Part shown: positions 1 to 64,000 of the stretch, in pieces
Numbering within the stretch: position 1 is the first letter of the stretch
Layout of the letters: each line of letters opens with the position of its first letter
IMG/VR virus record: IMGVR_UViG_3300042890_002721
Coordinates: 1-64,000 of that record
From: a virus
Direction: 5' to 3' (one strand)
Length of the DNA stretch: 64,000 nt
Made by a program: the position numbers and the translations under genes
Notes under the pieces: model-generated
Told to the model about the DNA's origin: nothing
The model's database searches: none
What the model saw: only the letters and a program-made list of their open reading frames with translations

Positions 1-464
1 GCACATGATTTATCAATATTGAATGAACTAGCATCCTCTGCTGGTAATCTATCTGAAGCATCAACCCAAACCACCAAATCAAAAATACCTTGTTTCAAAC
101 ATTCTTCAATCTCTTCTCTATCACGCATCCCTACATAACAATCAGAACGTTCTAAGATACCTTTGGCTAATCTTGCTCTATCATCTTTATTGTAATCACA
201 AATAGCTTTATACCACTCTTCTCTATGATTTACTCGGTCCTCAAAACATTCCTCTGGTGTTGAGTATCCGTACTTATCTTTCAACAAGTCATATAAGAAT
301 ATGTTTGCTGCTGATTGAGAAGAAGATTCAAATGTATAACCGAATTCAATATTCAATAATTCAGCTAGACTATCTTTTCCATGTCTCATATGCCCGATAA
401 TGAGCAACTTAGGTTTTATTTCTATACCTAAAAATTGTTTAAATAATTTTTCTCCTAATTCCAT
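1..464 (-). CDS. P-loop nucleotide (dNMP) kinase-like protein, runs off window start
   Basis: Manual translation MELGEKLFKQFLGIEIKPKLLIIGHMRHGKDSLAE...; Walker A-like GxxxxGKD; not in ORF track because truncated. Confidence 0.7.
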   Translation of the reverse strand, partial: MELGEKLFKQFLGIEIKPKLLIIGHMRHGKDSLAELLNIEFGYTFESSSQSAANIFLYDLLKDKYGYSTPEECFEDRVNHREEWYKAICDYNKDDRARLAKGILERSDCYVGMRDREEIEECLKQGIFDLVVWVDASDRLPAEDASSFNIDKSC

Positions 465-482
465 CTTATTACATTTTTAAAT

Positions 483-740
483 TTAATCCCACTCTTCAAA
501 AGTTTGTTCTCTATTCTCGATTACACAACGTAACCCTTTTAGTATATCACAATGATATGTAACAAATTTACCATCAATCACCATCACTGTGTTCACACCC
601 AAAGCTGTAAAGAACTTATCTTTATCAATCTCATGTTTTTCTAAGATAGTCATTATCTCACTACCCAAGAATCCTTGCATATGTTTGGTTGGGTAGTCGT
701 AAATAAACGACTCAACATTTTCACTAGTTAACTTTTCCAT
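483..740 (-). CDS. hypothetical protein
   Basis: ORF track 483..770; likely ATG start at 740 (MEKLTSEN). Confidence 0.7.
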   Translation of the reverse strand: MEKLTSENVESFIYDYPTKHMQGFLGSEIMTILEKHEIDKDKFFTALGVNTVMVIDGKFVTYHCDILKGLRCVIENREQTFEEWD

Positions 741-897
741 CTTTATCCTTATTTTTGTCGTAAAATTCAATATCTACAAGAATATAAGCACCAATCATCA
801 ACATGATTGTCTCAAAACCAAGAAAATAAGCCCATATCTTAAACATAATAAAATATAAGACGTATTTTGCTATTTGACTATTTAATAATTTTTCCAT
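724..897 (-). CDS. small membrane protein (57 aa)
   Basis: Manual translation MEKLLNSQIAKYVLYFIMFKIWAYFLGFETIMLMIGAYILVDIEF...; directly behind TATATTTG promoter at 901. Confidence 0.6.
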   Translation of the reverse strand: MEKLLNSQIAKYVLYFIMFKIWAYFLGFETIMLMIGAYILVDIEFYDKNKDKDGKVN

Positions 898-942
898 ATA
901 CAAATATACAAAAATTATTTTGATTATGCAAGTTTTATAAAT

Positions 943-972
943 AAAAAAAACCCACCATAATGATGAGTTTTT
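943..972 (-). terminator. intrinsic terminator closing the RNA operon
   Basis: AAAACTCATCA-TTA-TGGTGGGTTTT followed by T run on minus strand. Confidence 0.7.
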
Positions 973-979
973 AATGTTT

Positions 980-1061
980 CAGAATAGAATTTGGGAATTG
1001 AACCCTTTCATTTAAATTTATGCAAATTTTAATTTAACCTTGTGTTTGCTGAATCTATTCT
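980..1061 (-). ncRNA. CAGCAA-stem element A (contains tRNA-like T-arm)
   Basis: AGAATAGA-TTCAGCAAAC...GGGTTCAATTCCC...TCTATTCT-G; 8-bp closing stem. Confidence 0.6.
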
Positions 1062-1067
1062 TTTTAG

Positions 1068-1137
1068 TAGCGAATCTGGAGTCGAACCAGCCCTTCGGGT
1101 TATGAGCCCATTATGCAACCACTTACACCATATCACA
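1068..1137 (-). tRNA. degenerate tRNA-Met(CAT), initiator-like, possibly pseudo
   Basis: D-arm, GGG-CTCATAA-CCC anticodon arm, CTGG-TTCGACT-CCAG T-arm; acceptor TGTGATA/ATTCGCT has several mismatches. Confidence 0.6.
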
Positions 1138-1142
1138 ATATT

Positions 1143-1637
1143 TTATTTGGTTGATTCCAATGATTTTTTAATTATATATGATATAGTACCTTTTGAAGAT
1201 ATGTCATATTTAACCATTAGTTCAGTGAAACTAAAACCGTTATTTCTATCATTAATAATATCATGATGATTGTATTTCAAATTAGCTTTACTAGCAGTAT
1301 ACACCCTTTTTTCTTTAGGTATATCTAACATGTTTTCACTTTGAGTTCCAATCCCGATATTTTCATATGAGTTATCCGTTGATACCCCGTTTAAATGTCT
1401 AACTACCATATCTTCGCCAAAAATAATATCACCAAATTTTTGAAAAGCTTGAAGTTTATGAACAAAAGACCTAGTTGGGTTTAACCCCTTCTCTAATCTA
1501 ATATTAAAAGATAAGTAACCCTTTTTAGTTTTACTCAATGATATTGATTTACCGTTGTTATTTGTAACAATACCGTTTTCATCAACAACATAACCTCTTT
1601 CATTACTATTTCTAGTAATCATCTCTTGTTTAGTCAT
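1143..1637 (-). CDS. HNH homing endonuclease
   Basis: VHKL...VVRHLNGVSTDNSYENIGIGTQSEN HNH_3-type motif, C-terminal HTH-like segment. Confidence 0.85.
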   Translation of the reverse strand: MTKQEMITRNSNERGYVVDENGIVTNNNGKSISLSKTKKGYLSFNIRLEKGLNPTRSFVHKLQAFQKFGDIIFGEDMVVRHLNGVSTDNSYENIGIGTQSENMLDIPKEKRVYTASKANLKYNHHDIINDRNNGFSFTELMVKYDISSKGTISYIIKKSLESTK

Positions 1638-1716
1638 TTTTTTTTTATTAACTTCTTAGTCACCCAACATTAGGTGTGCAATAATCACTACGTGCAAGTG
1701 AGTTAATACGATTATC

Positions 1717-1789
1717 TAGCGACAGAAGGATTCGAACCCCCGACCTCAAGGTTATGAGCCTTGCGAGCTGACCACTGCTCCATGTCGCA
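1717..1789 (-). tRNA. tRNA-Met(CAT), initiator-type
   Basis: Full cloverleaf TGCGACA/TGTCGCT with 1:72 mismatch, CAAGG-CTCATAA-CCTTG, TTCGAAT loop; CCA not encoded. Confidence 0.9.
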
Positions 1790-1794
1790 ATATG

Positions 1795-1866
1795 TCGGTT
1801 ATAATGGATTCGAACCATTTTTCTTCGTCCTCCATGGACGATGTATTTCCCTAATACTACTAACCG
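1795..1866 (-). tRNA. tRNA-Pro(TGG), atypical anticodon loop
   Basis: CGGTTAG/ATAACCG-A (C1-G72, A73), TCGTC-CATGGAG-GACGA, AATGG-TTCGAAT-CCATT. Confidence 0.75.
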
Positions 1867-1870
1867 AGTT

Positions 1871-1934
1871 TGACCAGAATCAATTTTTTTTCTTTATATA
1901 GTAGAGTTTAATTGCTGTAATGATTCTTTTGTCA
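1871..1934 (-). ncRNA. CAGCAA-stem element B
   Basis: TGAC-AAA-AGAATCA-TTACAGCAAT...TGATTCT-G-GTCA. Confidence 0.6.
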
Positions 1935-1940
1935 ATATCT

Positions 1941-2140
1941 TATCTCAAGGTGTAAGTTCGTTTTTATTTTACATGACTAACGTGTACATGGTAGTAGATT
2001 TTACATGCCCTCACAACATGTTCAGTTTTATTCAACGAACAACCACACCTAAGTGACTGCTTTTTTGTGTATAGAGACTGGACTCTTCCATCTTAGAATT
2101 TGTAGTTTTTGTTCGTTTGCTGAACACACCTTTTTAGATA
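1941..2140 (-). ncRNA. CAGCAA-stem element C (long insert)
   Basis: TATCT-AAA-AAGGTGT-GTTCAGCAAAC...ACACCTT-G-AGATA. Confidence 0.6.
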
Positions 2141-2154
2141 ATTTTTATAATAAG

Positions 2155-2162
2155 TAAAGAAC
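2155..2162 (-). promoter_or_regulatory. boxA-like antitermination element
   Basis: ACGTTCTTTA just after the RNA operon promoter; same sequence precedes the tmRNA at 3535..3542. Confidence 0.55.
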
Positions 2163-2180
2163 GTTTGTTTTAATATATAT

Positions 2181-2213
2181 GCAAATATACAACAAAAACA
2201 CACCCGTGTCAAG
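2181..2213 (-). promoter_or_regulatory. Bacteroidetes-type sigma70 promoter of RNA operon
   Basis: CTTGACACGGGT...GTATATTTGC (-7 TAnnTTTG). Confidence 0.7.
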
Positions 2214-2235
2214 TAATTTTTAATTTATTTTTAAT

Positions 2236-2466
2236 TTATTCTGTAACTTGTTGATTATCAACACTAATTTCTTGTACTATTTCTTCAATAATCAAGAACA
2301 CATCTTGAGTCTTATTGAATGTATGTACCACATTGATTACTTTATGGTATTGGTCATTTAGAAAAATGTATTCATTAATTCTAGGGATAATAGATAATTT
2401 TAGGTTCCTTTTTATTGGTTGCCATTTACTATCTAATATTGATATAGTATATTTAAGTTTGAACAT
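2236..2466 (-). CDS. hypothetical protein
   Basis: ORF track; TATTTATA motif upstream. Confidence 0.65.
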   Translation of the reverse strand: MFKLKYTISILDSKWQPIKRNLKLSIIPRINEYIFLNDQYHKVINVVHTFNKTQDVFLIIEEIVQEISVDNQQVTE

Positions 2467-2544
2467 AGTATAAATATATTTATTATTTTGTTATAGTAAA
2501 GTATTTATAGATAAATAATAACATACTTTTAATTCTTAGAAAAC

Positions 2545-2613
2545 ATGGGATGCGGATGCGGAAAACCAAAAGGTACTACACCACCACCACCACCACCACC
2601 ACCAAGCAGATAA
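2545..2613 (+). CDS. 22-aa Cys/poly-Pro peptide MGCGCGKPKGTTPPPPPPPPSR
   Basis: Manual translation; GTATTTATA at 2501 upstream, terminator at 2635 downstream. Confidence 0.6.
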   Translation: MGCGCGKPKGTTPPPPPPPPSR

Positions 2614-2634
2614 GCTTGATAGTTGTAGACACTA

Positions 2635-2662
2635 AAGAGGACCCATTATAGGTCCTCTTTTA
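2635..2662. terminator. bidirectional terminator
   Basis: AAAGAGGACC-CATTATA-GGTCCTCTTT between convergent genes. Confidence 0.75.
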
Positions 2663-2665
2663 TTT

Positions 2666-2980
2666 TTAGTTTTGTTCACTAGGTTCGTCTGGTGTTTCTT
2701 CAATCGTAGGTTCTTGTTTTGGTGGTATTTCTTTTGAGTTTTTGTTTTTAATCGCATGATAAGTTGTCATACCAAATAATGCAGCTATAAAACTATAATC
2801 AATTGTTAAAACCATTTCTAATTGTGTTAGATTACCTAGTGTTAACCATTTTACATGAATAATAACAACCAAAAGGACAATAATAAAAGCTACTATTTTT
2901 CTAGTACTAAAACCACCTTCTTTTATATCTAAACTTTTAATTAGATTATCTGTAATTTTATCTTTTAATTCTTGTTTCAT
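2666..2980 (-). CDS. two-TM membrane protein, holin-like
   Basis: FSTRK followed by two hydrophobic helices and a charged tail; likely start MKQELK. Confidence 0.55.
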   Translation of the reverse strand: MKQELKDKITDNLIKSLDIKEGGFSTRKIVAFIIVLLVVIIHVKWLTLGNLTQLEMVLTIDYSFIAALFGMTTYHAIKNKNSKEIPPKQEPTIEETPDEPSEQN

Positions 2981-3032
2981 AATATATTGTTTTATAATAA
3001 ATATCCACAAAAAAATTTTATTATAAAACAAC

Positions 3033-3063
3033 AAAACCCCAACAAAGCGACTTGTTGAGGTTT
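3033..3063 (-). terminator. terminator after tmRNA
   Basis: AAACCTCAACAA-GTCGCT-TTGTTGGGGTTTT. Confidence 0.65.
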
Positions 3064-3157
3064 AAAATTTCTTACTCAAAGGCGATACGTGAGCAGAATC
3101 ATATAGATTATTTGTTTTTATACTATCACTAAAAACCGAAAAGCACAAAAAACGGTC

Positions 3158-3527
3158 TGGTGGAGATGGGGGGAATCGAACCCCCGTGTTGAATATTCTT
3201 CAAAAGCCTTCTACATGTTTAGGTCATGATTTGCAAAACCATCCGAAACTTTACTACCTCTTTTTACCGTGTAATTTAAGCTTCACACCAGATGGATTAC
3301 CATTATCTTGGTGGATTACCACCATCGGTAGGTTACTACCATTAGCAATTATTAGGCAACTGCAACCTCTCCTCCAATTACAGACATGCTGCATTCGTCA
3401 AGGAAATTTTCTGATACGATGAAATCGTTGTCAATTCAATTGTTTAATAGACAGATTTAAGTGCTTCCAATCTAGCACTACATGCTTACCAATTACGACT
3501 ATAATCAGTCAATACCTTGGCATCCCC
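3158..3527 (-). ncRNA. ssrA: tmRNA
   Basis: 5' GGGGATG...GGTATTGAC, 3' GGGGGTTCGATTCCCCC-CATCTCC-ACCA with G3.U70; internal tag ORF ending TAATAA. Confidence 0.92.
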
Positions 3528-3792
3528 ATAAAATTAAAGAACGTGTTTTATAAATATGTGGGTTCTTACTAGAAAAACCCACTATCTATATTTCTCTCTA
3601 CAAAGTTACAACATTTATAAACAAAATGCAAGTAAAATCGTATTTATTTTTCAATTAATTCAAAAATAACTTTATATAACTCATTAACTGCTGTTTCATC
3701 ACCATCAATAAAGTCATATTCAACATCATAATTATTCAATAGAGTTTTAATGTCTTTGTCTTTTACTTTTTGTCCTTCTAAGGTATCAGCCA

Positions 3793-4491
3793 TTATTTTT
3801 TAGGTTTTTTGATAATTATATCATCGATAATACCGTAAGCTTTAGCTTCATCAGCGTTTAACCACATATCACGATTTGTATCGATTAAAACTTGTGCTGG
3901 GTCTTTATCAGTGTATTCACCCAATAATCTGAATAACTCAGTGTTGTATTTCTCACCTTCAGCGATAGAAACACGAATGTCTTGTAAGTTACCAGAAGCA
4001 CCAGTTGATACTTGGTGTAACATTACTCTACTGTGAGCAAGGCTATAACGTTTACCTTTGGTACCAGCACCTAATAAGATACTTCCCATACTTGCTGCCA
4101 TACCAGTGTTGATTGTTGCAATATCAGAAGTAATGTAGTTCATAACATCAACAATTGATAAACCACTTTTAACACTCCCACCAGGTGAATCAACATGTAG
4201 TATAATATCTTTAACCTCTAAGTTATCCAAGAACATAAGTTGTGCTTGTGCAACTGTACTCATTCTATCGTTAACTGGTCCAGCTAACCAAATGATTCTA
4301 TCCATCATAAGTCTTGAAAAGATATCCATCTGAGTAACACGCATTTCTCTTTCTTCAAGAATGTATGGTGTTAATGATGCTTGTGCTCCGTATAGTCTAT
4401 CTTGAGTTTGCTCCCAATAGTGGAATTCTAAAGATGAAATACCCATATGCTTGATAGCATAGTTTTTAAATTCGTCTGTAATGTTGTTCAT
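3793..4491 (-). CDS. clpP: ATP-dependent Clp protease proteolytic subunit
   Basis: DIFSRLMMDRII, DSPGGSV, GMAASMGS, MLHQ, RDMWLNADEAKAYGIID. Confidence 0.97.
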   Translation of the reverse strand: MNNITDEFKNYAIKHMGISSLEFHYWEQTQDRLYGAQASLTPYILEEREMRVTQMDIFSRLMMDRIIWLAGPVNDRMSTVAQAQLMFLDNLEVKDIILHVDSPGGSVKSGLSIVDVMNYITSDIATINTGMAASMGSILLGAGTKGKRYSLAHSRVMLHQVSTGASGNLQDIRVSIAEGEKYNTELFRLLGEYTDKDPAQVLIDTNRDMWLNADEAKAYGIIDDIIIKKPKK

Positions 4492-4500
4492 GTTTTCTTT

Positions 4501-4764
4501 TTATTTTAAAACTTCACTTACTTTAGTGAACCAATCTTTATTACCTTTTTTTCTTATTTTTTGTTTAACCAAAGCATAATAATATGTTTCATCTTTATAT
4601 AAAAATGACATTATATTATTATTATTTTCAATTTCAGTTAAACCATATTTTTCAACCATTTTATTAAACTTATTTCTACCAGCGTTAAGTTTTTTCATTT
4701 TAACATATGCTGAATAATTCATTTCAACACCATTATGTTCTAGTTTAAAATCTTCACCAGACAT
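4501..4764 (-). CDS. hypothetical protein
   Basis: ORF in tightly packed operon. Confidence 0.7.
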   Translation of the reverse strand: MSGEDFKLEHNGVEMNYSAYVKMKKLNAGRNKFNKMVEKYGLTEIENNNNIMSFLYKDETYYYALVKQKIRKKGNKDWFTKVSEVLK

Positions 4765-4767
4765 ATT

Positions 4768-5073
4768 TTAAAAAAAATTTGTTGCTATTATTATTGGTGT
4801 ACCTTCACCCATCCATGCTGACTTGATGTTGTAACCGTAATAGTCCAACGCCATTTCTACTCTAATATCGAATTCATCTCTACCATCCAAGTCTTCTGGA
4901 TAAACTTCCATTTGTTCAGTTAGGATTTCGATTATCTTGTCTTCATCATAAGCCACTACTGGACCTAAGTTAGGTCTTTCAGCTATCCCCAATATAGCAT
5001 CATCAAACCCATCCATAAATAATGCTTCTGGGTTTGATTCAACTAATATTTCTTGTGCTTCTTCCCTAGTCAT
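4768..5073 (-). CDS. hypothetical phage protein
   Basis: DGFDDAILG...VVAYD...YNIKSAWMGEGTP. Confidence 0.8.
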   Translation of the reverse strand: MTREEAQEILVESNPEALFMDGFDDAILGIAERPNLGPVVAYDEDKIIEILTEQMEVYPEDLDGRDEFDIRVEMALDYYGYNIKSAWMGEGTPIIIATNFF

Positions 5074-5525
5074 TATGAGAATTGTTTTTTACCAGATGTT
5101 TTAGCATTTTTAGCTTCATCTTCTGCTTGTTTTTCAACATCGTAAAGTGATTTAACTGATTCTCTAAGTGTTTCAACAGTTTCAAAACCATATTTACGTA
5201 TTACACCACTAAATGCTGTAAAATCTTCTTTTTTGATTTCAATAGCTTCTTTTTCTTCATTGTAAAAGATACCAGCTAAAGATTCTTCAGCAATAATTAT
5301 TTGTTGCTCCTCTGGTAATTGCTCAAAAATCTTCTCATTTAAAACAATGATAATATCATCACTAGTTCTAAATTTCATCAAAGCATTAGCTTTTATTACT
5401 GTACTGATTTTCTTAGCTCTATTATCCGCTAAAATCGTGATGTTGATGTTTTCTAAGTTAGCATCTCCAATTAACTTAGTATACAAGTCTTGTGTGTCGT
5501 TAAACACTTCTTCGTATTTTGCCAT
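5073..5525 (-). CDS. hypothetical protein (phage metallopeptidase-like fold possible)
   Basis: ORF; start/stop overlap; no intact HExxH. Confidence 0.7.
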   Translation of the reverse strand: MAKYEEVFNDTQDLYTKLIGDANLENINITILADNRAKKISTVIKANALMKFRTSDDIIIVLNEKIFEQLPEEQQIIIAEESLAGIFYNEEKEAIEIKKEDFTAFSGVIRKYGFETVETLRESVKSLYDVEKQAEDEAKNAKTSGKKQFS

Positions 5526-5598
5526 AAAATTAAAATTTATTTGTTTATATTATTTTTTACAAATGTACTACTATATTACATAACATTCAAGTTAAATG

Positions 5599-6606
5599 TT
5601 ACACATTTTCAAAATTCTCTAATTTTTCTTTTAATTCAATAACCAAAGCTTTGGTATCGTCATCTAAATTTTTAGGTATATCAACACTTAGAGTAATCAA
5701 TACATCACCACGATTATCTTTACCGAAAGCTTTAAGACCTTTATTTTGAATTCTTAATTGGGAACCAACATCACTATATTCTGGAATGTTCATTCTAATT
5801 TTACCACCATCTATGGTGTTTACATCAATTTTACCACCTAATATCAAATGTGGGTAAGATAATTTAAGTGTCATTTTTAAGTCATTACCGCTTCTAACAT
5901 AAACATCGTTAGGTATTTCATTGATTCTTATATGTAAGTCACCATTATTACCACCTCTAACACCATGTCCTTTTCCAGCCATAACAAATATCATATCTTC
6001 AACAACACCAGATGGTATTTCAACTTCAATGGTTTCTTCAGTTAGTTTAACACCTTTACCTTGACAAGAGTTACATTTTGTATCGTATGTTAATCCTATA
6101 CCATCACATGAATAACATGGAATTGCTTGTTGTACTTGACCAAATGGTGTACTAAATGTTTGTATAATAACCCCATTACCATCACAGTCAACACAATCAT
6201 GTGCACTATGACCACCATGACCATTACAATCACCACATTTGTCATTTCGTTTATATTTATAATTTTTTTTAACACCAGTATAAATCTCTTCTAGTGTTAC
6301 CCTAACAACTAAGTTCATATTTTCACCAACTTTTTCTTGTCTAGTAAAATGTGCTCTTTGTTGTCTAGCTTGTTGTACACGCCTAGCACCATCATGACCA
6401 AATCTATCATAACTAGCTTTTTTATCTTTATCCGATAAAACTTCATAAGCTTCAGAAACTTCTTTAAACTTATCTTCAGCATCTTTACTACCACCATTTT
6501 TATCTGGGTGTAATTCTTTTGCTAACTTTCTATACGCTTTCTTAAGCTCTTCTGGTGTTGATGATTTACTTACACCTAAAACCACATAATAATCCCTTTT
6601 TGCCAT
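5599..6606 (-). CDS. dnaJ: DnaJ chaperone
   Basis: J-domain with HPD, four CxxCxGxG repeats, C-terminal domain. Confidence 0.97.
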
Positions 6607-6663
6607 ATAAGTCTTTATTTTTTATACAAATATACTACATTATAACCAGAAAAACAAATTAAA

Positions 6664-7320
6664 ATGATATTTAGAGTAATATTAATTGCTAATGGTGTCT
6701 ATAAAAAGACTTTACATAAATCTAAAACAAGGGAAACTGCTTTCATAAATTATCATTCGATAAAAGAGAAAAACAACGTGCTTTATCCTAGGAAATTCAT
6801 TAACACTAATGAGATTAAACCAGTTAAATATCAGATATGTGTAACTAAAATAACCGAAGAAGGTGATACATTTAGATTATTAAGGGATGATTACGGTAAA
6901 ACATACACTGAAGAACCTATAGGTGATTGGACTATACTCGCTTCTGATGATTTCGAAGTTGAGGAAACATTTTGGTTATATGGATTTAACCCTAAAGCTG
7001 ATAGACCTAATATTAGTGAAGTAGTTAAAAAGTTAATGATTGGTGCTTATTCCAAAAAAATGGTAAAACAAATAATTGTTGTTTATAATAAGTTAATTAT
7101 CTATAATGAGGACCAATTTGATATGGTTATATGTAAGAACATGGAAGATGCTCAAAGACTTCACCATACGTTAGCTAAGATAGCTAAAAAGCAAAAGATA
7201 AAGAGTCTTTTGTTTATGGGGACAGCTAGTGATGTAATGGTTAGTAGGATGTATGATATTATTGTAGAGGAAACTGGTTGGAATATTATTAAAGTTCGTA
7301 GGACTACTACTAGACCTTAA
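6664..7320 (+). CDS. hypothetical protein
   Basis: 218-aa ORF filling the gap between minus-strand genes. Confidence 0.8.
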   Translation: MIFRVILIANGVYKKTLHKSKTRETAFINYHSIKEKNNVLYPRKFINTNEIKPVKYQICVTKITEEGDTFRLLRDDYGKTYTEEPIGDWTILASDDFEVEETFWLYGFNPKADRPNISEVVKKLMIGAYSKKMVKQIIVVYNKLIIYNEDQFDMVICKNMEDAQRLHHTLAKIAKKQKIKSLLFMGTASDVMVSRMYDIIVEETGWNIIKVRRTTTRP

Positions 7321-7535
7321 GATTTATCTTTTTTATTACCACTATTAAAGTAGAACCCCAATACCATAGATAAAAGCATTTTAAGCTCATCTTGAATGGT
7401 TTGTCCAGTCATCAAAAGATATACAAAAGACATAACCAAAACGATAGTAACCATATTGGTCATTATGTCTTTCCAAACATGTGATTGTTCTTGAGTCAAT
7501 TGTTTTTCAATAAACCATTTAATAAAATCTTTCAT
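7317..7535 (-). CDS. small two-TM membrane protein (holin candidate)
   Basis: Hydrophobic helices, VLGFYF; GTATTTAT upstream. Confidence 0.6.
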   Translation of the reverse strand: MKDFIKWFIEKQLTQEQSHVWKDIMTNMVTIVLVMSFVYLLMTGQTIQDELKMLLSMVLGFYFNSGNKKDKS

Positions 7536-7573
7536 CCGAGTATCTATATAACATAAATACCCAGATGTTTTAA

Positions 7574-7762
7574 TTAATTAAATAAAGATTCTAATTTTTT
7601 AACCAATAAATCGATTGTGATATTGTTTCTATCAATTTCTTCTTGTAGGTTTTGTGGGATATTAATTGCGTTTTCAGATTTAATCTTAGAATTGATTCTT
7701 TGTAATCTTTCACTTTCTCTGATACAATCATCATAGACTACTGCTTTTTGTTCATTTGTCAT
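7574..7762 (-). CDS. hypothetical coiled-coil protein
   Basis: Likely start MTNEQK. Confidence 0.65.
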   Translation of the reverse strand: MTNEQKAVVYDDCIRESERLQRINSKIKSENAINIPQNLQEEIDRNNITIDLLVKKLESLFN

Positions 7763-7766
7763 AATC

Positions 7767-8111
7767 TTAACATTTACATGACCCATCTGGGTTTTGACCA
7801 CATTCACATGGTTTATTTTCTATTAAAATTTCCTCCTCATTTAAACCCATTTCAGCAGCTATTGAGAAGTTAGTTTTAATGTCTTCAATGATTGTATTGA
7901 TTTTATCCATATCAGCCTCTTTAATCATAATTGGGTTGATACATTCAACTCTTTCTTCACCAGTAGTTGGTAGGAAGAAAGCTAATGCGTTAGCATTTTT
8001 TTGGTGTAACATATTATTAACTCCTTCAACAAAAGGTGTTATAATTTCTGTTTGTTTCATCATTTCTAAATCTAGATAAAACACAATAATCAATGGGTAA
8101 GTTTTTTCCAT
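7767..8111 (-). CDS. hypothetical protein, Cys-rich C-terminus
   Basis: Likely start MEKTYP; ends CECGQNPDGSCKC. Confidence 0.7.
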   Translation of the reverse strand: MEKTYPLIIVFYLDLEMMKQTEIITPFVEGVNNMLHQKNANALAFFLPTTGEERVECINPIMIKEADMDKINTIIEDIKTNFSIAAEMGLNEEEILIENKPCECGQNPDGSCKC

Positions 8112-8115
8112 AATT

Positions 8116-8364
8116 TTAAGCTTGTTCAATTGTTATTTCTTCAATGTAATTTTTGTATTCATCTTTGGTTAATGTAGAAGGGAAAGATGTTAATAAAACC
8201 ATATGGATTCGTTCTCTTTTAGCTTCTTCACCAATTTCAGTAAAAGCTGAAACTCTAATATCACCTTCCATAAGGTATATCAAATATTCACTTATTGTTT
8301 TATTTCTAAAGTTTTGACTAGAATATTTGTCAATCTCTTTAATTATAATCTTTTTATCAATCAT
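8116..8364 (-). CDS. hypothetical protein
   Basis: ORF; TAACTTTG promoter at 8399. Confidence 0.65.
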   Translation of the reverse strand: MIDKKIIIKEIDKYSSQNFRNKTISEYLIYLMEGDIRVSAFTEIGEEAKRERIHMVLLTSFPSTLTKDEYKNYIEEITIEQA

Positions 8365-8439
8365 TTTTTAAATTTAAATACTTCGTTATTTTTATATTCA
8401 AAGTTACTTAAATTAAACTATAGTGTAAATACTAAAAAC

Positions 8440-8469
8440 AAAAAAACCCCATAAATTATGAGGTTTTTT
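8440..8469 (-). terminator. terminator after element D
   Basis: AAAAAACCTCAT-AATTT-ATGGGGTTTTTT. Confidence 0.7.
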
Positions 8470-8471
8470 AA

Positions 8472-8641
8472 TGACTTGTTACAAGATACGGGGGTTTTTA
8501 CTTCTAACCCAGTAGAGAAGTTTGCCAATTTTAAAAGAAAGGTCTTGACAACCTACAGTGGAATCTTTAGGACTCCTTCATTTATGTAGCTATATTTGTT
8601 TTTTTTTTTGGTTGCAGAATGCATCTTTAAAAAACAAGTCA
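8472..8641 (-). ncRNA. CAGCAA-stem element D, downstream of DUF2828 gene
   Basis: TGACTTGTT...AAGATGC-ATTCTGCAAC...GTATCTT-G-T-AACAAGTCA; internal hairpins. Confidence 0.55.
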
Positions 8642-8647
8642 AATAAA

Positions 8648-8677
8648 AATGAGTGACCAGTTACCCGACCACCCATT
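8648..8677 (-). terminator. strong hairpin after DUF2828 gene (terminator or processing stem)
   Basis: AATGGGTGGTCGG-GTAA-CTGGTCACTCATT. Confidence 0.55.
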
Positions 8678-8684
8678 AATAATA

Positions 8685-10112
8685 TTATACTGTAACAGCA
8701 GCGTAACGCTCAGAGTCAATAACACTCAACATCATAGATATTGGAGTCATGTCTTTCCCACCTAACAAATTAGTAAGCAATGCTGGGCTGAACCCAGATA
8801 CCAATGCTGTACCTTCTTTATCGAAACGTACTGGTTTGTTGTTATCACCTCTTGATTGGATGTTCCAATATACCAACTTAGGCATTGTGTACCCAGCTTG
8901 AGCATAAAGAGATTCAACCATATCTTGAGCAGTCCACCCACGAACACTACCACAATTGAATTCCATGTCTGATAACATAAGAATCATTGTTGGCATTTCT
9001 TCTGGTGCAACATTTGACTCAACAGCTTTAGTTAAAAGCATTCTAAACGCTTTTTCAACATTAGTGTCGTACCCAACTGGACCTTGGATTTGTCTGTATC
9101 TCTCAGACAAACTACCTTTAAGGTATTGTAGTGTTGGGTTAGATGTGAACGTGATGAACGCATCTTTGAAGGGACCTTCGTTTCTTTCTGAGATGTATAA
9201 CCCCAAAGAGATTGCTACATCCATACAAGTTACGTTAGCATTTTGACCAGCTGGAGAACCCATTGACCCAGAAACGTCTACCATTGGTAAAAGTCTCTCG
9301 TTGTTACCTTCCATGTAGTTAGGCAAAGCATCCCATTGTACGTTAGCACCTTTGGTATTACCAGTCTTCATGTTTTTAACGATGTCGTATGGGTATACTG
9401 CACCAGCATTGATTTTAGCTTCACCTTTCTCAACACTTGTCAAGTAAGCTTGGAAACGCTCTAAATCATTTTTAGAGAAAGCTTTCATTAAATCACTCAT
9501 TGCTTTTGAAGGCAATTTAGAGTAATCGATTTTAGAGAATTCTCTAGAACACATTAATTGCTCAACAGTGTTAGAGTTTTCAACTAATAACTTACGGTAC
9601 TCTTTTGGAGATAAACCTAAGTGTTTTCTAAGTGCAGACGCTTGTCTTTTCTTATCACGATTACCAACATTTGGACGTGGCATCCATTTAGCACAAAGAC
9701 CATTTTTATCAGCTAAACCAGTAGCTATTAATGATAATGCTTGGTTTTCCAATGGGGTACCAACCAACACTAAAAGGTCATCCCATCTACCGTATTCAGC
9801 AAATAAACCTAAGTTTTTTGCAAGAGTTTCAGTACGATTTTCAGCCAAATAAGTAACGATATCTCTAAAGATTTGTCTTTCACCAGCACCACCACGTACA
9901 TCACGAGCCCAAAATAACAAACGCATAGCTGTTAATTGATTTTCACCAAAAGCTTTCGTAAATGCATTTATAAGACGAGTCTTATCTTGACCTCTCATCG
10001 CACCAATTTGGAAGAACAAGTCAACACAAAGGTTTAAAGATGATGAATTAGTTACCATACCGTTTTCAGTATAAGAATTTTTTGTTTGCATAGCTTTTAA
10101 TAATGTACTCAT
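8685..10112 (-). CDS. DUF2828-family helical + vWA protein (TROVE/Ro60-like architecture)
   Basis: TENG, RDVRGGAGER, YGRWDDL, AKWMPR, MIDAS VDVSGSM, LSDMEF, VYWN, VSGFSP. Confidence 0.88.
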   Translation of the reverse strand: MSTLLKAMQTKNSYTENGMVTNSSSLNLCVDLFFQIGAMRGQDKTRLINAFTKAFGENQLTAMRLLFWARDVRGGAGERQIFRDIVTYLAENRTETLAKNLGLFAEYGRWDDLLVLVGTPLENQALSLIATGLADKNGLCAKWMPRPNVGNRDKKRQASALRKHLGLSPKEYRKLLVENSNTVEQLMCSREFSKIDYSKLPSKAMSDLMKAFSKNDLERFQAYLTSVEKGEAKINAGAVYPYDIVKNMKTGNTKGANVQWDALPNYMEGNNERLLPMVDVSGSMGSPAGQNANVTCMDVAISLGLYISERNEGPFKDAFITFTSNPTLQYLKGSLSERYRQIQGPVGYDTNVEKAFRMLLTKAVESNVAPEEMPTMILMLSDMEFNCGSVRGWTAQDMVESLYAQAGYTMPKLVYWNIQSRGDNNKPVRFDKEGTALVSGFSPALLTNLLGGKDMTPISMMLSVIDSERYAAVTV

Positions 10113-10139
10113 GATTTTTATATTTTTAAGATTAATATT

Positions 10140-10172
10140 GCAAAGTTACCATTTTTTTTGACTCGTGTCAAG
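10140..10172 (-). promoter_or_regulatory. sigma70-type promoter of DUF2828 gene
   Basis: CTTGACACGAGT...GTAACTTTGC; near-identical upstream element to the RNA operon promoter. Confidence 0.7.
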
Positions 10173-10224
10173 TTTTTTTGTTTATTTTTTTAAATTATTT
10201 TTTAAGTGACTGAAATATAGTTAC

Positions 10225-10749
10225 TTATAACTTAGTAAACCAAGCTTTAAATTTAGTACTAGTATCATATAAGTTTACAAATTCAACACCAATAATTTGT
10301 GAACCACTAGCAAAACCTAAACCTAATTGGTCAGTACTACAGTGCATGTAGTTAACTGGCATAAGTGGTTTAAATGTTAATGTCATATTATTTTGTGCTG
10401 AATATAATGTATATGAAGCACTGTTTGTTGTATCTGAACCAATATAATATTTGATATTAGTTACAAAGTGTAATGTATCATACATTATTGTTGTCCCAAA
10501 ACCGTTCATAATCTTTGTTAATAACCAAGTTGTACCAACTAAATCATTTGTTTGTGTTCCACTAGTCCAATTTGGTAATGTACCACCATTGGTATATTGA
10601 TTTTGCCAATTAGTAGTGTCAACACTTGTTGGTGGAACATACGGTGCTGGGTTATTTTTTTTACAACCAGTAACTGTAAACATTATTAACACTGTTGTTA
10701 TAATACCTAACAAAAAAGCAATGTTTTTATAAATTTTAAAATCTTTCAT
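10225..10749 (-). CDS. lipoprotein
   Basis: Signal peptide with lipobox VTG-C followed by KK. Confidence 0.8.
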   Translation of the reverse strand: MKDFKIYKNIAFLLGIITTVLIMFTVTGCKKNNPAPYVPPTSVDTTNWQNQYTNGGTLPNWTSGTQTNDLVGTTWLLTKIMNGFGTTIMYDTLHFVTNIKYYIGSDTTNSASYTLYSAQNNMTLTFKPLMPVNYMHCSTDQLGLGFASGSQIIGVEFVNLYDTSTKFKAWFTKL

Positions 10750-10797
10750 ATTTTCTTATTTTTAACAAAGGTAAACATAATATTTTGATTTACCAAA

Positions 10798-11406
10798 TTA
10801 TTTAACAAAATTTTTCACATATTGTTTCCTATGGTATTTATTCGAACTATATTCTTTTAATGCTGAGATATGGTCTGGTGTTAAATAACCCTTATTTGAT
10901 GACCAATTATATTCTGGGTGTAGTTCATGTAATTTAACCATATAAGCATCACGTCTAACCTTAGCTACTATAGCTGCCGCTGCAATGCATATGTATGTAT
11001 CATCACCTTTAGGTACTAAATCAACACTAGCATTATTCACACCATTATATGGTTCCCAAACTGTACCATCAACAAGAATGTATTCTGGTTTAACCGCTAA
11101 TTCATCTAAACATTTTCGCATAGACTTAAATGTAGCTGGATTTATACCTAACTCATCAATACTAGTAACAGACCCAGCGTTACATGTAATGGCTATAGCG
11201 TTAGTTAATATTAATTCGTAGGCATTGAGTCTCTGTTTCTCTGAAAGCTTCTTAGAGTCTCTTATAAGCTCTGATTTGAAACCTTTAGGCATAATGACCG
11301 CAGCCGTAACTACTGGACCAGCACCACAACCCCTACCAACTTCATCTAAACCAACTACATATTGGTATTCACCGAAGTCTTCAAGAATCTTTTTCTGTTT
11401 TGCCAT
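10798..11406 (-). CDS. rnhB: ribonuclease HII
   Basis: GLDEVGRGCGAGPV, DSKKL, LVDG, KGD, AAAIVAKVRRD, NKGY. Confidence 0.96.
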   Translation of the reverse strand: MAKQKKILEDFGEYQYVVGLDEVGRGCGAGPVVTAAVIMPKGFKSELIRDSKKLSEKQRLNAYELILTNAIAITCNAGSVTSIDELGINPATFKSMRKCLDELAVKPEYILVDGTVWEPYNGVNNASVDLVPKGDDTYICIAAAAIVAKVRRDAYMVKLHELHPEYNWSSNKGYLTPDHISALKEYSSNKYHRKQYVKNFVK

Positions 11407-11647
11407 TTTTTATTTTTTTAAAGTAATCGTATAAAGCCCACATTGAGATAAGTGTCCAAGTAGCTTCAAGAATTATAAATGGTTCATATTGAATCATACA
11501 AGATGCTGTGCATGCAAGAATACCACCAATGATATTAAGAATAATATATAATGGATGGTCATTATCTAATCTATCTAGAATATTTAAGAGGAAAGCGAAT
11601 AGCATTAAAACCACACCAGCTGAACCTATCATATCGCTTATTGTCAT
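11381..11647 (-). CDS. small multi-TM protein (CBU_0592-like)
   Basis: Three hydrophobic helices, LNIIGG, PFIILEATW. Confidence 0.75.
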   Translation of the reverse strand: MTISDMIGSAGVVLMLFAFLLNILDRLDNDHPLYIILNIIGGILACTASCMIQYEPFIILEATWTLISMWALYDYFKKIKNGKTEKDS

Positions 11648-11692
11648 AATAATTTTTTAACAAATGTACGATATATATTTTAATTAAACAAA

Positions 11693-11923
11693 TTATTCTT
11701 GTGGTTTTTTACTTATTTTAACTAAAATACCATGTATAACCACTTCAAATTCATCTGTTGGGTCGAATTGTAAGTATTGTGGGTTAGTTTTATAAAAAAC
11801 TTCTTTATTTAATTTATTATGAGTATCTTCATCCAATACATAATGCATTGTTAAACCCAATTTATTTATTTTTTCGCTTACAGCCATTTCAGTAATGGTT
11901 TGTATTAATTCATCACATGTCAT
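11693..11923 (-). CDS. hypothetical protein
   Basis: ORF in operon. Confidence 0.7.
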   Translation of the reverse strand: MTCDELIQTITEMAVSEKINKLGLTMHYVLDEDTHNKLNKEVFYKTNPQYLQFDPTDEFEVVIHGILVKISKKPQE

Positions 11924-11924
11924 A

Positions 11925-12146
11925 TTAAAACTTTGTAAAAATATTTTTAATTATTATGGCTAATTTTTGGTACCAAGTTTTTTTTATAATTTTAACCTTA
12001 CTAGGATTTGATTTAATATCTTTACCTAAACCAGTTTTTAATTCATTTATAAATGTAACTTTTACTTTAGCAGTTTTATACATATCTAAAAGTTTTTCTC
12101 TTTCAGCACCTTCAATTTCTATATCTATAATGTTTTTTTTACTCAT
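11925..12146 (-). CDS. hypothetical protein
   Basis: Likely start MSKKN. Confidence 0.65.
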   Translation of the reverse strand: MSKKNIIDIEIEGAEREKLLDMYKTAKVKVTFINELKTGLGKDIKSNPSKVKIIKKTWYQKLAIIIKNIFTKF

Positions 12147-12579
12147 ATATATTGGCAATTTTTTCAGCTAAGCCTTTGTATAATGGGCTTGGTAGATTAT
12201 CTTTTGAAAACCAACCGTAGTTTAAGTTCTCATGGTCCAATATAGGTTTAAATTCTCGATTAGTAAACCCTTCAAAGTAATGAAATTCTCTATTTTTATT
12301 AGGTATGTGTTCAATATTTATTTTTTTGAATGTAATATCATTTGTTTTAATAAATAATTCCTCATATATTTCTCGTTTGATTCCATCGATTATATTTTCA
12401 CCTTCATCAATACCACCAGACATAAGAGACCATATTGGTGTTGTATCATTTCGTAATAATAGAAAAACTCTATCAGTTGTTTCACATTTAAGTAAAACAC
12501 CACCAATTACTTGTTTTTCATCATTATCATTCATTAGTCTTTGGTTTAATACTTCCCTTATATATTTTTTAGTTATCAT
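12139..12579 (-). CDS. NUDIX hydrolase
   Basis: GGIDEGENIIDGIKREIYEEL Nudix box. Confidence 0.9.
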   Translation of the reverse strand: MITKKYIREVLNQRLMNDNDEKQVIGGVLLKCETTDRVFLLLRNDTTPIWSLMSGGIDEGENIIDGIKREIYEELFIKTNDITFKKINIEHIPNKNREFHYFEGFTNREFKPILDHENLNYGWFSKDNLPSPLYKGLAEKIANIYE

Positions 12580-12650
12580 AACTTTTATACACTTATTTAT
12601 AATAAATATTTACTATTAATATTAGAATCCATATATTTGAATAAAAACTT

Positions 12651-12992
12651 ATGATTTCATTAACATTTATTTTGATTTGTTACGGAGCATGTAACAATAT
12701 GATTTACGGCTCAGTATTTGAAGGGTTTAGAAAGTTTATGTCTAGATTCGGGACAAGCGGTTATAGCTTGCATAAATTATTCACATGTTTTATGTGTCTT
12801 GGAACTTGGATGGGTTTTGCATTATCATTGATAATGGCACATTTCGGTTTTGAACATTTAACACCAATGGGTGCTTTAGGTATAACAAATTTAGGATTGT
12901 TAGTATTCTTAAATGGATTGTTGAGTGGTGGTGGTGTATGGTTAACTCACACACTACAAGAAGCCCTAGAACGAGCGTTCAATAAAGAGTAA
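12651..12992 (+). CDS. membrane protein (DUF1360-like)
   Basis: LFTCFMCLGTW motif, TM helices; TATATTTG promoter upstream. Confidence 0.75.
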   Translation: MISLTFILICYGACNNMIYGSVFEGFRKFMSRFGTSGYSLHKLFTCFMCLGTWMGFALSLIMAHFGFEHLTPMGALGITNLGLLVFLNGLLSGGGVWLTHTLQEALERAFNKE

Positions 12993-13034
12993 TAATATTT
13001 CGCTTTTTACTAAATATAGCTCCTTATAGGGGCT

Positions 13035-13235
13035 TTATTTTTGCTCTTCAGTTTCGTCTTGGTCGATGATTCTAAATCTAAGCAAAGGTTTACCGTTTAT
13101 GGTTATTTCACCCTTATCGTTTTCACCGATTTCTTTAACCTTTATCTTTTTATTCTTAAACTTACCACCAAGAATAGTATCACCAACGTTGATATCAATG
13201 CTTATAGCTTCATTAAATAGATTAGTTAATTTCAT
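13035..13235 (-). CDS. small hypothetical protein (late, head-associated candidate)
   Basis: Likely start MKLTNLFNE right after TATTTATA. Confidence 0.7.
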   Translation of the reverse strand: MKLTNLFNEAISIDINVGDTILGGKFKNKKIKVKEIGENDKGEITINGKPLLRFRIIDQDETEEQK

Positions 13236-13258
13236 ATTTATAAATATCATATAAAACA

Positions 13259-13285
13259 AAAAAGAGGCCACTTAAGCCTCTTTTT
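13259..13285. terminator. intrinsic terminator
   Basis: AAAAAGAGGC-CACTTAA-GCCTCTTTTT. Confidence 0.75.
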
Positions 13286-13288
13286 ATT

Positions 13289-14068
13289 TTAGTATCCTTT
13301 TGAATCTATGCATTTTCCGCACGCTTCATCTAGTCCACAATCACAATCGGTTTCATATTCATTTTCTGTTACCATCATTTCAACTTTTTTTCTTGGTGGT
13401 AATTCAACCTTCTTTGACATGTTTTTATTAGTTTTATTCTTTTTAGATTCTATTGCTCTCATATTTCTTTCAGCTCTAGCTTCTTCTTCGATTAATTCTA
13501 ATTCCTCATCTGTCATTTCAATTGGTGTTCCATTTTCATCAACATATGGAAGTGGGGTGTGTTTATCCGTTGGTGGAATATATTCATCCACATCGTCTTC
13601 ATACTCCTCTTCAAATGTTGGTTGTGGTGTTGATATTGGTTCATAGTTGATAGTCTCATCCATTTCATCATCAATATCAATATCAAAATCATTTAAGTTT
13701 GGTACTAATTCTTCATCACTAAAAGTAAAATTAAGTCTTTGTAGTTTTATTAAACTATTTTTCTTAAATACTTCTTTAAGTTCATTAACTTTAGTACGTA
13801 ACAAATCATGTTTCTTTTCTCTCTCAAGATTTAACTTGATTGTCTTATCAACATAACTTAACAACTCATCTAACCCTACACCTTTTACTTCACTAAAAAT
13901 CATATAATAGTTAAGTCCATCATCACCTTTAACTTTTTTAATACTAGAATCTTCTGGAACAGTCCAACCATCTTTGAATACAACATCAACAAGAGCTGTA
14001 CCTTCTAAGTATCTAATACCTATAACGTAAGGTTGTAGTGAATCTAATGTTTTTTGTATATTTGACAT
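13289..14068 (-). CDS. hypothetical acidic protein with C-terminal CxC...CxxC
   Basis: 259-aa ORF. Confidence 0.8.
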   Translation of the reverse strand: MSNIQKTLDSLQPYVIGIRYLEGTALVDVVFKDGWTVPEDSSIKKVKGDDGLNYYMIFSEVKGVGLDELLSYVDKTIKLNLEREKKHDLLRTKVNELKEVFKKNSLIKLQRLNFTFSDEELVPNLNDFDIDIDDEMDETINYEPISTPQPTFEEEYEDDVDEYIPPTDKHTPLPYVDENGTPIEMTDEELELIEEEARAERNMRAIESKKNKTNKNMSKKVELPPRKKVEMMVTENEYETDCDCGLDEACGKCIDSKGY

Positions 14069-14082
14069 AGGTTATAATTTAG

Positions 14083-14295
14083 TTATAAAGTTATACCAGT
14101 GAATATCACTGTTATAACATATGAAATAGCTATACTTAATAAAATTAATGATGTATTTGAAACTCTGTATTTGTTTGGTTCTTCTTCTGTGGATGTCAAT
14201 AAAGCTTGAATAAAGTAATAACCATGTCTTATCGTTTTTAACAACGACATAAAAAACAATATCATCAATATCTTATTAAGTATAACTACAATCAT
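14083..14295 (-). CDS. small membrane protein
   Basis: Two hydrophobic segments. Confidence 0.65.
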   Translation of the reverse strand: MIVVILNKILMILFFMSLLKTIRHGYYFIQALLTSTEEEPNKYRVSNTSLILLSIAISYVITVIFTGITL

Positions 14296-14306
14296 ATTTT
14301 TTATTA

Positions 14307-14486
14307 TTATGCTTCTTTTTTATTTTTGTTAGAAACTTCGATACGAAGTGCTTGAGCAGTTGTTTTAATCTCTTGTAAACCTTTTCTAAGTCTTACACCA
14401 GCAGCTTTATTATCTTTTTCGTAAAATTTAATTGCATCTTCTTCTAAAGAAGCAATAAGTGTTTTTAATTCATTAAAATTCTCCAT
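14307..14486 (-). CDS. histone H1-like (Hc1-family) nucleoid protein
   Basis: KFYEKDNKAAGVRLRKGLQEIK...LR motif. Confidence 0.85.
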   Translation of the reverse strand: MENFNELKTLIASLEEDAIKFYEKDNKAAGVRLRKGLQEIKTTAQALRIEVSNKNKKEA

Positions 14487-14715
14487 TTTGTTCATTGTTT
14501 AAAATGTTGTTATTGTTATTGATTGAAAACATAGATGTAAATTTAACTATGCTAGCTTCAACCATCACCATCTTAGATAGTAATTTTTTTATTTTTTTTG
14601 TTTTTTCATTGACACCTAGGTTGGAGTTAATAGTTGATTCCAATTCATCTTCTAATTTTAACACATCAGAATTTAAATCCATCATCACTATTTTAAAAAG
14701 TCTTTCTCCATCCAT
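14473..14715 (-). CDS. hypothetical protein
   Basis: ORF in operon. Confidence 0.65.
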   Translation of the reverse strand: MDGERLFKIVMMDLNSDVLKLEDELESTINSNLGVNEKTKKIKKLLSKMVMVEASIVKFTSMFSINNNNNILNNEQNGEF

Positions 14716-14766
14716 ATTTTAAAACTACTACATTATTATTAAAAATAAATACTAAAAACCTTTTTT

Positions 14767-15237
14767 TTAGATTATTTTCAATGATTTCTCAAAAATTCTG
14801 TAAATTTCAATTAATGTATCCATATCGGCATTGGTTTTAACCCTATTATAATCAAAAATATTATCCCATAAAGATAAGACGTTTTTACCAGAATTTTCAA
14901 ATATTACTTTATCTGTTGACGTATAGAATACTTCTAGCATAAATTCTAAGAAATAATTATATAGCTTAATATTTTGAAATATAATACCTTCAGTGATGAA
15001 ATTGGTTATGTTGGTATCCCAACACCATTTAAAATGATTTTCTTGGTCATCTATGTTGGTAACGTCATCACCCATGTAAGTATCAAATGTAAGCATTAAT
15101 AATGATTGCACAAAATCATTATAAAGCTCACATTTCTCATACTTTATATTATTAGCACCATAAATAATTATGATACTTTCTTTACTCATTGGTGTGTTGA
15201 TATAATCCAAAAAATTAATTCTATTTTTATTATCCAT
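14767..15237 (-). CDS. hypothetical protein
   Basis: 156-aa ORF. Confidence 0.8.
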   Translation of the reverse strand: MDNKNRINFLDYINTPMSKESIIIIYGANNIKYEKCELYNDFVQSLLMLTFDTYMGDDVTNIDDQENHFKWCWDTNITNFITEGIIFQNIKLYNYFLEFMLEVFYTSTDKVIFENSGKNVLSLWDNIFDYNRVKTNADMDTLIEIYRIFEKSLKII

Positions 15238-15282
15238 TAATATTTTTCTAATAATATAATACCATTATTAGAAAAATAAATA

Positions 15283-15408
15283 TTATTTTATATCATTTGA
15301 TTCTATTAGTGTATAAGTAAATGAATTACCATGAATCTTAGCAGACTTTTTAACTATCTTCATGAATTCATCAAAATCTTTAACCCTCTTAAAAACTTGA
15401 CACCCTTC
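15283..15408 (-). pseudogene. displaced original 3' end of gene 15972..16571
   Basis: Encodes EGCQVFKRVKDFDEFMKIVKKSAKIHGNSFTYTLIESNDIK*, near-identical to the C-terminus at 15972..16100. Confidence 0.92.
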
Positions 15409-15988
15409 ACGTAGCATCTTCAATTATATATCTTCTTTTTAATTTATAAGTATTTTTACACATTCGTATATTACTAGGTTTAGCATTAAGACCTATTGCA
15501 CAATCTTTAGAGTTATTAAAAAAATAAATTTCACCAGTTTGTGTGTCAGTAACTTTTAATGGTACTTTACTATTTGAATCACTTTGTTTCTTTTTAAAAG
15601 AATCATTGACAAATTTACCACCATAGTTAGGATTATTAACACCTTTATTAGCTTTAGAAATTTTTAAAATTATTTCACACCTATTTGGATGGTTAGAAAT
15701 AGTATCACCACCATCACCACCATTTGTCATATTAATCAAACTTCCGTTATTAATTTTACGACCAATACGATTAATCCAATATATTTCTCTTTCTAATGAT
15801 TCAATATTAGTTAACCCATCTTCCAATATTATAATATCATACCCATATTTATTTACAATACGATGCCAATATTTAGAACGACCATGTGTACTAACACATC
15901 TATCACCAAAACCTTTACCAACATAAAAAACAACATTTGTTGCTGTATTTATATGTGCATATACATAATATTTAGTGTTTAACATCAT
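15407..15988 (-). CDS. GIY-YIG homing endonuclease with NUMOD-type DNA-binding tail
   Basis: YYVYAH...FYVGKG...R...E...LINMTNGGDGG; NKGVNNPNYG. Confidence 0.88.
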   Translation of the reverse strand: MMLNTKYYVYAHINTATNVVFYVGKGFGDRCVSTHGRSKYWHRIVNKYGYDIIILEDGLTNIESLEREIYWINRIGRKINNGSLINMTNGGDGGDTISNHPNRCEIILKISKANKGVNNPNYGGKFVNDSFKKKQSDSNSKVPLKVTDTQTGEIYFFNNSKDCAIGLNAKPSNIRMCKNTYKLKRRYIIEDAT

Positions 15989-16571
15989 TACTATTAATTA
16001 AAGTTAGTGTAAATGAATTACCATGAATCTTTGCTGCTTTCTTAACTATTTTCATGAACTCATCAAAATCTTTAACCCTCTTAAAAACTAAACAACCTTC
16101 TGACCAGTTTTCAACCCAAGTTGAATCTTTACCAGCTTTATGGATATTGATACCGAATACACCTTCATCAATCTTTGTTTCATCAAATACTAAATCTTTA
16201 TTTGGGTCACGATAAACCTTTACCGATTTTGCTTGTTTTAAGGCCTCGTACTTACCTTGGTGAAGACCTAACGCATGTGAACCTCTATATTGTCCTTCAA
16301 CAAGTCTAGCAACACCTTTAGCGTTGTGATATTCCATTACACCTTTCTTACCTGGTTCTGTTGTGTTCATCCATTCTTTATAAACCCAATTACCAGTCTC
16401 ATCTTTATATGATATTGTAATCATATCATCAAATACGTTTGTTACTTTATTTGCAGTTGATGAGTTTCTAACACCTACGATGTTTACATCATAAGATTTA
16501 TTTTTTATGTCATTAAAATAGACATAACCTTTTGAAGACAATGCCGCTTCAATTTGTTCTCTTGTATACAT
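15972..16571 (-). CDS. YkuD/L,D-transpeptidase-like cell-wall enzyme
   Basis: GINIH...WSEGC His/Cys motif; adjacent to lysozyme. Confidence 0.65.
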   Translation of the reverse strand: MYTREQIEAALSSKGYVYFNDIKNKSYDVNIVGVRNSSTANKVTNVFDDMITISYKDETGNWVYKEWMNTTEPGKKGVMEYHNAKGVARLVEGQYRGSHALGLHQGKYEALKQAKSVKVYRDPNKDLVFDETKIDEGVFGINIHKAGKDSTWVENWSEGCLVFKRVKDFDEFMKIVKKAAKIHGNSFTLTLINSNDVKH

Positions 16572-16575
16572 AGTT

Positions 16576-17037
16576 TTATTTTTTAAAATATAAATCAGCT
16601 TCAGCTTGCCTTCTTAATACTAAGCCTTTTAAAACTTTATTTGAAGCTTTTGTCCATTTCATGAACTCAGCTCTTATTGTTTCATCTTTTGCGTTTTTGT
16701 TGACTTTCTTCAATAATGTTGACGATTTTAGGTTTGATGGTCCTAAGTTGTAACAAAATGATACTAGTGCGTCAAATTGGTGTTGTGTGATTGTATCTAT
16801 ACAATATGAGTCAACATATTGTTCAAATTTTGACAACATATCTTTTAGTAGTTCAACACCTTCTGCTTCAGTCATTGGTTTATCAGCCATTGTAACTTTT
16901 TTACCGTTAGGGTAGAAGGTCGCTCCGTATGCTATTGTTGGAATCCCAGCTGGACACTTATATGGTTTAGACATAAACCCTTCAAACTTTTTGATTAGTT
17001 CGATACCTTCACTACCCGTTTTTGTAATTTTTTCCAT
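16576..17037 (-). CDS. lysozyme (GH24 endolysin)
   Basis: IKKFEG...PYKCPAGIPTIAYG, QFDALVSFCYNLG, GLVLRRQAE. Confidence 0.93.
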   Translation of the reverse strand: MEKITKTGSEGIELIKKFEGFMSKPYKCPAGIPTIAYGATFYPNGKKVTMADKPMTEAEGVELLKDMLSKFEQYVDSYCIDTITQHQFDALVSFCYNLGPSNLKSSTLLKKVNKNAKDETIRAEFMKWTKASNKVLKGLVLRRQAEADLYFKK

Positions 17038-17072
17038 AATTATTATTGTTTAGTTATAAATATCTTTTAAAT

Positions 17073-17103
17073 AAAAAAGGTACCCGTTATGAGTACCTTT
17101 TTT
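17073..17103. terminator. intrinsic terminator
   Basis: AAAAAAGGTAC-CCGTTATGA-GTACCTTTTTT. Confidence 0.75.
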
Positions 17104-17121
17104 TATTTTATTTATATTTAA

Positions 17122-18975
17122 TTATTCTTCTTCGTCTTCTTCTTGTGATTCTTTAACCACACCTTCTTCTTCTTCTTCAGATTCTTCTTCAGATTCTTCT
17201 TCCATATAAGATTCGTTGATTGGTTCAAATCTAACACCACCTAACGTAATACCTTCAGTTATTGCTTCTTCTTTAGCAACAGTTTCTTGGTTAGCTGTAG
17301 ATTCTTTACCCATATGGATATGTTTCTTAGCTTCAGCAGCATGAGGTACATTTATATCTTCCCAATGACCAGCTTTAGCTTTTTTACCTTCAATGTTTTC
17401 ACCTTCAGTTTTAACTTTAGTAGTTTCTTCAACTTCTTCAGTTGTTACATCTTCAACACCTTCTTCTTCCTCTTCTTCTTCTTCTTGGTTAAAAGATTCT
17501 TTCATTGTTACGTGTTTAGTTGCATCAGCAGATTTTTTCTTAACATTTTCCCATTCACCTTTTTTAGGTGCTGGTGCTTTTGTACCTTTTTCAGTTGATA
17601 CAGAACCTTCTACATGAGCTTTAGCTTCAGCAGCGTGAGATACAGCATCATCTAAATCACCTTCTTTTGCAGCTGGTGCTTGAGTTCCTTTATCTTTAGA
17701 TACAGAACCTTCTACATGTTTAGTAGCTTCTGGTGCTTTTTTAGTTATACCATCCCATTCACCAGTTTTAGCTTTTGCGTTTTCAATATCTTCACCTTCT
17801 AACAACATTTTTGATTTGCTATAGATATCACCAAAAACAGCGTTTTCATTGATTCTAGCATTACCTTTTAAAAGACCAAGAGTTTCAGTTGATTTATAAC
17901 CCATAAGGTGTTTCATGTGAGCCATATCTTCAGATACCATTTTCTTATCAGATGCCATAAGTACAACAGCTCTACCTTCAGTTAAGTTACCTTCCCAACG
18001 GATTTTATAAGTTTCATTACCATCTGTCATTTCGAATTGTTTATTATCTACTCTGTAAGATTCTGGTATCATTTTAAGTGCATTTCCAACACCGTTAAAC
18101 TCTTTTTTAAATTTAAGTCTTTTCATTCCTTCTTTTATTTGTATTTTGTTGTTATCATTATTTTCGAACATACCACCTTTCATAGCTTTTTTATCTAACT
18201 TGGTAGCTGATTTTTTAGCAGTTTGCATTGCTAAAGTAAATTGTTTTTTATTTAATAAAGAAATTATCTTATTAATAGCATTACCATATTCCATACTATC
18301 TGGCATATCAGATAACATACCAGTTTCACTGTATCTATTTAATAATTTTTCAGCTACTTTATCAACACCAGTTTCAGCTATCCAACCACTTATGATTCTA
18401 GCGTTTTTTTCTTCTGGAGTTTCAATATTCTCATCTAAAGCATAAGGTCTATGACCAGTATCCTTTAAATCAGCTTGGATGTCTCTACCTCTAAGGTTAA
18501 GTGTTGGAGTTTGATTATTTCTTTTTTCAGTTGATGCTTTAACTCGTTTAACCAAATTTTTACCAAAGTCTGGACCAGTAAACCCTTGTTGTTTAGGTAT
18601 TACATTAGCCCATTCTGGGTTATTACCCATTCTAGTACTACCTTCGATTGCCTCTTCAGCTCTCTTTTTAAAGTTATCATCTGGTTTACTGTCATATTGA
18701 AGCATTTCTTGACCATTCATGATTTCCATTTCTTCATGATATGTTTTCTCAAAATCATCATCATAATTAAATTTGTTCTGAGCCATTTCTTGTTCATTTT
18801 TGTCAGCTTTAACATTTTTCTCAAATGCTGTGACATCTTTCTCAATAGCTTTAACACCGTCTTTGTTAAATTTACCAGATTCTTTATTGACAGCAGCTGT
18901 TACCGAAATTCCAGGTACTGTTTCCTCTGTGATAAATTTACTATTTAAGTGTTTTTTTATTATGTTTTTATCCAT
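17122..18975 (-). CDS. acidic repeat-containing protein, head-internal/scaffold candidate
   Basis: 617 aa; GxW...A(E/D)AxxHV repeats; poly-E; late motif upstream. Confidence 0.8.
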   Translation of the reverse strand: MDKNIIKKHLNSKFITEETVPGISVTAAVNKESGKFNKDGVKAIEKDVTAFEKNVKADKNEQEMAQNKFNYDDDFEKTYHEEMEIMNGQEMLQYDSKPDDNFKKRAEEAIEGSTRMGNNPEWANVIPKQQGFTGPDFGKNLVKRVKASTEKRNNQTPTLNLRGRDIQADLKDTGHRPYALDENIETPEEKNARIISGWIAETGVDKVAEKLLNRYSETGMLSDMPDSMEYGNAINKIISLLNKKQFTLAMQTAKKSATKLDKKAMKGGMFENNDNNKIQIKEGMKRLKFKKEFNGVGNALKMIPESYRVDNKQFEMTDGNETYKIRWEGNLTEGRAVVLMASDKKMVSEDMAHMKHLMGYKSTETLGLLKGNARINENAVFGDIYSKSKMLLEGEDIENAKAKTGEWDGITKKAPEATKHVEGSVSKDKGTQAPAAKEGDLDDAVSHAAEAKAHVEGSVSTEKGTKAPAPKKGEWENVKKKSADATKHVTMKESFNQEEEEEEEEGVEDVTTEEVEETTKVKTEGENIEGKKAKAGHWEDINVPHAAEAKKHIHMGKESTANQETVAKEEAITEGITLGGVRFEPINESYMEEESEEESEEEEEGVVKESQEEDEEE

Positions 18976-19020
18976 TATTAGTATGTTTTAATATAAATAT
19001 CTAACTTTTTACTAAAGTTA

Positions 19021-20928
19021 TTAGGCTTTATTGTTTTTTGTTTTTATTATAGTTATCACTTCTTCAACTGTTTTACCAGTTTTTTTAGCAATTGTTTCAT
19101 ATATTTTGTTCTCACCTAAAGATGGTGCATTTATAGAACCTTTTTTATATTTAACTTTTAATGATGAAGCACCAGAGTTACAACCACCATTTTGAGCTTC
19201 TTTATTGTTATTGGGTTTAGAACATTCTGGTTGGTCAACAAAAGCACCGCCAGCCCATTGTGGGGTTGTTTCAGCTTTGGTTGTAACGTCAGAAAAATCA
19301 GTATGATTTTTTTTCATCTTAAATGCTGGTACTGTATATTCACCAGTTGAATCAGAACCACTAGTTGTTTCTTTTAATTCTCTACGAATCATTTCTTCTT
19401 CTTCTTCTTCTTCTTCTTCTCTCATTTTTCCAAACAATGGTGCAGTAAAAGCACCAGAAGAAGCAGCAGTTGTTTCATCAATCTCACCAGATTCTTTTCT
19501 TCTAGCTAATTCTTTAGCTCTAATATCTTTTATTTTTTGTAAGGTAGCAGCTTTTTCTTCATCTGATTTAACACTAGGCTCACCAGTAAATCCTTTACCT
19601 AAATCTTGTTTAATCTTTTCTCTATCAATAGCATGTTTAACAAAACTATCATCACTTTCTTGCATTGGATTTAAAGCGTTGGTTATGTTTTTATCTTTAT
19701 CATAGATATCAAGTAATTCAGCTCTTAATGTATCATCAATTTTAACCAAATTAGCATCAGATTCCCAACCTTGTACTCCTATACCTTTTGATAATGAGTT
19801 TAAATTCTCATCAACATATGTTGATAAAATCTCACCATCCATATCAAATTCACCATAAGTATAATCAGCGAAACCTTCTTCATCTTGGCCATCAGAATCC
19901 ATAGGTACTTTACCTAAATCTGAAGCAACACTAGCAAAACCTTTTTCATCTTCACTAGTTAAATAAAAATAATTAAAACACCATAAATCATTTCTATGTT
20001 TCATTATAGCAACTTCTTTATTGAAAGCTATTGTTTCAAAATCAGATGTTGGTGCTATACTTCTTTTTGTGTATTGTTGATTTGATTGGTTAGCTGGATG
20101 TTCTGAGTGTGAATCAAACCAATCACCTTCTTGTAGGTCAACTGTTGTGTCAATACCTTCAGAAATTGATGTTAATTTATCTTCAATTGCTTGTAAGGTT
20201 TGGTCTTTATCACCCATCGATTTCGTAATAACATAAGTATTATCTCCAGAGCTCTTAATTAATGGTGGGTTGTTTTTAAGCAATTCTAAGCATATTTTAT
20301 CAAAAGTTAACCCTTTCTTCTCCCAATATGGTGAAAGTTCGTTAGCTTTACCGTATAGTCTTGCTATAAGTCCTTTCATTTCAGTTTTGATATTACCTTC
20401 TGATTCTTCAGATATTGGTTTACCAAAATCTTGTATTGCTGAAGGTGCATCGGAAGTTTTTTGTTTTATGTTAAAATCTTTACCTTCAGCTTCTTCATCA
20501 ACTGGTTTTAAACTAACAACATCATTTGATACTGGCATTTCTTTTTTAAATGCTTTATCAACTCTAGCTTCACCACCTTTTATATCGGAATCCTCTTGAA
20601 GCTTATGCATTGTTTTAAACTTATCGTAAGCATAAACTAAATCTTGACCAAAAGCGTAAGTACCAACATCAACTTTACCATCTGGATATTTAGCCCAAAC
20701 ATATTGATATTTATTACCGTTCATCTCAAAAGGTTCTTCACCAGACATTTCTTTATAGTATTCAACATATAAAGGGTCTTTATCGATAGCTTTATCTTTA
20801 TCTTCTTTTAATATTTTAGAACCAAAAATCCTATCATATTGTTCTTGAGTGATTTTAAGTGTATTTTTAGTGTTTTTATTTAAACCTAAAAGTTCAGCTT
20901 GTCTTTCAGTAATTTTAATCTTTTTCAT
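19021..20928 (-). CDS. acidic protein, head-internal candidate
   Basis: MKKIKITERQ..., ETTAASSGAFTAP / ETTSGSDSTGEYTVP repeats. Confidence 0.8.
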   Translation of the reverse strand: MKKIKITERQAELLGLNKNTKNTLKITQEQYDRIFGSKILKEDKDKAIDKDPLYVEYYKEMSGEEPFEMNGNKYQYVWAKYPDGKVDVGTYAFGQDLVYAYDKFKTMHKLQEDSDIKGGEARVDKAFKKEMPVSNDVVSLKPVDEEAEGKDFNIKQKTSDAPSAIQDFGKPISEESEGNIKTEMKGLIARLYGKANELSPYWEKKGLTFDKICLELLKNNPPLIKSSGDNTYVITKSMGDKDQTLQAIEDKLTSISEGIDTTVDLQEGDWFDSHSEHPANQSNQQYTKRSIAPTSDFETIAFNKEVAIMKHRNDLWCFNYFYLTSEDEKGFASVASDLGKVPMDSDGQDEEGFADYTYGEFDMDGEILSTYVDENLNSLSKGIGVQGWESDANLVKIDDTLRAELLDIYDKDKNITNALNPMQESDDSFVKHAIDREKIKQDLGKGFTGEPSVKSDEEKAATLQKIKDIRAKELARRKESGEIDETTAASSGAFTAPLFGKMREEEEEEEEEMIRRELKETTSGSDSTGEYTVPAFKMKKNHTDFSDVTTKAETTPQWAGGAFVDQPECSKPNNNKEAQNGGCNSGASSLKVKYKKGSINAPSLGENKIYETIAKKTGKTVEEVITIIKTKNNKA

Positions 20929-20933
20929 ATTTA

Positions 20934-21188
20934 TTAGCTACTTTTGTTGCTTAAGTTATTCTGCCAAAGGCTTCTTTTATTCCAAAGTGTCTTATATAAA
21001 CTAGAAATAACATTTCCAGTTATTTCAACAATTTTATCTTCAAGCTCTTTGTCATCTTTAAGTTTATCCTTAACAATTTTTTCAATCTTAGTTTTAAATT
21101 CACTAGTATTCATATATACCTTAAGTTCTTTGGATATATCAGACTTTGTTAATTCTTCATTAATTTTTTTATTGTTTTGGGGTACCAT
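20934..21188 (-). CDS. hypothetical late protein
   Basis: ORF after TATTTATA. Confidence 0.7.
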   Translation of the reverse strand: MVPQNNKKINEELTKSDISKELKVYMNTSEFKTKIEKIVKDKLKDDKELEDKIVEITGNVISSLYKTLWNKRSLWQNNLSNKSS

Positions 21189-21264
21189 ATTGTTTTATAT
21201 ATAAATATGTTGTCTAAAACAAAAAAAACCCAATCAAGGGCTTTATTTTATTGTGTTTTATAAA

Positions 21265-21984
21265 TTATACGATACTATACTTTCTTGGTTGTATTTTAAT
21301 ACTAGTAGTTGAAACATTATCGTCACCATATGTAAGTCTAGAGAAACCAATCCCATCAATACTACAATCATCCAATAAAATAGTTTCCAATACATCGTTG
21401 TTTGGTCCTAGTGTTTTTATTATAAAGTTAAAACTATGTTTATTAACCAACATCTCATTTAACCTAACGTTTAATTTGACATCATCATTTGTGATTAAAT
21501 CGTATAAATCAACTACTATTAGTGATATCTTTGGTTTAGAACTAATCTTTAACCCTAGGAATCGTTTCTCATCAAATGTTATTGTAGGTCTAGATATTGA
21601 TTTTACTTGATTTTGTCTTATCCCTAATTCTTGTGGAAATACTACGATGAATCTAGTGTTACTCTTAACGTCTACATAATCTTTCTTAGGTTCTACATCA
21701 ACTTTTTTATCAATACCAGTAACAAAGATTGGTTTACCAAGCATTTCTTTTCTAGATTTGTCTGCAATACCATCAATTGTAAAGCCTTTACGTGTGCTCA
21801 AAGGATTAGGTTTCCCAGTCAATTCCTCATAATGTGGGTTGGCTTCACCAGTGTATGGGTCGTACATTGGTATCTCTCTAGCTTCTTTTGGAGCATCAGT
21901 TAATAACCCTTGTGTAGATGGGATTACCTTTTTGGTTCTTTTTTTATACCTTCTTTTAGGTTTTGGTTGTTCTTGATTTTCCAT
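21265..21984 (-). CDS. hypothetical protein, C-terminal tail-tube-like domain
   Basis: RFIVVFP...VKSISRP...LGPNNDVLE...FSRLTYG pattern resembles gp19-like tube proteins. Confidence 0.55.
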   Translation of the reverse strand: MENQEQPKPKRRYKKRTKKVIPSTQGLLTDAPKEAREIPMYDPYTGEANPHYEELTGKPNPLSTRKGFTIDGIADKSRKEMLGKPIFVTGIDKKVDVEPKKDYVDVKSNTRFIVVFPQELGIRQNQVKSISRPTITFDEKRFLGLKISSKPKISLIVVDLYDLITNDDVKLNVRLNEMLVNKHSFNFIIKTLGPNNDVLETILLDDCSIDGIGFSRLTYGDDNVSTTSIKIQPRKYSIV

Positions 21985-22451
21985 TATTTATAAATTAAAA
22001 CGATTATTGGTGCTACAATAGCTGCTGTAAACCCCATTATTTTTAAGACTTTTTGTTTTATTATTTCTTTTTTTTGTTTTTTTATTGTTTCATTAAGTAA
22101 TGAAATTTCTTTATCTTTGTTTGTTATAATATCATTTAAATTGTTAACAACCTTAATTTGTAGTTCACTTTTTGTTTGCATATCTCTAAGCATAGAAAAT
22201 TGAAAACCTACAGTTACATCTTTAAGTGAGTCATTTATTTCATAATATCTAACTAGACTGTCTAATTTTTGTTTTTCTAAAACATCAGCTAATATTATCT
22301 TCGCATCAGATAATTTAAATTGTATTAACGTATCACCATTAATAACCACCGCAGTTACTCTATTATCTTTTATTGAGATAGTTTGTGAAAGTGTTTGCAA
22401 CGACATTAGCAGACATGCGATTAACAGTAGGTTTAATTTTATTTTTTTCAT
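21984..22451 (-). CDS. secreted/coiled-coil protein, spanin-like partner
   Basis: Signal peptide, coiled coil, C-terminal TM; overlaps next gene. Confidence 0.55.
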   Translation of the reverse strand: MKKIKLNLLLIACLLMSLQTLSQTISIKDNRVTAVVINGDTLIQFKLSDAKIILADVLEKQKLDSLVRYYEINDSLKDVTVGFQFSMLRDMQTKSELQIKVVNNLNDIITNKDKEISLLNETIKKQKKEIIKQKVLKIMGFTAAIVAPIIVLIYK

Positions 22452-22719
22452 TTTTAAGTTTTTGTATTTGTAGTTTCAATTCATCTATTTTATCATTATT
22501 AATATTTAATAACGCTTTAGCTTTAATGAATTCAATATTTAATTTTTTAATAGAATCATTTAATTGATTATTTCCACTAATCAATTTTTTATTAGATTCA
22601 TGTAAACCAGTTATTTCAGTTTGATTATCTATTGGTGGTGTTTTACTATTTAAAATAAAATTTAACACCAATAAAAATCCCAAAACTAATATCATTATGG
22701 TTTTTATATCTAATTTCAT
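22363..22719 (-). CDS. N-terminal TM + coiled coil, i-spanin-like
   Basis: TM then heptad-rich segment. Confidence 0.55.
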   Translation of the reverse strand: MKLDIKTIMILVLGFLLVLNFILNSKTPPIDNQTEITGLHESNKKLISGNNQLNDSIKKLNIEFIKAKALLNINNDKIDELKLQIQKLKNEKNKIKPTVNRMSANVVANTFTNYLNKR

Positions 22720-22720
22720 A

Positions 22721-23257
22721 TTAATTATTATTTGATTTGTATTCGTTAGTAAGTTTTAAGGCCCATTCATCAACCCAATTTTCATAATAACCTCTTAATT
22801 TTTGTAACACTAAACTAACTTTGTCATCTAGTTCAATATCTTTCATAGTAGTTTGTATATCACCAGCAGCTAAATCCATTTTAAAATGAATACCAGAATC
22901 TTCACTTTGTCTTTGTAAGAATGTACCTTCAATAATAACATTTTGGTCTATTGGGTAAATCTTGAAGTTATTTATTTTAACTCTTGGGTCTACAGTATCT
23001 TGTAGTTTTTTCAATTCATCATTAAATACCGCATCTCCAGATACTGGTGATATAGTATCACCTTCAATTTCTTTTGGTTCATTGTTATCTATTGGTTCTG
23101 GTAAATCATCACCAGCTTCTAATGGTACCACATTATTAGGTGCCATTTGAGGTTCAGCAATTTCATCAGCTTCAGTGATTAATTTGCTTTTAAAACCATT
23201 TCTGATGATTTCCATCATTTCTTTGGTTTTGTCGTGTTCGTTTATATTTTCTTTCAT
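22721..23257 (-). CDS. hypothetical protein
   Basis: 178-aa ORF. Confidence 0.8.
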   Translation of the reverse strand: MKENINEHDKTKEMMEIIRNGFKSKLITEADEIAEPQMAPNNVVPLEAGDDLPEPIDNNEPKEIEGDTISPVSGDAVFNDELKKLQDTVDPRVKINNFKIYPIDQNVIIEGTFLQRQSEDSGIHFKMDLAAGDIQTTMKDIELDDKVSLVLQKLRGYYENWVDEWALKLTNEYKSNNN

Positions 23258-23260
23258 ACT

Positions 23261-23872
23261 TTAGTTTGTTTCTATTTTATTTTTAAACTCTTGAAAATCC
23301 CAAGCTGGTGATAAATCAGTAAAGTGTCTTTCTAAATTACTTTTATAAATAACACCTTCATAACCATTGAAATTTTCAACCTTTGTATTATGTATTATAG
23401 ATGTCATTGGTATATCGAATTCATTACATAATAACTTAACTAAATCTTTAGCTGACTCCATTTGTTCTTCAGTATATGGTGTCCAATAATTATAACCTCT
23501 CCATTTTTTTTCAATTATTTTAATTGGTTCTTTATAAATATGACCAACCCATGTAATATATTGGTTTTTTATTTTATCTTTCAACAACCAACCATCATTG
23601 TCTAATAATATCACAATACTTTTATCCTCTAATTCTTTATCACCAAAATATTTGGATTGAAATTTTGGTTCAAAGTGTTTATAAATAGAACCAGCCGCAT
23701 CAATTGTAAATGCAGCTGTTTTTTGGTATTTACCATTATATCTATGTAACCAACCATTATAATGTTTCATCTCATTATTATTGGTGTGACCTATAACTAT
23801 TTGTTTTTTAGTATTTTCAATTTGCAAATAATTACTAGATGGTAATTTATATTTAATCTCATCAATTATCAT
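23261..23872 (-). CDS. N-acetylmuramoyl-L-alanine amidase-like (Amidase_2)
   Basis: KQIVIGHT, FTIDAAGSIY, YTEEQMES, TDLSPAWDF. Confidence 0.75.
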   Translation of the reverse strand: MIIDEIKYKLPSSNYLQIENTKKQIVIGHTNNNEMKHYNGWLHRYNGKYQKTAAFTIDAAGSIYKHFEPKFQSKYFGDKELEDKSIVILLDNDGWLLKDKIKNQYITWVGHIYKEPIKIIEKKWRGYNYWTPYTEEQMESAKDLVKLLCNEFDIPMTSIIHNTKVENFNGYEGVIYKSNLERHFTDLSPAWDFQEFKNKIETN

Positions 23873-25122
23873 TGTTTACGTCTGAAAAAAAACTTGTTGT
23901 TATCACCATCCTTGATGTGTTTGTTTGAACCTATCCTTTCAATTGTGTTTGTACCTTTTGATGGAGGAACTGGAACTGAATAACCTCTATTCTCTTTAAC
24001 CTCTTTAATATCTTCAACTTGTATTTTCCCATTAGGTATTACTGGTTCTTTTTTATAAATTGGAACCTCTATTTCTTTTTCACTAACAAATGTTGTTATT
24101 TCTGGTTCTTCAATAACTTCTTCAATAACTTCTACACCCTCATTTACAGCATCATTTGGAGTATCACTTACGGCATCATTAATAGCTAACCAAGATGATG
24201 GCACTTGTGGTTCTATGGTTTCTTCATTTTCAACATCATGTCTCATGTAAACATTTGGTGTTGCTGGGTCTGGAATCCCATCCCAAACTTTCATTTCTGT
24301 TTGTGTTAGTTTAGGTTCTAGTGGTGTTTGTTTACCTTCTAGTTGAAAGATTCTATTGGTTGCTAATATCAATGCTATTGCCAATGGGTCAAAAACAAAT
24401 ATAAGTAGTAAAATCATATAGTTAACAACATTATCCATTGGTATACCAGTTAACCCAGAAATATATTTTAATGGTCCAACTTCACCAGCTACATCACTAC
24501 CAGCTTTTAATTCTAATGCTTGTACATTATATTTACTAACTGAGTCAGATAATGAGATATTTTTAGTATTTAATTCATCAATCTCAAGTGATAATTTTTG
24601 AATCTCTTTATTTGAACCTTCGATATCTCTCCTTACCTTATCTTTACTGTAGTTACCTTGGGTGTTATCAATTCTATTTTCTTGGTTTGTTCTTAACCCA
24701 GATAATTGATTTATTCGTTTAGTTTTAGTTTCAATTATTGATTTATTTTCAGTTATTGATTTATCAAATATTTCTTTTTTAGCTATTAAAACATCAACCT
24801 CACCTTCATGAATCTCTAATTTATTCGCAGTCTTTTGATATGCGTTTGATAAGAAGCCATAAATACCAGCAGATGTTATAATCATAAGTACACCAACACT
24901 TATAGTTAAATAAATTTTAAGTGTTGTTGCTAATTTATCCCAATACGTGTGTAATGCTGTTGTTGTAACTATTTTACCTAATTCTAAAACACTGGCCATT
25001 ATAATAACAGCTGTACTAGCACCAGCAAATAACTGACTAAGACCCCATATAGAAAAATATGCAGCACAACCAGCAACGGCTAATGCTAACACCAACATTA
25101 CATAACTAAACCTAATTTTCAT
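23869..25122 (-). CDS. multi-TM coiled-coil phage protein
   Basis: AAYFSIWGLSQLFAGA, LELGK, ITSAGIYGFLS, EVGPLKY, IFVFDPLAI. Confidence 0.8.
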   Translation of the reverse strand: MKIRFSYVMLVLALAVAGCAAYFSIWGLSQLFAGASTAVIIMASVLELGKIVTTTALHTYWDKLATTLKIYLTISVGVLMIITSAGIYGFLSNAYQKTANKLEIHEGEVDVLIAKKEIFDKSITENKSIIETKTKRINQLSGLRTNQENRIDNTQGNYSKDKVRRDIEGSNKEIQKLSLEIDELNTKNISLSDSVSKYNVQALELKAGSDVAGEVGPLKYISGLTGIPMDNVVNYMILLLIFVFDPLAIALILATNRIFQLEGKQTPLEPKLTQTEMKVWDGIPDPATPNVYMRHDVENEETIEPQVPSSWLAINDAVSDTPNDAVNEGVEVIEEVIEEPEITTFVSEKEIEVPIYKKEPVIPNGKIQVEDIKEVKENRGYSVPVPPSKGTNTIERIGSNKHIKDGDNNKFFFRRKQ

Positions 25123-25145
25123 TGTATATATTTTAATTATAAATA

Positions 25146-25973
25146 CTAATCATTAATTAAAGTGAACAAATCATGTGCATTATGTCTTAATTTTCTAAGT
25201 GCCTTTTCTTTGATTTGTCTAATTCTTTCTTTTGTTAAACTATATTTTTCACCTATAGCTTCAAGTGTCATTGCTTCACATTGTGTATTAACACCAAAAT
25301 AAGATTCAATAATTTCTCTTTCTCTATCATCTAAAACACTAAGAGTTTTATTTATTTGGTCTTTAACTCTTTTATCGATTATTAATTCTTCTTCTTCAAC
25401 TTCACTAGCTATTAATTGAATCAATTCATCACCTTCTTCATTGATACTCTCATTCAAAGATGCACATTTAGGGAAGTATAACATACTTGAAGTGTCTTTG
25501 TCTTTATCTTTGATTTCACCAAATACTGGTTCTCTTTCATTTTCATATTCAAATTTAGCAATTTCTTTATTTAAATATGATATTTTGTTAATTACATTTG
25601 CTGGTAATCTAACCATTCTAGCATTATCGTTAAGACCTTGTATGATTGATTGCCTAACCCACCAAACAGCGTAAGAGATAAATCTAAAACCACGTTTATG
25701 GTCAAATCTAGAAGCAGCTTTTATTAAACCATAATTACCCTCATTAATCAAATCGGATAATGGTAATCCTTGTCCTTGATATTCTTTAGCAACAGAAATT
25801 ACAAATTTTAAATTAGCTTGAACCAATTCATGCATTGCTTTATCATCACCATTTTTTATTTTCTTAGCTAATTCAACTTCTTGTATAGGTGTTAATATTG
25901 TTGATTTTCTAACATCTTTAAAATATTTACCTATGCTATCATCATTGTCAAAATTTACGTATTTTTTACTCAT
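25146..25973 (-). CDS. RNA polymerase sigma-70 factor (RpoD/RpoS-like, no region 1.1)
   Basis: LVQANLKFVISVAKEY, DLINEGNYGL, RFISYAVWW, MTLEAIG...LTKERIRQIKEKAL. Confidence 0.95.
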   Translation of the reverse strand: MSKKYVNFDNDDSIGKYFKDVRKSTILTPIQEVELAKKIKNGDDKAMHELVQANLKFVISVAKEYQGQGLPLSDLINEGNYGLIKAASRFDHKRGFRFISYAVWWVRQSIIQGLNDNARMVRLPANVINKISYLNKEIAKFEYENEREPVFGEIKDKDKDTSSMLYFPKCASLNESINEEGDELIQLIASEVEEEELIIDKRVKDQINKTLSVLDDREREIIESYFGVNTQCEAMTLEAIGEKYSLTKERIRQIKEKALRKLRHNAHDLFTLIND

Positions 25974-26060
25974 TAAAATTCATAATTTCTTATCTTTTCG
26001 TTATTTTTGTATTATACAAATATACGCATAAAAACCTTAAAAGTCAAGGGTTTTAGCATA

Positions 26061-26591
26061 TTAAATCCATAAAAAACTTAAAATTTCTTTTTCATATTCA
26101 CTCATATTTTCAACACCATTATCTATTATTTTATCTTGTAAGTCGTTCTTCTCTTTATGAGTCATTTTACTTATATCGTCTTTGGTTAGTCTATCAGTTT
26201 TTAAAGATTGTCTTAATGGTCTAATATGACTTTTAATATCTTTTGTACTTGATGACATCTCAACATCTTTTAAGAATTCAACAGCTCTTTCATCTAAATC
26301 ACTTTCAGCCATTTCTTTTAAAAAACCAAATAACCCATCATTAACTTCTTTTTTATTGATATTAAAACCAGAATTTTCCTCATTTAAATCAAATAATAAA
26401 AAGTTCCTTTGGTTCAACTTAAAAAAATCACTTAACTCTTTAGGTGTTAATGCTGATGTGAATGTAGCTAGTAAAATACCTCTAGCATCTAATAAATTAA
26501 TTTTAGAATCCGAAACTTTTTCGATTTCTAATTTAATACTACCATGGGTGTTAGCACCCATTATAACTATACAATAATTTCTAAATTTCAT
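26061..26591 (-). CDS. hypothetical protein
   Basis: 176-aa ORF with own promoter at 26609. Confidence 0.8.
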   Translation of the reverse strand: MKFRNYCIVIMGANTHGSIKLEIEKVSDSKINLLDARGILLATFTSALTPKELSDFFKLNQRNFLLFDLNEENSGFNINKKEVNDGLFGFLKEMAESDLDERAVEFLKDVEMSSSTKDIKSHIRPLRQSLKTDRLTKDDISKMTHKEKNDLQDKIIDNGVENMSEYEKEILSFLWI

Positions 26592-26639
26592 AATAACTTT
26601 ATTTTTAACAAAGATACTAATAATTATCTAACAAATCAA

Positions 26640-29012
26640 CTATTTTAAATTTAAGCTTGATATATTATCATTACCTTTAACAACTGTAACAACGTTATCT
26701 GCCCAATCCTTAACCAAGTCATTGTGCGTAATTAAGAATACAATATCATACATATCTTTTATTTTATCAAACAATGGTTTAAGTTTTTCAATGTTTTCTG
26801 GTGCTACTTTACCTAACACTTCATCAAATGTGATGAAATTAGGCATTGGTAATGTGGATATTTTACCTAGTACACCTCTCAATGCTAAACTAGATGCCGT
26901 TTTTTCAAACCCACTACCAGATTTCAATAATTTAGATACTCCATCTTTGATTATTAAAAACTCAACGTCATTCTTATCATTCATAAATATCTCGATTTCG
27001 AAATCACACACATCTTCTAATAATCTTTGAACCTCAGAGTTAATAATTGGTAATACTGAACGTAATACTAATTTACTAATACCTTTTTTACCCACCAAAT
27101 CAATATAGACCTTAAATACTTTTTCTACCTCTTCTTCTTTTTTAATTGTTTCAATCAATTTATTTTTAATCTCAATTGAAGATTTATTTAAATTAATATC
27201 ATTACCAACTCTTTCAATATTGGTTATTGTATCATCTTTGGTTCTATTAGAAACAACTAATTTAGTTTTAACATTCTCAACTTCACTATCAACTCTTTTG
27301 TTTAGTTCAATAGCTTCTTTGTTAAGTTTATACTTCTTAAGTTCATTCATCTTAGATGAAACATCGTTTCTTAAAGCACCAATTTCAACATCAATTCTAT
27401 CTCTACTTAATTCTAATTTATTTTTATTATCGATTACTTCTTTGATAGTGTTTAAAGATTCTAATTCTTCATTGATACTTTTGATTAATAAACCTAATTT
27501 GGTTACATCACTTTTGATTAATTCGATTTGTTTTTTATGACCATCTATGTGTTCAGAGTTATCAACATCATCTAATTTTCTGTTACATGATTGACAAATA
27601 CCACCAGCAACCAAATCATCAACAACTATTTCCAATCGACTAACCTCGGCACTCTTAACGGCCTTATCAGATGTTTGTGTTGTTAAATCTTTTGTTAATT
27701 CGTGGTGACGGTCCTCATCAAAACTAACTTCACCAATCTCTTTAATTTCATCAACAACTTTGTTAAAGTTAGCTAATAATATTTTACCATTTTCGGTTAT
27801 TGTTTTAATATCACCTTCTAATTTAGATGGATTAAGCTCAGAAATAGTAACATCTATTTTTTCTTTACTATTTAACAATCTATCATTCTCATTACTTAAA
27901 TCAGTAATTTCTTTTTTGGTTGATTCAAGACGTTCATTTAATGTTTTTTCTAATTCAACTGCTAAAACACCTTTTTCTTTGTGGTCATCAATTTCTTGAT
28001 TTAATGTAATCACATCAAAATCATTAGATTTTTTCTTTTTAGCAAATTCATTATACATAGTTCTAACAGCAGCTTCTTTCATTTCTAAAACTTCCAGACC
28101 AATAAGTCTAGTAAGTATCTTTCCAGATTCTGTTGTTGTTAAACCAATCAAATCATCTAAATTATTTTCAGTTGCCAATACAAGCATCTCAAAATCTTTT
28201 TCAGTACCAATAGTTTCTTTTAATTTTTTAGTAGTTGCTTTAGCATCTTCCTCATTTAATTCCTTTTCAGTACCATCTGGTAATAACTCATAGTAATTAA
28301 CTTTATTCGTAACTGTCCATTCACCAGTTTTCTTTTGTGAACGTCTCATTTTACGCTCTATAATGACTTCATCACCTTCTAAATCAATCATACCACGCAC
28401 AACTAATTCATTTTTATCACTATATGTATTAAAAATTTGCTCATTCTTATCTGTTTTGGTTGTTGTACCATGACACAAGAATTTAATACCATCAATTGTG
28501 AATGTAGTTTTCCCACCTTGATTAGCTGGAACTGAATTAACAACTGTTAAACCTTTTAATTTAGAAAATGGAACATAATTATCCTCACCAAAACATAAGA
28601 AATTATTAACCATAAGCCATTTCATTGACCATGTTTTATGTTGTGAAGAATTTAAATCCACATTTAGCTCACCATTAACTTTGTTATCCAAAGCTATTAT
28701 TCTATCAAAATCGATAACTTTACCATCTCTTTCAATAATCTCTTTCATAAGAGCTCTTTGGTAATTAACATCCATGATATTTTCAATACCAGCACCACTA
28801 ATTTCAATTAATTCACCCTTTTCATTCTTCTTAACTGGTCTATAGACAACATTAATATTGTTCCTATTCACACCGTATTTAGAAGCAAAATAGTTTCTAA
28901 TTTTAATCTTATTATCTTTACTGTAATTATGTGGTAAATCATCCCAATACACTTTAATTTTAGAGTGTGTTGATATCATTGTTTTATCTAGTGTTTCAAT
29001 ATTATTCTCCAT
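26640..29012 (-). CDS. SbcC/Rad50 (gp46-like) ATPase
   Basis: NFLCFG, NQGGKTT, CQSC zinc hook, SGFEK signature, FDEVLG, LITH. Confidence 0.93.
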   Translation of the reverse strand: MENNIETLDKTMISTHSKIKVYWDDLPHNYSKDNKIKIRNYFASKYGVNRNNINVVYRPVKKNEKGELIEISGAGIENIMDVNYQRALMKEIIERDGKVIDFDRIIALDNKVNGELNVDLNSSQHKTWSMKWLMVNNFLCFGEDNYVPFSKLKGLTVVNSVPANQGGKTTFTIDGIKFLCHGTTTKTDKNEQIFNTYSDKNELVVRGMIDLEGDEVIIERKMRRSQKKTGEWTVTNKVNYYELLPDGTEKELNEEDAKATTKKLKETIGTEKDFEMLVLATENNLDDLIGLTTTESGKILTRLIGLEVLEMKEAAVRTMYNEFAKKKKSNDFDVITLNQEIDDHKEKGVLAVELEKTLNERLESTKKEITDLSNENDRLLNSKEKIDVTISELNPSKLEGDIKTITENGKILLANFNKVVDEIKEIGEVSFDEDRHHELTKDLTTQTSDKAVKSAEVSRLEIVVDDLVAGGICQSCNRKLDDVDNSEHIDGHKKQIELIKSDVTKLGLLIKSINEELESLNTIKEVIDNKNKLELSRDRIDVEIGALRNDVSSKMNELKKYKLNKEAIELNKRVDSEVENVKTKLVVSNRTKDDTITNIERVGNDINLNKSSIEIKNKLIETIKKEEEVEKVFKVYIDLVGKKGISKLVLRSVLPIINSEVQRLLEDVCDFEIEIFMNDKNDVEFLIIKDGVSKLLKSGSGFEKTASSLALRGVLGKISTLPMPNFITFDEVLGKVAPENIEKLKPLFDKIKDMYDIVFLITHNDLVKDWADNVVTVVKGNDNISSLNLK

Positions 29013-29406
29013 AAAAATCTCTTTTATTTTTGTTTCGTTCTAATTCTAACTTTTGTAACGTACTATTCCATTCTTTTTGAAAATGTTCAGAATCTTTCTT
29101 ATAAGAATCACGTTCCCCTTCAAGTTTTGTTACCTTTTCAGATAGTTCTTTTGTTTGTGAATCGTCAGTTATATAAACTTCTTTTTCAACTGTAATTTCT
29201 TTTATAACTTCCACAATCTTTTCAACTGGTACTTCTACAATCTTCTCAATTATTTTATCTTTTGGTTGAGCTATTGGTGATGAACCAAATTTTTCAGCAG
29301 TAAAGCCTTGTTTGATTAATTTTATTATAAATTCATCAATATTTGAGATATCATTGACTCTACAATAATCCCAAATCTCATCTTTAAGGTTCTTCGGTAT
29401 CTCCAT
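29002..29406 (-). CDS. hypothetical protein with EKIVEV repeats
   Basis: ORF in operon. Confidence 0.75.
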   Translation of the reverse strand: MEIPKNLKDEIWDYCRVNDISNIDEFIIKLIKQGFTAEKFGSSPIAQPKDKIIEKIVEVPVEKIVEVIKEITVEKEVYITDDSQTKELSEKVTKLEGERDSYKKDSEHFQKEWNSTLQKLELERNKNKRDFYGE

Positions 29407-29623
29407 CTAGTCCTAATATTAAATCTTTAACATCTTTATCTGTTTGGTGAAGAAATTGAATTTCTCCGTTGTTGGTATCCACATATACCGTCAAAACTTT
29501 GTTATTTGTCATAACATAAGTATTTCCATCTCTAGCTAATCCGAACTCACCATTTACAATGATAAAGTCATCCATATCAGCTGGAATGCTATTAATGTAC
29601 GTTTTTAATTCTGTTAACTTCAT
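29384..29623 (-). CDS. hypothetical protein
   Basis: ORF in operon. Confidence 0.7.
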   Translation of the reverse strand: MKLTELKTYINSIPADMDDFIIVNGEFGLARDGNTYVMTNNKVLTVYVDTNNGEIQFLHQTDKDVKDLILGLDGDTEEP

Positions 29624-30107
29624 TTATCTTCATTTTTAATTTTTTAACATTTTCATACTGACTAAGTAATTTTTCTAATCGATTTGGTTTTAATGTTTTA
29701 TATGTAGAATCTAAAAATTCAATAGCTGAGTTTTGGTTGAAGTTATCTAAAAGTTCCTTAGCAATATCATTTATGATTTCTAAACCATTATCTATCTCTA
29801 ATGAATAGTCTATACTTTCAACACTTTCCTCTATTAAGTATGGTGTGAATAAGTTAATTAATTCTTCTAATTCAAACTCTGGTATTCTAAACCATTCGGT
29901 TCTACTTGTTTTACCAGAGTTTTCATTAACAGCTAATATCCTATGTCTACTATACCTATTATGTAATTCAATTTCTGGTATTTCTGAAATACCAATTAAA
30001 ATAAGTGTCGGGTTATTGGCTCTTATTTGTTTGTATCTTCTATCTATATTATCCGTTTTTCCAATCTTGTATAAACCATTGGCTTCCATTAAATAAGTAA
30101 TAATCAT
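29592..30107 (-). CDS. GIY-YIG superfamily (T5orf172/MUG113-like) protein
   Basis: TYLM...LYKIGKT...RRYKQI...EIELH...TEWF. Confidence 0.8.
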   Translation of the reverse strand: MIITYLMEANGLYKIGKTDNIDRRYKQIRANNPTLILIGISEIPEIELHNRYSRHRILAVNENSGKTSRTEWFRIPEFELEELINLFTPYLIEESVESIDYSLEIDNGLEIINDIAKELLDNFNQNSAIEFLDSTYKTLKPNRLEKLLSQYENVKKLKMKINEVNRIKNVH

Positions 30108-30916
30108 AAATTAGTAATTTTCTCAGAACCACTTTCAATATCTTCAAGTGATTTTATTCTAAATTGATAATAAGGAAATCTATTATCAACATCATGTTCT
30201 GTAAATGTTTTTGATTCAATATCCCAAAACAAAAAACCATGCTTAGTAACGTTTTCACCAAAATCTTGTTGAATAAGACTTGATGGGTAAGCAATTGGAA
30301 TACCTTTATGGATAAATGATTGTCTTTTATGTATATCACCTAACATAACAATATCACACCCTTCAAATATATCTAAACCAGCACCATGGTCAAAATCATA
30401 ACCAATATCTGTTTTAGCATTCATTATTGGTGCATGGAACAACCCAATGTATGTTTTATCATCACCAAATTCAATTCTAGCACTTTCAATATCTGGTTTA
30501 CTATTATCTTCAAATATTGAATATACACACCAAACAATATTGTCATCCAAATAACATTTAGACTCTTTGAAATAATTTATATTTGCATCTGGTAAGAATT
30601 GTACCATTGGTGTGATACTATCCATACGGTCTTTATTATTCTCTAATAAATCATGGTTACCAGCGATAACTATAACTGGTGCTATCTCTTCCAATTTTCT
30701 TAGAAACCATGTCCCTAACATAAGTTGTTCATTTGATATAACAATCTTTTGATGAACCAAGTCACCAGCAACAAGTATTCTAACTTCATCCTTTTCATAT
30801 CCTTCAACCAACTCGATAATGTCTTTATATAGGTTTCTAAAAACCTCTTTATACTCATTATGTAGTCTCATTGTTCTGATATGAATATCAGCCATGTGTA
30901 TAATTTTCTTTACCAT
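30104..30916 (-). CDS. SbcD/Mre11 (gp47-like) metallophosphoesterase nuclease
   Basis: ADIHI, AGDLVH, AGNHD, FHAP, LGDIH, SLIQQDFGE. Confidence 0.93.
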   Translation of the reverse strand: MVKKIIHMADIHIRTMRLHNEYKEVFRNLYKDIIELVEGYEKDEVRILVAGDLVHQKIVISNEQLMLGTWFLRKLEEIAPVIVIAGNHDLLENNKDRMDSITPMVQFLPDANINYFKESKCYLDDNIVWCVYSIFEDNSKPDIESARIEFGDDKTYIGLFHAPIMNAKTDIGYDFDHGAGLDIFEGCDIVMLGDIHKRQSFIHKGIPIAYPSSLIQQDFGENVTKHGFLFWDIESKTFTEHDVDNRFPYYQFRIKSLEDIESGSEKITNL

Positions 30917-30922
30917 TTATAA

Positions 30923-31258
30923 TTATTTTTTATATCCGTTTAATCTTTTTATTTGTCCATTAAGTTTTTCAACTTCTTTATTAATATATTCATTTAAAGA
31001 AAAAATAGCATCTTCTATATAAATAAAAATTCCAAAACCAACAGATTTATTTCCATCATTAATAATTTCTGGTTTTTTCTCCCATTGTTTACCGAAACTT
31101 AATCGAATACCATTCCATTCACTTTTTATTTCACGGTATTCACAACTACCCATACTTAATTCAAGACCTTCAATCATTAACTCTACTATAGTAAAATTTT
31201 TATCATCAACGTAATAAATTGTATCACCTAATTTTAAGTCTTTACCAGTTTTGAACAT
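30923..31258 (-). CDS. hypothetical protein
   Basis: ORF in operon. Confidence 0.7.
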   Translation of the reverse strand: MFKTGKDLKLGDTIYYVDDKNFTIVELMIEGLELSMGSCEYREIKSEWNGIRLSFGKQWEKKPEIINDGNKSVGFGIFIYIEDAIFSLNEYINKEVEKLNGQIKRLNGYKK

Positions 31259-31259
31259 A

Positions 31260-32042
31260 TTAAGCGTTTTTCATTATGTTATAGTGGTGCATTTCAATAA
31301 GTTTTTTAGCTTCGTGTTTTAAATACATTATTTGAATCTTTTCGAATGACATTTTCTCTTTATCCCAATAACCAACACATATTTGACGACATTTACGATT
31401 TGGGTGCTCTAATTCGTACATATAAGCGTACACAGATAACTGTAATGTATAAATTGACCATTGACATGCTTGTAAGTGGTCAAATGGTTTAAAAAGTGTC
31501 TGATAACCAAATTCATTGAAGAAGTTAAATACTCTATTTGTTTTCCAATCCCATACATCAAAGAAAATTGGGTCTATATCTATTATTAAATCCGACATAC
31601 CAGCTAACTCATATTCTTCAGAAAAAAGGATTCTTTCTGGCCACATAGCAATACCTTCATTAATCTTCAATGCTTCATAACCTTCAATAACTTTTTGTTC
31701 AAATAACCCATCTTCTGACTCATCTGGAAAATACCATTTATTAGCTAATAAATAACGCTCAACTATATCATGGACTTTTGACCCATATATATTAGCATCA
31801 TCATTTAATTTTTGCCAAAAATCAAGTATTTCTTGTTGTGACAAACCAACGTAACGTTCTTGTTTTGCGTTATCTAATTGATTAAATATTGCCAATGAAA
31901 CAGATTCAGAATCAAAATGAGGTTCAATGGATGAAAGTGTCGTAGTTACCGACTTATATGTTTTACCAGTTTCCCTATGATGATATTTATGTTCTATTGG
32001 TTCAAGGTAAACTGGACCAACCCATAATTTCGCTTTACTCAT
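31260..32042 (-). CDS. PD-(D/E)XK exonuclease
   Basis: SVTT, GSKVH, AGMSDL, DWKTN, YTLQLSVYAY. Confidence 0.88.
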   Translation of the reverse strand: MSKAKLWVGPVYLEPIEHKYHHRETGKTYKSVTTTLSSIEPHFDSESVSLAIFNQLDNAKQERYVGLSQQEILDFWQKLNDDANIYGSKVHDIVERYLLANKWYFPDESEDGLFEQKVIEGYEALKINEGIAMWPERILFSEEYELAGMSDLIIDIDPIFFDVWDWKTNRVFNFFNEFGYQTLFKPFDHLQACQWSIYTLQLSVYAYMYELEHPNRKCRQICVGYWDKEKMSFEKIQIMYLKHEAKKLIEMHHYNIMKNA

Positions 32043-32112
32043 TATTTTTTTTTTTATTACAAATATACCATTTTTTTAACTTACATGCAAGTATTTATCT
32101 ATAAAATATTAT

Positions 32113-33279
32113 ATGGTAAATAGTAATATGAAAAATTTTATAAAACAAAAATTAAACGAAGCGTTATTGAAAGAGAAATTAATGCTTAAAGATTGGGATT
32201 TATATATTCAATTGGTAGCTAAGGCTTATGCTGAAGCACCAGACTTCGATGCTAGTGTTGTAAACGCTTGGAATGCTCTTAATCAATCTAATTATACATT
32301 ATTTAATAGAATCTTATCAAAGGTTAATTTAATCTTCATAACTTCAGATAAGAATAAAGTTGGTTCTATTGAAATAAATGGTAAACTTTATAAAGTTAAA
32401 TTAGCAGAACTTGGTGATGAGTATAATACTCAAAGTGAGATGAAAAATTCATTCAATGAAACTGGTATACTTAAAATTAGTATGGATTATTCTGAACACC
32501 CTATATTAAGTGTTAAAGATAATATTGTATTTAGAAGTGTTCATGATTACATTGCTCATATATTAGGTAATCATGATTTTGGTGCTAAGGGTGAAATAGC
32601 TTGTTATAATTTACACGCTAAAATGGCACCTAATGCAGCAATACCAGCGTTGTTTACTGAAGTGGTTGGACAAGCATCAACAACAATAGTAACTAATTCT
32701 TACCCTAAACAAAAAATAGCTATATTAAAAGGTTTTGATTACACAAGGGTAGGTCTAATTGATGATGATAATTATGTGATTGTTGATAAGGTTTTAGTTC
32801 CTAAATCACAAGCTGAAAATCCAATTATAAGTAAACCAATCGATAGAACTGAACCAAGTGTTGTTCCACAAAAACAAGAATTTGAAGAACCTTCATTAAC
32901 TGAGTATTATGATGATTTTGATTATGATGATATGGATTTTTTTGAACCAAAGAAAGCTAAGAAATCCGATAAGGTTACTTTTATGGCTAAATTACCAGAT
33001 GTGATTAGATTATACAGAATACTTGTTGCTGATTCAATAGAAGATATCGATACAACATTCTTAGGTTATCATTATTCAATGGATAAAAATAATCTATTAA
33101 GAACACACAGCTTTTTAAAAGGTAAAAAATACTTCTTGGCGACTGTAGATGCTAAAAAATCTTTGGTGGATATAAAAACTACTATGGATAATAATGCATT
33201 ATATCCTAATGAAAAAGAAATAACCCTTAAAAATAAAGGTAGAGGTGTTGATGTTATATCTATTGAACCGTTGAATTAA
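32113..33279 (+). CDS. late two-domain protein; C-terminal ADP-ribosyltransferase-like domain
   Basis: GTATTTAT upstream; N-term MKNFIKQKLNE; C-term LYR...HYS...NEKEI. Confidence 0.7.
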   Translation: MVNSNMKNFIKQKLNEALLKEKLMLKDWDLYIQLVAKAYAEAPDFDASVVNAWNALNQSNYTLFNRILSKVNLIFITSDKNKVGSIEINGKLYKVKLAELGDEYNTQSEMKNSFNETGILKISMDYSEHPILSVKDNIVFRSVHDYIAHILGNHDFGAKGEIACYNLHAKMAPNAAIPALFTEVVGQASTTIVTNSYPKQKIAILKGFDYTRVGLIDDDNYVIVDKVLVPKSQAENPIISKPIDRTEPSVVPQKQEFEEPSLTEYYDDFDYDDMDFFEPKKAKKSDKVTFMAKLPDVIRLYRILVADSIEDIDTTFLGYHYSMDKNNLLRTHSFLKGKKYFLATVDAKKSLVDIKTTMDNNALYPNEKEITLKNKGRGVDVISIEPLN

Positions 33280-33380
33280 CTATATTCATTATAATTTAAT
33301 TTTCTGGATGTTCTAAGTAAAGCAACTACACCCTTAGACCCATATTGTTCAAACAATTTAGATGGGTCATAACCTTCTGG
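33276..33380 (-). pseudogene. displaced original 3' end of primase gene
   Basis: Encodes PEGYDPSKLFEQYGSKGVVALLRTSRKLNYNEYS*, vs PEGYDVSLINQVYGSKGVIKLLRTTRKLKYDELN* in the intact gene. Confidence 0.9.
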
Positions 33381-33423
33381 TGACTTTTAAGTAAATTATA
33401 TGTATTTATATTAAAACATATAA

Positions 33424-33993
33424 ATGCCTTATAAGAACCCAGAAGATAAAAAAGCACATAACAAAAAACGTTATGAAAATAATAAAGAAAAATTAATTTT
33501 ACAAAATAAAGAAAATAAAAATAAAAAAATTAATAATAAAAAATATCGAGATAAAAATAAAGAAAAAATTAATGAAAACCAAAAAATATACGCATTAAAT
33601 AATAAAGAGAAAATTAATACATATAAAAGAGAATACGAAAAAAATAGAATGGAGATTGACCCATTATTTAAAATGATTAAAAACATTAGAAACTTAATTG
33701 GTGTTTCAATAAAAAGACAAGGGTTCGATAAAAACTCAAAAACTATTACCATACTTGGTTGCTCATTTAATGAATTCAAGTCATATCTAGAATCAAAGTT
33801 TGAAACATGGATGGATTGGGGTAATAAAGGTAAATATAATGGTGAATTAAACCATGGTTGGGATATAGACCATATTATACCAATATCTTCAGCTATAACT
33901 GAAGAAGATGTGATTAGATTGAATCACTATACGAATCTTCAACCATTGTGTAGTAAAATAAATAGAGATATTAAAAAGGATAACTTAATTTAA
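33424..33993 (+). CDS. HNH-type homing endonuclease
   Basis: Basic repeats, LGCS...YLESKF...WDIDHIIP...NHYTNLQPLCSKIN. Confidence 0.88.
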   Translation: MPYKNPEDKKAHNKKRYENNKEKLILQNKENKNKKINNKKYRDKNKEKINENQKIYALNNKEKINTYKREYEKNRMEIDPLFKMIKNIRNLIGVSIKRQGFDKNSKTITILGCSFNEFKSYLESKFETWMDWGNKGKYNGELNHGWDIDHIIPISSAITEEDVIRLNHYTNLQPLCSKINRDIKKDNLI

Positions 33994-34941
33994 CTCATCA
34001 TATTTTAACTTTCTTGTTGTTCTAAGCAATTTAATAACACCTTTTGACCCATATACTTGATTTATTAAACTAACATCATACCCTTCTGGTGGGATACATA
34101 TTCTAATTCTATCGTATAAATCACCAAAATTTAATTGTTTGTATAAGTGTATCGCATCTTTTAGTGCATCATCATCTAATAACACCACAATATTAGATGA
34201 TGATTTATCATAAATCATTTCTAACAAGATTGGTGATATGTATTTACCTAACATTGGTATTGAATTCGGTACTACTATATGGTCAGTAACACCTTCAACA
34301 AGATATATTGTAGCATCCCAATTAATTTTAGACTCATTGAAAATTATTTCTTGTTTTTCAACATCTGGATTTAAATATTTTAATTTGGTTTTCTCTTTTG
34401 CAAACCATCTAGCGATAAAATAATTTAATTTACCTTCACTATCATAAGATGGGATAATAATTCTATTAAAATGTTTACCCTTGATAGTATAACCTATATC
34501 AAATTCTTTGATTATATCATCTGTAATACCACGTTCTCTTAGATATGTCATGGCCATATCATACTTAAAATTTTTGGATGTGGATTCGGATAACTTTTTA
34601 TAACTTTCTGGTAATTCAACAATAACTTCTTTACGTTCTTTACCAACCATGGTGTCAGCATCTGGTTTTAATAGTAAGTAATCACGTAAATTTTTTTGTG
34701 AACCGTATTTTTTGATTAGTTTGGTAACTGGCCCTTGCATGTTGTTTACCTCACCACAAGACCAACAGTGAAAAACACTTCTATTATAGTTTATTTCTAA
34801 GTTACCTTTACCATCACCTTCGAACATATTTTTCTCATACGAACACGCTGGACAATCAAAAGAGATTTGTCCAGTATCTTCATTGTGTTTTCTGTTTTCA
34901 CCTAGAAAACCTTCGAGTATATCTACTAATAATACTGACAT
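33985..34941 (-). CDS. DNA primase
   Basis: CPAC...HCWSC zinc domain, YLRERGI, RIIIP, KYLNP, LVEGVTD, LDDDA TOPRIM. Confidence 0.9.
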   Translation of the reverse strand: MSVLLVDILEGFLGENRKHNEDTGQISFDCPACSYEKNMFEGDGKGNLEINYNRSVFHCWSCGEVNNMQGPVTKLIKKYGSQKNLRDYLLLKPDADTMVGKERKEVIVELPESYKKLSESTSKNFKYDMAMTYLRERGITDDIIKEFDIGYTIKGKHFNRIIIPSYDSEGKLNYFIARWFAKEKTKLKYLNPDVEKQEIIFNESKINWDATIYLVEGVTDHIVVPNSIPMLGKYISPILLEMIYDKSSSNIVVLLDDDALKDAIHLYKQLNFGDLYDRIRICIPPEGYDVSLINQVYGSKGVIKLLRTTRKLKYDELN

Positions 34942-34983
34942 ACCGCAAAATTACTAATTTATTATTGATTTTACAACTTTTTA

Positions 34984-35235
34984 TTAGAATTTTTTTAAAA
35001 TAAAAGATTTAACCAATAAATTTATGGTTGTACGTTTGTCTGAATAATACTTTGAATTATTGGTTGCAATGTATTTCTTTCTAACCATATCAAAAATATC
35101 TAGTATTGTTTGATTCCTTAATTCTAATGTGTAATTTAACTCAAAATATGTAATGTGAAAATCAACAACTGATTTGACAATAATCAAATCTTCATCAATT
35201 GTATTATCAATTAATTTATTTGTTTCACTTTCCAT
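34984..35235 (-). CDS. hypothetical protein
   Basis: ORF in operon. Confidence 0.6.
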   Translation of the reverse strand: MESETNKLIDNTIDEDLIIVKSVVDFHITYFELNYTLELRNQTILDIFDMVRKKYIATNNSKYYSDKRTTINLLVKSFILKKF

Positions 35236-35870
35236 AACTCATTTTTTTGCATATATCCAATACCAGCTACATACGCATCAGAAGTATCAAATGTTTCTTT
35301 TTTGAGTTTGTTTTTCTTATCGTAAAACCAAGCTACTTGTGGTTCTAATTCAGCAACCTTTTCCCATAACACATATTTCTTATCAACATCAAAAGAATAA
35401 TCACCAAATAATACTGGTGTATTTTTAGCAATGACTTTTTCAGTTAATGGTGTACCATCTTTTTTAAATTTTCTAATTGCCATTAATTCTGGGAATGCAT
35501 ATTTACGTGCATCATATGATGAAATAAAATCTGGAACAACACCAACTGTATCGTAAACAGATTTTGATATCATACCATTAAAACGTAAAAGAGTTGCAAT
35601 AGTATACACATTATTTGATTGTAATAATGGTTCTTCAATAACAACTTTAGTAATACCAAAGTCACTATAATTAGCTAAAAATTCTTGTTCAAATATTTCA
35701 ACCTTACGGAACAATTCTTCCATCTTACTTTGTGGTTGTGGTTTAACTTTTGGTGATACATGGTGTAATAATTTTAATTCACCATGGTCACCCATATCTT
35801 GGAATAACGCAATACCTATGCAACTTGTTGACACATCCAATGCTAATAAAAATTCTGGTTCTTTTGACAT
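35211..35870 (-). CDS. RuvC-like Holliday junction resolvase
   Basis: LALDVSTSCIG, VVIEEP, FDTSDAY. Confidence 0.8.
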   Translation of the reverse strand: MSKEPEFLLALDVSTSCIGIALFQDMGDHGELKLLHHVSPKVKPQPQSKMEELFRKVEIFEQEFLANYSDFGITKVVIEEPLLQSNNVYTIATLLRFNGMISKSVYDTVGVVPDFISSYDARKYAFPELMAIRKFKKDGTPLTEKVIAKNTPVLFGDYSFDVDKKYVLWEKVAELEPQVAWFYDKKNKLKKETFDTSDAYVAGIGYMQKNELWKVKQIN

Positions 35871-35921
35871 ATAATTCTTTGTTTTATACCAATGTATAAA
35901 ACCTTACGAAAAAATAAAGTC

Positions 35922-37133
35922 TTAAAGCGTGATTTTTATCGATAATGCTAAAAATTCGTTTATATTTTTGTTTATTTGTCTATCAGTCTTAGCCATAGCT
36001 ATTAAATTACCAAAAGAATCATATAACCCAACTTCACTAAATCTAGGGATATCACTACCAGTAAACGTAACGTTTGTAGATGCCCCAAATTCACCTCTAG
36101 CCGCAATACAATTAATGCTTTGATACACTGAAGTGGATACGCTATTAAAAGTGACTGTAGACGCTGTTGTTGCCCCCGTTAATACACCACCAATATTATT
36201 AACTATTGTTGGGTCTGTGATAACCAAGAATCCTTTATCTAAATAAGCGATACCAACTATAGTATCAGCTGTTTTAGCAATATTACTATTGGTTGTTAAA
36301 TTATATAGTTGTTTACCATTACTACTGAAAGGTTTATCAGTGTTGTAACCAGTACCCCAACTTAAAGATGCATCACCACCATTTGGTTTCATGATTGAAT
36401 CCGAAAATAACAAGGCTATATTATCACCTAAAAATTGTGTTGTTAAAGATGTGTCTCTAAGATTAGCATCTTCAATATTTAATGAACTACCTTTGTTTTC
36501 ATAAGTACTATAAATATTATACGTACCAGCTGAGGTAGGTAAACTTAAATTAATAGTTTTTCCATCAATTAATTCACCATATGATACATTATTTATTCCC
36601 ATAACTAGTATGTTTGATTGTGCAATACCAGAAAGTGCTGTATCTGAAAAACCACCATTACTAAATGTAACACCAGTATAATTTATATCTTCAGTTGAAC
36701 CTAATGATAAACCGAATGAATAAAATAAATTAACCAATGGGTCTGTTGCATTGTTATTCCTATCGATTAAATTTTGTGTCAATGAAGTTCCAGAAACAGT
36801 TGTTACACCATTATATAAAACATCACTAATTATTTGTGTAGATTGAGTTTCAACTGGTTTTGTTAATGAACCAGTAGTATTAACAACCAATACACTTCTA
36901 AAATTAGTATTTGGGTTAGTTCCATTACCTAATGTTGAATTAGGTCCTATTTCACCACCTAAAGATGGGACTTGACCACTACCCAATGAGTTAACAGCAT
37001 TGTAGTTAGCATCTGAATCACCAAGACTAAAACTAGTAATTAATGTATTATTTGTTGAGACAAGTAATTGTCTACCTATTGGTGTTAACTTTGCTGTTAA
37101 CGATATAGTTGTTGCTGTGTTATTAAATCCCAT
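35922..37133 (-). CDS. virion structural (baseplate/tail) protein
   Basis: AKLTPIGR...FSLGDSD N-term; SEVGLYD...LIAMAK C-term; paralogous to next gene. Confidence 0.75.
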   Translation of the reverse strand: MGFNNTATTISLTAKLTPIGRQLLVSTNNTLITSFSLGDSDANYNAVNSLGSGQVPSLGGEIGPNSTLGNGTNPNTNFRSVLVVNTTGSLTKPVETQSTQIISDVLYNGVTTVSGTSLTQNLIDRNNNATDPLVNLFYSFGLSLGSTEDINYTGVTFSNGGFSDTALSGIAQSNILVMGINNVSYGELIDGKTINLSLPTSAGTYNIYSTYENKGSSLNIEDANLRDTSLTTQFLGDNIALLFSDSIMKPNGGDASLSWGTGYNTDKPFSSNGKQLYNLTTNSNIAKTADTIVGIAYLDKGFLVITDPTIVNNIGGVLTGATTASTVTFNSVSTSVYQSINCIAARGEFGASTNVTFTGSDIPRFSEVGLYDSFGNLIAMAKTDRQINKNINEFLALSIKITL

Positions 37134-37135
37134 GA

Positions 37136-39283
37136 TTAAAAATCCATACTAAGTTCAATTGTTATTGTGTTTGATGCAAGAGTGATTGGTGTACTTACTT
37201 TACCAACACATACTAGATTTTTATCAGTATCATAAATACCAACTTCACTAATCTTAATATTAGGTGGGTTAGTTGACATATCTTTACTTCTAGTTGGATT
37301 TGTAGTAGAGTTAAATGTTGATGAATTTACATTTACATTAAAAATTGTTTTATATATTGTAGCACCAATGTATGTATTTAAGTTTCCATAAAATAATCTT
37401 TCATCACCAAATTGTAATGCATCTGGTGTCATATTAGCAGCTAAATTTAATAAACTGATAAGGTCAAAAGTAGTTGATGTCGCACCATTTATCATGTCTA
37501 AAACAAAACCAGTTGTTGATGGTACTTGACCTTCAAGTAATTTAGGGTCAATAGTTTCACCAGAAACACCAGTAATAGCTGTTGAGGTTAAATCAACTTG
37601 TTTCCATGAACCAGCATCTGGTCTAGTTGTTGAGTCTGGAATTATTTGGTATAATAATTTAAATTTCTTAGCGTAAAAACCGTAACCATCATATGTAGCC
37701 GATTCATATTTACGCATAAATGGTAATAAATCAGTTGAATTGATTTTAAATGCTACATCCTTAGCAGTATTTGATTCGTTTGTTAATTTTACATATTTCT
37801 GACAAGGCATACTAGAAGTTAAACCAGTTCCTATTTCATTTTCAAGGCTATAAGTTAAATAGATTGTACTGTTTATAGGTAAAATACCAGTAGAAGTACC
37901 ACCAGAAGGTGAAGAAATCGTTGCAGATAATTCTGGAAGTGTCCAATTTCTATTTGATTTGTAAGATGTAGCAGCCACTATCTCATCATCGTGTAAAACA
38001 ATAGTTTTTAATTGTGGATATACTCTACCAACAACCATTGGTGTTGCTGAATTTGAAAGATATGAAGAATCCTCATATAAATCCATGTATTCAATATCAC
38101 TAGTACCAATATATTGTGTCAGACCACTCGCTGTAAATTTCATACCCATTGTAGTACCACTTTCAGTTGCGTAAGCACTTCTATGATACATAAGGTCTGG
38201 CATAACAATACTAACCGTTTTACCATTTTGTGTATCTACATAGAAAAATTCACCATATAGGTTAGAAATAGTGTTATTAGTATAATGAATGATTGACACT
38301 GATTTACTAATATCATCTGGATAACTAATCCCAGGTCCATTACAACTAAAAGATAATGTGGTAGCAGTGCTTTGACATAAATATTCTAAGTATGGGTTTT
38401 TCTCACCCAAATAAGTATAAGAACCAAATTTAGTGTAATTTTCATACAATTTAGTTTTTGTTAAACCAGTTACACCAGCTAAATCTTCACACCAAACATT
38501 ATTCATATTCCAAACTGGTACATCATGACATGTAATGTTTGAAGCTGAATCGAATGAAAGTGTTCCAGAATCCCAATATGCAGTTGTGTTTCCAGTAGCT
38601 ATCGTATCATATACTTCACCACCTCTATAAACAAATACTTGTGAATTACCAGTGAAACTAGAATAATTAGGTAAATTTCTATCGATAGTAATGTTATACA
38701 TATCAATAATATCTTGTATTTTAAACCATAGATTTGGTAACGGTCTAGTATTCTCATCTGGTATTATAGTTCCAGAATAATCATTAGCTACCTTAATCAA
38801 AACTATATCACCAATTGTAAATGCCGATGTTGGTCCAATATTTAAATTTGTTGTTCCATCTAATATTAAATTACTTATTAAATTAGTGAAAGCAACATAA
38901 GTTTCAGTAGATTTTGTTGTATAATTACCACCAGAATAAGTAAAAAAACCTCTTTCTTCAGCTTGATTATTTACAACAGCTTTTATAACATTTAAGTTAG
39001 TGTTAGTTAAATCTTGATAAGGTGTTGCTGCATTACTTGGAGTAATATACGATTTAAAATTTGGTTGTCTATCTAATGGTCTTAGTATTTTACTAGTTTC
39101 ACTAAGTGTAGTATCACCAACATTAATTGCTGCATCTACGATAGCTTCTCTATTATAATTAAGTTCAGAATCACCGATAGCCCAATATGTAAAATTAAGT
39201 TTTCCTTGTGCTAACATTTCACGCCCAGTCTGAGTTAATTTAATACTAACAAATGGATTTGTATTTTTTATTATATATGACAT
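37136..39283 (-). CDS. virion structural (baseplate/tail) protein
   Basis: KLTQTGR...WAIGDSE N-term; ISEVGIYD...LVCVGK C-term. Confidence 0.75.
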   Translation of the reverse strand: MSYIIKNTNPFVSIKLTQTGREMLAQGKLNFTYWAIGDSELNYNREAIVDAAINVGDTTLSETSKILRPLDRQPNFKSYITPSNAATPYQDLTNTNLNVIKAVVNNQAEERGFFTYSGGNYTTKSTETYVAFTNLISNLILDGTTNLNIGPTSAFTIGDIVLIKVANDYSGTIIPDENTRPLPNLWFKIQDIIDMYNITIDRNLPNYSSFTGNSQVFVYRGGEVYDTIATGNTTAYWDSGTLSFDSASNITCHDVPVWNMNNVWCEDLAGVTGLTKTKLYENYTKFGSYTYLGEKNPYLEYLCQSTATTLSFSCNGPGISYPDDISKSVSIIHYTNNTISNLYGEFFYVDTQNGKTVSIVMPDLMYHRSAYATESGTTMGMKFTASGLTQYIGTSDIEYMDLYEDSSYLSNSATPMVVGRVYPQLKTIVLHDDEIVAATSYKSNRNWTLPELSATISSPSGGTSTGILPINSTIYLTYSLENEIGTGLTSSMPCQKYVKLTNESNTAKDVAFKINSTDLLPFMRKYESATYDGYGFYAKKFKLLYQIIPDSTTRPDAGSWKQVDLTSTAITGVSGETIDPKLLEGQVPSTTGFVLDMINGATSTTFDLISLLNLAANMTPDALQFGDERLFYGNLNTYIGATIYKTIFNVNVNSSTFNSTTNPTRSKDMSTNPPNIKISEVGIYDTDKNLVCVGKVSTPITLASNTITIELSMDF

Positions 39284-40158
39284 AAGTTTTCTTTTAATTT
39301 ATTTTTTATTTTTTCTTTATATGAAATTCTAATTAATTTTATCTTATTTTCAAGACAAAACTTATTTTTTATATTATCTTTTTTTTCTTGGTCAATTAAA
39401 CCATTAACACCACCCCATCTATCAATTATTTCAAAATGTTGTCTACCATCATATTCAATACATATATCCAACTCTGGGAGGTAAAAATCAAATGGTAATG
39501 GGTATTTATCCCTACAACCACTAAAAACATATTGTTGTATGTGTTTAATTTTATAATCTTCTAAAATAACCCTTATCTCACGCTCACCTTTTGATTCTTT
39601 ACATAATAAACAACCATGACCTTTAATATGTTTATCTGAAGATTGTTCAAATTCACCATGGATAGGACAAATTATTTTTATCTTTTTAAACGAACCTTTA
39701 TAATTCACTAATGAATAATCATATTTATTACCGTGTTTTTCTTTAACTTTATTAATATATTCTTCACTGTTTAATTGTCTACCAGAACACTTTAAACAAC
39801 CATGACCCTTTAAATGACTATTTGGTTCTTGTTCAAACGTGCCATGAACTGAGCATATTATTTTAACTTTTGTTTTATTATTTTTGTAGTCAACTAAAGA
39901 ATAATCGTATTTGTTGTTATGTAAATTAACTGATTCTTTTATAAAAGATTCGGTTGTTTTATTAACACCAGAACACTTTAAACAACCATAACCCCTTAAA
40001 TGACTATTTGGTTCTTGTTCAAATATATCGTGAGTTGGACATGTTATTTTTATTTTTGTTTTATTATTTTTGTAGTCAACTAAAGAATAATCGTATTTGT
40101 TGTTATGAATTAATTTTGCTTTTTCAATAAACGTTTCATTTGTTAATTTTTTACTCAT
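39271..40158 (-). CDS. homing endonuclease: repeated HxxKYDYS/CxxH...CxxC modules + PD-(D/E)XK (Vsr/DUF559-like) domain
   Basis: Three repeats; ESKGE...LPFDFYLP...IEYDGRQH; own start MSKKLT at 40158, in frame with upstream remnant. Confidence 0.85.
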   Translation of the reverse strand: MSKKLTNETFIEKAKLIHNNKYDYSLVDYKNNKTKIKITCPTHDIFEQEPNSHLRGYGCLKCSGVNKTTESFIKESVNLHNNKYDYSLVDYKNNKTKVKIICSVHGTFEQEPNSHLKGHGCLKCSGRQLNSEEYINKVKEKHGNKYDYSLVNYKGSFKKIKIICPIHGEFEQSSDKHIKGHGCLLCKESKGEREIRVILEDYKIKHIQQYVFSGCRDKYPLPFDFYLPELDICIEYDGRQHFEIIDRWGGVNGLIDQEKKDNIKNKFCLENKIKLIRISYKEKIKNKLKENLCHI

Positions 40159-40196
40159 ATTTTTATTTACTAATAAATATACACGAAACCAGAAAA

Positions 40197-40272
40197 GTGC
40201 TAATTGTTCACGACCTTTCTCCGTTAATTTAATACTAACGAATGGATTTGTATTTTTTATAATGTAACTCAT
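40197..40272 (-). pseudogene. displaced original 5' end of gene 37136..39283
   Basis: MSYIIKNTNPFVSIKLTEKGREQLA vs MSYIIKNTNPFVSIKLTQTGREMLA. Confidence 0.92.
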
Positions 40273-40329
40273 ATGTTATAAATATGTTTTTATCTTATTT
40301 TAGTTATAAATATTCAATAGTAAATAATA

Positions 40330-41757
40330 TTAGTACGAATTTATTGAATTCGTTTGTATTATAATTGGTATTATTTCACTATATGTAGTATCATTGATTA
40401 TATCACCACATATAGTTTTATAATTTTTACTATTCTTGACTCTATAGTATAGTGTAGTTCCAACAGTACCCGTTGCTGTAAATGTATCGTTATAAGCTGG
40501 ATGACCAACAATATAAGGTGTGTTACCACTATAATATAAATTACTAAATGTTTTACCACTACTTACTTCCAATGAGAAAAACCCATTATTTAATTCTGGT
40601 GCTGTTTTTAATGTCCATGACACTAATGGTCTGTTTGTGTAAATACCATTTACAACGTTTGTTTTAGCGTAATATGCTAATGTAATTATATCATCCAATA
40701 ATAAATCCCCTTCTAGTATAATTCTATTTGGATTTGTTGTTGATTGATAATAATCAATACCATTCGCTAATGTAGCACCATTTATCATAACAATCATCGT
40801 GTTAGTTTCTGTAGGTGTTACATTCGTATAAATTTCGTACTTATCAGTTTCAGAATTATAATATGCTCTATTGGTACCTTCACCATTTGTTGAACCACTA
40901 ACAATTGGGACCGATATGAATATCGTATCACCTTGTAAGTTATTAGCAACACCATCAGTACCAGAAATAATCGTTATTATGTCATCTGAGACTGTTTCAC
41001 CAGAAAGTGTTATGATATCACCATTAACTACATAATCGTAGTTTTTAGCCAATATTAGACCGTTAAGAGTTATTAACACATTGCCAACAATTGTTGTAGG
41101 TATTACAATATTTGTTATTTTAGCTTCTGGGAATATTATTAATTGATTTATCCCTTTAGCTGGGATAACATTATCCGTTGTTGTTTGGAATATTGGAACT
41201 TCAGCTGCTTTTATAGCTCTAAAGAAAAAGTCATCATTTCCATCATATAACCCATATTCAGAACCACTTCTATATAGTAATGTATCCACAGTTTTACCTA
41301 ATTTATTCATATATTCACTAGAAACATTGAATTCAAAATATCCTTTAACTAAGTATTCACCATCCAAAGATAAACCACTTAATGGTATTATTTGAGTTGT
41401 CGCACTTGTTGCACTAAAACCAGAATATTGTAATACTTCAGATTTATACATAGGTGGAATGTAGAACATTTCAGCATCCGTATTATATTTATATATTTCA
41501 TATTTGAATGTAGCTGAATTTGCTGTGAATGAATTGGTATTGGCTGTAAATTGGAAAGTTAATGGTATTGTTGTTGCTGTAGTTATAACATATGTTGTAC
41601 CAGTATTTCTGCTGCAATCGATTTTTGAAGCACCACTTAAATTAAACATTGGGTTTTCGAAAACAGAAATATCTGAACTCATATTAACATTCAATATATC
41701 CCTATTTCTAACAGCACCGTTATCATTTTGTATGTATATTCTCTCTTGGTATCTCAT
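40330..41757 (-). CDS. virion structural protein with beta-sandwich repeats
   Basis: LNGLILAKNYDY / INGATLANGIDY repeats. Confidence 0.75.
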   Translation of the reverse strand: MRYQERIYIQNDNGAVRNRDILNVNMSSDISVFENPMFNLSGASKIDCSRNTGTTYVITTATTIPLTFQFTANTNSFTANSATFKYEIYKYNTDAEMFYIPPMYKSEVLQYSGFSATSATTQIIPLSGLSLDGEYLVKGYFEFNVSSEYMNKLGKTVDTLLYRSGSEYGLYDGNDDFFFRAIKAAEVPIFQTTTDNVIPAKGINQLIIFPEAKITNIVIPTTIVGNVLITLNGLILAKNYDYVVNGDIITLSGETVSDDIITIISGTDGVANNLQGDTIFISVPIVSGSTNGEGTNRAYYNSETDKYEIYTNVTPTETNTMIVMINGATLANGIDYYQSTTNPNRIILEGDLLLDDIITLAYYAKTNVVNGIYTNRPLVSWTLKTAPELNNGFFSLEVSSGKTFSNLYYSGNTPYIVGHPAYNDTFTATGTVGTTLYYRVKNSKNYKTICGDIINDTTYSEIIPIIIQTNSINSY

Positions 41758-42005
41758 TAGTAGCTTATTTCTAGTGTTACCATTGGTAAATTATAATTAT
41801 ATTTATTTTTCAATCCAAAAGTAATTGGAATGGTTAACGCTTCAGTATATTCTGCTCTAGTTAAATTTTGTAAAATTGCTATAAAACCATTCATAGATAT
41901 ATAGTCTTCTAATTGTACTTCACCAGTAATAGATTTAACCAACACAACCTCACCAACTGGAGTTGTATGTATTTCACCTTGTATATTTCTTATTAATTGT
42001 GGCAT
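41757..42005 (-). CDS. hypothetical late protein
   Basis: ORF after TATTTATA. Confidence 0.7.
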   Translation of the reverse strand: MPQLIRNIQGEIHTTPVGEVVLVKSITGEVQLEDYISMNGFIAILQNLTRAEYTEALTIPITFGLKNKYNYNLPMVTLEISY

Positions 42006-42033
42006 ATCTATAAATATGTTTTTTTAACTATTA

Positions 42034-43056
42034 TTATTGGTTATTTTGAATTATCTCAATTGTACCCAAGTATTCTGAACCATTATCTATTTTTTTAATA
42101 TAAACACCAGTACATTTTTGTGTGTTAACATTACCTAATACTTTTAAATCAACACCAACATTGGTGTCTATTCCGATATATTCAACATCATTTTTTGGTT
42201 TAATACATGTATATAAATTACTTTTTTTATAAGCAAATTTTTGTTGGTCAAATATTGTATTCCCATAAATCTTAACACTACCCCATATCGTAGTTGCTGG
42301 TACAACTTGTTCAACAATATCAACCCAATATGAATCAATTAAATGTGAAAACTCATCCATATTAACATAATCAAAAGCTGAACTAGTTGTTGGACAATAT
42401 TCTGAACTATTAGTATATCTATCGTATAATGCTCTAAGTGTTGGATAACCAGATAAAACCTTTCTAGATTTAGCATCTATTAATTCAGAAGTTAAATAAT
42501 ATTCGAAATCTTCAATTGTTGTAACTGCTGATAATGGTTGTGTCATTAATAAATTAAAATCAACTGATTCATCACCATTACAACAATCATCTATATTGTC
42601 AGATAAATAACCTAATCTACCATTTCTAGACATACATTTACTAGTCTTTTTATCCCAATAAACACTAGGGAATGACTTATTTAAATAATTTGTATTTGTA
42701 TAAACTTCAGTATTTGCTGGATAACCAATATAAAAATAAGAATCAAAATATGATGTTGGAACTGATGGGAATTGTTCAATACCACTTTTCATAGCATTTG
42801 TTACATCATTTCTCATTTCATTAAACTTATTATTCATTACATTACATGAAGTTTCGGTTATTTGACTTGTAAAATTCTGTATATCATATGTACTACCAGT
42901 AAAATTACTAGAACTGTAGTAAACACCAAATGTTCCATCTGGATTATTTGTGTAAATATAATTACCAAATTCATAATGACTATACCAACCATCACCAATT
43001 CCAGTAATCATTGCCGCACTTATATCACCATAGTAACTATTATCGTAAAAATACAT
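42034..43056 (-). CDS. virion structural protein
   Basis: YWVDIVEQVVPATTIW...NTIFDQQKF; structural cluster. Confidence 0.7.
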   Translation of the reverse strand: MYFYDNSYYGDISAAMITGIGDGWYSHYEFGNYIYTNNPDGTFGVYYSSSNFTGSTYDIQNFTSQITETSCNVMNNKFNEMRNDVTNAMKSGIEQFPSVPTSYFDSYFYIGYPANTEVYTNTNYLNKSFPSVYWDKKTSKCMSRNGRLGYLSDNIDDCCNGDESVDFNLLMTQPLSAVTTIEDFEYYLTSELIDAKSRKVLSGYPTLRALYDRYTNSSEYCPTTSSAFDYVNMDEFSHLIDSYWVDIVEQVVPATTIWGSVKIYGNTIFDQQKFAYKKSNLYTCIKPKNDVEYIGIDTNVGVDLKVLGNVNTQKCTGVYIKKIDNGSEYLGTIEIIQNNQ

Positions 43057-43082
43057 ATATCTATTTTATTTATTTATTATCA

Positions 43083-46000
43083 TTATCCATTAATATACAA
43101 ACCATTTCTTGTAATCAATGTTAACACGTAATCTCTAGCAGCTAAAAATTCTTGTTTTTTATTTTCAATACTTCCAATAGCATCATTCACATCAAAAGTT
43201 TGAGTTGATGCAGTGGTTGGAAATTTAATCAATTTATTACCATCTTTTAAATTAAAATCATTGTTTGTTGCATAATAAGTATTACCAGATGTATCTATAA
43301 TATCTAAATGTACATAATAATTATCATTAAAATCAATAGCATCCACAGTATTATTCCCAGAATCAAAAAACGGCATACCAGAAGTACTACCAGTGATATA
43401 TGTTCCAAAAGGTATTTCATTATCATTTGTTGAATAATCAGATGCTAATGGGTTTGTATTATATTGAAAACCATTTGTATCAGCAACACCAATTGGTATA
43501 TTAAGACGAGATAACCCACGAATTGAAGTACTACTAACATAAGGTAACCCTAAACCAGATGATGAAGGGTCGTTAAGTCTATATTCTTCTTGATAAACAA
43601 TTGGACCATTTATCGAACCTTTTCTTATTGTTGTGGTAACATCAATTGGGATATAATCATAAGTTAACCCGTTGAATGGTTCTAATGGTCTATTACCGTT
43701 TATGTCTTGTATAGCTGTTAAATATAATCTTTTTTTTGATTGGGAGATTTCAATACCCATTATATTATTAACATTTCGATATTCTCTAACCCTAGTATTC
43801 ATATTACTATATTTAATACCTAAATCATTGTCTCTTATATCTATAGTTACATTATCTAATGTTAAAGTACATATTTTATTTATCGTTATCGTATCAATTG
43901 TTTTTGACACAACACTAGCACCAAATGTTATTCCATCACCATAAACATAATTACCAAAAGACACCATTGATGTATCAGAGACACCGCTAATTACATAATT
44001 ACCACCACTTAAAAATGTTGTTATACCAGTTATTGTAGTTATTAAATTAGATTGAATACTAAAATTATAAGTTATATCACCAGAAAAATCAGCAACACAT
44101 TGATTATAATCATTACCATTAATAGCGTAATATTTACAAAAGGTAATATAATCTTGTTTTAAAAAATTAACACTAAAAGCTTCTGGTATTGCATCCTTAT
44201 TTTTAGCCATACATTTTCTTTTGGTTGAATCCCATTGAACCGTAAATAAATCACGATAATCAAATAAATTACCATTTCCTTTTGTATTTACATTATCATT
44301 TACAACATAATTATTATAATTAAATGCATAAGCGGTATAATCATTTATGTAACCACCAATTACTGAACAAAATAATTGTGGTGTACCACTATAAGCTTTA
44401 ATTTGATTAGGGTTACCTTCATTTATATAACTATTTAAACTAACTAAAACATTTGTAGGTTCTAATGTAGCTGTTATATCTTGGATATAAACTTCTAATT
44501 CATCATTATTGTTAGATAAAAAATAAATAAAAACATCAGATGAGTTAATAATCATCAAATCACCACAATCACATTTAAGTATTCGAGGTGTTGGTTCGTC
44601 TAAATATTGGTATTCATTAGGTTTTGGTGTTACACCAAAAATATATGCTGGTTGGCTAAACGATACCTCACGATTAGCTTTATTATAAGCATTTTCAGTA
44701 GCAATACGCACTGCATCTAAATCTGGATTAAGGAAAACATTATAAGGGCTATCTTTAACCGTAAAATAAACATTTGCCGCTAAATCCCTTTCGTTCATTG
44801 ATTTTAACCATTGGTTTCTATGTTGTCTAATTGTAGTGTATATATCCTCTAAATCACCATAATTAGAATCCTTATAATCTATAATATTGAAACTACTTTT
44901 AAAACATGGTAATATTGGACAAGGACAATTATTTGTTTGAGTTAAAGCTGATAATAAACATGGGTTATCAGCAATATAACACCAAACATCTGTTTCTATA
45001 GCGGATGCAATGCTTATATCTAAATCAATTTCTTTTGTGTTTATTATAAGTCTTTCATCATTTACATCATAATCAGTTTGTCTAATAGGGTTTGTTGATA
45101 CATTATTTTTAATGTTAAATGTTCTATTTGTAAATGTTGTATTAGCAATCCATGATTTTTTATTATCAATTATTCTTTCTAATTCAAAACTAGGTGGTTT
45201 ACTTATAAACATTTTATTATCAGATACACGTGTACATGATTTATCCAAATGTATGTTATCAATCAACACACAAAAATCTGAACACGAATTATTTATCTTG
45301 ATACTTAATTTAATCTTTTTATTTGCGATAGAATTAATAATTGTTGGGTCTGATACAATTGTTTCATGATGTAACCATTTTGAACTAAATGAATTACCAC
45401 TTAATGAATTATTAAATAATGTTATATCAGATAACCCAGACTCAATAAATAAATCATCAATTAAATTTTCTCTTAATTCACTACATGAAAAAACATTATC
45501 TAATGAATTTATATCCATTGGAGTACAACCAGTTATACCTATAATAACTTCATTCCTATCTGGTTCACCACAAACTAAAAACCCAGTATCAATATTATTG
45601 ATTAAATAAGAATATAGATTACCAATACCTATTGGTGATAATAATGAATAAGTTGCAACTGTTGTTAAAGTATTATTCAATACAGCATCTAAAGTTATTT
45701 CAACATCTAGTGTCTCAAAAACATCGATTGGTTTTGTACATGTAGATGAAGATAATGTTGTTATACTAATTAACGTAGTGTTTAAGTTATTTAATGTAGT
45801 GATACATTGTGTTTGTTGACTAATAAAAGATTCTAAATCTATTAATAATTGTGTTTTAGTTCCAAATGGTGTTGTACACGCAAATGCTAATATTGGTTGT
45901 TGAACATTATTAGCATTGTTTAAAGAAATAATACTAGCATTTTGGTTGGCTAATATTTCAAAATCAGTACATGAATATGATGTTGCATCCCCATTTATAA

Positions 46001-46751
46001 ATCTATTATATCTATTACCTAATATTGTTGACCATGCAGCTAACCCTTCTTCTGTTAAACATAATATTTGTTTACCACTACTATATGATGGTGAAAAGTA
46101 TTGGAAAGGAATCGCACTATTAAAACCAGTATTTTTAAATGGAGATAGTAATGATTGTGATGATTGTGGGTTTATTTTTAATATTGGTTTAATAACTGTT
46201 GTTACACATTCAATACTATAACTAGTTTGACTAATCACTCGATTTAATTCAGTTATATGTTTAGATATAGTTTCACATAAAGACTCTTGTTCTAATATTT
46301 GGTTTTCAATATTTTTAATATCTTGACTAATAGAAATTTGTTGGTTTGATTGGTTTGATTGGTTTAATACTTCTGTAAGTGATTCACAATTAATTTTAAA
46401 TAAATAATCAAAACTAATTTTTAAGTCACAAACTTCATTACTATCATCAACATAAAATATAGTACCATCATTACCATATGGATTTATAGTTACTTTTAAG
46501 TTATCAATTAAACAATTTTCAGAAATAGGTTTCCATCTACATTTTTGAGAATCAATGTCAAATACATAATTTTTAGTGGAATCAAAAGTTTCACAGCACA
46601 TTTTATTTAAAAAAAATGGCCCATTAGGTGTGTATACTGATACGGTACCATCTGTATTTTCAACAACAGAACCGTTAATATCTTGTATATCATTTAGTGT
46701 TAAACATCTAGAGTAAATGTTTGATGCTCCACTTCCGTAAAAATAACCCAT
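43083..46751 (-). CDS. large Cys/Asn-rich virion protein (tail/receptor-binding candidate)
   Basis: 1222 aa; structural cluster; late motif at 46770. Confidence 0.75.
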   Translation of the reverse strand: MGYFYGSGASNIYSRCLTLNDIQDINGSVVENTDGTVSVYTPNGPFFLNKMCCETFDSTKNYVFDIDSQKCRWKPISENCLIDNLKVTINPYGNDGTIFYVDDSNEVCDLKISFDYLFKINCESLTEVLNQSNQSNQQISISQDIKNIENQILEQESLCETISKHITELNRVISQTSYSIECVTTVIKPILKINPQSSQSLLSPFKNTGFNSAIPFQYFSPSYSSGKQILCLTEEGLAAWSTILGNRYNRFINGDATSYSCTDFEILANQNASIISLNNANNVQQPILAFACTTPFGTKTQLLIDLESFISQQTQCITTLNNLNTTLISITTLSSSTCTKPIDVFETLDVEITLDAVLNNTLTTVATYSLLSPIGIGNLYSYLINNIDTGFLVCGEPDRNEVIIGITGCTPMDINSLDNVFSCSELRENLIDDLFIESGLSDITLFNNSLSGNSFSSKWLHHETIVSDPTIINSIANKKIKLSIKINNSCSDFCVLIDNIHLDKSCTRVSDNKMFISKPPSFELERIIDNKKSWIANTTFTNRTFNIKNNVSTNPIRQTDYDVNDERLIINTKEIDLDISIASAIETDVWCYIADNPCLLSALTQTNNCPCPILPCFKSSFNIIDYKDSNYGDLEDIYTTIRQHRNQWLKSMNERDLAANVYFTVKDSPYNVFLNPDLDAVRIATENAYNKANREVSFSQPAYIFGVTPKPNEYQYLDEPTPRILKCDCGDLMIINSSDVFIYFLSNNNDELEVYIQDITATLEPTNVLVSLNSYINEGNPNQIKAYSGTPQLFCSVIGGYINDYTAYAFNYNNYVVNDNVNTKGNGNLFDYRDLFTVQWDSTKRKCMAKNKDAIPEAFSVNFLKQDYITFCKYYAINGNDYNQCVADFSGDITYNFSIQSNLITTITGITTFLSGGNYVISGVSDTSMVSFGNYVYGDGITFGASVVSKTIDTITINKICTLTLDNVTIDIRDNDLGIKYSNMNTRVREYRNVNNIMGIEISQSKKRLYLTAIQDINGNRPLEPFNGLTYDYIPIDVTTTIRKGSINGPIVYQEEYRLNDPSSSGLGLPYVSSTSIRGLSRLNIPIGVADTNGFQYNTNPLASDYSTNDNEIPFGTYITGSTSGMPFFDSGNNTVDAIDFNDNYYVHLDIIDTSGNTYYATNNDFNLKDGNKLIKFPTTASTQTFDVNDAIGSIENKKQEFLAARDYVLTLITRNGLYING

Positions 46752-46802
46752 TATAACTTAATTTTTTTATATAAATACTTTAATTTTTTTTTTATTTATT
46801 AA

Positions 46803-49430
46803 CTAAGGTCTATAAAACCCATTACAATTAACACTACCATTTTTTCTACCTAAATATGTTCTTAAAATAAAACTAGTAGATGGGTTCAACATATCATGTC
46901 TCCCACCACTTGTCAATTTACAAGCATAACCAACATTATTTGTGTATGGGTCAGTTATATTTGGAACAGCTACTGAAAATTTTCTCAAACAATTACACCC
47001 ATCTGGTGTTATTATTGTATGACTACCATCTTCCTTGATAAAATCAATATAACCATCTTTAGGTGTTGGGGCAGCTAACCATCCACATGCTAAAGTACAC
47101 CCACATTTACCACCACCATCACAACAAACATAACCAGAATTAACCACAACACCATTCACGACTTCAGTGTTTATAAATGGTGTACCGTTAAAACTTTTAC
47201 AACACTCCATTGTTGTGTAAATCGAATTAAGTTCAACTGGAGAGCCATTATTTGTGAAAATACTTCCATCACTATTATACTGATAATATGTGAAATTGTA
47301 AATACCAGTACTTGGATTATTAGTAGGTGATGTAATTAAACTATCACTACATGAACTGGTATTAATTTCATCTTTTTTCTTTATACAAAGACTCATAACG
47401 TTATCAACACCCTCACATGGACATCCACATGCATTATTAACCGTACCACCACTGTATGGGTCTGAAATGACCGTTGGTGTGAATACATAACAGTTTGATA
47501 AGTCTTCACCATCAAGTCCAGTTAAAGATACAGTATTAACAGTTGTGTTAGCTGTAGTTTCATCATACGTTCCAGATTGGTTGTTAACAAATAAATTGGT
47601 TGAACCAGAAGTAATCGTTTCAGCTGTTATTGTTACTGCTGAAAAATTAGGTATTAAATTAACAAATTGGTTGATGTATTGAAAACCACCATCATAAGGT
47701 CCTAAATGTGGGTTATTACCAGTAAGTATATCTACATCAGATAACCCCCCACCAGTTTGTCTATACCATAACCCTTTATTTTGGAAATACATATCTGGTG
47801 TATCAGCCAATGGTCTTGGGAATCCGTCTGAATCAATAGGGTAAATGCTTAAATCAGTATCCAAACCGTTTAATTCTAATACCTTTATAAATAATTCAAT
47901 ATCTATTGGTTCTTTGGCTTTATAAACGTATTCATTGAATTTAACAAGACCTTTTGGAGCCCCAATAAATCTAAGAAGAAATTCAATCGATTTTCTAGCA
48001 CCTTTAGATTTCCAAATCCATGGTGAGTTAAGTATAAGTCTTCTCCAAAGCTCAACATCAGCTTCAGCAGCTGTTAATCCAACACTTTGACCAGAGAAAC
48101 TTGAAGGTTTTCTAGTTATGTAATTTGATAATAAATTATTTTCAACAACAGATGAAATTAAATCCCAACCTAATACTCTAGCTAAGTCTTTTAAATAGAC
48201 ATCTGGTGTGTTATCTTGTTTATCATATGTTACTGTATGTGCGAATTCAATACCAGTTATTAACTTATTTACTTCATCAAATTCTCTACCATATATCCTA
48301 AGTGTTTTATTTGCTTTTTGACCAGATGTATCTTGGTCCAAATAACTTAAATGAACTGGTGTTGTATCAAAATCTGAAATAGATTCAGTAACTAAAAATC
48401 TGTTTATTAAATCACTAGATTTTAAATCGTTTTTATTCGAAATATCTACTAATTTATTAACATAACCAATATATTGAGTTGTATCGAAATCAATATTATA
48501 CCCATCAGATACTGGCCAAGTTACATCATTATTAATGTATAATACAATACCATTATCAGTTGTTATTGGATATCTAAATGATGCTGTATAAATTGGTGTA
48601 ACTTGTCTATTAAGTAAGTATGATTCGAAATCTGGTAACCCATTAAAGAATTGTTCGACTTGTTGTTCGTTTGGTTTGATATGGTAAGTAGTTGTACCAC
48701 TACTAGAACCACTAAATGGATTACCAAAAGTTTTGAAAAATAAATAATCATTTGCTTGAGTAGTTGAACCAGTGAAACCAATCAGAGGGTATTCACCACC
48801 ATTAACTAATATAGAATAAGATAAATATTCAACTGTTAAATCTCTTAATGGATTATTTTCATTGAATGAATTTAAAATAGTACCATTAGCTAAATAATTA
48901 ATTTGAAATTTATTGTTTATAAATCTAGTATCTACTTTAAATGTTGTTTGATTTGTAATTAAATCATAATTATTATCTTGGAATGTTGCACCACTTAAAG
49001 CATCACCATTTATATCTGAAGAGTTTGGGTTTAGGTATAATGATGCTGGCCAATTTGTTATTATTTCTTCTAATGAGACTCTAACGAATTCAGTTAAAGA
49101 ACCAAACAATGCATAATAATTTAAATTTGTTTTATCTAAATTAAGTTTTGGCTTTATATTATCATTTAATATTGTTTGTGATTGTACTTGTGTTAAATCT
49201 AAATCATTTAATGTAACAAATTTTGAGAACTTACTAGTAATAAATGTTTTATCATTTTTAGGTTCCATATTTGTTGTAATAGTAAAATTACCCATTGTAA
49301 ACAATGTAGTTCCACTATTACTAGTTAATTGTGTTCCAACTAAATCTGGACTAAATGGTCTATATTCGATACCATTCCCAAAAAATTCTTTTTTAGCGTA
49401 TCCAACGACTTTTATTCTATTATTACTCAT
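46803..49430 (-). CDS. baseplate-like structural protein with Cys-rich C-terminus
   Basis: LKDLARVLGW, WKSKGARKSIEFLL (gp7/tail-I-like motif). Confidence 0.7.
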   Translation of the reverse strand: MSNNRIKVVGYAKKEFFGNGIEYRPFSPDLVGTQLTSNSGTTLFTMGNFTITTNMEPKNDKTFITSKFSKFVTLNDLDLTQVQSQTILNDNIKPKLNLDKTNLNYYALFGSLTEFVRVSLEEIITNWPASLYLNPNSSDINGDALSGATFQDNNYDLITNQTTFKVDTRFINNKFQINYLANGTILNSFNENNPLRDLTVEYLSYSILVNGGEYPLIGFTGSTTQANDYLFFKTFGNPFSGSSSGTTTYHIKPNEQQVEQFFNGLPDFESYLLNRQVTPIYTASFRYPITTDNGIVLYINNDVTWPVSDGYNIDFDTTQYIGYVNKLVDISNKNDLKSSDLINRFLVTESISDFDTTPVHLSYLDQDTSGQKANKTLRIYGREFDEVNKLITGIEFAHTVTYDKQDNTPDVYLKDLARVLGWDLISSVVENNLLSNYITRKPSSFSGQSVGLTAAEADVELWRRLILNSPWIWKSKGARKSIEFLLRFIGAPKGLVKFNEYVYKAKEPIDIELFIKVLELNGLDTDLSIYPIDSDGFPRPLADTPDMYFQNKGLWYRQTGGGLSDVDILTGNNPHLGPYDGGFQYINQFVNLIPNFSAVTITAETITSGSTNLFVNNQSGTYDETTANTTVNTVSLTGLDGEDLSNCYVFTPTVISDPYSGGTVNNACGCPCEGVDNVMSLCIKKKDEINTSSCSDSLITSPTNNPSTGIYNFTYYQYNSDGSIFTNNGSPVELNSIYTTMECCKSFNGTPFINTEVVNGVVVNSGYVCCDGGGKCGCTLACGWLAAPTPKDGYIDFIKEDGSHTIITPDGCNCLRKFSVAVPNITDPYTNNVGYACKLTSGGRHDMLNPSTSFILRTYLGRKNGSVNCNGFYRP

Positions 49431-49440
49431 TCTTTTTTAA

Positions 49441-50364
49441 TTATAATGTTGTTACTGATGTAAATGATTTTGTGAAATCAATACTAGCTCTTTCTTCTCT
49501 AACCTCAAATAATGGTTTACCACTAAATTGGTCTTTGATTTCAAACAAGTTGTATTGTTTATAAATATCATTGTTGAAGTTATAGATAGTGTAAATACCA
49601 TCTTCAAGACTTTTACTTTGATTACCAAATAATGCAAATGCTAGAGTCTCAACATCATGTTGAACCATTTCAACCTCAACCATTATAGGGTTGAAAAATG
49701 TATTTGTTATAATTACTTGTTGGTTTGGTTGACCGATAAATGGTACTGCATTAGGTTTAACGTTTGATGCAGAACTTGGTGATACGGTACAATAAGTCAA
49801 ACTTGAGTTATCATTGAATCTATAACGAATAGCTTTTTGGTTACTATTTGTTAAATTTTGATTAACTGGTTCAGCTCTATTGTTTGATGTAATAACCCTA
49901 AAGAAATTATTTAACTTAGCATCATCAGCAGCTGTGTTTGTGTCTAAATACTCAATTCTATAACCAACAAGTCCATTATTCTCAAATTTATTTGCAAATT
50001 GAGAGGGGATTGATGAGATATCAAATAAAACACCTTTGATGTCTGGGTATGCTGAAAGAGCACCACAGTCAACTATTTTAGTTCTAATCTCAACTGGTTT
50101 GATGTAAATTGTATAAAAACCCTTTGCACCAAATGTTGCTACGGGTAATTTAAGTGTGTACATACCACCAAAAATTTCAAATCCAGATACTCCAGATTGT
50201 GTTTTATTTGGATTATCTATTTTGAATAAAACTTCGTTAGAATCCAATTTAATCAAGTCGTTATTACCAATCTTATCTCTAGATGGTGTGTAGTGGTAAA
50301 ACACTTCTACATCATCTGGTGATATATCTGCTGGTCTTACTATACCATACGTTCCAGTTGCCAT
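49441..50364 (-). CDS. virion structural protein
   Basis: 307-aa ORF in structural cluster. Confidence 0.75.
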   Translation of the reverse strand: MATGTYGIVRPADISPDDVEVFYHYTPSRDKIGNNDLIKLDSNEVLFKIDNPNKTQSGVSGFEIFGGMYTLKLPVATFGAKGFYTIYIKPVEIRTKIVDCGALSAYPDIKGVLFDISSIPSQFANKFENNGLVGYRIEYLDTNTAADDAKLNNFFRVITSNNRAEPVNQNLTNSNQKAIRYRFNDNSSLTYCTVSPSSASNVKPNAVPFIGQPNQQVIITNTFFNPIMVEVEMVQHDVETLAFALFGNQSKSLEDGIYTIYNFNNDIYKQYNLFEIKDQFSGKPLFEVREERASIDFTKSFTSVTTL

Positions 50365-50413
50365 AATTTTTTATCTTTGTATTAATATAACATTGTTTTG
50401 TTCAAAGTATATT

Positions 50414-51295
50414 TTATTGTTTATTTAGTTTGTAAAATCCATTACCATATCTACTTAATTCACCTAAGTTTTTGATTTCAGATAATCTTAAATGAATATC
50501 TAACACACTAGTCTGTCCTCTATCTATAAATACGTCACTTTGTACTTCTGGTGGATTAATTATACCAAATAAATACTCTTCTTTGGTAATAGCTGATAAA
50601 GATGTGTTTGTTTCATTCCATCCCTCACCAATATATTTAAATTGAGTAAGTGGAATTGTTGAATTGATGTTATCTATCACAACACTTCTAGTTTCCCCAG
50701 TATAATCTAAATACTGTAACCCATAAATTTGATTATTAGTCCCTAAATTACTATCATTAGGTGTGTTAAATACATATATTCTAGGTTCCCCCATAGAAAA
50801 AACCCTATCAACACCAAGTATATTTAAATTATTATAGTTAATGTAGTCTTGAGAATTGGTATCGAACCCGATTCTATACTGATTATTTCTATCATAAGAC
50901 TTAACATCTTCTAATTTACTATCAGTAAACCCAGTTATTAGTGAATTACCATAAACATAATAGTCTGATTCAACACTACTAGGCATTCTTAATATGTTTT
51001 TATTAGTACTAGTGATTCCAGTCATCGGTTGAGATGTTGCACCAGTCATAAATGGGAATGTAAAACCACTAGAACTTAATTTATCTACCAATAAAGTATA
51101 ATCTGGTGATGATGGGTTATTATTATCTTTAGGTATATATTCTATATCAGTAAATAAACCCATATCATCAACAGTTTGTGTTAAATTAATTTTTAAATAG
51201 AATGTTGTAGCCGTAATAGTTCCCCACGTAGGGCTATTATAATTTCTATCAATACTATCCTCTAATAATATTTTTCTTTTAATAACCGAACTCAT
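50414..51295 (-). CDS. virion structural protein
   Basis: PEVQSDVFIDRG...YGNGFY; structural cluster. Confidence 0.75.
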   Translation of the reverse strand: MSSVIKRKILLEDSIDRNYNSPTWGTITATTFYLKINLTQTVDDMGLFTDIEYIPKDNNNPSSPDYTLLVDKLSSSGFTFPFMTGATSQPMTGITSTNKNILRMPSSVESDYYVYGNSLITGFTDSKLEDVKSYDRNNQYRIGFDTNSQDYINYNNLNILGVDRVFSMGEPRIYVFNTPNDSNLGTNNQIYGLQYLDYTGETRSVVIDNINSTIPLTQFKYIGEGWNETNTSLSAITKEEYLFGIINPPEVQSDVFIDRGQTSVLDIHLRLSEIKNLGELSRYGNGFYKLNKQ

Positions 51296-52181
51296 TTTTT
51301 AATTTTTCATTTACATCTTCGTTATAATTAACTCTAATTAACCTAATATCATTGTTTAAACAATAGTTTGTTTTTATTAAATCTGTTTTTTTGACTCTAT
51401 TAAAACCTTTCTCACCACCAAATATGTCAATTGGTTTAAAATGTTGTATTCCATCATATTCAATACATACATTATAATCTGGTAGATAAAAATCAAAAGG
51501 TAATGGTCTAATATCTTTACAATCATTAAAATATTTTTGTTTTATGAATTTTAGGTTATTACTAATTAAATAATTTCGCACCACTTTTTCACCTTTTGAT
51601 TCTTTACAAATTGGACAACCTTGTCCTAAAATATGGTTATTTGTTAATTGATTGAATTCTCCGTGTTTTGGGCAAAGTATTTTAACCTTGGTTTTTGTAT
51701 TGATGTAATCGACCAAAGAATAATCATATTTATCACCATGTTTTTCTTTTGCTTGTTTTATAAATTCATATAAATTTTTTCTTTTAACACCACCACAATG
51801 TTGACACCCACTACCTAAAAGATGGCTATGTGGTGTTTGTTCGAATTCACCATGTATCGAACAAATTATTTTAACTTTTTCATCATATTTTTTATATTCA
51901 ACCAAGGAATAATCAAAGATTCCATTATGTATATTCTTAGCTTTATTTATGAATTTATTATTAGATAAAGTTTTATTTAACTTAAATTTTTCACGACCAC
52001 AATATGGACAACCTTGATTATCTAGGTGACAGTTTGGTGTTTGTTCGAATTCACCATGTATCGAACAAATTATTTTAACCTTTGTTTTATTATTTTTATA
52101 GTCGACTAATGAATAATCATAAACGTTTCCATGTATCATCGCACATTTTACAATAAATTCATTTGTTGTTAGTTTTCTCAT
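51279..52181 (-). CDS. homing endonuclease, paralog of 39271..40158
   Basis: Three YDYSLV/CxxHGEFEQ repeats + LPFDFYLP...IEYDGIQH. Confidence 0.87.
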   Translation of the reverse strand: MRKLTTNEFIVKCAMIHGNVYDYSLVDYKNNKTKVKIICSIHGEFEQTPNCHLDNQGCPYCGREKFKLNKTLSNNKFINKAKNIHNGIFDYSLVEYKKYDEKVKIICSIHGEFEQTPHSHLLGSGCQHCGGVKRKNLYEFIKQAKEKHGDKYDYSLVDYINTKTKVKILCPKHGEFNQLTNNHILGQGCPICKESKGEKVVRNYLISNNLKFIKQKYFNDCKDIRPLPFDFYLPDYNVCIEYDGIQHFKPIDIFGGEKGFNRVKKTDLIKTNYCLNNDIRLIRVNYNEDVNEKLKNEFGY

Positions 52182-52211
52182 ATAATATAAATATATTGTA
52201 AAAATTAAAAG

Positions 52212-52241
52212 TTATAAAATTTTGCGTTTTAATACTTCCAT
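52212..52241 (-). pseudogene. displaced original 5' end of gene 50414..51295
   Basis: MEVLKRKIL* vs MSSVIKRKILL; ATG overlaps the upstream stop (TAATG). Confidence 0.8.
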
Positions 52242-53056
52242 TATGTTGCTAATATTTGATATAAGTTAACCGTAGCGTTATTTGTTGAATAAGATACGTT
52301 ATTTGAGTAAGTGTTATCAATTTCATAGTAGTACCCATTATTTTTCCTAACCAAAACATATCTAGTATATAATTTAGTTATCAATTGGTCTATAGGTAAT
52401 GCGGCATTACTTACCATAAGGTTAGTTGACTTACCACTTTTAGCGTTTTTAAAAGATGCTCTCATATAAAGATACTTTGGTGCACCATTAATTACTAATT
52501 CATCTTTAAAATCATATATGTAATAACCTTGTGCATTACCTATAGGGTTAAGTATAGGGTTATCAACAGAGAATGTTAAAAATATCTGACTAGCTGGTAT
52601 TGGTTGACCAACTGAAATATTTGGTCCACTAGTTTGGTATAAGTCCATTGGTGTTAAGCTGGGGTATAATGTGATAAAACTGATTAAGTTTTGTATTAAT
52701 GGGTTGTCACTATCGTAGAATGATAAATTAAGGAATGTTTGTTTGAACTTTTCAGTTTCAAGTTTAATATCATCATCAGTGAAACCAATATCACCATAAG
52801 TTAATTTACCATCCAAATTAACAACATATGTAATCTTATCAACATGATTACCTAGTAAATCTGTTGGTAAGAATCTAGTTTTTTCGTAATCAATAATTGG
52901 GTTTATTGCTTTTTCAATTTCAGTTTCAACAAATACTCGCTCAATTAATTCAGATTGGTCAACCAATTGGTATTCCATATTAATAGGAATATTAATAGTA
53001 GTTGCTGTAGCACCAGACATTAATGAAAGATTTATTTTATATTGATTAACAAGCAT
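52241..53056 (-). CDS. virion structural protein
   Basis: AINPIIDYEK, LSFYDSDNP, YMRASFKNAKSG. Confidence 0.75.
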   Translation of the reverse strand: MLVNQYKINLSLMSGATATTINIPINMEYQLVDQSELIERVFVETEIEKAINPIIDYEKTRFLPTDLLGNHVDKITYVVNLDGKLTYGDIGFTDDDIKLETEKFKQTFLNLSFYDSDNPLIQNLISFITLYPSLTPMDLYQTSGPNISVGQPIPASQIFLTFSVDNPILNPIGNAQGYYIYDFKDELVINGAPKYLYMRASFKNAKSGKSTNLMVSNAALPIDQLITKLYTRYVLVRKNNGYYYEIDNTYSNNVSYSTNNATVNLYQILAT

Positions 53057-53945
53057 AATATTGTTTTAATTTATTAGTTATTTTTTCATCATATTTAATA
53101 ATTATCAAATCAATTTGTTTATCAACACAATAATTTAATTTTATTCTATCTCTTTTTTGTTGTTGTTTAAAAACCTTAAAACCACCAAAATAATTGATTG
53201 GTTTGTAATGTTGTTCACCTTGGTACTCAATACATGTATTATAATCTGGTAAATAAAAGTCAAAAGGTAGTGGTCTAATATCTCTACAATCTGGGAATCT
53301 ATGTTGTGGTAAGAAATTAATATTATTTTCTGTTAGGTATTTTCTTATTTCAGATTCACCTTTAGACTCTTTACATATCGGGCAACCGCCACCATTTAAA
53401 TGATGATTTGGTGATTTTTCAAACATTCCATGGATACTACATATTATTTTAATTTTTTTATGCGTACTTTTATATTCTGTTAATTTATACGAATATAAAA
53501 GACCATATTTACTAATTGCTTCAGTGATAAAATCTTCAGTGGTTTTTCCTCTACCAAAACATCTACCACAACCACTACCATTTAAATGGTCATTTGGTTT
53601 TATTTCAAAAACACCATGTTTACTACAAATTATTTTAATTTTTGTTTTATTATTAAAATACTCAACTAGTGAGTAATCATATTTATCACCATATACTAAA
53701 TTAGCCTTACAAATAAAATCCTCATTTACCATTCTTTGTTTTTCACTTCTATTTTCAACACCACATTTATAACAACCACTACCATTTAAATGGCTATTTG
53801 GTGTTTGTTCAAAATTTTCATGTTCTGGACATGTTATTTTAATTTTACTATATGAATTTACATAATTAGTTATAGAATAATCATATTTATCACCATGAAT
53901 TGATTTAGCTTTAATTATGAATTCTTCAGTCGTTAATTTTTTCAT
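53046..53945 (-). CDS. homing endonuclease, paralog of 39271..40158
   Basis: HGDKYDYS repeats + LPFDFYLP...IEYQGEQH. Confidence 0.87.
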   Translation of the reverse strand: MKKLTTEEFIIKAKSIHGDKYDYSITNYVNSYSKIKITCPEHENFEQTPNSHLNGSGCYKCGVENRSEKQRMVNEDFICKANLVYGDKYDYSLVEYFNNKTKIKIICSKHGVFEIKPNDHLNGSGCGRCFGRGKTTEDFITEAISKYGLLYSYKLTEYKSTHKKIKIICSIHGMFEKSPNHHLNGGGCPICKESKGESEIRKYLTENNINFLPQHRFPDCRDIRPLPFDFYLPDYNTCIEYQGEQHYKPINYFGGFKVFKQQQKRDRIKLNYCVDKQIDLIIIKYDEKITNKLKQYYAC

Positions 53946-53989
53946 TTATATTTCTTTTTATTATAAATATAACAAACATTAAAAATTTC

Positions 53990-54001
53990 ATTAACAAGCA
54001 T
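53990..54001 (-). repeat. 12-bp direct repeat ATGCTTGTTAAT (other copy 53045..53056)
   Basis: Identical stop/start overlap on both sides of the endonuclease. Confidence 0.8.
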
Positions 54002-55769
54002 CTTCTTCGGTATTAGTTGTAAATTTATCAGTCATTCGCTCACCTAATGGGTCAGCTGGAAATTTATAATAATACAAACCCCAATTATCAAAAGCGTCTT
54101 GTCTTCTTACAAGGAAACAATCATTTGTATACATATAATGACACCCATTTAAAAATGGGTAATCTAATGGTTTTTCATCTGATTGGTTATAACCAATGTC
54201 TAACAAGTCTCTCCATAAGTATCTACCATCACCTAAATTAACAGCATAAGATGGAATACCTTCAGTACTACTATCACCTTGTTCTATGTAAGTTGAAAAT
54301 TCTCTAATTTTAATAAGTTCATGTGCTTGATAAAAATAACCTTCTTGTCTTGGACCTAAATCTATATTTTTAAATGTTGGAGATTCACCTATTTTATCAA
54401 CATATGAGAAGTTAGCTAATGTTTCTCTATTCAAAGTGTTAAACCTATGTGATACATTAGCTAAAATCGTTTCTTGGACTTCATACATATTATATTCAAC
54501 CAAATCACCATAAAAATAATTATCATTTATAGAAACTTGAGGTTCTAGTGGTGTGTGTGTCTTAAACGGTAATAACCCACCGTTATGGATTAAATTAATA
54601 GCTGGAATTGATTGTAAAAATGTATTAGTTCCACTTGTTTTTAATTCTGGTATAAATGGTGTTTCAATACCAGAAGATACTTTAGTGAATAAACTGTTGC
54701 TACTAGTTTTAATTTTAGTTAAGTATAATTCACTCAATGGTCTACCTAAATTATCAACCAAATCACTAATATCTATATCCTCATTAAATACAAATTGAGT
54801 AATTGGGTCAGAATAAACATTTTCACTAAAAGATAATTTATATGTTTCATAATCATCTTGTTCAATCATTGGTGTACTTCTAGTTTTAATTTTTTTAAAT
54901 ACTCTAAAATAATATTCAGATTCTTTATCTGATACCATTCTTTTCATTCTTGAATTTGGACCAATATTACCACTATTAGGTACATCAATAACAAAATAAT
55001 AATCTTTATAATCACCATTATCTAATCCAGTTCGAATAACATTATAAACACCATTATAACCAGTTGTTCCAGTAATTTTAACTGTATCACCGATTATTAA
55101 ATTATGTAAACATGCAACACCAAATGCTGTCATTGATTTTGTCGCAACTATAGCTGGTATCGCTTCTATAACCATTAACCCACCATTAACCATTGTATGT
55201 CCAGTATCGTTATGATGTGGATATGTTATTGTTAATTCCCAATTCTTAACTGATGGTGAACCATTTTGACTATTATATGGTTTGGTATCTTGGATAAAAG
55301 AAAAACGATTTCTAGTTGGTTCCATATCATAATAATTACATAAAGAAGACTTGGTTTTATCTGGTTCATTATAACCAAACCAACCATTAACTTCTTTTAA
55401 GAAATTTTTAATAGAATCAACATAATTAACATCGTTTGAATCAGCTACATCACCATCTTTAGGATATGATGTATCAACAAAAACTAACTCATTAAAACCT
55501 TTCCACGTTTGCCAATTATTATTGGTGCTATTATCTAAATTAAATAAAGCATTTGAAATTGTAGGGTTTATTGTCCCTAAAACTCTATAATAATTACAAC
55601 GTTGTCTTTCTGTGTTAAATCTTTCACCAACATTAACTATTTTATTAATTTGGTCTGGAGGTAATAACCTTTCTTTACCATCCAAATTAATCTTCAAAAA
55701 CGTATCAGTATTTGTCGATTTTGTTGATGTTTCGTTGTTTAATCTTTGTTGTGTTCTATATGTAGTCAT
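53991..55769 (-). CDS. virion structural protein
   Basis: 592 aa; DNLGRPLSELY, WRDLLDIG, DYPFLNG. Confidence 0.75.
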   Translation of the reverse strand: MTTYRTQQRLNNETSTKSTNTDTFLKINLDGKERLLPPDQINKIVNVGERFNTERQRCNYYRVLGTINPTISNALFNLDNSTNNNWQTWKGFNELVFVDTSYPKDGDVADSNDVNYVDSIKNFLKEVNGWFGYNEPDKTKSSLCNYYDMEPTRNRFSFIQDTKPYNSQNGSPSVKNWELTITYPHHNDTGHTMVNGGLMVIEAIPAIVATKSMTAFGVACLHNLIIGDTVKITGTTGYNGVYNVIRTGLDNGDYKDYYFVIDVPNSGNIGPNSRMKRMVSDKESEYYFRVFKKIKTRSTPMIEQDDYETYKLSFSENVYSDPITQFVFNEDIDISDLVDNLGRPLSELYLTKIKTSSNSLFTKVSSGIETPFIPELKTSGTNTFLQSIPAINLIHNGGLLPFKTHTPLEPQVSINDNYFYGDLVEYNMYEVQETILANVSHRFNTLNRETLANFSYVDKIGESPTFKNIDLGPRQEGYFYQAHELIKIREFSTYIEQGDSSTEGIPSYAVNLGDGRYLWRDLLDIGYNQSDEKPLDYPFLNGCHYMYTNDCFLVRRQDAFDNWGLYYYKFPADPLGERMTDKFTTNTEEDAC

Positions 55770-58700
55770 TACCCATTAATTGTTTTAGTACACCCAACAC
55801 TATCAGTAAGTATTGTTGTTATATTCAGATTATTGTCATAGATAGGACTAACATAAATAGATGTTATGTTATATGGGTTACCAGTAACAGTTCCAATACC
55901 ACCAGATGAACTTATATTATGTTTATATAACGATGTGATTGATGGGTTTGTATTAAGTGTTGTACTTATACTACCATTTAATTCAATCGTTGGAGTTACC
56001 ATAGTTGAAGTTAATATATTTAAATCATCACTATAACAAGCTATAGTACCATATTTAGCTCTTATTTTAATACTAGTTGATACTAATGTTTTATCCACTA
56101 TGAATTTTAATGGTGTTGTATTATTAACATATGGCATTGAAATATCGTGCCACTGACCATTTATATCTTGGAATTGTAAATTTGATGTTGTAGGTGCATC
56201 AAATGAATAATCTAAATACACAGTAACTAAATACCTATCAATTTTACATTGTTTATTTAATTCACTAGTTGAGCCAGCAGTTAAAGTCATTTTTGGATTA
56301 ATAGAATCAACATTTGTTATAATAGTTACTGTTTCTGGTGTTGATAAACTATCAGTAATAATCGTTGTATATGTACCAGAAACTAAACTAACTAAATTAC
56401 TATTTGTAGAACTAAAACCATTAGGTCCAGTTGTTGAAAAAGAATAAGGTGGTTTACCACCTTGTGGTGTTATCGATATCTTACCATCAGTACTACCATA
56501 ACATGTTGTATCTATTTTAGTTGTAACACCATTTAAAATAGGTAACCCAGTTACTATTAATTTATCAACACTAACCATGGTACCAACACTATCGGTAATT
56601 TCAATAGTATATCCTATTGGGTCTTGAAATGGTATTCCAGTTATTACTGAAGGTGTTGCTGGTGATGGACCTCTAACTATTGTTCCATTAGCATCTTTTA
56701 ATACATATGTATATGGTTGAACACCGTTGTTTATATTATTTATTGTAATCTCACCATCATTACTAGAAACTGTTAAAGCGTTTTTACTAACAAAAGCATA
56801 CGCATCTAGTGGAGCTGGACCAGAAACAACTACATCTCTACTAATTACTCTACCTAGTGAATCAGTACCTTCAATAGTATAGGTACCCATACCCAATCCA
56901 GATATAAGTGTACTAGTATTTGATTGTATTGAGCCATTTATCGAATAGTTAGGTCCTACTACCGTATATGATATTGGAGCTTTACCACCTATAAAACTAA
57001 ATGTTATACTACCAATTTGTGTGTTACTTCCAGTTGATGTTGCTGTTGATTGAATTATAAATTCATCTCTCTTTAAAACAACACATTTAGTGAAGTATTT
57101 TGAATTCATTTTGTCTAATGATGTTTTACCTGGTAATAAACCAAAATAAAAGAAATAAGAATGTTTAGTTTGCCCATAATCATTATCACCATTCGTGAAA
57201 TTTCTAAACGATAAATAATCATTACCATTTTTAATTGGGCTAGTAAAATCATAAACACCATTATTTCCAGTATTAAAATCAGTTGTGGCACCACTAGTTG
57301 GTAAACTAAAACTAGTTGGTGAGGTAGTATTTTTATTTAATTCAAAAAATACATCTCTAAACCATTTACCATTATCATCGTCAATATCTAATGAACCAAT
57401 ATTACCATCTGGTGTAATAGGTGTACCAGCACTATCAAATGTAATTTCATCAATATTAACACCAAATTCACATATGTGTCTTAAATTTAAACAACCATTA
57501 CTATCTACGTGAATACCAACACAATCAACGTTAAAAAATAACCCACCATGTGTATCATTTAAATCGACAACACCAGTTGCCTCAAAAACACCTTCTTCAC
57601 TAATATCTGAAACATCTGGTGGTAATTTATATGTTGTGGGGATTAATAAATCATTAACTTTAGGAATTCCTTGCCAATCACATTCAAACACTGAACCTAA
57701 ACACATTATATCAGTTGCGAATAATTTATAACCAACATTATGTGTTGAAGCAGCATAATATAATTCTCCATTAACATTTTTTATAATACCTTCTCTTAAA
57801 CCACCAGTACTATAACCCCTATTTTGTGCATCAAAATCAATAATAATGTTAGAAAAACAAGAATCAACTAAATATTGTGTATGACAGTTATTGTCTGGGT
57901 TTCCATTATTATTACTATTAACACCAGTATAATTTGGGTCATTGGTGAAATCATCACAATCATATTCACAAAACTTTTCACTACCAGGTTTTCCATTATT
58001 TTTACGTTTTTTTTTATATTTTAACAAGAAACTAAATAAAGAACCATTAATCCAATCATTATAAAATTCGTATTGAAATAAACCCATAGATTTTGCCATT
58101 TGAAAAGCTAAACATTTAAGCATACTAACATTACTAGTGTCAACATTACCATATTCATTTGTTAATTCAGTATAACCACTATTAAATGGTTCGCCACCAA
58201 TTGTTACACAACCTGGTGCATACACCATGTTTGGTTCTTCAGATGGGCAAGTTATACTTAAACACTTAGCGTATTCTGGTTCTGGTATGTTTGGAATAGA
58301 TAAACCAAACCAATTTGCAACATCAATCAATGAATTTATAAAACCTATTATTTTTTTAATAACCCAAATAATAAAATTTATAATAGATATTATAACAGCA
58401 TTAATCAATATTATTATTGTTGATAATATTGACATGATAACACAAATATTTGTGAACATAGGGTTTACCTCTGTATCCACTCTATTATACGGGAAAGGTG
58501 TTTTATCACCAGCACATGCATCAACATTTTTAATCGCTGTCATGCCTCTTGTAGATGTTAATTTGTTTGTTTGGTATCTAGCAATGAAATTAGATACGGT
58601 ATATATTTTATTCCAATGTAAATCCTTAAAACTAGAATCTTTGGTTGCTGGACCATTATTAGTTTCTGGACCAAAATTATAATCTATCTCACCTTGGGTT

Positions 58701-59845
58701 GATGGATTATTAGGTACTAGAAATTTACCTCTAGTTCTAAGCCTACCTTGACCACCAGTTTCGTCCATACCTATTCTAAACCTAACACTAGCTCTAGTTG
58801 GTATGCCAATATTAGGGTCTTGTGAATAAATTAACCCACCAAATTCATCAGTAACCATATAATCTAAATTCATAGGTATCTGATATGACCATGAACCATT
58901 TTCATCTATAACTCTACCACCATCTACATCAAATCTTTCAATATCACCATCAATAGTTTTTCTAATCATTTCAATCGACCCTTCACCAGTAATTTGTTCA
59001 CAAAGGTTACCTAATTTATTTCTGGGTCTACAACGTTTATTAACACTTTGTTTATCTTGGTCACCAAAAATACTACCAGTAAAAATTGCAGATGGTATTA
59101 CAGTATGGTTTAAAGGTATATCTAATCTAGTGATACCTATCTCACAATTTTCTGTATCACCCCAGAATGGTTGTACGTTAACACCAGTATTAAATGTTTT
59201 AATTTGTACTAATTTATCTAGATTTTTACCACCTTTGAATTTTGTTGGACTATCAAACATTTTTTCTGGTGTACCTTGACTAATTAAGTCATATGGTCTT
59301 TGTGAAATTATACCAATATCTGAAACATCAACATCAACATGTACTGTATATGTTCCAACTGGAACACCAAATATCATAAAATCACCAGAATTGTTTGTTG
59401 TTGAAGTATATTTGTAATATTTACAATATACTTCAAGCATAGTTGGGTTATCTAATACTTCCCTTTTACTTGGAAAAGTACCTATTGTGGTAAAACAATC
59501 ATTATCTGGTGCACCATCTTTAGGTAGAAGATTATATCTAACACCTTCAGATGTTTTATCAGTGATTATTTCATAAGGGTATATGTTTTTAATCTCTGGA
59601 TTTGTTTTATCTGTATCATCTAGTGGAATAAAAACACTAACCTTAGCGTTTGGAACACCAAAACCATTATTTACTGTTACTCTACCTACAATAGTACCAT
59701 AATCAGAACAAAATCTTGTATATGCTTCTTCTTGAGATATCTTTAATGAAAGAATCTCAATAAAATCAAAATCTTGTTCTATATTAACTTTAATATATTT
59801 ATCATCACCATTTGGTGTTGTTTTTATTCTTACCGTATTTGACAT
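55769..59845 (-). CDS. large virion protein with SprB/Ig-like repeats and central hydrophobic segment
   Basis: 1358 aa; GGKAPISY, GVQPYTY, GGKPPYSF repeats. Confidence 0.75.
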   Translation of the reverse strand: MSNTVRIKTTPNGDDKYIKVNIEQDFDFIEILSLKISQEEAYTRFCSDYGTIVGRVTVNNGFGVPNAKVSVFIPLDDTDKTNPEIKNIYPYEIITDKTSEGVRYNLLPKDGAPDNDCFTTIGTFPSKREVLDNPTMLEVYCKYYKYTSTTNNSGDFMIFGVPVGTYTVHVDVDVSDIGIISQRPYDLISQGTPEKMFDSPTKFKGGKNLDKLVQIKTFNTGVNVQPFWGDTENCEIGITRLDIPLNHTVIPSAIFTGSIFGDQDKQSVNKRCRPRNKLGNLCEQITGEGSIEMIRKTIDGDIERFDVDGGRVIDENGSWSYQIPMNLDYMVTDEFGGLIYSQDPNIGIPTRASVRFRIGMDETGGQGRLRTRGKFLVPNNPSTQGEIDYNFGPETNNGPATKDSSFKDLHWNKIYTVSNFIARYQTNKLTSTRGMTAIKNVDACAGDKTPFPYNRVDTEVNPMFTNICVIMSILSTIIILINAVIISIINFIIWVIKKIIGFINSLIDVANWFGLSIPNIPEPEYAKCLSITCPSEEPNMVYAPGCVTIGGEPFNSGYTELTNEYGNVDTSNVSMLKCLAFQMAKSMGLFQYEFYNDWINGSLFSFLLKYKKKRKNNGKPGSEKFCEYDCDDFTNDPNYTGVNSNNNGNPDNNCHTQYLVDSCFSNIIIDFDAQNRGYSTGGLREGIIKNVNGELYYAASTHNVGYKLFATDIMCLGSVFECDWQGIPKVNDLLIPTTYKLPPDVSDISEEGVFEATGVVDLNDTHGGLFFNVDCVGIHVDSNGCLNLRHICEFGVNIDEITFDSAGTPITPDGNIGSLDIDDDNGKWFRDVFFELNKNTTSPTSFSLPTSGATTDFNTGNNGVYDFTSPIKNGNDYLSFRNFTNGDNDYGQTKHSYFFYFGLLPGKTSLDKMNSKYFTKCVVLKRDEFIIQSTATSTGSNTQIGSITFSFIGGKAPISYTVVGPNYSINGSIQSNTSTLISGLGMGTYTIEGTDSLGRVISRDVVVSGPAPLDAYAFVSKNALTVSSNDGEITINNINNGVQPYTYVLKDANGTIVRGPSPATPSVITGIPFQDPIGYTIEITDSVGTMVSVDKLIVTGLPILNGVTTKIDTTCYGSTDGKISITPQGGKPPYSFSTTGPNGFSSTNSNLVSLVSGTYTTIITDSLSTPETVTIITNVDSINPKMTLTAGSTSELNKQCKIDRYLVTVYLDYSFDAPTTSNLQFQDINGQWHDISMPYVNNTTPLKFIVDKTLVSTSIKIRAKYGTIACYSDDLNILTSTMVTPTIELNGSISTTLNTNPSITSLYKHNISSSGGIGTVTGNPYNITSIYVSPIYDNNLNITTILTDSVGCTKTING

Positions 59846-59857
59846 AAATTATTTTGT

Positions 59858-60187
59858 TTAATTTGTTATGTGCTCAACATCTATAAGTTCATACTCATCT
59901 TCATCGTAGTCATCATAATCATCATCATCATCGTCATCATCGTCATCATCTTTATTAGGTGTTAATTTATTAACTAATATAGATAAAATTTCTGTTATAT
60001 TAACTTCTTTATTTAAAACTAAAGTTCTAAACATAAACCAAATAGCAGCACTTAATATTATTGGTAATAATATTAATGAAAATAAAAACACAACACTTCT
60101 TAGTGTGTAGTTAGTTATTTTTTTAGTTAAATTAACTTCTGAACCAACAGCATATTGGTCTTTTCCCGTTTTACAATTACAACCCAT
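59858..60187 (-). CDS. membrane protein, MGCNCK N-terminus, poly-Asp tail
   Basis: One TM helix, acidic C-terminus. Confidence 0.75.
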   Translation of the reverse strand: MGCNCKTGKDQYAVGSEVNLTKKITNYTLRSVVFLFSLILLPIILSAAIWFMFRTLVLNKEVNITEILSILVNKLTPNKDDDDDDDDDDDYDDYDEDEYELIDVEHITN

Positions 60188-60254
60188 CTTTTAAAAATTT
60201 TTAATTTTGTTATATCCTTAAATTTACTAATTTAAATCTAATAAGGAAATAGTA

Positions 60255-62072
60255 TTATTTAACTCTAACCAATATATCTTTAGTTGGTTCTAGAATTTCA
60301 AACATACTAGTTGGTTCACCGAATAATGTATAATCACCACTTAAATCGATTTGTCTTGTGTCAGCATCTAAATAAGGTTGTGAAATCTCATTTAAGCTAT
60401 ACAAACCACCTACTTTATTATAAACTCTCAATTCAATGACGTTAATCACACCACCAACATTATTTATTTCTTTTAATAAATTAGAAATATAGATATTATC
60501 ACCCATTTGGTATTTATTGATATCCATATAAGATTGAACATCATTTATTACTTGTGATATTACTTGTGATTGGGTTACTTTTTTATCAATATATAAATCA
60601 ATCTCAAACCCTAGGTTAATAATTCTACCATCAGTTATTTGAACATAATCATTAAGCATTCTATAATCAGCTAAATAAGTTGAAATATTATCTTTTAATG
60701 CACTAGTAGAAGTATTTGATAATTGACTATTACCATTTAAACCTAAAACATATACATTTATTTTGTTTTGTTCTTCAAAAACACCACATCTAAATGGTAC
60801 ACCAAATTTACCTGGCATTTGTGTTATTCTAGTTTGATAATCTTTAATCGTTACGGCTCTATTTTGTGAAGCAAAATTATATTTAACCATATTTCTGATT
60901 TCATCAACACTAGGCACATCTCTACCACCTAAAGCTGGAAATGCATTATTAACTTTTAAAGAGTTTTTAACAGCATTATTTATTTGTTGGTCACTACCAA
61001 TAACACTTACATTAGCTAAACCAACAGTAGTTAAAACACCAGTACCAATATTTGTATCAGTACCACCACCTACTCTATATTTAACAAACATAGTGGTATT
61101 TGCTGTTGGGGTTTCACCTAAAGACATATTATTTATGAAATCACCTATTTGATTAACCAACGCTGTGTTGCTGTCAAAATCACAAAGACTAGATGTATCT
61201 TTGGTTCCAGAACCAAATATTGTCTTGGTGAAACCTAAATCAGTATATTCACTTATGAATTTTTTAGTAACAGATATGAATTTACCTGGTCTTACGCCAG
61301 CATTATCAGTTGTTTTTGTTGTATCTTCAATAAAAACCTTATCTTCAGCCAATGCATCCATCTCAAACCATCTGTTGGTTAAATCAATAAATTGAGCAGC
61401 GTTTGGTTCAGTTGTGAAATTAGTACCTTGGAGGGTTATAATTGAATCTATTGATAAAACATTTGTATCTGGTAATATAAGTTCAAAGAATGGTTTAACA
61501 TCACTTGCATTTATTACCCTTTTAAATATTTTAGTAAAACCATTTATAACCATTTCTCTTTTAATAAGAGTATAGTTTATTATTGTACCGTTTGAGTCAA
61601 CATTAGGTATTATCTTTCTATTAGGTATACCACCAACCGTAAATGGATTTGAAAAATCAATATCCACACTTGTTTCGAATACTTTACCAGCACCAGTAAC
61701 TTGAGTACCAGCTCTAATTATTGGAGCGTATGATGAATCAAATGTATCACCAAATACTGGAACTTTAACACTAAAATCTACAATAGTAACACTTGGTCGT
61801 TTACCAGGAATCTTTAAACCAAAAGTTCTAGCTAAAGATAATACAGATTTTCTCTCTTGTGCGTAATCGATTTGTGTCTCTTGAAACATCCTATCCGTAT
61901 TAACAGATAACATATCACCAACAGCAGCATTTAACTCTAATAACATCATACCAACACTAGCATCATTAAAGTCATTAAAGATATCTGGGTAATATTTTCT
62001 AACCATATCGATTAGTTCAGCTCTGATATCTGCGAAGTTTCTACTAGTGTAATTTATACCTTGATTTGCCAT
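60255..62072 (-). CDS. baseplate wedge protein (T4 gp6-like)
   Basis: YTSRNFADIR, AQERKSVLSLA, FGSG, YRVGGG, QNRAVTIKDY. Confidence 0.88.
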   Translation of the reverse strand: MANQGINYTSRNFADIRAELIDMVRKYYPDIFNDFNDASVGMMLLELNAAVGDMLSVNTDRMFQETQIDYAQERKSVLSLARTFGLKIPGKRPSVTIVDFSVKVPVFGDTFDSSYAPIIRAGTQVTGAGKVFETSVDIDFSNPFTVGGIPNRKIIPNVDSNGTIINYTLIKREMVINGFTKIFKRVINASDVKPFFELILPDTNVLSIDSIITLQGTNFTTEPNAAQFIDLTNRWFEMDALAEDKVFIEDTTKTTDNAGVRPGKFISVTKKFISEYTDLGFTKTIFGSGTKDTSSLCDFDSNTALVNQIGDFINNMSLGETPTANTTMFVKYRVGGGTDTNIGTGVLTTVGLANVSVIGSDQQINNAVKNSLKVNNAFPALGGRDVPSVDEIRNMVKYNFASQNRAVTIKDYQTRITQMPGKFGVPFRCGVFEEQNKINVYVLGLNGNSQLSNTSTSALKDNISTYLADYRMLNDYVQITDGRIINLGFEIDLYIDKKVTQSQVISQVINDVQSYMDINKYQMGDNIYISNLLKEINNVGGVINVIELRVYNKVGGLYSLNEISQPYLDADTRQIDLSGDYTLFGEPTSMFEILEPTKDILVRVK

Positions 62073-62084
62073 AATTTTTATTTA

Positions 62085-62471
62085 TTAAAGTTTAATTGTT
62101 ACAAAATCAGCTGTTTGGAAAACTCCATCAGTTATTGTGTAATCTATATTGATAACAGCAGCATATTCACTTTCTTCTGTTTCAGTAACTGTTATTTCAT
62201 TAATTGTTAAGTTTGGTAAATATCTTTTAACAACCGTTTTAATCTCACTTTTTATTTCTGATAATGTCATATCATCATTTGGTTGAAATATGAATCTAAG
62301 TAAATCCGTACCAAATTCTGGGTTGTATAATCGTTGACCTTTACGTGTTAGTATTAAGTGCATTAAATCAGCTTTAATTGCTGCGTTTGGGTCTGAATTC
62401 AAATCCAAAAAGAAACCATCATTACTATTCTTAAAGGGAAAATTTATATTTATATATGTTTTACTAGCCAT
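62085..62471 (-). CDS. baseplate gp25/GPW-like protein
   Basis: LILTRKGQRLYNPEFGTDL. Confidence 0.9.
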   Translation of the reverse strand: MASKTYININFPFKNSNDGFFLDLNSDPNAAIKADLMHLILTRKGQRLYNPEFGTDLLRFIFQPNDDMTLSEIKSEIKTVVKRYLPNLTINEITVTETEESEYAAVINIDYTITDGVFQTADFVTIKL

Positions 62472-62528
62472 AACTTTGTTTATTAGTAAATATTATACTA
62501 TTTAATTTTTATAAGTAAATATGGTAAA

Positions 62529-62555
62529 TAAAAAAAGGCCCTCATGGGGCCCTTA
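62529..62555 (-). terminator. terminator after nrdA
   Basis: AAGGGCCCC-ATGA-GGGCC followed by T run. Confidence 0.7.
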
Positions 62556-62561
62556 ATTATT

Positions 62562-64000
62562 TTAGCTTGAACAACCGAAGCATTCAAATTGACTGTCTAC
62601 TGGTTTTTCTGGTGTTTTATTCTTATCCATATCGATAGCTAAGTGTTTTGCTTTATTTTCGACTGGTTGACTTCTTAAGTAATATTGACCAGTTTTTAAC
62701 CCTAATTTCCAACCCAATGTATGTGCTGTTGTTAATTTACCTACTGTTGGTGTATCGAAGAATATATTAAGACTTTGTGATTGGTCAATAAATGGACCTC
62801 TATCGGCAGACATCTCTATAAGTGCTTTTTGAGATATTTCCCACACTGTTTTGTAAACGTCTTTAATTTCTTGAGGTATAACTGGTATGTTTTGAACACT
62901 ACCTTCATTTTTAATCAATTCATTAAGTATATCTCTATTCCATAATCCTAAATTTTCTAAATCTCTAACTAAGTGTTTATTTACCATTGCAAATTCACCA
63001 CCAGTTACCTTACGAACATATAGGTTAGATGTGAATGGCTCAAAAGCTTCATTAGAACCGATTACACGAGCCGAACTAGCTGTTGGTGGACAAGTTGTTA
63101 GAAGAGAGTTTCTAAGACCATATAAAAGGATATCAGCTCTTAATTCATCCCAATCATACATACCACTTAAACCATCTTCTGTTAGTCCCCACATTTCCCA
63201 TTGGAAAATACCTTGAGATATTGGTGAACCTTCATAATGTTCATAGGTTAATCCAGTTTCTTTAGCTAAATCACATGATTGTCTTAATGCATTAAAGTAT
63301 ATTGTTTCAAATATATTTTTATTTAATAATCTAGCCTCTGATGATGTAAATGGTAATTTTAACATTGCGTAAACATCAGCTAACCCTTGAATACCTATTC
63401 CTAAAGCTCTTTGTTCTAAACCACCTTTTCTACCTTCTTGTGTTGAATACTCATTGATTTCAATAGCAATATTAAGTGATTTTGTGATAGAACGTGCAAC
63501 ACGACCTAATTCATTAAAATCATATTTACCATCTTTTACAAATTTTTGAACTGGGATAGATGTTAGTGTACAAATAGCTGTTGTATCTTTATCAGTTACT
63601 TCCATTATTTCTGAACATAAGTTACTAGAGTGAATCACACCAAAGTTCTTTTGGTTAGATTTCTCGTTAGCATGGTCTTTATAACACATATAAGGCATTC
63701 CAGTTTCGATTTGAGCTTCTAGTATCTTAAGCCATAAATCATGTGCTTTAATTTTTGTACCTAAACCCATTTCAACTCCTTTATTATATTCAGCTTCATA
63801 TTCATCACCATAAATCTCATACAATGGTTTTAACCCAGCTGTTTTAATATCGTGAGGACAGAATAAATACCAATCACCATTAGACTCAACAGCTCTCATG
63901 AAGTTATTTGGAATCCAAAGTGCAGTGAATAAATCACGAGCTCTTAAGTTTTCATCACCAGTTTTCTTTCTAATATCTAAAACATCAAACACATCTTTAT
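62562..64000 (-). CDS. nrdA: ribonucleotide reductase class Ia alpha subunit, 5'-truncated
   Basis: SSNLCSEI, PPTASS, IDQSQSLN, LKTGQYYLR, C-terminal CFGCSS. Confidence 0.96.
   Translation of the reverse strand, partial: KDVFDVLDIRKKTGDENLRARDLFTALWIPNNFMRAVESNGDWYLFCPHDIKTAGLKPLYEIYGDEYEAEYNKGVEMGLGTKIKAHDLWLKILEAQIETGMPYMCYKDHANEKSNQKNFGVIHSSNLCSEIMEVTDKDTTAICTLTSIPVQKFVKDGKYDFNELGRVARSITKSLNIAIEINEYSTQEGRKGGLEQRALGIGIQGLADVYAMLKLPFTSSEARLLNKNIFETIYFNALRQSCDLAKETGLTYEHYEGSPISQGIFQWEMWGLTEDGLSGMYDWDELRADILLYGLRNSLLTTCPPTASSARVIGSNEAFEPFTSNLYVRKVTGGEFAMVNKHLVRDLENLGLWNRDILNELIKNEGSVQNIPVIPQEIKDVYKTVWEISQKALIEMSADRGPFIDQSQSLNIFFDTPTVGKLTTAHTLGWKLGLKTGQYYLRSQPVENKAKHLAIDMDKNKTPEKPVDSQFECFGCSS

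What the first reader, a model, noticed from the sequence alone, without database searches (positions are those of the whole stretch)
980..1061. Element A carries a tRNA-mimic T-arm inside the CAGCAA stem
Seen: the insert contains an AAATTT-GCAT-AAATTT hairpin followed by GGG-TTCAATT-CCC, a canonical TTCRANY T-loop. There is no acceptor/CCA end. Known: bacterial YrlA-type Y RNAs combine a Ro-binding stem with a tRNA-like domain. Inference: a tRNA decoy tethered to the DUF2828 protein.
Basis: partly seen in the sequence, partly recalled or inferred. Interest (0 to 1): 0.7.

Follow-up and report, generated by a model that had tools for sequence, protein, structure and literature searches.

The report
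Phage Y-RNA-like small RNA with tRNA elbow
This 82-base stretch is a small phage RNA gene from a large, apparently undescribed RNA family that sits beside a Ro60-like phage protein in many unrelated phages; this copy carries a miniature tRNA-like arm.

Summary
Window 980-1061 has an 8-bp closing stem, UU-CAGCAA, a GG loop, an A/U hairpin, a GGG-UUCAAUU-CCC T-arm and a final G. ARAGORN and Rfam call no tRNA there.

Element A belongs to a multi-copy "frame" family: a 7-bp covarying terminal stem, then CAGCAA, a variable insert, the 3' strand and a G. A model built without it finds it at E 1.3e-5. Inserts range from about 30 A/U-rich bases to full or permuted tRNA-like domains.

Frames track a DUF2828/DUF7788 gene:
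- 35 of 39 related loci with the gene have frames, against 0 of 11 without it.
- 9 of 9 named phages from nine host genera have frames beside the gene.
- 0 of 5 tRNA-rich phages lacking the gene have any.

The window's protein folds confidently, and its 13 best structural matches are all Ro60. Canonical YrlA features are absent, so this is a parallel family, not a YrlA member.

Best reading: a Y-RNA-like partner of the Ro60-like protein. Binding is inferred, not shown. Two papers guessed at such RNAs without defining them. Short frames also resemble Dictyostelium Class I RNAs, below Rfam's threshold.

The parts
980..1061 (-). Element A: the whole predicted small RNA, 82 nt. It is a CAGCAA-frame RNA with a reduced tRNA-like insert.
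   Evidence: Model R1, built without it, matches 980-1061 full length at 36.1 bits, E 1.3e-5. Orthologues: L002 12719-12799, L005 13547-13627, L009 12696-12776, L025 13571-13648.
1054..1061 (-). 5' strand of the closing stem (AGAAUAGA).
   Evidence: Pairs over 8 bp with 981-988. Among the orthologues, pair 8 is A-U here and U-A in the other four; pair 3 is G-U in L002.
1046..1051 (-). Invariant CAGCAA motif, preceded by UU at 1052-1053. Proposed protein-recognition element.
   Evidence: Invariant in 56 of 56 aligned frames, but required by the selection. Present in the frames of all 9 named DUF2828 phages.
1038..1039 (-). GG in an AAGGUUAA loop, a candidate mimic of D-loop G18-G19.
   Evidence: Invariant in 5 of 5 orthologues. 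A similar AAUGGUUAAAA sits in the Bacillus phage frame L122 3961-4053. The D-loop role is inference.
1014..1029 (-). AAAUUU-GCAU-AAAUUU hairpin, in the anticodon-arm position.
   Evidence: The sequence is kept in the orthologues but shows no covariation. It forms in the minimum-energy folds of L009 and L025 but not in that of the window copy.
993..1005 (-). T-arm mimic GGG-UUCAAUU-CCC.
   Evidence: The T-loop word is found 4 times against 0.08 expected. The loop is kept in 5 of 5 orthologues; the third stem pair is G-C here and in L002, U-A in L005, L009 and L025.
980..988 (-). 3' strand of the closing stem (981-988) and the conserved unpaired terminal G (980).
   Evidence: The terminal G is invariant in alignment A1, but required by the selection. 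It is seen in the named-phage frames.
946..972 (-). Terminator-like hairpin followed by a U run, ending the RNA operon just after Element A.
   Evidence: 2 terminator-like sites in 850-2300 against 0.3 expected; only the one at 972-946 is on the operon's strand.
1068..1137 (-). Degenerate tRNA-Met-like gene directly upstream of Element A (6-nt spacer).
   Evidence: Rfam tRNA 24.2 bits, below the gathering score of 29, with 3 of 7 acceptor pairs broken. ARAGORN does not call it. The L002 orthologue at 12641-12712 is called tRNA-Met.
1875..1927 (-). Element B: a short frame RNA (53 nt) of the same family.
   Evidence: R1 57 bits, but it is in the training set. Rfam Dicty_Class_I_RNA 34.1 bits, E 5.9e-4, gathering score 41.5.
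1947..2132 (-). Element C: the same frame (GGUGUG-UU-CAGCAA ... UACACC-UUG) around an insert of about 170 nt of unknown nature.
   Evidence: Script scan. A related copy lies at L009 12021-12166. R1 does not find it.
2184..2212 (-). Promoter-like site TTGACA-17-TATATT upstream of Element C, the probable start of the RNA operon.
   Evidence: Best match of the scan, 11 of 12 positions. The total count of sites is not above chance.
8685..10112 (-). DUF2828 + DUF7788 protein (475 aa), a Ro60-like HEAT ring plus vWA domain. Proposed protein partner.
   Evidence: Pfam E 6e-37 and 4e-44. AlphaFold2 pLDDT 94.7. The 13 best Foldseek PDB matches are all Ro60/TROVE, E 2.7e-10 to 2e-6.

Best explanation
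Element A is a small non-coding RNA gene on the minus strand. It is the last gene of a phage RNA operon. The order is: promoter near 2190, Element C, Element B, tRNA-Pro, tRNA-Met, an HNH gene, a degenerate tRNA-Met, Element A, and a terminator near 950.

It belongs to a widespread family of phage RNAs that share a 'frame'. The 5' and 3' ends pair into a 7-8 bp helix whose sequence covaries. The helix is followed on the 5' side by single-stranded (N)U(U/A)-CAGCAA and closed by a conserved unpaired G.

I propose that this frame is the binding module for the phage's Ro60-like DUF2828/DUF7788 protein, as the terminal stem of a Y RNA is for Ro60. The variable insert would be the effector module. 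In Element A the insert is a minimal tRNA-elbow mimic (GG loop, A/U hairpin, T-arm). It would present a tRNA-like surface to a tRNA-recognising enzyme or nuclease, as YrlA does.

Shown here: membership of the family, conservation of the T-arm, the genomic linkage, and the Ro60 fold of the protein.
Inferred: binding to the protein, the factor recruited or decoyed, and the biological role. The role is probably RNA surveillance or counter-defence during infection.
For: 1. Family and covariation.
- 56 short frames were aligned. All 7 stem pairs show changes on both sides; covariation score 0.617 against 0.195 in shuffles and at most 0.137 when the partner is slid.
- Model R1 finds Element A, which was not in its training set, at 36.1 bits, E 1.3e-5. 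It is one of only 2 matches below E 0.01 in the window and in the whole 72.6-kb record.

2. Strand and place. In 80 loci around ClpP relatives, 81 of 81 R1 matches are on the ClpP, tRNA and tmRNA strand.

3. Linkage to DUF2828.
- Among the 50 ClpP loci that cover both regions: 35 have gene and frames, 4 the gene only, 0 frames only, 11 neither (Fisher p 3.7e-8, loci not independent).
- 13 of 14 records found by a frame-plus-T-arm DNA pattern hold PF11443 within about 1.5-5 kb. In the one miss the frame lies 2 kb from the contig end.
- 9 of 9 named phages with the gene have frames 16 nt to 3.7 kb away: 20 script candidates on the gene's strand against 1 on the other, and 5 of 9 also with R1 E<=0.01. 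Hosts are E. coli, Cronobacter, Listeria, Mycobacterium, Vibrio, Campylobacter, Bacillus, Staphylococcus and Sinorhizobium.
- Whole-genome scans: all 8 R1 matches in 5 of 5 gene-bearing phages lie within 1 kb of the gene on its strand. There are 0 matches in 5 tRNA-bearing phages that lack the gene: T4, T5, Acj61, Xoo-sp13 and phi4:1_13.

4. The protein is Ro60-like.

5. tRNA-like inserts recur in the same frame.
- The insert of the Mycobacterium phage Whirlwind frame at L118 9544-9672 matches Rfam YrlA positions 24-84 at 38.3 bits, E 4.8e-7 in a 401-nt search.
- The insert in L084 matches Rfam tRNA at 35.8 bits, above the gathering score of 29, yet ARAGORN does not call it.
- 24 script candidates carry a T-arm.

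6. The T-arm of Element A is kept in 4 of 4 orthologues with one compensatory pair. The GG is invariant.

7. Parallel case. The TROVE phage CcrColossus has its own, different frame around tRNA-like inserts and gives no R1 match.

8. Literature, passages read.
- Listeria phage CKA15 makes very abundant probable ncRNAs within 2 kb upstream of its Rsr-like gene (PMC12282133).
- Bas63 gp130 is Ro60-like, sits upstream of the tRNAs and counters the ppl defence (PMC11482910).
Against: - No binding or expression data exist for this phage. No RNA run holds the region.
- In the window the gene is 6.6-7.7 kb from the frames, with more than ten genes between them.
- The window copy has only a 3-bp T stem. 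Its folding energy is not significant: z about -1.4 to -1.6.
- The middle hairpin shows no covariation. The minimum-energy fold instead pairs part of the CAGCAA motif with UUUGC.
- Stem pairing in A1 is partly circular, because my scanner required at least 7 perfect pairs, CAGCAA and the 3' G.
- 4 of 39 gene-bearing loci gave no R1 match. R1 missed the frames of Cronobacter S13 and Vibrio K567, which I found by script and by eye.
- The loci counted are related phages, so the p-value overstates independence.
- Rfam YrlA does not match Element A, and the YrlA GNCGAA motif is absent (PMC4201824).
- I did not verify that the abundant CKA15 RNAs coincide with frames.
Confidence: 0.6

Rival explanations
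1. The frame is a processing or stability cassette. It lets small RNAs be cut out of, and survive within, tRNA polycistrons. It would be recognised by host RNases or by some other phage factor, not by the DUF2828 protein. The linkage to that gene would then merely reflect that both sit in the tRNA region.
For: Frames abut tRNAs by 5-9 nt inside dense tRNA arrays. The DUF2828 gene itself usually borders the tRNA array. In the window the frames are nearer to the tRNAs than to the gene.
Against: Five phages with tRNA genes but no DUF2828 have no frames. 11 related loci without the gene have none. In the Staphylococcus, Campylobacter and Mycobacterium phages the frames flank the gene, with only one tRNA 0.1-2.5 kb away. 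The motif is identical in phages of four bacterial phyla, which points to a phage-encoded reader rather than host RNases.
Confidence: 0.2
2. Element A is simply a decaying tRNA gene (a pseudo-tRNA) at the end of the tRNA cluster. It kept a T-arm by chance of descent and has no function of its own.
For: It lies next to a degenerate tRNA-Met. The T stem is only 3 bp. L009 and L025 fold as small cloverleaves. Fuller tRNA-like inserts exist in relatives.
Against: The closing stem, CAGCAA and terminal G are shared with RNAs that have no tRNA-like part. The element is kept in 4 orthologous loci, with compensatory changes in both the closing stem and the T stem and with an invariant GG. The same layout (GG loop plus T-arm next to the 3' strand) recurs in a Bacillus phage.
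Confidence: 0.08
3. The repeats act at the DNA level, as promoter or terminator modules, recombination sites or homing-endonuclease targets, and not as RNA.
For: An HNH gene sits in the cluster.
Against: 81 of 81 matches lie on one strand. The stem covaries with G-U pairs allowed, while its sequence is free. A single promoter-like and a single terminator-like site bracket the whole cluster.
Confidence: 0.04

Closest known systems
Bacterial and phage Y RNAs of the YrlA type (Rfam RF02553; Chen et al. 2014, PMC4201824; abstract, sections 5 and 6, passages and supplementary table 4 read)
   Same: A small RNA whose 5' and 3' ends form a stem with a conserved single-stranded motif, enclosing a tRNA-like module with a T-arm. 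Several copies per genome, on the same strand and near a Ro60-type gene, often with RtcB or RNA ligase nearby. In Mycobacterium phage Whirlwind the insert of one CAGCAA frame matches the YrlA model directly.
   Different: The partner gene is DUF2828/DUF7788, not Pfam TROVE. The conserved motif is CAGCAA with a terminal G, not GNCGAA. Rfam YrlA does not match Element A. Element A lacks the acceptor hairpin and D stem. Many family members have no tRNA-like part at all.
Thermus phage phiLo Ro60 with Yrl1/Yrl2 (PMC12135203, passages read; PDB 9KOP and 9L5Y)
   Same: A phage-encoded Ro60-type protein with phage-encoded stem-bulge RNAs upstream of the gene. Best structural match of the window's protein.
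   Different: 18% sequence identity. The Yrl RNAs carry the CGAA motif. No CAGCAA frame is described.
Dictyostelium Class I RNAs (Rfam RF01414; Kjellin et al. 2021, PMC7919456, passages and section 15 read)
   Same: 42-65 nt; a short covarying stem joining the ends; conserved termini (start AAG, end CUGU, against phage AG ... CUG); an 11-nt motif ending in ACAGCAA directly after the 5' strand; an A/U-rich variable middle; a multi-copy gene family. The Rfam model matches 9 phage frames full length at 25.7-35.1 bits.
   Different: All matches are below the gathering score of 41.5. None of the frames of four named phages matched at E<=1. The eukaryotic DUSE promoter has no counterpart. The known binder is the RRM protein Rnp1A. 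Whether dictyostelids have a DUF2828 protein was not tested. Element A itself (82 nt, T-arm) is not matched by this model.
tRNA
   Same: A T-arm with a UUCAAUU loop, a GG loop, a terminal 8-bp stem, and a location in a tRNA operon.
   Different: No ARAGORN or Rfam tRNA match. No anticodon loop of 7 nt, no D stem, no discriminator or CCA. An 8-nt CAGCAA linker is inserted after the terminal stem.

Membership tests
tRNA (RF00005) | Cloverleaf recognised by tRNA finders. | tested here: not met
   ARAGORN: 2 genes in the window, none at 980-1061. Rfam E<=10: no tRNA match there.
tRNA (RF00005) | T-arm with a T-loop of consensus UUCRANY. | tested here: met
   GGG-UUCAAUU-CCC at 993-1005. The stem is only 3 bp against the usual 5.
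YrlA Y RNA (RF02553) | Match to the family covariance model. | tested here: not met
   No YrlA match at E<=10 in 700-3700. The model does match a frame insert in phage Whirlwind: 38.3 bits, gathering score 69.
YrlA Y RNA (RF02553) | GNCGAA(N0-1)G motif in the Ro-binding module (Chen 2014, Fig. 1 legend). | tested here: not met
   Element A contains no CG dinucleotide.
YrlA Y RNA (RF02553) | Encoded within about 4 kb of, and on the same strand as, a TROVE-domain Ro60 gene. | tested here: not met
   Same strand, but 7.6 kb away, and the gene is DUF2828/DUF7788 with no Pfam TROVE match. It is nevertheless Ro60-like by fold.
YrlA Y RNA (RF02553) | T-arm, acceptor-like hairpin and D-arm together. 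| tested here: not met
   Only the T-arm and a GG loop are present.
CAGCAA-frame RNAs (family defined here, model R1) | Terminal 7-8 bp stem, 1-4 nt linker, CAGCAA, and a 3' strand followed by G. | tested here: met
   R1 full-length match at 36.1 bits, E 1.3e-5; Element A was not in the training set.
CAGCAA-frame RNAs (family defined here, model R1) | Same strand as, and in the same genome as, a DUF2828/DUF7788 gene. | tested here: met
   Gene at 8685-10112 on the minus strand. The synteny is kept in 35 related loci.
CAGCAA-frame RNAs (family defined here, model R1) | Binding to the DUF2828 protein. | not testable with these tools
   No protein-RNA assay or predictor was available.
Dictyostelium Class I RNA (RF01414) | Match to the model at or above the gathering score of 41.5. 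| tested here: not met
   Element A has no match. Element B scores 34.1 bits. Eight other phage frames score 25.7-35.1 bits.
Dictyostelium Class I RNA (RF01414) | Upstream DUSE promoter element and dictyostelid origin. | tested here: not met
   The record is a phage contig with bacterial-type genes.
Ro60/TROVE protein (for the partner gene) | HEAT-repeat ring plus a vWA domain with a MIDAS motif. | tested here: met
   AlphaFold2 pLDDT 94.7, pTM 0.93. The 13 best PDB matches are all Ro60, about 500 aligned columns, TM 0.35-0.62. The DxSxS motif aligns to TROVE chains.
Ro60/TROVE protein (for the partner gene) | Pfam TROVE (PF05731) sequence match. | tested here: not met
   Only PF11443 and PF25043 match. 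The CcrColossus control does match TROVE.

The most novel reading that the evidence does not exclude
The phage CAGCAA-frame RNAs and the Class I RNAs of dictyostelid amoebae are the same kind of molecule. Both would be ligands built on a short terminal stem plus (U)UACAGCAA for a Ro60-like DUF2828-type protein. Class I RNAs have been held to be unique to Dictyostelia and tied to multicellular development. On this reading they would be a eukaryotic branch of an ancient, mostly viral Y-RNA-like system, and their unknown function would become testable through that protein. My evidence for this is only resemblance: the same terminal AG...CUG, the same motif in the same place, and the same length and copy number, with nine sub-threshold full-length Rfam matches. 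I could not test whether dictyostelids encode a DUF2828 protein. I also could not read Avesson 2011, which names three further Class I-binding proteins.
Probability: 0.1. Interest if true: 0.9.

Novelty: new variant of a known kind. Interest (0 to 1): 0.75.

Why it matters
DUF2828 proteins are common in phages. They occur in 711 of 50,697 GenBank phage records and form 6,458 clusters at 50% identity. They are found in well-studied groups: Felix O1-like phages, the P100/A511-like Listeria phages used in food safety, and Staphylococcus, Campylobacter and Mycobacterium phages.

One member was reported to counter a bacterial defence system. Another sits beside the most abundant transcripts of an infected cell. 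Yet no RNA partner had been defined in the papers I could search.

A simple, searchable RNA signature next to these genes gives that partner a concrete candidate. The signature is a stem, CAGCAA, a variable insert, the return strand and a G. It explains many 'gaps' and odd long 'tRNAs' in phage tRNA arrays. It extends the Ro60/Y-RNA principle to a second protein family with its own RNA code. It also shows that tRNA-like modules have been plugged into such frames repeatedly. Binding and defence experiments in laboratory phages become straightforward to design.

Tried and rejected
- DNA search of 900-3600 against GenBank phages found only tRNA matches and no close relative.
- Single-sequence folding is not significant on either strand.
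- Enrichment of the word TTCAGCAAAC in the window is not significant.
- phmmer of the protein against PDB sequences gave nothing useful. The profile search gave only weak TROVE hits, E 0.024. The fold search settled the question.
- RNAalifold on the 5 orthologues misplaces the T-arm, because MAFFT shifts it by one column between the two subgroups. I therefore read the T stem with the loops in register.
- No RNA holder is listed for 900-2240.
- AcrIIIA1, a protein-RNA anti-CRISPR of Staphylococcus phages (PMC11662646), was considered as the known function. It was rejected because it is a 10-kDa protein unrelated to DUF2828.
- Literature searches for a prior description returned nothing that defines these RNAs: 'DUF2828' (5 papers, none on phage RNAs), 'UCP015417/PF11443/IPR011205', 'Ro-like/phage/Y RNA', 'Ro60/bacteriophage/tRNA-like/anti-phage' and the 11-nt Class I motif (0 papers).
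- Avesson 2011 and Aspegren 2004 are not held.
- The ESM Atlas returned only DUF2828 clusters and no structure search.
- I tried to locate the annotated CKA15 record so as to match its ncRNAs to frames. The accession I guessed was an unannotated sister phage.
- This scan holds no notes on this genome.

Full report
**What the window is**

The window is the first 64 kb of a 72.6-kb IMG/VR virus record, judged 21% complete. GC content is about 29%. It carries phage genes: baseplate J and gp25, lysozyme, a sigma factor, ribonucleotide reductase, ClpP, DnaJ and RNase HII. DNA of this phage turns up in lake-water metagenomes.

Between 946 and 3527 the minus strand carries an RNA-gene cluster:
- tmRNA at 3158-3527.
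- Element C at 1947-2132.
- Element B at 1875-1927.
- tRNA-Pro and tRNA-Met.
- An HNH gene.
- A degenerate tRNA-Met-like gene at 1068-1137.
- Element A at 980-1061.

The best promoter-like site (11 of 12 positions) lies at 2212-2184. A terminator-like hairpin lies at 972-946. Both are on the minus strand.

**The observation**

There is an 8-bp closing stem, UU-CAGCAA, a GG, the AAAUUU-GCAU-AAAUUU hairpin, GGG-UUCAAUU-CCC, then the 3' strand and a final G.

- The T-loop word occurs 4 times in 64 kb against 0.08 expected. The other three are in real tRNAs and the tmRNA.
- ARAGORN and Rfam see no tRNA and no YrlA at this place.
- Folding energy alone is unremarkable: z -1.4 to -1.6.

**A family, not a single oddity**

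A DNA pattern for TTCAGCAA followed by the T-arm found 19 loci in IMG/VR. Sixteen of them show the same layout; three look like ordinary tRNAs.

A script then searched for CAGCAA preceded by a stem strand whose complement follows within 260 nt. It turned up many copies in the 80 loci fetched around relatives of the neighbouring ClpP gene.

I aligned 56 short copies. All seven stem pairs change on both sides. The covariation score is 0.617, against 0.195 in shuffles and at most 0.137 when the partner is slid. Pairing itself is partly circular, because the script demanded it. Several features were not demanded, however: the AGRAU...AUYCU consensus, the A-rich stretch before the 3' strand, and the common strand and location.

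The covariance model R1 was built from these 56 copies.
- It finds Element A, which was not used to build it, at 36.1 bits, E 1.3e-5.
- It finds nothing else below E 0.01 in the window or the whole record, apart from Element B.
- In the 80 ClpP loci it finds 81 copies, all 81 on the ClpP strand.

**Orthologues of Element A**

Four loci hold an orthologue: L002, L005, L009 and L025.
- The T-loop is kept in all of them.
- With the loops in register, the third T-stem pair is G-C in the window and L002 and U-A in the other three.
- The fourth pair is A·A against G-C.
- The GG is invariant.
- The closing stem has one compensatory pair and one G-U pair.
- L009 and L025 fold as small cloverleaves: terminal stem, GG hairpin, A/U hairpin and T-arm.
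- A Bacillus phage frame (L122 3961-4053) has the same plan.

**What the inserts are**

Inserts range from about 30 A/U-rich bases to about 170 nt. By script there are 165 unique candidate frames. Of these, 81 are 75 nt or shorter and 24 carry a T-arm. A few of the long ones are false positives.

The T-arm inserts come in three forms:
- The minimal form of Element A.
- A full tRNA-like cloverleaf. L084 1981-2079 matches Rfam tRNA at 35.8 bits, yet ARAGORN does not call it.
- A permuted form, T-arm then acceptor hairpin then D-arm, like YrlA.

In Mycobacterium phage Whirlwind the permuted insert matches Rfam YrlA positions 24-84 at 38.3 bits. The surrounding stem is of the CAGCAA type.

**Link to the DUF2828 gene**

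The window's DUF2828/DUF7788 gene lies at 8685-10112 on the minus strand.

- *Related loci.* Among the 50 ClpP loci that cover both regions, 35 have gene and frames, 4 the gene only, none frames only, and 11 neither. Fisher p is 3.7e-8, but the loci are related phages.
- *Pattern-found records.* 13 of 14 hold PF11443 about 1.5-5 kb from the frames. The proteins are only about 30% identical to the window's. The single miss has its frame 2 kb from the contig end.
- *GenBank phages.* The protein matches 711 of 50,697 records.
- *Named phages.* I fetched nine from nine host genera, and all nine have frames on the gene's strand. Distances range from 16 nt (Sinorhizobium phiM19, Campylobacter F367) to 3.7 kb (Vibrio K567). 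Five of the nine also have R1 matches at E<=0.01.
- *Whole-genome scans.* In five of these phages every one of the 8 R1 matches lies beside the gene.
- *Negative control.* Five tRNA-bearing phages without the gene (T4, T5, Acj61, Xoo-sp13, Cellulophaga phi4:1_13) have no R1 match.

**The protein**

Pfam sees only DUF2828 and DUF7788. A profile of 83 homologues picks TROVE/Ro60 chains first in the PDB, but weakly (E 0.024), through the vWA metal-site motif. The AlphaFold2 model is confident: pLDDT 94.7, pTM 0.93. Its 13 best Foldseek matches are all Ro60 proteins over about 500 columns, E 2.7e-10 to 2e-6. They come from Thermus phage phiLo, Xenopus, Deinococcus and human. The next matches are isolated vWA domains at E > 2e-3.

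**A parallel case**

Caulobacter phage CcrColossus has a true TROVE protein. Upstream it has an array of RNAs with tRNA-like inserts in a different frame, and R1 gives no match there. These are the YrlA RNAs listed by Chen et al. (supplementary table). So two branches of Ro60-like proteins each have their own RNA frame, and both frames carry tRNA-like cargo.

**Literature**

- Chen 2014 searched only genomes with annotated TROVE proteins and defined the GNCGAA motif.
- The CKA15 paper reports that small ORF-like loci near the tRNAs, within 2 kb upstream of an Rsr-like gene, give 7-34% of all transcripts. It guesses that they may be Y RNAs. The protein was also found in virions.
- The PhageMaP preprint reports that Bas63 gp130 is Ro60-like, lies upstream of the tRNAs and counters the ppl defence. 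It guesses that some 'tRNAs' are Y RNAs.
- In the sister Listeria phage LMTA-94, three frames lie within 340 nt upstream of the gene. I could not check that these are the abundant CKA15 RNAs.
- None of my searches found a paper defining the CAGCAA frame. Supplements of bioRxiv preprints, and the CKA15 docx, were not seen and could bear on this.

**Resemblance to Dictyostelium Class I RNAs**

Rfam's only repeated match to short frames is Dicty_Class_I_RNA. It matches Element B at 34.1 bits and eight frames in nine other loci at 25.7-35.1 bits. All matches are full length and all are below the gathering score of 41.5. No frame of the four named phages matched at E<=1.

Kjellin 2021 describes Class I RNAs as 42-65 nt. 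They have a short covarying terminal stem, a conserved start AAG and end CUGU, and an 11-nt motif right after the 5' strand. The paper found them only in dictyostelids, using 25 bits as its model cut-off. The likeness is striking but may be convergent, and I could not test it further.

**Verdict**

Element A is a real, conserved member of a large RNA family that appears undescribed in the literature I could search. It is not a member of YrlA, tRNA or Class I as those families are defined.

Noticed in passing
window 1068-1137 (-) and 1143-1637 (-): A tRNA-Met-like gene with 3 of 7 acceptor pairs broken (Rfam 24.2 bits, not called by ARAGORN) is separated from the intact tRNA-Met (1716-1790) by an HNH endonuclease gene. 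Relatives L009 and L025 have two adjacent tRNA-Met genes with no HNH between them, so the endonuclease looks like an insertion.
   Followed up: partly
window 1947-2132 (-): Element C has the same CAGCAA frame around an insert of about 170 nt with no Rfam match. A related copy lies in L009 12021-12166. The nature of the insert is unknown.
   Followed up: no
window 3158-3527 (-), 3793-4491 (-), 5599-6606 (-): The phage encodes its own tmRNA (Rfam 74.8 bits) next to ClpP and, further on, a full DnaJ. This looks like a small protein-quality-control set carried by the phage. The tmRNA-ClpP pairing is kept in relatives.
   Followed up: no
L120 4958-5012 (Vibrio phage K567): A CAGCAA motif lies 25 nt upstream of the DUF2828 start codon. 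The strand complementary to its 5' stem overlaps that start codon. This may allow the protein to regulate its own mRNA.
   Followed up: no
L116 9895-10137 (Cronobacter phage S13): Two annotated 'tRNAs' of 121 and 113 nt just downstream of the DUF2828 gene carry inserts of about 45 nt with a shared UAUUCAGCA word. A frame with a permuted tRNA-like insert follows at 10154-10289.
   Followed up: partly
L117 3685-3783 (Listeria phage LMTA-94): A match to the 'drum' RNA motif above its gathering score (50.2 against 43 bits) lies inside the tRNA array.
   Followed up: no
L002 14047-14118, L005 16342-16413, L009 14655-14726, L087 1623-1713, L086 1559-1635: Relatives of this phage carry tRNAs with anticodons CUA (called tRNA-Pyl by ARAGORN) or UUA. 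These are candidate stop-codon suppressors. None lies in the window itself.
   Followed up: no
L119 2500-3620 (-) (Caulobacter phage CcrColossus): At least six tandem RNAs share a GGGUGGCGUAG...CUUCG...GUUCCCCC frame around tRNA-like inserts, upstream of a TROVE gene. Chen 2014 lists three of them as YrlA.
   Followed up: partly
window 2546-2611 (+): A 21-codon ORF encodes a Gly/Cys-rich start followed by eight prolines, in the gap between the RNA cluster and the tmRNA. There is no evidence that it is a gene.
   Followed up: no

Follow-up and report, generated by a model that had tools for sequence, protein, structure and literature searches.

Endonuclease genes between intact and displaced gene ends

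The window analysed here is a stretch of 64,000 nt (positions 1-64,000 of the IMG/VR record IMGVR_UViG_3300042890_002721) from a giant phage of lake water. It carries five endonuclease genes, each flanked on one side by an intact gene end of atypical sequence and on the other by a displaced remnant of that same end, consensus-like in sequence. One of the nucleases is of the GIY-YIG type, one of the HNH type, and three are zinc-finger-array/Vsr-like proteins, named PD1, PD2 and PD3; a sequence-only reading had reported five such genes of three families, and all five open reading frames are found where it had placed them. Its division of the cassettes is also recovered, with the 3′ end replaced in two host genes (g199 and the primase gene) and the 5′ end in three (g715, g293, and g271). 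The flanking repeats span 134, ~107, 105, ~27, and 12 nt. The PD2 remnant comprises 9 codons only, and the PD3 repeat consists of 12 identical nucleotides, which, being exact, cannot be called diverged. Two other endonuclease-like genes, an HNH_3 gene (1143-1637) and a T5orf172 gene (29592-30107), show no flank repeat above noise in a search of the window, so that the signature is present in five of its seven endonuclease-like genes.

Replacement of 3′ ends

The first cassette is composed of the following features:

15283..15408, minus strand: orphan remnant of the native g199 3′ end, 41 codons and stop, beginning at the stop codon of the GIY-YIG frame
15407..15988, minus strand: GIY-YIG homing endonuclease gene (phrog_314 "homing endonuclease", 5.7e-24; Pfam NUMOD3, 3e-5)
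15972..16571, minus strand: g199, host gene of cassette 1, intact and coding for an endolysin-module protein of 199 aa (phrog_3000, 2.2e-35; phrog_33083, endolysin)
15972-16100, minus strand: replacement 3′ end of g199, last ~43 codons, atypical compared with relatives

The protein g199, which had earlier been named LD-transpeptidase-like, has no Pfam match and aligns with 80 relatives across residues 1-198. In its intact end, a Leu follows a Cys at a position where Gln is otherwise universal, and the tail also deviates. The repeat (15275-15408 vs. 15967-16100) is 134 nt long and 79% identical; over 40 codons, the remnant and the intact end have 24 identical, 11 synonymous, and 5 changed positions. 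The remnant is identical in amino acids to the C-terminus of two relatives (L141 and L144), and 71 of 78 relatives are more similar to it than to the intact copy. The start of the GIY-YIG gene overlaps the end of g199 by 17 nt, an overlap that is also present in locus L419, together with the atypical g199 tail and a GIY-YIG gene 69% identical to that of the window; identity to the same-site genes of 11 IMG/VR relatives is 46-48%. Neither these 11 relatives nor L419 has a remnant at the locus, so the duplication is unnecessary for keeping the GIY-YIG gene. Where this gene is absent, g199 is directly followed by the next gene (66 of 66 loci).

The codon at the deviating position, taken as the target, encodes Thr in all 11 GIY-bearing IMG/VR relatives and Gln in all 66 GIY-less loci, an association that comes from few independent lineages. 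In the window it encodes Leu in the intact copy and Gln in the remnant. Gln is also found in 63 of 63 GIY-less metagenome loci, a set that overlaps with the IMG/VR one, and two metagenome loci (L434 and L440) are counter-cases, in which the Gln allele occurs with partial GIY matches.

The second cassette lies at the primase gene:

33276..33383, minus strand: displaced native 3′ end of the primase gene, an orphan of 35 codons and stop, family consensus when translated
33424..33993, plus strand: HNH endonuclease gene (phrog_1035, 1.9e-6; Pfam HNH at E 0.0074 and 16.8 bits, below the cut-off)
33985..34941, minus strand: DNA primase, intact host gene of cassette 2 (phrog_47, 8.9e-38; DNAG_N)
33985-34092, minus strand: replacement 3′ end of the primase, last ~35 codons, in which a family-conserved Pro-Ser-Lys stretch is absent

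The HNH gene, which has 78 IMG/VR relatives, is convergent with the primase gene and overlaps it by 9 nt. The repeat (33276-33345 vs. 33985-34054) covers 70 nt at 76% identity and ~107 nt at the codon level. The remnant, which meets the native gene 32113-33279 (plus strand) tail to tail at its stop, translates into the consensus seen in most of ~60 relatives; compared with the intact end, 12 codons are identical, 9 synonymous, and 14 changed. In most relatives, g260 lies within ~50-700 nt after the primase gene, with no intact HNH gene between them. The replacement end resembles that of L070, which has a degenerate HNH relic at the same site.

Replacement of 5′ ends

The third cassette precedes g715:

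37136..39283, minus strand: g715, a structural gene without a known family, intact and host of cassette 3; residues 1-715 align with relatives
39209-39283, minus strand: replacement 5′ end of g715, first 25 codons, atypical
39271..40180, minus strand: cassette 3 (PD1), with a motif at 40173-40180 and a zinc-finger-array/Vsr-like endonuclease gene starting at 40158 (phrog_559, 1.6e-81; DUF4379/DUF723)
40198..40313, minus strand: orphan remnant of the native g715 5′ end, 25 codons (40198-40272), with its native upstream region, part of a 105-nt repeat

Among 78 relatives, residues 18-24 of the intact g715 match only L042. The 25 residues of the remnant are identical to those of the closest relative (L001), the 68 nt upstream nearly so, and the remnant is nearer than the intact end to 69 of the 78. 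Its upstream region contains two promoter-like motifs (40278-40285 and 40306-40313). The repeat (39208-39312 vs. 40197-40301) is 76% identical over 105 nt. The remnant reads in frame into the PD1 nuclease, giving a 333-aa open reading frame (39271-40272), and the last 13 nt of the nuclease gene overlap the new g715 start. The neighbours g475 and g715 both occur in 77 relatives, and in every one they directly adjoin, less than 100 nt apart and with no intervening endonuclease; the PD1 junction also occurs in contigs from three other studies.

The last two cassettes are found in one run of structural genes:

50414..51295, minus strand: g293, a structural gene that is intact and hosts cassette 4; its homologues directly follow g271 in relatives
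51266-51295, minus strand: replacement 5′ end of g293, first 10 codons, overlapped by the last 17 nt of the PD2 nuclease gene
51266..52214, minus strand: cassette 4 (PD2), 949 nt, with a spacer carrying a motif (52187-52194), the nuclease gene (51279-52181), and the new g293 start; delimited by presence/absence in X3
52215..52241, minus strand: orphan remnant of g293, its native first 9 codons, identified by direct reading and comparison with relatives
52241..53056, minus strand: g271, a structural gene flanked by cassettes 4 and 5 and host of the latter
53045..53989, minus strand: cassette 5 (PD3), 945 nt, with a spacer carrying a motif (53963-53970), the nuclease gene (53046-53945), and one copy of the 12-nt repeat; delimited by presence/absence in X3
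53990..55769, minus strand: g592, structural gene upstream of cassette 5, whose last codons and stop form the left 12-nt repeat copy (53990-54001)

The g293 remnant (9 codons, against 10 in the present start) is not detected by a DNA repeat search and becomes visible by reading and from relatives. Its start overlaps the g271 stop, and both this overlap and the N-terminus are found in nearly all of ~53 relatives. The atypical start of the intact g293, with one extra residue, is common only to L224 and to L088, in which a foreign start and a few codons of the nuclease remain and the nuclease gene itself is missing. The exact 12-nt repeat of PD3 (53045-53056 = 53990-54001) corresponds to the g592 stop/g271 start overlap conserved in relatives, and a 19-codon remnant frame (54001-53942) ends in a stop that overlaps the start codon of the PD3 nuclease. 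The PD2 cassette is in none of the 56 relatives in the g271 search, and no nuclease lies at the g592/g271/g293 junctions in 56 loci. L224 holds both a PD2-type (66% identity) and a PD3-type (57%) cassette at the same junctions, with host genes only 59-61% identical. At the g592/g271 junction, L081/L082/L121 and L096-98 have spacers of 31-33 nt.

In the sequence of all three 5′-end cassettes, the remnant start feeds the nuclease through an in-frame fusion or an overlapping stop/start, and the new start of the host gene is overlapped by the last codons of the nuclease, so that the translational chain is kept.

The PD nucleases and a promoter-like motif

The PD nucleases (39271-40158/40272, 51279-52181, and 53046-53945, all on the minus strand) are paralogues (phrog_559, 1e-81 to 1e-89). 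Each contains three zinc-finger modules of ~60 aa with DUF723/DUF4379/CapR repeat matches, and a C-terminal domain of ~110 aa with a fold like those of Vsr and I-Bth0305I. They resemble nucleases combining a CapR-like zinc-finger array with an EDxHD/Vsr-like domain, described as a large unannotated family of homing endonucleases inside group I/II introns (Nucleic Acids Res 2025, PMC12350094); that article makes no mention of duplicated gene ends beside the nucleases. T5orf172 nucleases with CapR/DUF723 arrays are also described (PMC10448857).

Copies of the motif RTATTTAT precede the three PD starts by 6-18 nt and the HNH start by 15 nt. Four cassettes had been said to carry their own copy, at 33402, 40173, 52186, and 53962. 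The first two positions are exact and the last two are off by one (52187 and 53963); ownership applies to the three PD cassettes, the HNH motif (33402-33409) being just outside its cassette. The motif is enriched in the window (54 matches vs. 36.8 ± 5.6 expected, with 0 of 100 shuffles reaching 54), and on the minus strand between 13 and 56 kb, 11 of 24 copies are at most 60 nt upstream of a gene start, zones that make up 6% of the region.

Natural presence and absence

Locus comparison shows all five cassettes to be insertions relative to uncultured relatives. A near-identical strain from another lake metagenome, X3, lacks exactly two of them: its 21.4-kb contig skips 51266-52214 (3 nt ambiguous) and 53045-53989 (12 nt ambiguous), and differs from the window by 26 letters in 11.2 kb. 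In X3, the g293 remnant runs directly into the g293 body. The X8 contig, ~92% identical, skips 51270-52218. The expectation that remnant plus gene body rebuild the ancestral allele is thus borne out both in cassette-free relatives and in a natural strain. Between the window and X3, g271 has 14 differences in 830 nt, compared with 26 in 11,182 nt and 1 in 1,911 nt in the flanks, an elevated divergence that fits co-conversion from a donor. Another run, X1, may represent the very sample from which the window was assembled.

Recurrence in other phages

Eight further inserts with the same layout are found in related phages, and all eight of these duplication-flanked inserts hold a GIY-YIG or HNH frame. 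Two have near-isogenic cassette-free sisters, which reveal a sharp foreign patch of ~90 nt: the primase DNA of L025 and L024 is 62% identical over the first ~90 nt and 98-100% thereafter, and L004 and L002 are 68-73% identical in the first ~90 nt and 95-100% thereafter. One cassette occurs in two lineages (L025 and L056), with identities of 84% for the GIY gene, 91% for the new end, and 69% for the primase body. Among the cassettes of the window, GIY has kin in another lineage in L419, and PD2 and PD3 in L224; PD1 is in none of 77 relatives, and HNH has the same-site relic of L070 only. A flank-duplication test on deduplicated loci elsewhere, with the 99th percentile of shuffled pairs as threshold, is positive for 10 of 62 PD-family and 3 of 38 HNH-family loci, and detects nothing in the other 52 and 35. 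The proposed general strategy is therefore recurrent, not universal.

Alternative explanations

These layouts are most likely the result of end-replacing homing, in which the nuclease gene travels together with a gene end that is resistant, and the distal arm of homology is provided by the old end. An unlikely alternative is that free-standing nuclease genes were captured once each by illegitimate (one-sided or microhomology) repair, the duplicated ends being passive debris and the new end conferring nothing. PD1, unique among 77 relatives, would fit this, as would the 12 identical nucleotides of PD3, which also suit microhomology-mediated insertion of an ordinary intergenic gene, and the same-site GIY genes without duplication in 11 relatives and L419; T4 introns provide a documented case of one-sided illegitimate repair (review PMC2988022). 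It is opposed by the recurrence of the same cassette, junction, and new end across lineages (L025/L056, window/L224, window/L419) and by the exact boundaries of the X3 polymorphism. Such capture probably describes the first origin of each layout, and so complements end-replacing homing more than it competes with it. That the cassette-bearing layout is ancestral, and cassette-free genomes are deletions between repeat copies, is very improbable: deletion does occur, as the L088 scar and the 31-33-nt spacers indicate, but cassette-free alleles have the consensus rather than the foreign end in nearly all relatives and in X3, and recombination between diverged repeats would usually leave chimeric ends.

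Almost no weight can be given to a chimeric contig or an artefact of assembly. The window, a fragment, was assembled from a metagenome, and contigs of other runs break inside the internal zinc-finger repeats of the nucleases; however, the junctions are bridged by contigs of other studies (X3, X7, X8), these layouts recur in other, independent contigs of IMG/VR (L224; L025 and L139; L004 and L049), and repeats of 76-81% identity are not collapsible duplicates. It is equally hard to credit that the nuclease frames lie within self-splicing introns or inteins, with a true product joining gene body to remnant. Relatives do use inteins elsewhere, and 595-aa in-frame g260 homologues in L008, L032, and L140 have weak LAGLIDADG matches (a fourth, of 590 aa in L061, has no Pfam match), but the host frames are already full-length and colinear with their homologues, so that splicing is not needed. 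In agreement with the reported lack of intron or intein features, no Rfam family reaches its gathering score in the whole window, nothing but one chance miRNA match appears at E<=1 over 14500-17500, 33000-41000, and 49500-56000, and a domain search finds no Hint/intein domain in the nuclease frames.

Probable end-replacing homing and its relation to known systems

The splicing-free homing with a replacement end that had been proposed is supported by the odd intact ends, the joint travel of nuclease and new end, and the full-length host genes. Its mobile unit is probably the homing endonuclease gene together with the adjoining few to ~43 codons of the host gene. In a mixed infection, the nuclease would cut the cassette-free allele of a related phage near the present start of the remnant. 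Recombinational repair would then copy the donor cassette, using homology to the gene body on one side and to the displaced old end and neighbouring gene on the other, by analogy with WHO/FBA1. As comparison with relatives shows, the recipient gene becomes chimeric and full-length, with a new end differing at the target, and its own old end is stranded on the far side. The recoded end may destroy the cut site, the one piece of evidence for this being that nuclease-linked alleles differ at one codon in every case. The layout itself probably arose by one-sided, illegitimate repair of an ordinary free-standing nuclease gene; L419 has the donor-type layout without remnant. Later, cassettes can decay and be deleted, leaving a scar of a foreign end and a few nuclease codons, as is seen in L088 and suggested by L081/L082/L121 and L096-98.

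The closest counterpart is that of the WHO elements at FBA1 in Torulaspora/Lachancea yeasts, where a nuclease gene has the resistant, full-length host gene on one side and a piece of that gene's end on the other (Coughlan et al., 2020, eLife, PMC7282813). As described there, homing replaces the gene end and pushes the old end outward as second homology arm, the unit consists of the nuclease gene and the resistance-conferring end, cycles of decay and chimeric host-gene evolution follow, and cleavage by Who6 is shown experimentally. The phage cassettes share the flanking full-length gene and end fragment and the proposed outward arm. According to the same account, the yeast enzymes are LAGLIDADG-zinc-finger proteins of intein origin that belong to a nuclear, eukaryotic, meiotic system and replace 3′ ends only (~400 bp), whereas the phage nucleases are GIY-YIG, HNH, and Vsr-like, with cleavage presumed, repeats of 12-134 nt, and 5′ ends in three of five cases.

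The precedent cited earlier from fungal mitochondria, Allomyces atp6, also holds, although novelty is lower than it implied, since WHO/FBA1 is an experimentally supported case of the same mechanism. Such mORF "gene hybrids" are described for Allomyces atp6, Glomus atp6/atp9/cox2/nad3, Rhizopus atp9, and Mortierella cox2 (PMC3630166, PMC6279837). There too, a foreign gene end comes with a nuclease frame (LAGLIDADG or GIY-YIG). The original C-terminus persists downstream and groups with sequences of the host's relatives, which the inserted end does not. The mORFs are organellar, their named cases are all C-terminal, and the frame is often in phase with the host gene; in the phage, 5′ ends are swapped as well and translation is chained across the cassette, and near-identical genomes differ at the population level in having or lacking cassettes.

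In T4-like phages, the "intronless homing" of free-standing nucleases (SegF, SegG, SegB, MobE) is reviewed in PMC2988022. As here, GIY-YIG/HNH genes lie between conserved phage genes with patchy distribution; a neighbouring gene of the nuclease-less phage is cut, flanking markers are co-converted, and the nuclease-linked allele is polymorphic at the target. These nucleases are described as intergenic, whereas the present cassettes sit inside a coding end and carry its duplicate; a term search of the review finds no duplications, remnants, or pseudogenes, and a literature search found no phage report of end-replacing homing. The mechanism itself is already published for WHO/FBA1 and fungal mitochondrial mobile ORFs, and what is new in this phage is the existence of 5′-end versions translationally chained to the host gene.

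Layout of the cassettes and their nucleases

ORF calls and profile matches locate five endonuclease genes where the sequence-only reading had placed them, and each is flanked by a duplicate of one end of a neighbouring gene (5/5 cassettes; repeat lengths 134, about 107, 105, about 27, and 12 nt). One copy is termed the remnant, for the displaced native end, and the other the joined end, for the replacement now attached to the gene body. The split into two 3'-end swaps (g199, of the endolysin module, with a GIY-YIG nuclease, and primase with an HNH nuclease) and three 5'-end swaps (the structural genes g715, g293, and g271, with the zinc-finger-array nucleases PD1, PD2, and PD3) stands as originally proposed. 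All five are stand-alone nuclease genes at a fixed site with a patchy distribution among related phages, as expected of the seg/mob type of T4.

Cassettes and their repeats
15407–15988, minus strand, GIY-YIG gene at the 3' end of g199; direct repeat of 134 nt, 79% identity
33424–33993, plus strand, HNH gene at the 3' end of primase; direct repeat of 70 nt at 76%, about 107 nt at the codon level
PD1 cassette, 5' end of g715; direct repeat of 105 nt, 76%
PD2 cassette, 5' end of g293; remnant of just nine codons, recognised by reading the sequence
PD3 cassette, 5' end of g271; repeat of 12 nt, exact

The GIY-YIG protein matches phrog_314 (5.7e-24) and NUMOD3, and two tyrosine-containing motifs can be seen by eye in its translation; the Pfam GIY-YIG model gave no match to it at E<=0.01. 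The HNH protein reaches 16.8 bits with Pfam HNH, under the cut-off of 21.4, matches phrog_1035 ("endonuclease VII") at 1.9e-6, and displays by eye a His/Asn pattern in residues 144–178. PD1–PD3 are paralogues with 52–53% mutual identity, each composed of three zinc-finger modules and a C-terminal domain, and they match DUF723/DUF4379/CapR. A PDB sequence search with the PD nuclease returned no hits. The predicted model of the C-terminal domain (pLDDT 92) has Vsr, the I-Bth0305I catalytic domain, AbaSI, and PvuRts1I as its top PDB folds (probability 0.94–1.0, with weak E values of 0.007–0.03), and 58 aligned sequences show no variation in their D, E, H, and K columns. The paralogues fit EDxHD/Vsr-like (PD-(D/E)XK-related) nucleases with CapR-like arrays, a combination for which a family is named in PMC12350094. 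The initial label "PD-(D/E)XK-type" is therefore acceptable, given the predicted Vsr-like fold and the match to that family.

Genomic context

The window has 29% GC, carries nearly all its genes on the minus strand, and belongs to an IMG/VR record of 72.6 kb with an estimated completeness of about 21%. Its relatives are uncultured phages with contigs of up to 380 kb, and the stretch is present in lake-water and freshwater metagenome runs from several studies. Parts of it were detected in runs of at least ten studies, six of them with half of its words or more. The gene content includes lysozyme, primase, SbcCD-like proteins, a sigma factor, and baseplate proteins, and many of the structural proteins belong to no known family. 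In the GenBank phage collection, megablast matched 33000–56000 only over 113 nt, in two jumbo phages, and tblastn with g715 gave no match.

Other features of the window
1143–1637, HNH_3 endonuclease gene, adjoining the tRNA gene
1717–1789, minus strand, tRNA gene
3158–3527, minus strand, tmRNA gene (74.8 bits)
3793–4491, ClpP protease
5599–6606, DnaJ with a zinc-finger domain
17122–18975, minus strand, 617-aa protein with Glu-rich tails and internal repeats of about 100 nt (families D3, D6, D10, D11)
25146–25973, full sigma-70-type factor
29592–30107, minus strand, T5orf172/MUG113 nuclease-like gene between the SbcD-like gene (30104–30916) and small ORFs preceding the SbcC-like gene
62562–63992, ribonucleotide reductase large subunit, its frame leaving the window

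Around the HNH_3 and T5orf172 genes, no flank repeat rises above noise. The structural gene g715 (37136–39283) and its neighbour g403 (35922–37133) resemble each other at both termini, in relatives as well as in the window, and look like diverged paralogues.

Insertion into native gene ends

Comparison with relatives indicates which of the two gene ends is native. A primase-based IMG/VR scan yielded only 4 loci, and the flanks of g715 loci were used instead. In all 77 relatives holding both genes, g475 is followed by g715 within 100 nt, and g592, g271, and g293 abut, without a nuclease, in 56 relatives. There, the g592 stop overlaps the g271 start in a conserved 12–13-nt word, which is the 12-nt repeat of the window, and the g271 stop overlaps the start of a gene that opens with the nine codons of the PD2 remnant. 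The g715 remnant (25 residues) is identical to the closest relative, L001, which the upstream region also matches, and the joined end has one stretch common only to L042. The amino acids of the g199 remnant are identical to those of L141 and L144, and the family consensus of primase is found in the remnant and is absent from the joined end. Overall, of 78 relatives, 69 are nearer to the remnant than to the joined end for g715, and 71 for g199.

In g199 and g715, most of the codons that differ between remnant and joined end do so synonymously (11 synonymous and 5 changing in g199; 6 and 3 in g715), which argues for diverged homologues under selection and not for a duplicate decaying in place. 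On these comparisons, each cassette is an insertion, with the remnant read as the host's native end and the joined end as foreign. The sliding identity of g715 against relatives delimited no co-conversion tract, the DNA of the closest relative being only about 75% identical.

A near-identical strain without two cassettes

Contigs of four metagenome runs from four studies were aligned on 36000–55900. A contig of run X3 (21.4 kb, depth 67), which differs from the window by 26 letters in 11.2 kb, skips exactly 51266–52214 (949 nt, 3 nt ambiguous) and 53045–53989 (945 nt, 12 nt ambiguous). At the first joint, by coordinates, the nine remnant codons continue in frame into the g293 body, and at the second the conserved stop/start overlap is restored. 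The sequence-only reading had predicted that remnant plus gene body would rebuild the ancestral allele in a cassette-free relative, and X3 bears this out at the PD2 and PD3 sites. A contig of run X8, more distant (about 92% identical), skips 51270–52218. X3, X7 (about 94% identical), and X8 all contain the PD1 junctions, and a metagenome scan for g199 gave a best match of 88% identity and no near-identical strain. Joints in this alignment that link paralogous nucleases through sides of 21–31 letters were set aside as repeat artefacts.

Between the two cassettes, g271 of the window and X3 differ at 14 of 830 positions, compared with 26 of 11,182 and 1 of 1,911 outside. This raised divergence fits co-conversion, or transfer of the whole cassette–gene–cassette block from a slightly diverged donor.

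Nuclease and new gene end in other lineages

The related phage locus L224 carries PD3-type (57% identical) and PD2-type (66%) cassettes at the same two junctions as the window, with a remnant of the same type and a new start that is atypical, and its host genes, at 59–61% identity, are no closer to those of the window than are those of many cassette-free relatives. In L419, a GIY gene 69% identical to that of the window has the same overlap with the g199 end and the same atypical g199 tail. The layout is of the donor type: the remnant is missing, and the nuclease gene is followed by a terminator.

In a generic self-repeat scan of the DNA of 189 loci, repetitive structural genes dominated the output, and a scan with end peptides was used instead. 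Many of its hits came from the terminal likeness of g715 and g403 and were set aside as paralogy. It found eight more inserts flanked by gene-end duplicates, all eight with a GIY-YIG or HNH ORF.

Inserts in relatives
Primase, 5' end: L004/L049, L025/L139, L056, L067/L078
g219, 5' end: L007, L039
g219, 3' end: L007, L067

L025 and L004 have cassette-free sisters (L024 and L002, respectively) whose native N-termini are the remnants; the primase DNA is 98–100% (L025/L024) and 95–100% (L004/L002) identical outside the first ~90 nt, and 62–73% within. Between L025 and L056, the nuclease is 84%, the new end 91%, and the primase body 69% identical, and the junction follows the same codon in both. Cassette and gene end thus appear to move together for PD2/PD3 (L224), GIY (L419), and the relatives' primase cassette (L025/L056). 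The PD1 cassette was found in none of 77 relatives, and the window's HNH cassette occurs elsewhere only as a relic (L070).

In L007, positions 9374–11990 hold a homologue of window 35211–35870 with both ends replaced, by an upstream GIY-YIG cassette with a 5' remnant and a downstream HNH cassette with a 3' remnant.

Putative target site, expression, and decay

The codon next to the conserved Cys of g199 encodes Thr in all 11 GIY-bearing IMG/VR relatives and Gln in all 66 GIY-less loci with enough flank. In the window, it encodes Leu in the joined copy and Gln in the remnant, which begins 8 nt upstream of that codon. Metagenome loci have Gln in 63 of 63 GIY-less cases, Thr in three GIY-bearing ones, and Phe in L419. 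The Gln codon is replaced in every g199 allele linked to an intact GIY gene, an association drawn from few lineages and from two overlapping collections (IMG/VR and metagenome). The exceptions are L434 (2013–2276) and L440 (1308–1745), where g199 retains the "sensitive" Gln and is followed downstream by partial GIY-YIG hits, perhaps dead nuclease genes.

From the start in the PD1 remnant, a frame of 333 codons extends into the nuclease, the PD3 remnant ORF has 19 codons and a stop overlapping the nuclease start, and in PD2 there is a 31-nt gap. A promoter-like motif, conserved upstream of g715 in most relatives, lies just upstream of all three PD nucleases, and all three end 11–17 nt inside the new start of the host gene. 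The one RNA run considered contained 0.07 of the words; expression of the cassettes and absence of splicing are predicted from sequence logic.

Several relatives carry what may be decayed cassettes. L088 has an atypical start like that of L224 and a few codons resembling a nuclease C-terminus, without the nuclease; at the g592/g271 junction of L081/L082/L121 and L096–98, the spacer measures 31–33 nt and the start is atypical; and L070 has a 35-residue HNH relic after primase.

Alternative explanations

The host ORFs are uninterrupted and full-length. Rfam found no intron family over the whole window, nor in the cassette regions searched at E<=1, and the nuclease ORFs contain no Hint/intein domain; a group I/II intron or an intein was rejected on these grounds. 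A transposon with target-site duplication was rejected too: the repeats are not of fixed length (12 to 134 nt), and four of the five pairs are diverged (76–81%). An assembly artefact was discarded since the junctions are bridged by independent contigs. Membership by homology in the yeast WHO family was also rejected: the nucleases are GIY-YIG, HNH, and Vsr-like, and none is an intein-derived LAGLIDADG–zinc finger protein. The set is well supported as real end-replacing homing cassettes, in which each nuclease would cut the cassette-free allele and spare the recoded one; the replaced Gln codon of g199 is an indirect sign of this.

Apparent "splits" of g475 (about 20 relatives) and g293 (L122–124) are in-frame domain insertions (SprB/Ig-like or of no family) and not nuclease cassettes. 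Homologues of g475 (window 40330–41757) in L033, L045, L048, L063, L065, L066, L069, L072, and L074 (~3200–5945) have 879–914 aa compared with 475, with the in-frame insert after residue ~50; Pfam gave no match on three of these long forms (L033, L045, L063). Homologues of window 31260–32042 (260 aa) reach 590–595 aa in L008 (11729–13516), L032 (11091–12878), L061 (12014–13786), and L140 (5489–7276) through an in-frame insert of ~335 aa at residue ~167, with weak LAGLIDADG/Hom_end matches in L008, L032, and L140 and none in L061. This insert is probably an intein, so that the same phage group would use both inteins and end-replacing cassettes.

Frequency of flanking duplications

Loci were surveyed against a null of shuffled flank pairs, with the 99th percentile as threshold. 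At the protein level, after deduplication, the zinc-finger/Vsr-like family exceeded it at 10 of 62 loci and the HNH family at 3 of 38, one of them a strong case. The DNA-level count was 8 of 78, after L259 was dropped as an artefact of overlapping search windows. In a naive DNA flank test, the HNH, PD2, and PD3 repeats of the window score within noise. Short repeats of the PD2 and PD3 type are missed at both survey levels, and the counts are therefore lower bounds.

Relation to known systems and significance

For yeast WHO/FBA1, PMC7282813 argues from experiments that the sensitive allele is cut, that the linked allele resists, and that the old end acts as a homology arm. The window cassettes would share this mechanism, working like WHO without being members of the family, and they also match the mechanism of the fungal mitochondrial mORF gene hybrids (PMC3630166, PMC6279837). 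In a T4 review (PMC2988022), free-standing phage nucleases are described as intergenic, and one-sided illegitimate repair is described, with no mention of duplication or remnants. The open-access text covered (including PMC10448857, PMC2248197, PMC2988022, and PMC12350094) yielded no account, for phages, of gene ends duplicated on either side of nuclease genes. What sets the cassettes apart from the known kind is that they occur in a phage, include 5'-end swaps, and draw on three nuclease families. We give about even chances to the broader proposal that phage genes widely acquire foreign N- and C-termini through end-replacing nuclease cassettes, a so far undescribed route that needs neither introns nor inteins.

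The series is unusually complete, comprising a donor-type layout, a fresh invasion, a near-isogenic uninvaded strain, a distant shared cassette, and decayed scars. The remnant boundaries predict the cut places of five nucleases from three families, which makes their specificity testable and may yield new long-site nucleases. In annotation, short orphan ORFs or "fused" nuclease ORFs beside such genes are to be read as remnants.

If the proposal is true, the displaced 5' remnant would serve as the nuclease's own translation leader and the last codons of the cassette would give the host gene its new start, so that the element fits a translationally coupled late operon. Blocks such as the cassette–gene–cassette unit at 51266–53989 would then sweep natural populations of giant lake phages on observable time scales. 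For a common puzzle of phage genomics, the sharp mosaic boundaries that lie a few dozen bases within conserved genes, the cassettes offer a concrete mechanism that can be checked, and they show that selfish nucleases can invade viral coding sequence without splicing machinery.

Follow-up and report, generated by a model that had tools for sequence, protein, structure and literature searches.

The mORFs of fungal mitochondria form 'gene hybrids', which PMC3630166 describes for atp6, atp9, cox2 and nad3 of Glomus sp.; the Allomyces macrogynus atp6 gene is cited there (its ref. 48) as a further mORF hybrid. An endonuclease gene and a foreign in-frame C-terminus are inserted together in the 3′ part of the host gene, and the native C-terminus persists downstream as a duplicate that is not used. 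Near relatives resemble the native copy closely and the inserted copy only distantly (91.2 versus 63.5% DNA identity in the Glomus atp6 gene; PMC3630166). In T4-like phages, intronless homing is known for the free-standing endonucleases SegF, SegG and MobE (PMC2988022; Belle et al., 2002, via PMC12724721), with inheritance by break repair, co-conversion of flanking markers and immunity of the carriers through differences in the target sequence. Such genes are intergenic and recipient sequence is replaced; duplication is not mentioned in the text of the review PMC2988022. Gene-splitting insertions, namely mobE in nrdA of Aeh1 and mobA in T4 gene 39/60, are covered in that review (PMC2988022) and leave the host gene in two reassembling pieces or with a 50-nt ribosome bypass.

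The window analysed here is a stretch of 64,000 nt of viral DNA (positions 1 to 64,000 of IMG/VR record IMGVR_UViG_3300042890_002721). The features considered were as follows.

32113..33279, + strand: convergent gene of unknown function, 388 aa (ORF; phrog_3170, unknown function)
33276..33372, − strand: stranded native primase 3′ end (remnant), from its translation; working end in the empty-site allele
33373..34081, no strand: putative mobile cassette of 709 nt (leader, HNH gene and replacement primase 3′ end), skipped by a metagenome contig
33373..33382, second copy at 34082-34091, no strand: 10-nt direct repeat CCTTCTGGTG, which fits both sides of the joint
33373..33423, + strand: HNH leader, 51 nt inside the cassette, with TATTTATA at 33403-33410
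33424..33993, + strand: predicted HNH-type (His-Me finger) nuclease gene, intact ORF of 189 aa, antisense to the primase
33985..34081, − strand: replacement primase 3′ end (YDVSLINQVYGSKGVIKLLRTTRKLKYDELN and stop), carried by the cassette and in frame with the body
33985..34941, − strand: primase gene in its current reading, ORF of 318 aa, native body plus replacement tail
34082..34941, − strand: native primase body, common to the empty-site allele (from a contig of run X3 and identity to homologue P0001)

By its layout, the closest known analogue of this locus is a fungal mitochondrial mORF with a foreign C-terminus. As in the mORFs described in PMC3630166, an endonuclease gene and an in-frame, foreign C-terminus are inserted in the 3′ part of a host gene, and the native C-terminus, which is most like that of near relatives, is kept downstream (here ~99 versus 69% for the native and inserted copies). 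The host is a bacteriophage here and an organelle there, the nuclease is of HNH type rather than LAGLIDADG or GIY-YIG, and the target is a DNA primase. The mORF nuclease follows its host gene on the same strand, often in phase, whereas the HNH gene is antisense, has its own leader and overlaps the primase gene by 9 nt. A free-standing nuclease gene is shared with the SegF, SegG and MobE systems, and inheritance by break repair, co-conversion and immunity through target differences are proposed below to be shared as well; the insertion differs from these in lying within a reading frame and in leaving the old end stranded. In contrast to the mobE and mobA insertions, the primase gene here remains in one piece, since a full replacement for its end comes with the element. 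The mobA gene together with its 50-nt bypass cassette was reportedly found to be mobile by Bonocora et al. in 2011. In the open-access full texts searched, including PMC10448857, PMC2988022, PMC12724721 and PMC10892653, no phage endonuclease cassette with a replacement gene end was found.

The product of 33985..34941 was assigned by family profile matches as a DnaG-type (zinc finger + TOPRIM) primase. It matched PF08275 DNAG_N (E = 1e-8, 35.7 bits, above the cut-off of 26), phrog_47 DNA primase (E = 8.9e-38) and TIGR01391 dnaG (E = 2.5e-15, 56 bits, far below the equivalog cut-off), with 2140 homologues at E ≤ 1e-20. The gene is called essential only by inference, because the source record is ~21% complete (CheckV) and a second primase may be present elsewhere in the genome. 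The primase ORF ends in ...PPEGYDVSLINQVYGSKGVIKLLRTTRKLKYDELN before its stop codon, and its last 31 codons differ from the tails of the closest relatives. The unused tail, 33276..33372, lies 709 nt downstream of the tail in use; its frame reads KSPEGYDPSKLFEQYGSKGVVALLRTSRKLNYNEYS between two stop codons (36 open codons from stop to stop), and both translations agree with those given in the earlier note. The native and replacement ends share 60% protein identity over 35 aa and 69% DNA identity over 108 nt; a flank-versus-flank blastp gave E = 1.4e-11. The change of DP to DV at the breakpoint, also pointed out beforehand, is real and unusual: among the best 120 primase homologues, the residues at this position are D-P-S in 118, D-A-S in one and D-I-S in one. 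The codons at the insertion, P-E-G/Y-D-P-S, are among the most conserved DNA stretches of the primase gene, the 24-nt window at gene nt 853-862 having conservation rank 2 in a comparison of seven genes.

Empty-site alleles were obtained from public lake-metagenome contigs of runs X3, X7 and X8, of which X3 and X7 come from two further studies; stretches that lack cover in these runs were not counted as evidence. A contig of run X3 (3353 nt) covers 32500-33372 with two differences from the window (2/873) and 34082-35000 with none (0/919), and it joins 33372 directly to 34082, skipping exactly 709 nt (side 255; ten letters fit on either side). The two differences are at 32721 and at 33280, the latter being the sole one within the remnant. 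At the joint the primase body is fused in frame to the remnant in an open frame of 318 aa; apart from one base the remnant is the working end of this allele, and the primase has 318 aa with either end. A contig of run X7, from the other study, has the equivalent joint 33374→34084 (side 45), and in a more diverged contig of run X8 723 nt are skipped, with 14 other letters between. One contig of run X7 ends precisely on the cassette boundary, at 33382, and some lakes may hold both forms. The cassette is present or absent at one fixed site between near-identical phages. These contigs bear out two readings of the earlier note, namely that the remnant is the ancestral end (the body is joined to 33372 in near-identical contigs) and that the cassette replaces the primase C-terminus (the 709-nt block with the HNH gene and the working end is absent from the contigs of X3 and X7). 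The empty alleles may never have been invaded or may have lost the cassette precisely; the contigs fit both. In run X1, which is possibly the window's own source and then not independent, the cassette allele was the sole form at the site at a contig depth of 24.8, and the allele is therefore viable.

The remnant stop (33276-33278, − strand) shares the TTAA at 33276-33279 with the stop of the convergent gene 32113..33279. This overlap had been read in the earlier note as a mark of the ancestral end, and the same arrangement recurs in relatives without the HNH gene, in which the primase stop likewise overlaps a convergent gene (4 nt in L085; also L001, L003, L004 and L086). No similarity was detectable between the convergent gene of the window and those of relatives (E = 0.44 and 0.66). 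It had also been considered that relatives without the HNH gene might carry both primase ends; each of the 20 related primase loci has just one end, of the DPS type, and no second copy. A weak match in L096 (E = 0.006) that resembled another primase tail falls within a helicase-like gene and was rejected as chance.

The boundaries of the cassette may slide by up to 10 nt, the 10-nt repeat reading CACCAGAAGG on the − strand as the codons for P-E-G. Aligned as DNA, the replacement and native ends agree at 15/16 positions at the junction, then at 6/21 and then at 53/70; over the 21 nt next to the joint, PSKLFEQ is recoded to VSLINQV. The HNH gene converges on the primase gene, the last 9 nt of the former overlapping the primase stop region; the gene 32113..33279 is directly upstream of it in the same orientation. 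The promoter motif attributed to the HNH gene in the earlier note was upheld in part. No sigma-70 consensus site was found on the + strand before the gene (the scan overall was not above chance, with 15 sites found versus 18.6 expected), and the scan for promoters and terminators returned no terminators. The motif TATTTATA, 14 nt before the HNH ATG, is however the most enriched 8-mer upstream of the genes of this phage (11/63 regions versus 0.83 expected), and the 24-mer at 33403-33426 recurs with 21/24 letters before the gene 17122..18975 (0.01 expected).

The HNH gene lies on the opposite strand to the primase, as the earlier note had it (ORF 33424..33993, +); judged by its position outside any intron or intein, it would be free-standing. 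Its family appears to contain the HNH / beta-beta-alpha-metal catalytic motif: D147, D149, H150, P153, N171 and N180, in a D-x-D-H...N...N motif, are invariant in 43 aligned homologues. The protein matched PF01844 at E = 0.0074 (16.8 bits, below the curated cut-off of 21.4), a model which matches 24/43 of the aligned family members at E ≤ 0.01, and phrog_1035 at E = 1.9e-6. Homologues numbered 6218 at E ≤ 1e-10; P0122 and P0123 are 87 and 80% identical, respectively. NCBIfam gave no match for the protein, and neither the protein nor a profile of the 43 sequences matched any PDB sequence at E ≤ 1. The AlphaFold model has a mean pLDDT of 73.7, with values below 50 over the catalytic residues 143-177, where it is unreliable. 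Flank duplication was sought within 800 nt at the loci of HNH relatives: 58 loci had a tblastn match, and two were left out, one for a short flank and the other being the window itself as positive control. One of the 56 testable loci (L014) had such a duplication, so that the two-ended layout is atypical of the HNH family; relatives that could tell which copy is native at L014 were sought and none were found.

The tail in use is foreign: the primase body is 96.9% identical to that of the closest homologue, P0001, while this tail matches P0001 at 19/30 residues and agrees with the distant P0071 clade at 17 of its first 19. The remnant matches the P0001 tail at 24/30 residues. The primase body is 69% identical to that of P0071. 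The motif D[IV]SLIN occurs in 7/7 full-length members of the P0071 cluster and is also that of the primases P0242 and P0244, and P0071 and P0004 were the sole matches listed when primase residues 275-318 were searched alone. The last 12 residues of the replacement tail match the P0071 clade at 4/12 only. IMG/VR scans with the back-translated G-Y-D-[VI]-S-L-I-N-Q patch gave no match, and a scan with P0071 as the query returned only relatives of 48-65% identity, all with DPS ends; these searches recovered no DNA of a genome to which the replacement end is native.

We consider it probable that the locus is a free-standing HNH homing-endonuclease cassette whose insertion is rendered harmless by the element itself. 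Its 709 nt comprise the 51-nt leader with the upstream motif of the phage, the nuclease gene and, antisense to it, the recoded last 31 primase codons. As read from the DNA, its left end continues the primase frame to a new stop, leaving the native end displaced by 709 nt and unread. The nuclease would cut or nick the uninterrupted primase site, and the break would be repaired in mixed infections from a genome that bears the cassette. Of the two homology arms, the left would be the primase body and the right the 3′ end of the primase itself, which thereby becomes the remnant. Since the right arm is the primase's own end, the element would need no homology in the variable downstream gene. Carriers would be immune to cutting because the 21 nt are recoded beyond recognition and the site is split by the insertion. 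We infer the cleavage site, the expression of the genes and the activity of the hybrid primase from these sequence features.

Alternatively, the cassette could have arrived by illegitimate or homeologous recombination in a mixed infection, the HNH gene not being causal; the nuclease would then be inactive or otherwise used (in phage competition or DNA packaging), and the replacement end would be a by-product of the crossover. HNH cleavage is predicted from sequence and the family match of this protein is weak, 55/56 tested HNH relatives are without flank duplication, and the inserts crowding the neighbourhood in relatives would fit a general recombination hot spot. A crossover by-product would nevertheless have to account for an insert as compact and exact as this one (709 nt, a 9-nt gene overlap, the frame kept and the gene length unchanged), for a junction in a stretch of the primase gene that ranks among the most conserved and for the recoding of just the 21 nt by the junction (6/21) where identity over the remaining tail is 76%, which is the signature expected of a nuclease target; the catalytic residues are moreover invariant and the HNH ORF is intact. 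We regard this explanation as unlikely.

That the HNH gene is flanked by two same-strand copies of the gene end could also suggest that the 3′ end of the primase gene was duplicated in tandem in this phage, with the copies diverging and an unrelated HNH gene landing between them later. The alleles differ at 0/919 and 2/873 bases of the flanks, against 31% between the two ends, which leaves no time for divergence in place; the tail in use carries a rare patch (17/19 aa) common to a distant clade, and the empty allele lacks the HNH gene and the second end together, as a single 709-nt block. Such a history is very improbable. Slightly less probable still is a self-splicing intron of 709 nt that contains an endonuclease gene, the remnant being the last exon of the primase mRNA. 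An exact insertion that falls, like those of phage group I introns, on a conserved position within an essential gene would agree with this, as would an intact remnant that continues the frame of the body once the 709 nt are removed, but Rfam, intron models included, gave no relevant match over 32500-35500 at E ≤ 1 (the only two matches, E = 0.59 and 0.8, were at chance level and to unrelated families), an opposite-strand ORF takes up 570 of the 709 nt, and the insert opens with an in-frame homologous full-length tail and stop, which would be purposeless in an intron. A group I intron with an endonuclease ORF was rejected, since the covariance models recognized no ribozyme core over this stretch. 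The earlier note had likewise argued against an ordinary intron-encoded ORF, in agreement with the antisense HNH gene and the lack of a match to any intron model.

Under the homing-cassette reading, the two natural alleles would record, to the base, the states before and after a free-standing homing endonuclease entered the frame of an essential gene without intron, intein or split, and a mechanism known from fungal mitochondria would be extended to viruses of bacteria. The target site becomes testable as the 30-40 nt around the joint of the empty allele, the mechanism of immunity as the 21-nt recoded patch and the tolerance of the primase as a Pro-to-Val change where 118/120 relatives have Pro. 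For annotation, stranded gene ends such as 33276..33372 would be neither genes nor random spacer, and in phage evolution such cassettes would shift protein termini between lineages that are only ~69% identical. More tentatively, the locus may represent a class of phage homing-endonuclease cassettes, largely missed in the phage literature, which bring along a recoded version of the end of the invaded gene, enter the most conserved codons of essential genes without an intron, use the displaced end as the right arm and swap C-termini. If this is true, each homing event would exchange C-termini of an essential replication protein among distant lineages of phages, and such cassettes would drive protein mosaicism beyond being passengers. 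The mosaic tail, with its first 19 residues from one clade and its last 12 from another, would then be a trace of serial homing, and the spread would be independent of the variable neighbouring gene, because the homology arm on the right is the native end that was displaced.

In the relatives, homing endonuclease genes and other inserts crowd the neighbourhood of the primase gene.

The window comprises the opening 64 kb of a virus record of 72.6 kb, about 21% complete by the CheckV estimate. Genes in the window for a baseplate wedge protein, NrdA, an SbcC-like protein and a prohead protease mark it as DNA of a large tailed phage. The minus strand holds 43 of the 47 window ORFs of at least 150 aa. 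Two primase ends flank an antisense HNH nuclease ORF, as claimed in the earlier note, in the following arrangement.

33985..34941, minus strand: primase ORF, 318 aa; PF08275 above cut-off; phrog_47, E = 8.9e-38
33424..33993, plus strand: HNH ORF, 189 aa; converges on the primase ORF with a 9 nt overlap
33276..33383, minus strand: remnant frame, reading KSPEGYDPSKLFEQYGSKGVVALLRTSRKLNYNEYS from stop to stop; further along in the primase direction
32113..33279, plus strand: convergent gene, 388 aa; same orientation as the HNH ORF and directly upstream of it

The C-terminus of the working primase ORF is ...PPEGYDVSLINQVYGSKGVIKLLRTTRKLKYDELN, followed by the stop. The stops of the remnant frame and of the convergent gene have TTAA at 33276-33279 in common. 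Identity between the working and remnant ends is 60% at the protein level and 69% at the DNA level, and comparison of flank against flank around the HNH ORF gave E = 1.4e-11.

The decisive result for the locus was provided by contigs with an empty site. Logan contigs from four public lake/freshwater metagenome runs were aligned to positions 32500-35000. A contig of 3353 nt from run X3, whose study is not that of the two possible source runs of the window, has two differences over 32500-33372 (at 32721 and 33280) and none over 34082-35000; 33372 is joined directly to 34082, skipping 709 nt, and ten letters fit either side of the joint. An assembly artefact was rejected as the source of the joint, since a 10 nt repeat cannot collapse an assembly made with 31-letter words. 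The same 709 nt skip was present in a contig from a third study (X7; shorter side 45 nt), and a more diverged contig (X8) has a 723 nt skip with 14 other letters between. For three other runs of the X3 study (X4-X6) the share of sampled words was 0.64-0.65, compared with 0.66 for X3. Joining the window stretches at the X3 joint gives an open 318 aa frame ending in the remnant; this frame and the direct joint mean that there are near-identical phages in which the remnant simply forms the primase 3' end.

The locus carries an exact 709 nt presence/absence polymorphism, with an in-frame foreign tail on the primase, the native tail stranded and the nuclease gene intact. The insert (33373..34081) consists of a 51 nt leader, the 570 nt nuclease ORF and a 97 nt replacement tail, of which 9 nt are shared (51 + 570 + 97 - 9 = 709). 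Local duplication followed by divergence in place is ruled out, because 31% of bases differ between the two tails, whereas the flanks of the carrier and empty alleles are nearly identical (0/919 and 2/873 bases different). The finding is thus genuine, and the first reading of the locus is correct.

Four lines of evidence agree in pointing to the remnant as the original primase end, as had been proposed. A single D-P-S-type end with no second copy downstream was found in all 20 related primase loci recovered in IMG/VR and JGI metagenome data, which are partly near-duplicates of one another; relatives lacking the HNH gene and carrying both ends, named in the earlier note as contrary evidence, were not found among them. 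An apparent second tail in locus L096 was discarded as a weak match within a helicase-like gene. The primase stop overlaps a convergent gene in five of the 20 loci, and in L085, the closest locus with DNA (81% identity), the overlap spans 4 nt, with the geometry seen at the remnant. The change from D-P to D-V at the breakpoint is likewise borne out: at the D-V-S position of the working gene, D-P-S stands in 118 of the best 120 among 2140 primase homologues, the exceptions being D-A-S in one and D-I-S in P0071. The tail of P0001, the closest homologue of the primase body (96.9% identity), matches the remnant at 24/30 residues and the working tail at only 19/30.

Residues 1-19 of the replacement tail match the P0071 clade at 17/19 positions, though identity between the primase bodies is only 69%; each of the seven full-length proteins in the P0071 cluster has D[IV]SLIN. 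Scans of IMG/VR recovered no DNA of that clade. Over its last 11-12 residues the tail matches P0001 and P0002, of the window's own clade, at 8-9/11 positions, compared with 4/12 for P0071. The P0071-like first part and own-clade-like last part indicate that the replacement tail is itself a mosaic of two clades.

The protein encoded by the intact HNH ORF matched the Pfam HNH model at E = 0.0074, below cut-off, and phrog_1035 ('endonuclease VII') at E = 1.9e-6. At E <= 1e-10 its family numbers 6218 proteins, many of them encoded on contigs several hundred kb long. Across 43 aligned members, 24 of which match PF01844 at E <= 0.01, residues D147, D149, H150, P153, N171, N180, R181 and K184 are invariant, which gives the D-H...N...N pattern known from His-Me finger nucleases. 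The N-terminal 100 residues were modelled with high confidence as lysine-rich helical repeats and the catalytic part was modelled poorly. An Rfam search of 32500-35500 matched no intron family.

The HNH gene had been credited with its own promoter motif. A sigma-70 scan was uninformative, with counts not above chance, and the claim is borne out only in part, by TATTTATA in the cassette leader, 14 nt before the HNH ATG. This is the most enriched 8-mer upstream of window genes (11/63 upstream regions versus 0.83 expected); it occurs 22 times on the minus strand and ten times on the plus strand, lies some 14-30 nt ahead of many start codons and probably serves as a promoter element in this phage. 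Example copies are as follows.

33403-33410, plus strand: copy in the cassette leader
18992-18999, minus strand: further copy
53962-53969, minus strand: further copy
25138-25145, minus strand: further copy
17055-17062, minus strand: further copy

Gene 17122..18975 is preceded by a second copy of the 24 nt that lead up to the HNH start, identical at 21/24 positions (0.01 expected). Read-through transcription from 32113..33279 (+) is possible, as the HNH ORF is co-oriented with and directly downstream of this gene.

The junction lies after nt 850-860 of the primase gene. The 24 nt windows starting at gene nt 853-862 (P-E-G-Y-D-P-S-K codons) rank second in conservation over the whole gene (0.929 versus a gene-wide best of 0.935; seven distinct sequences), and P-x-G-x-D-P is presumably similar to the final acidic TOPRIM motif in primases of the DnaG type. 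The native and replacement tails are identical at 15/16 bases at the junction, at 6/21 over the next 21 nt (PSKLFEQ to VSLINQV) and at 53/70 over the remainder. Since the loss of identity is sharp, local and beside the insertion point, we infer that this 21 nt stretch may be the nuclease recognition sequence, recoded to protect carriers.

In the proposed mechanism, the HNH nuclease would cut the uninterrupted primase site in a co-infecting phage and repair would copy the cassette, using the primase body as one arm and roughly the final 100 nt of the primase gene itself as the other. Conversion of the recipient's own tail into the remnant by this repair would explain why only one base separates the remnant from the tail in use in the empty allele. 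The slot downstream of the primase is variable among relatives: the convergent gene there is 388 aa long in the window but 159-174 aa in relatives, and the window gene shows no detectable similarity to theirs (E = 0.44 and 0.66). Because that gene is not conserved, an element needing only primase sequence on both sides could enter more genomes than an intergenic element. The cassette reading as a whole is held with considerable confidence; the narrower claim, cleavage by this HNH at the junction or next to it, is rated somewhat more likely than not.

Mobile endonuclease ORFs of fungal mitochondria carry a foreign C-terminus, with the native one left downstream (PMC3630166: Glomus atp6, atp9, cox2 and nad3, with Allomyces atp6 cited there), and PMC6279837 describes endonuclease ORFs with partial C-terminal duplications beside them. 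The window cassette has the layout of these mobile mitochondrial ORFs but differs in its phage host, HNH enzyme and primase target and in its antisense HNH ORF with its own leader. The freely accessible phage literature that was searched describes free-standing intergenic endonucleases and insertions splitting genes, and an endonuclease cassette with a replacement gene end was not found in it. The special value of the present locus is its base-exact pair of occupied and empty sites.

A second, unrelated homing-endonuclease-like gene is present in the window at 39271-40272 (-) (333 aa; phrog_559 'HNH endonuclease', E = 1.6e-81), flanked by two large genes of unknown function. On a 321 kb phage contig (L014, 2420-3720) an HNH relative at 2857..3537 (+) lies between two copies of the start of a 269 aa gene; its first 21 codons are duplicated (81% amino-acid identity, E = 5.6e-13) and the upstream copy is truncated after codon 21. 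The layout resembles a mirror-image case in which the 5' end of a gene was replaced; no relatives that would identify the native copy were found. In a more distant phage (L008, 1729-4285) a 285 aa member of the window HNH family lies on the upstream side of the primase, between it and a RuvC-like gene, without any duplication; the equivalent slot in the window holds an 83 aa ORF of unknown function (34984..35235). ORFs of about 250 aa adjoin the primase in L003 (1962-2726), L084 (2462-3250) and L082 (2007-2759), and their N-termini look like those of GIY-YIG endonucleases. Selfish nuclease genes appear to have a hot spot around the primase. The exonuclease gene, 260-283 aa in other relatives and in the window, reaches 617 aa in L004 (4423-6276) and L082 (4923-6776), where an internal block of some 330 aa resembles an intein bearing a LAGLIDADG-type motif.
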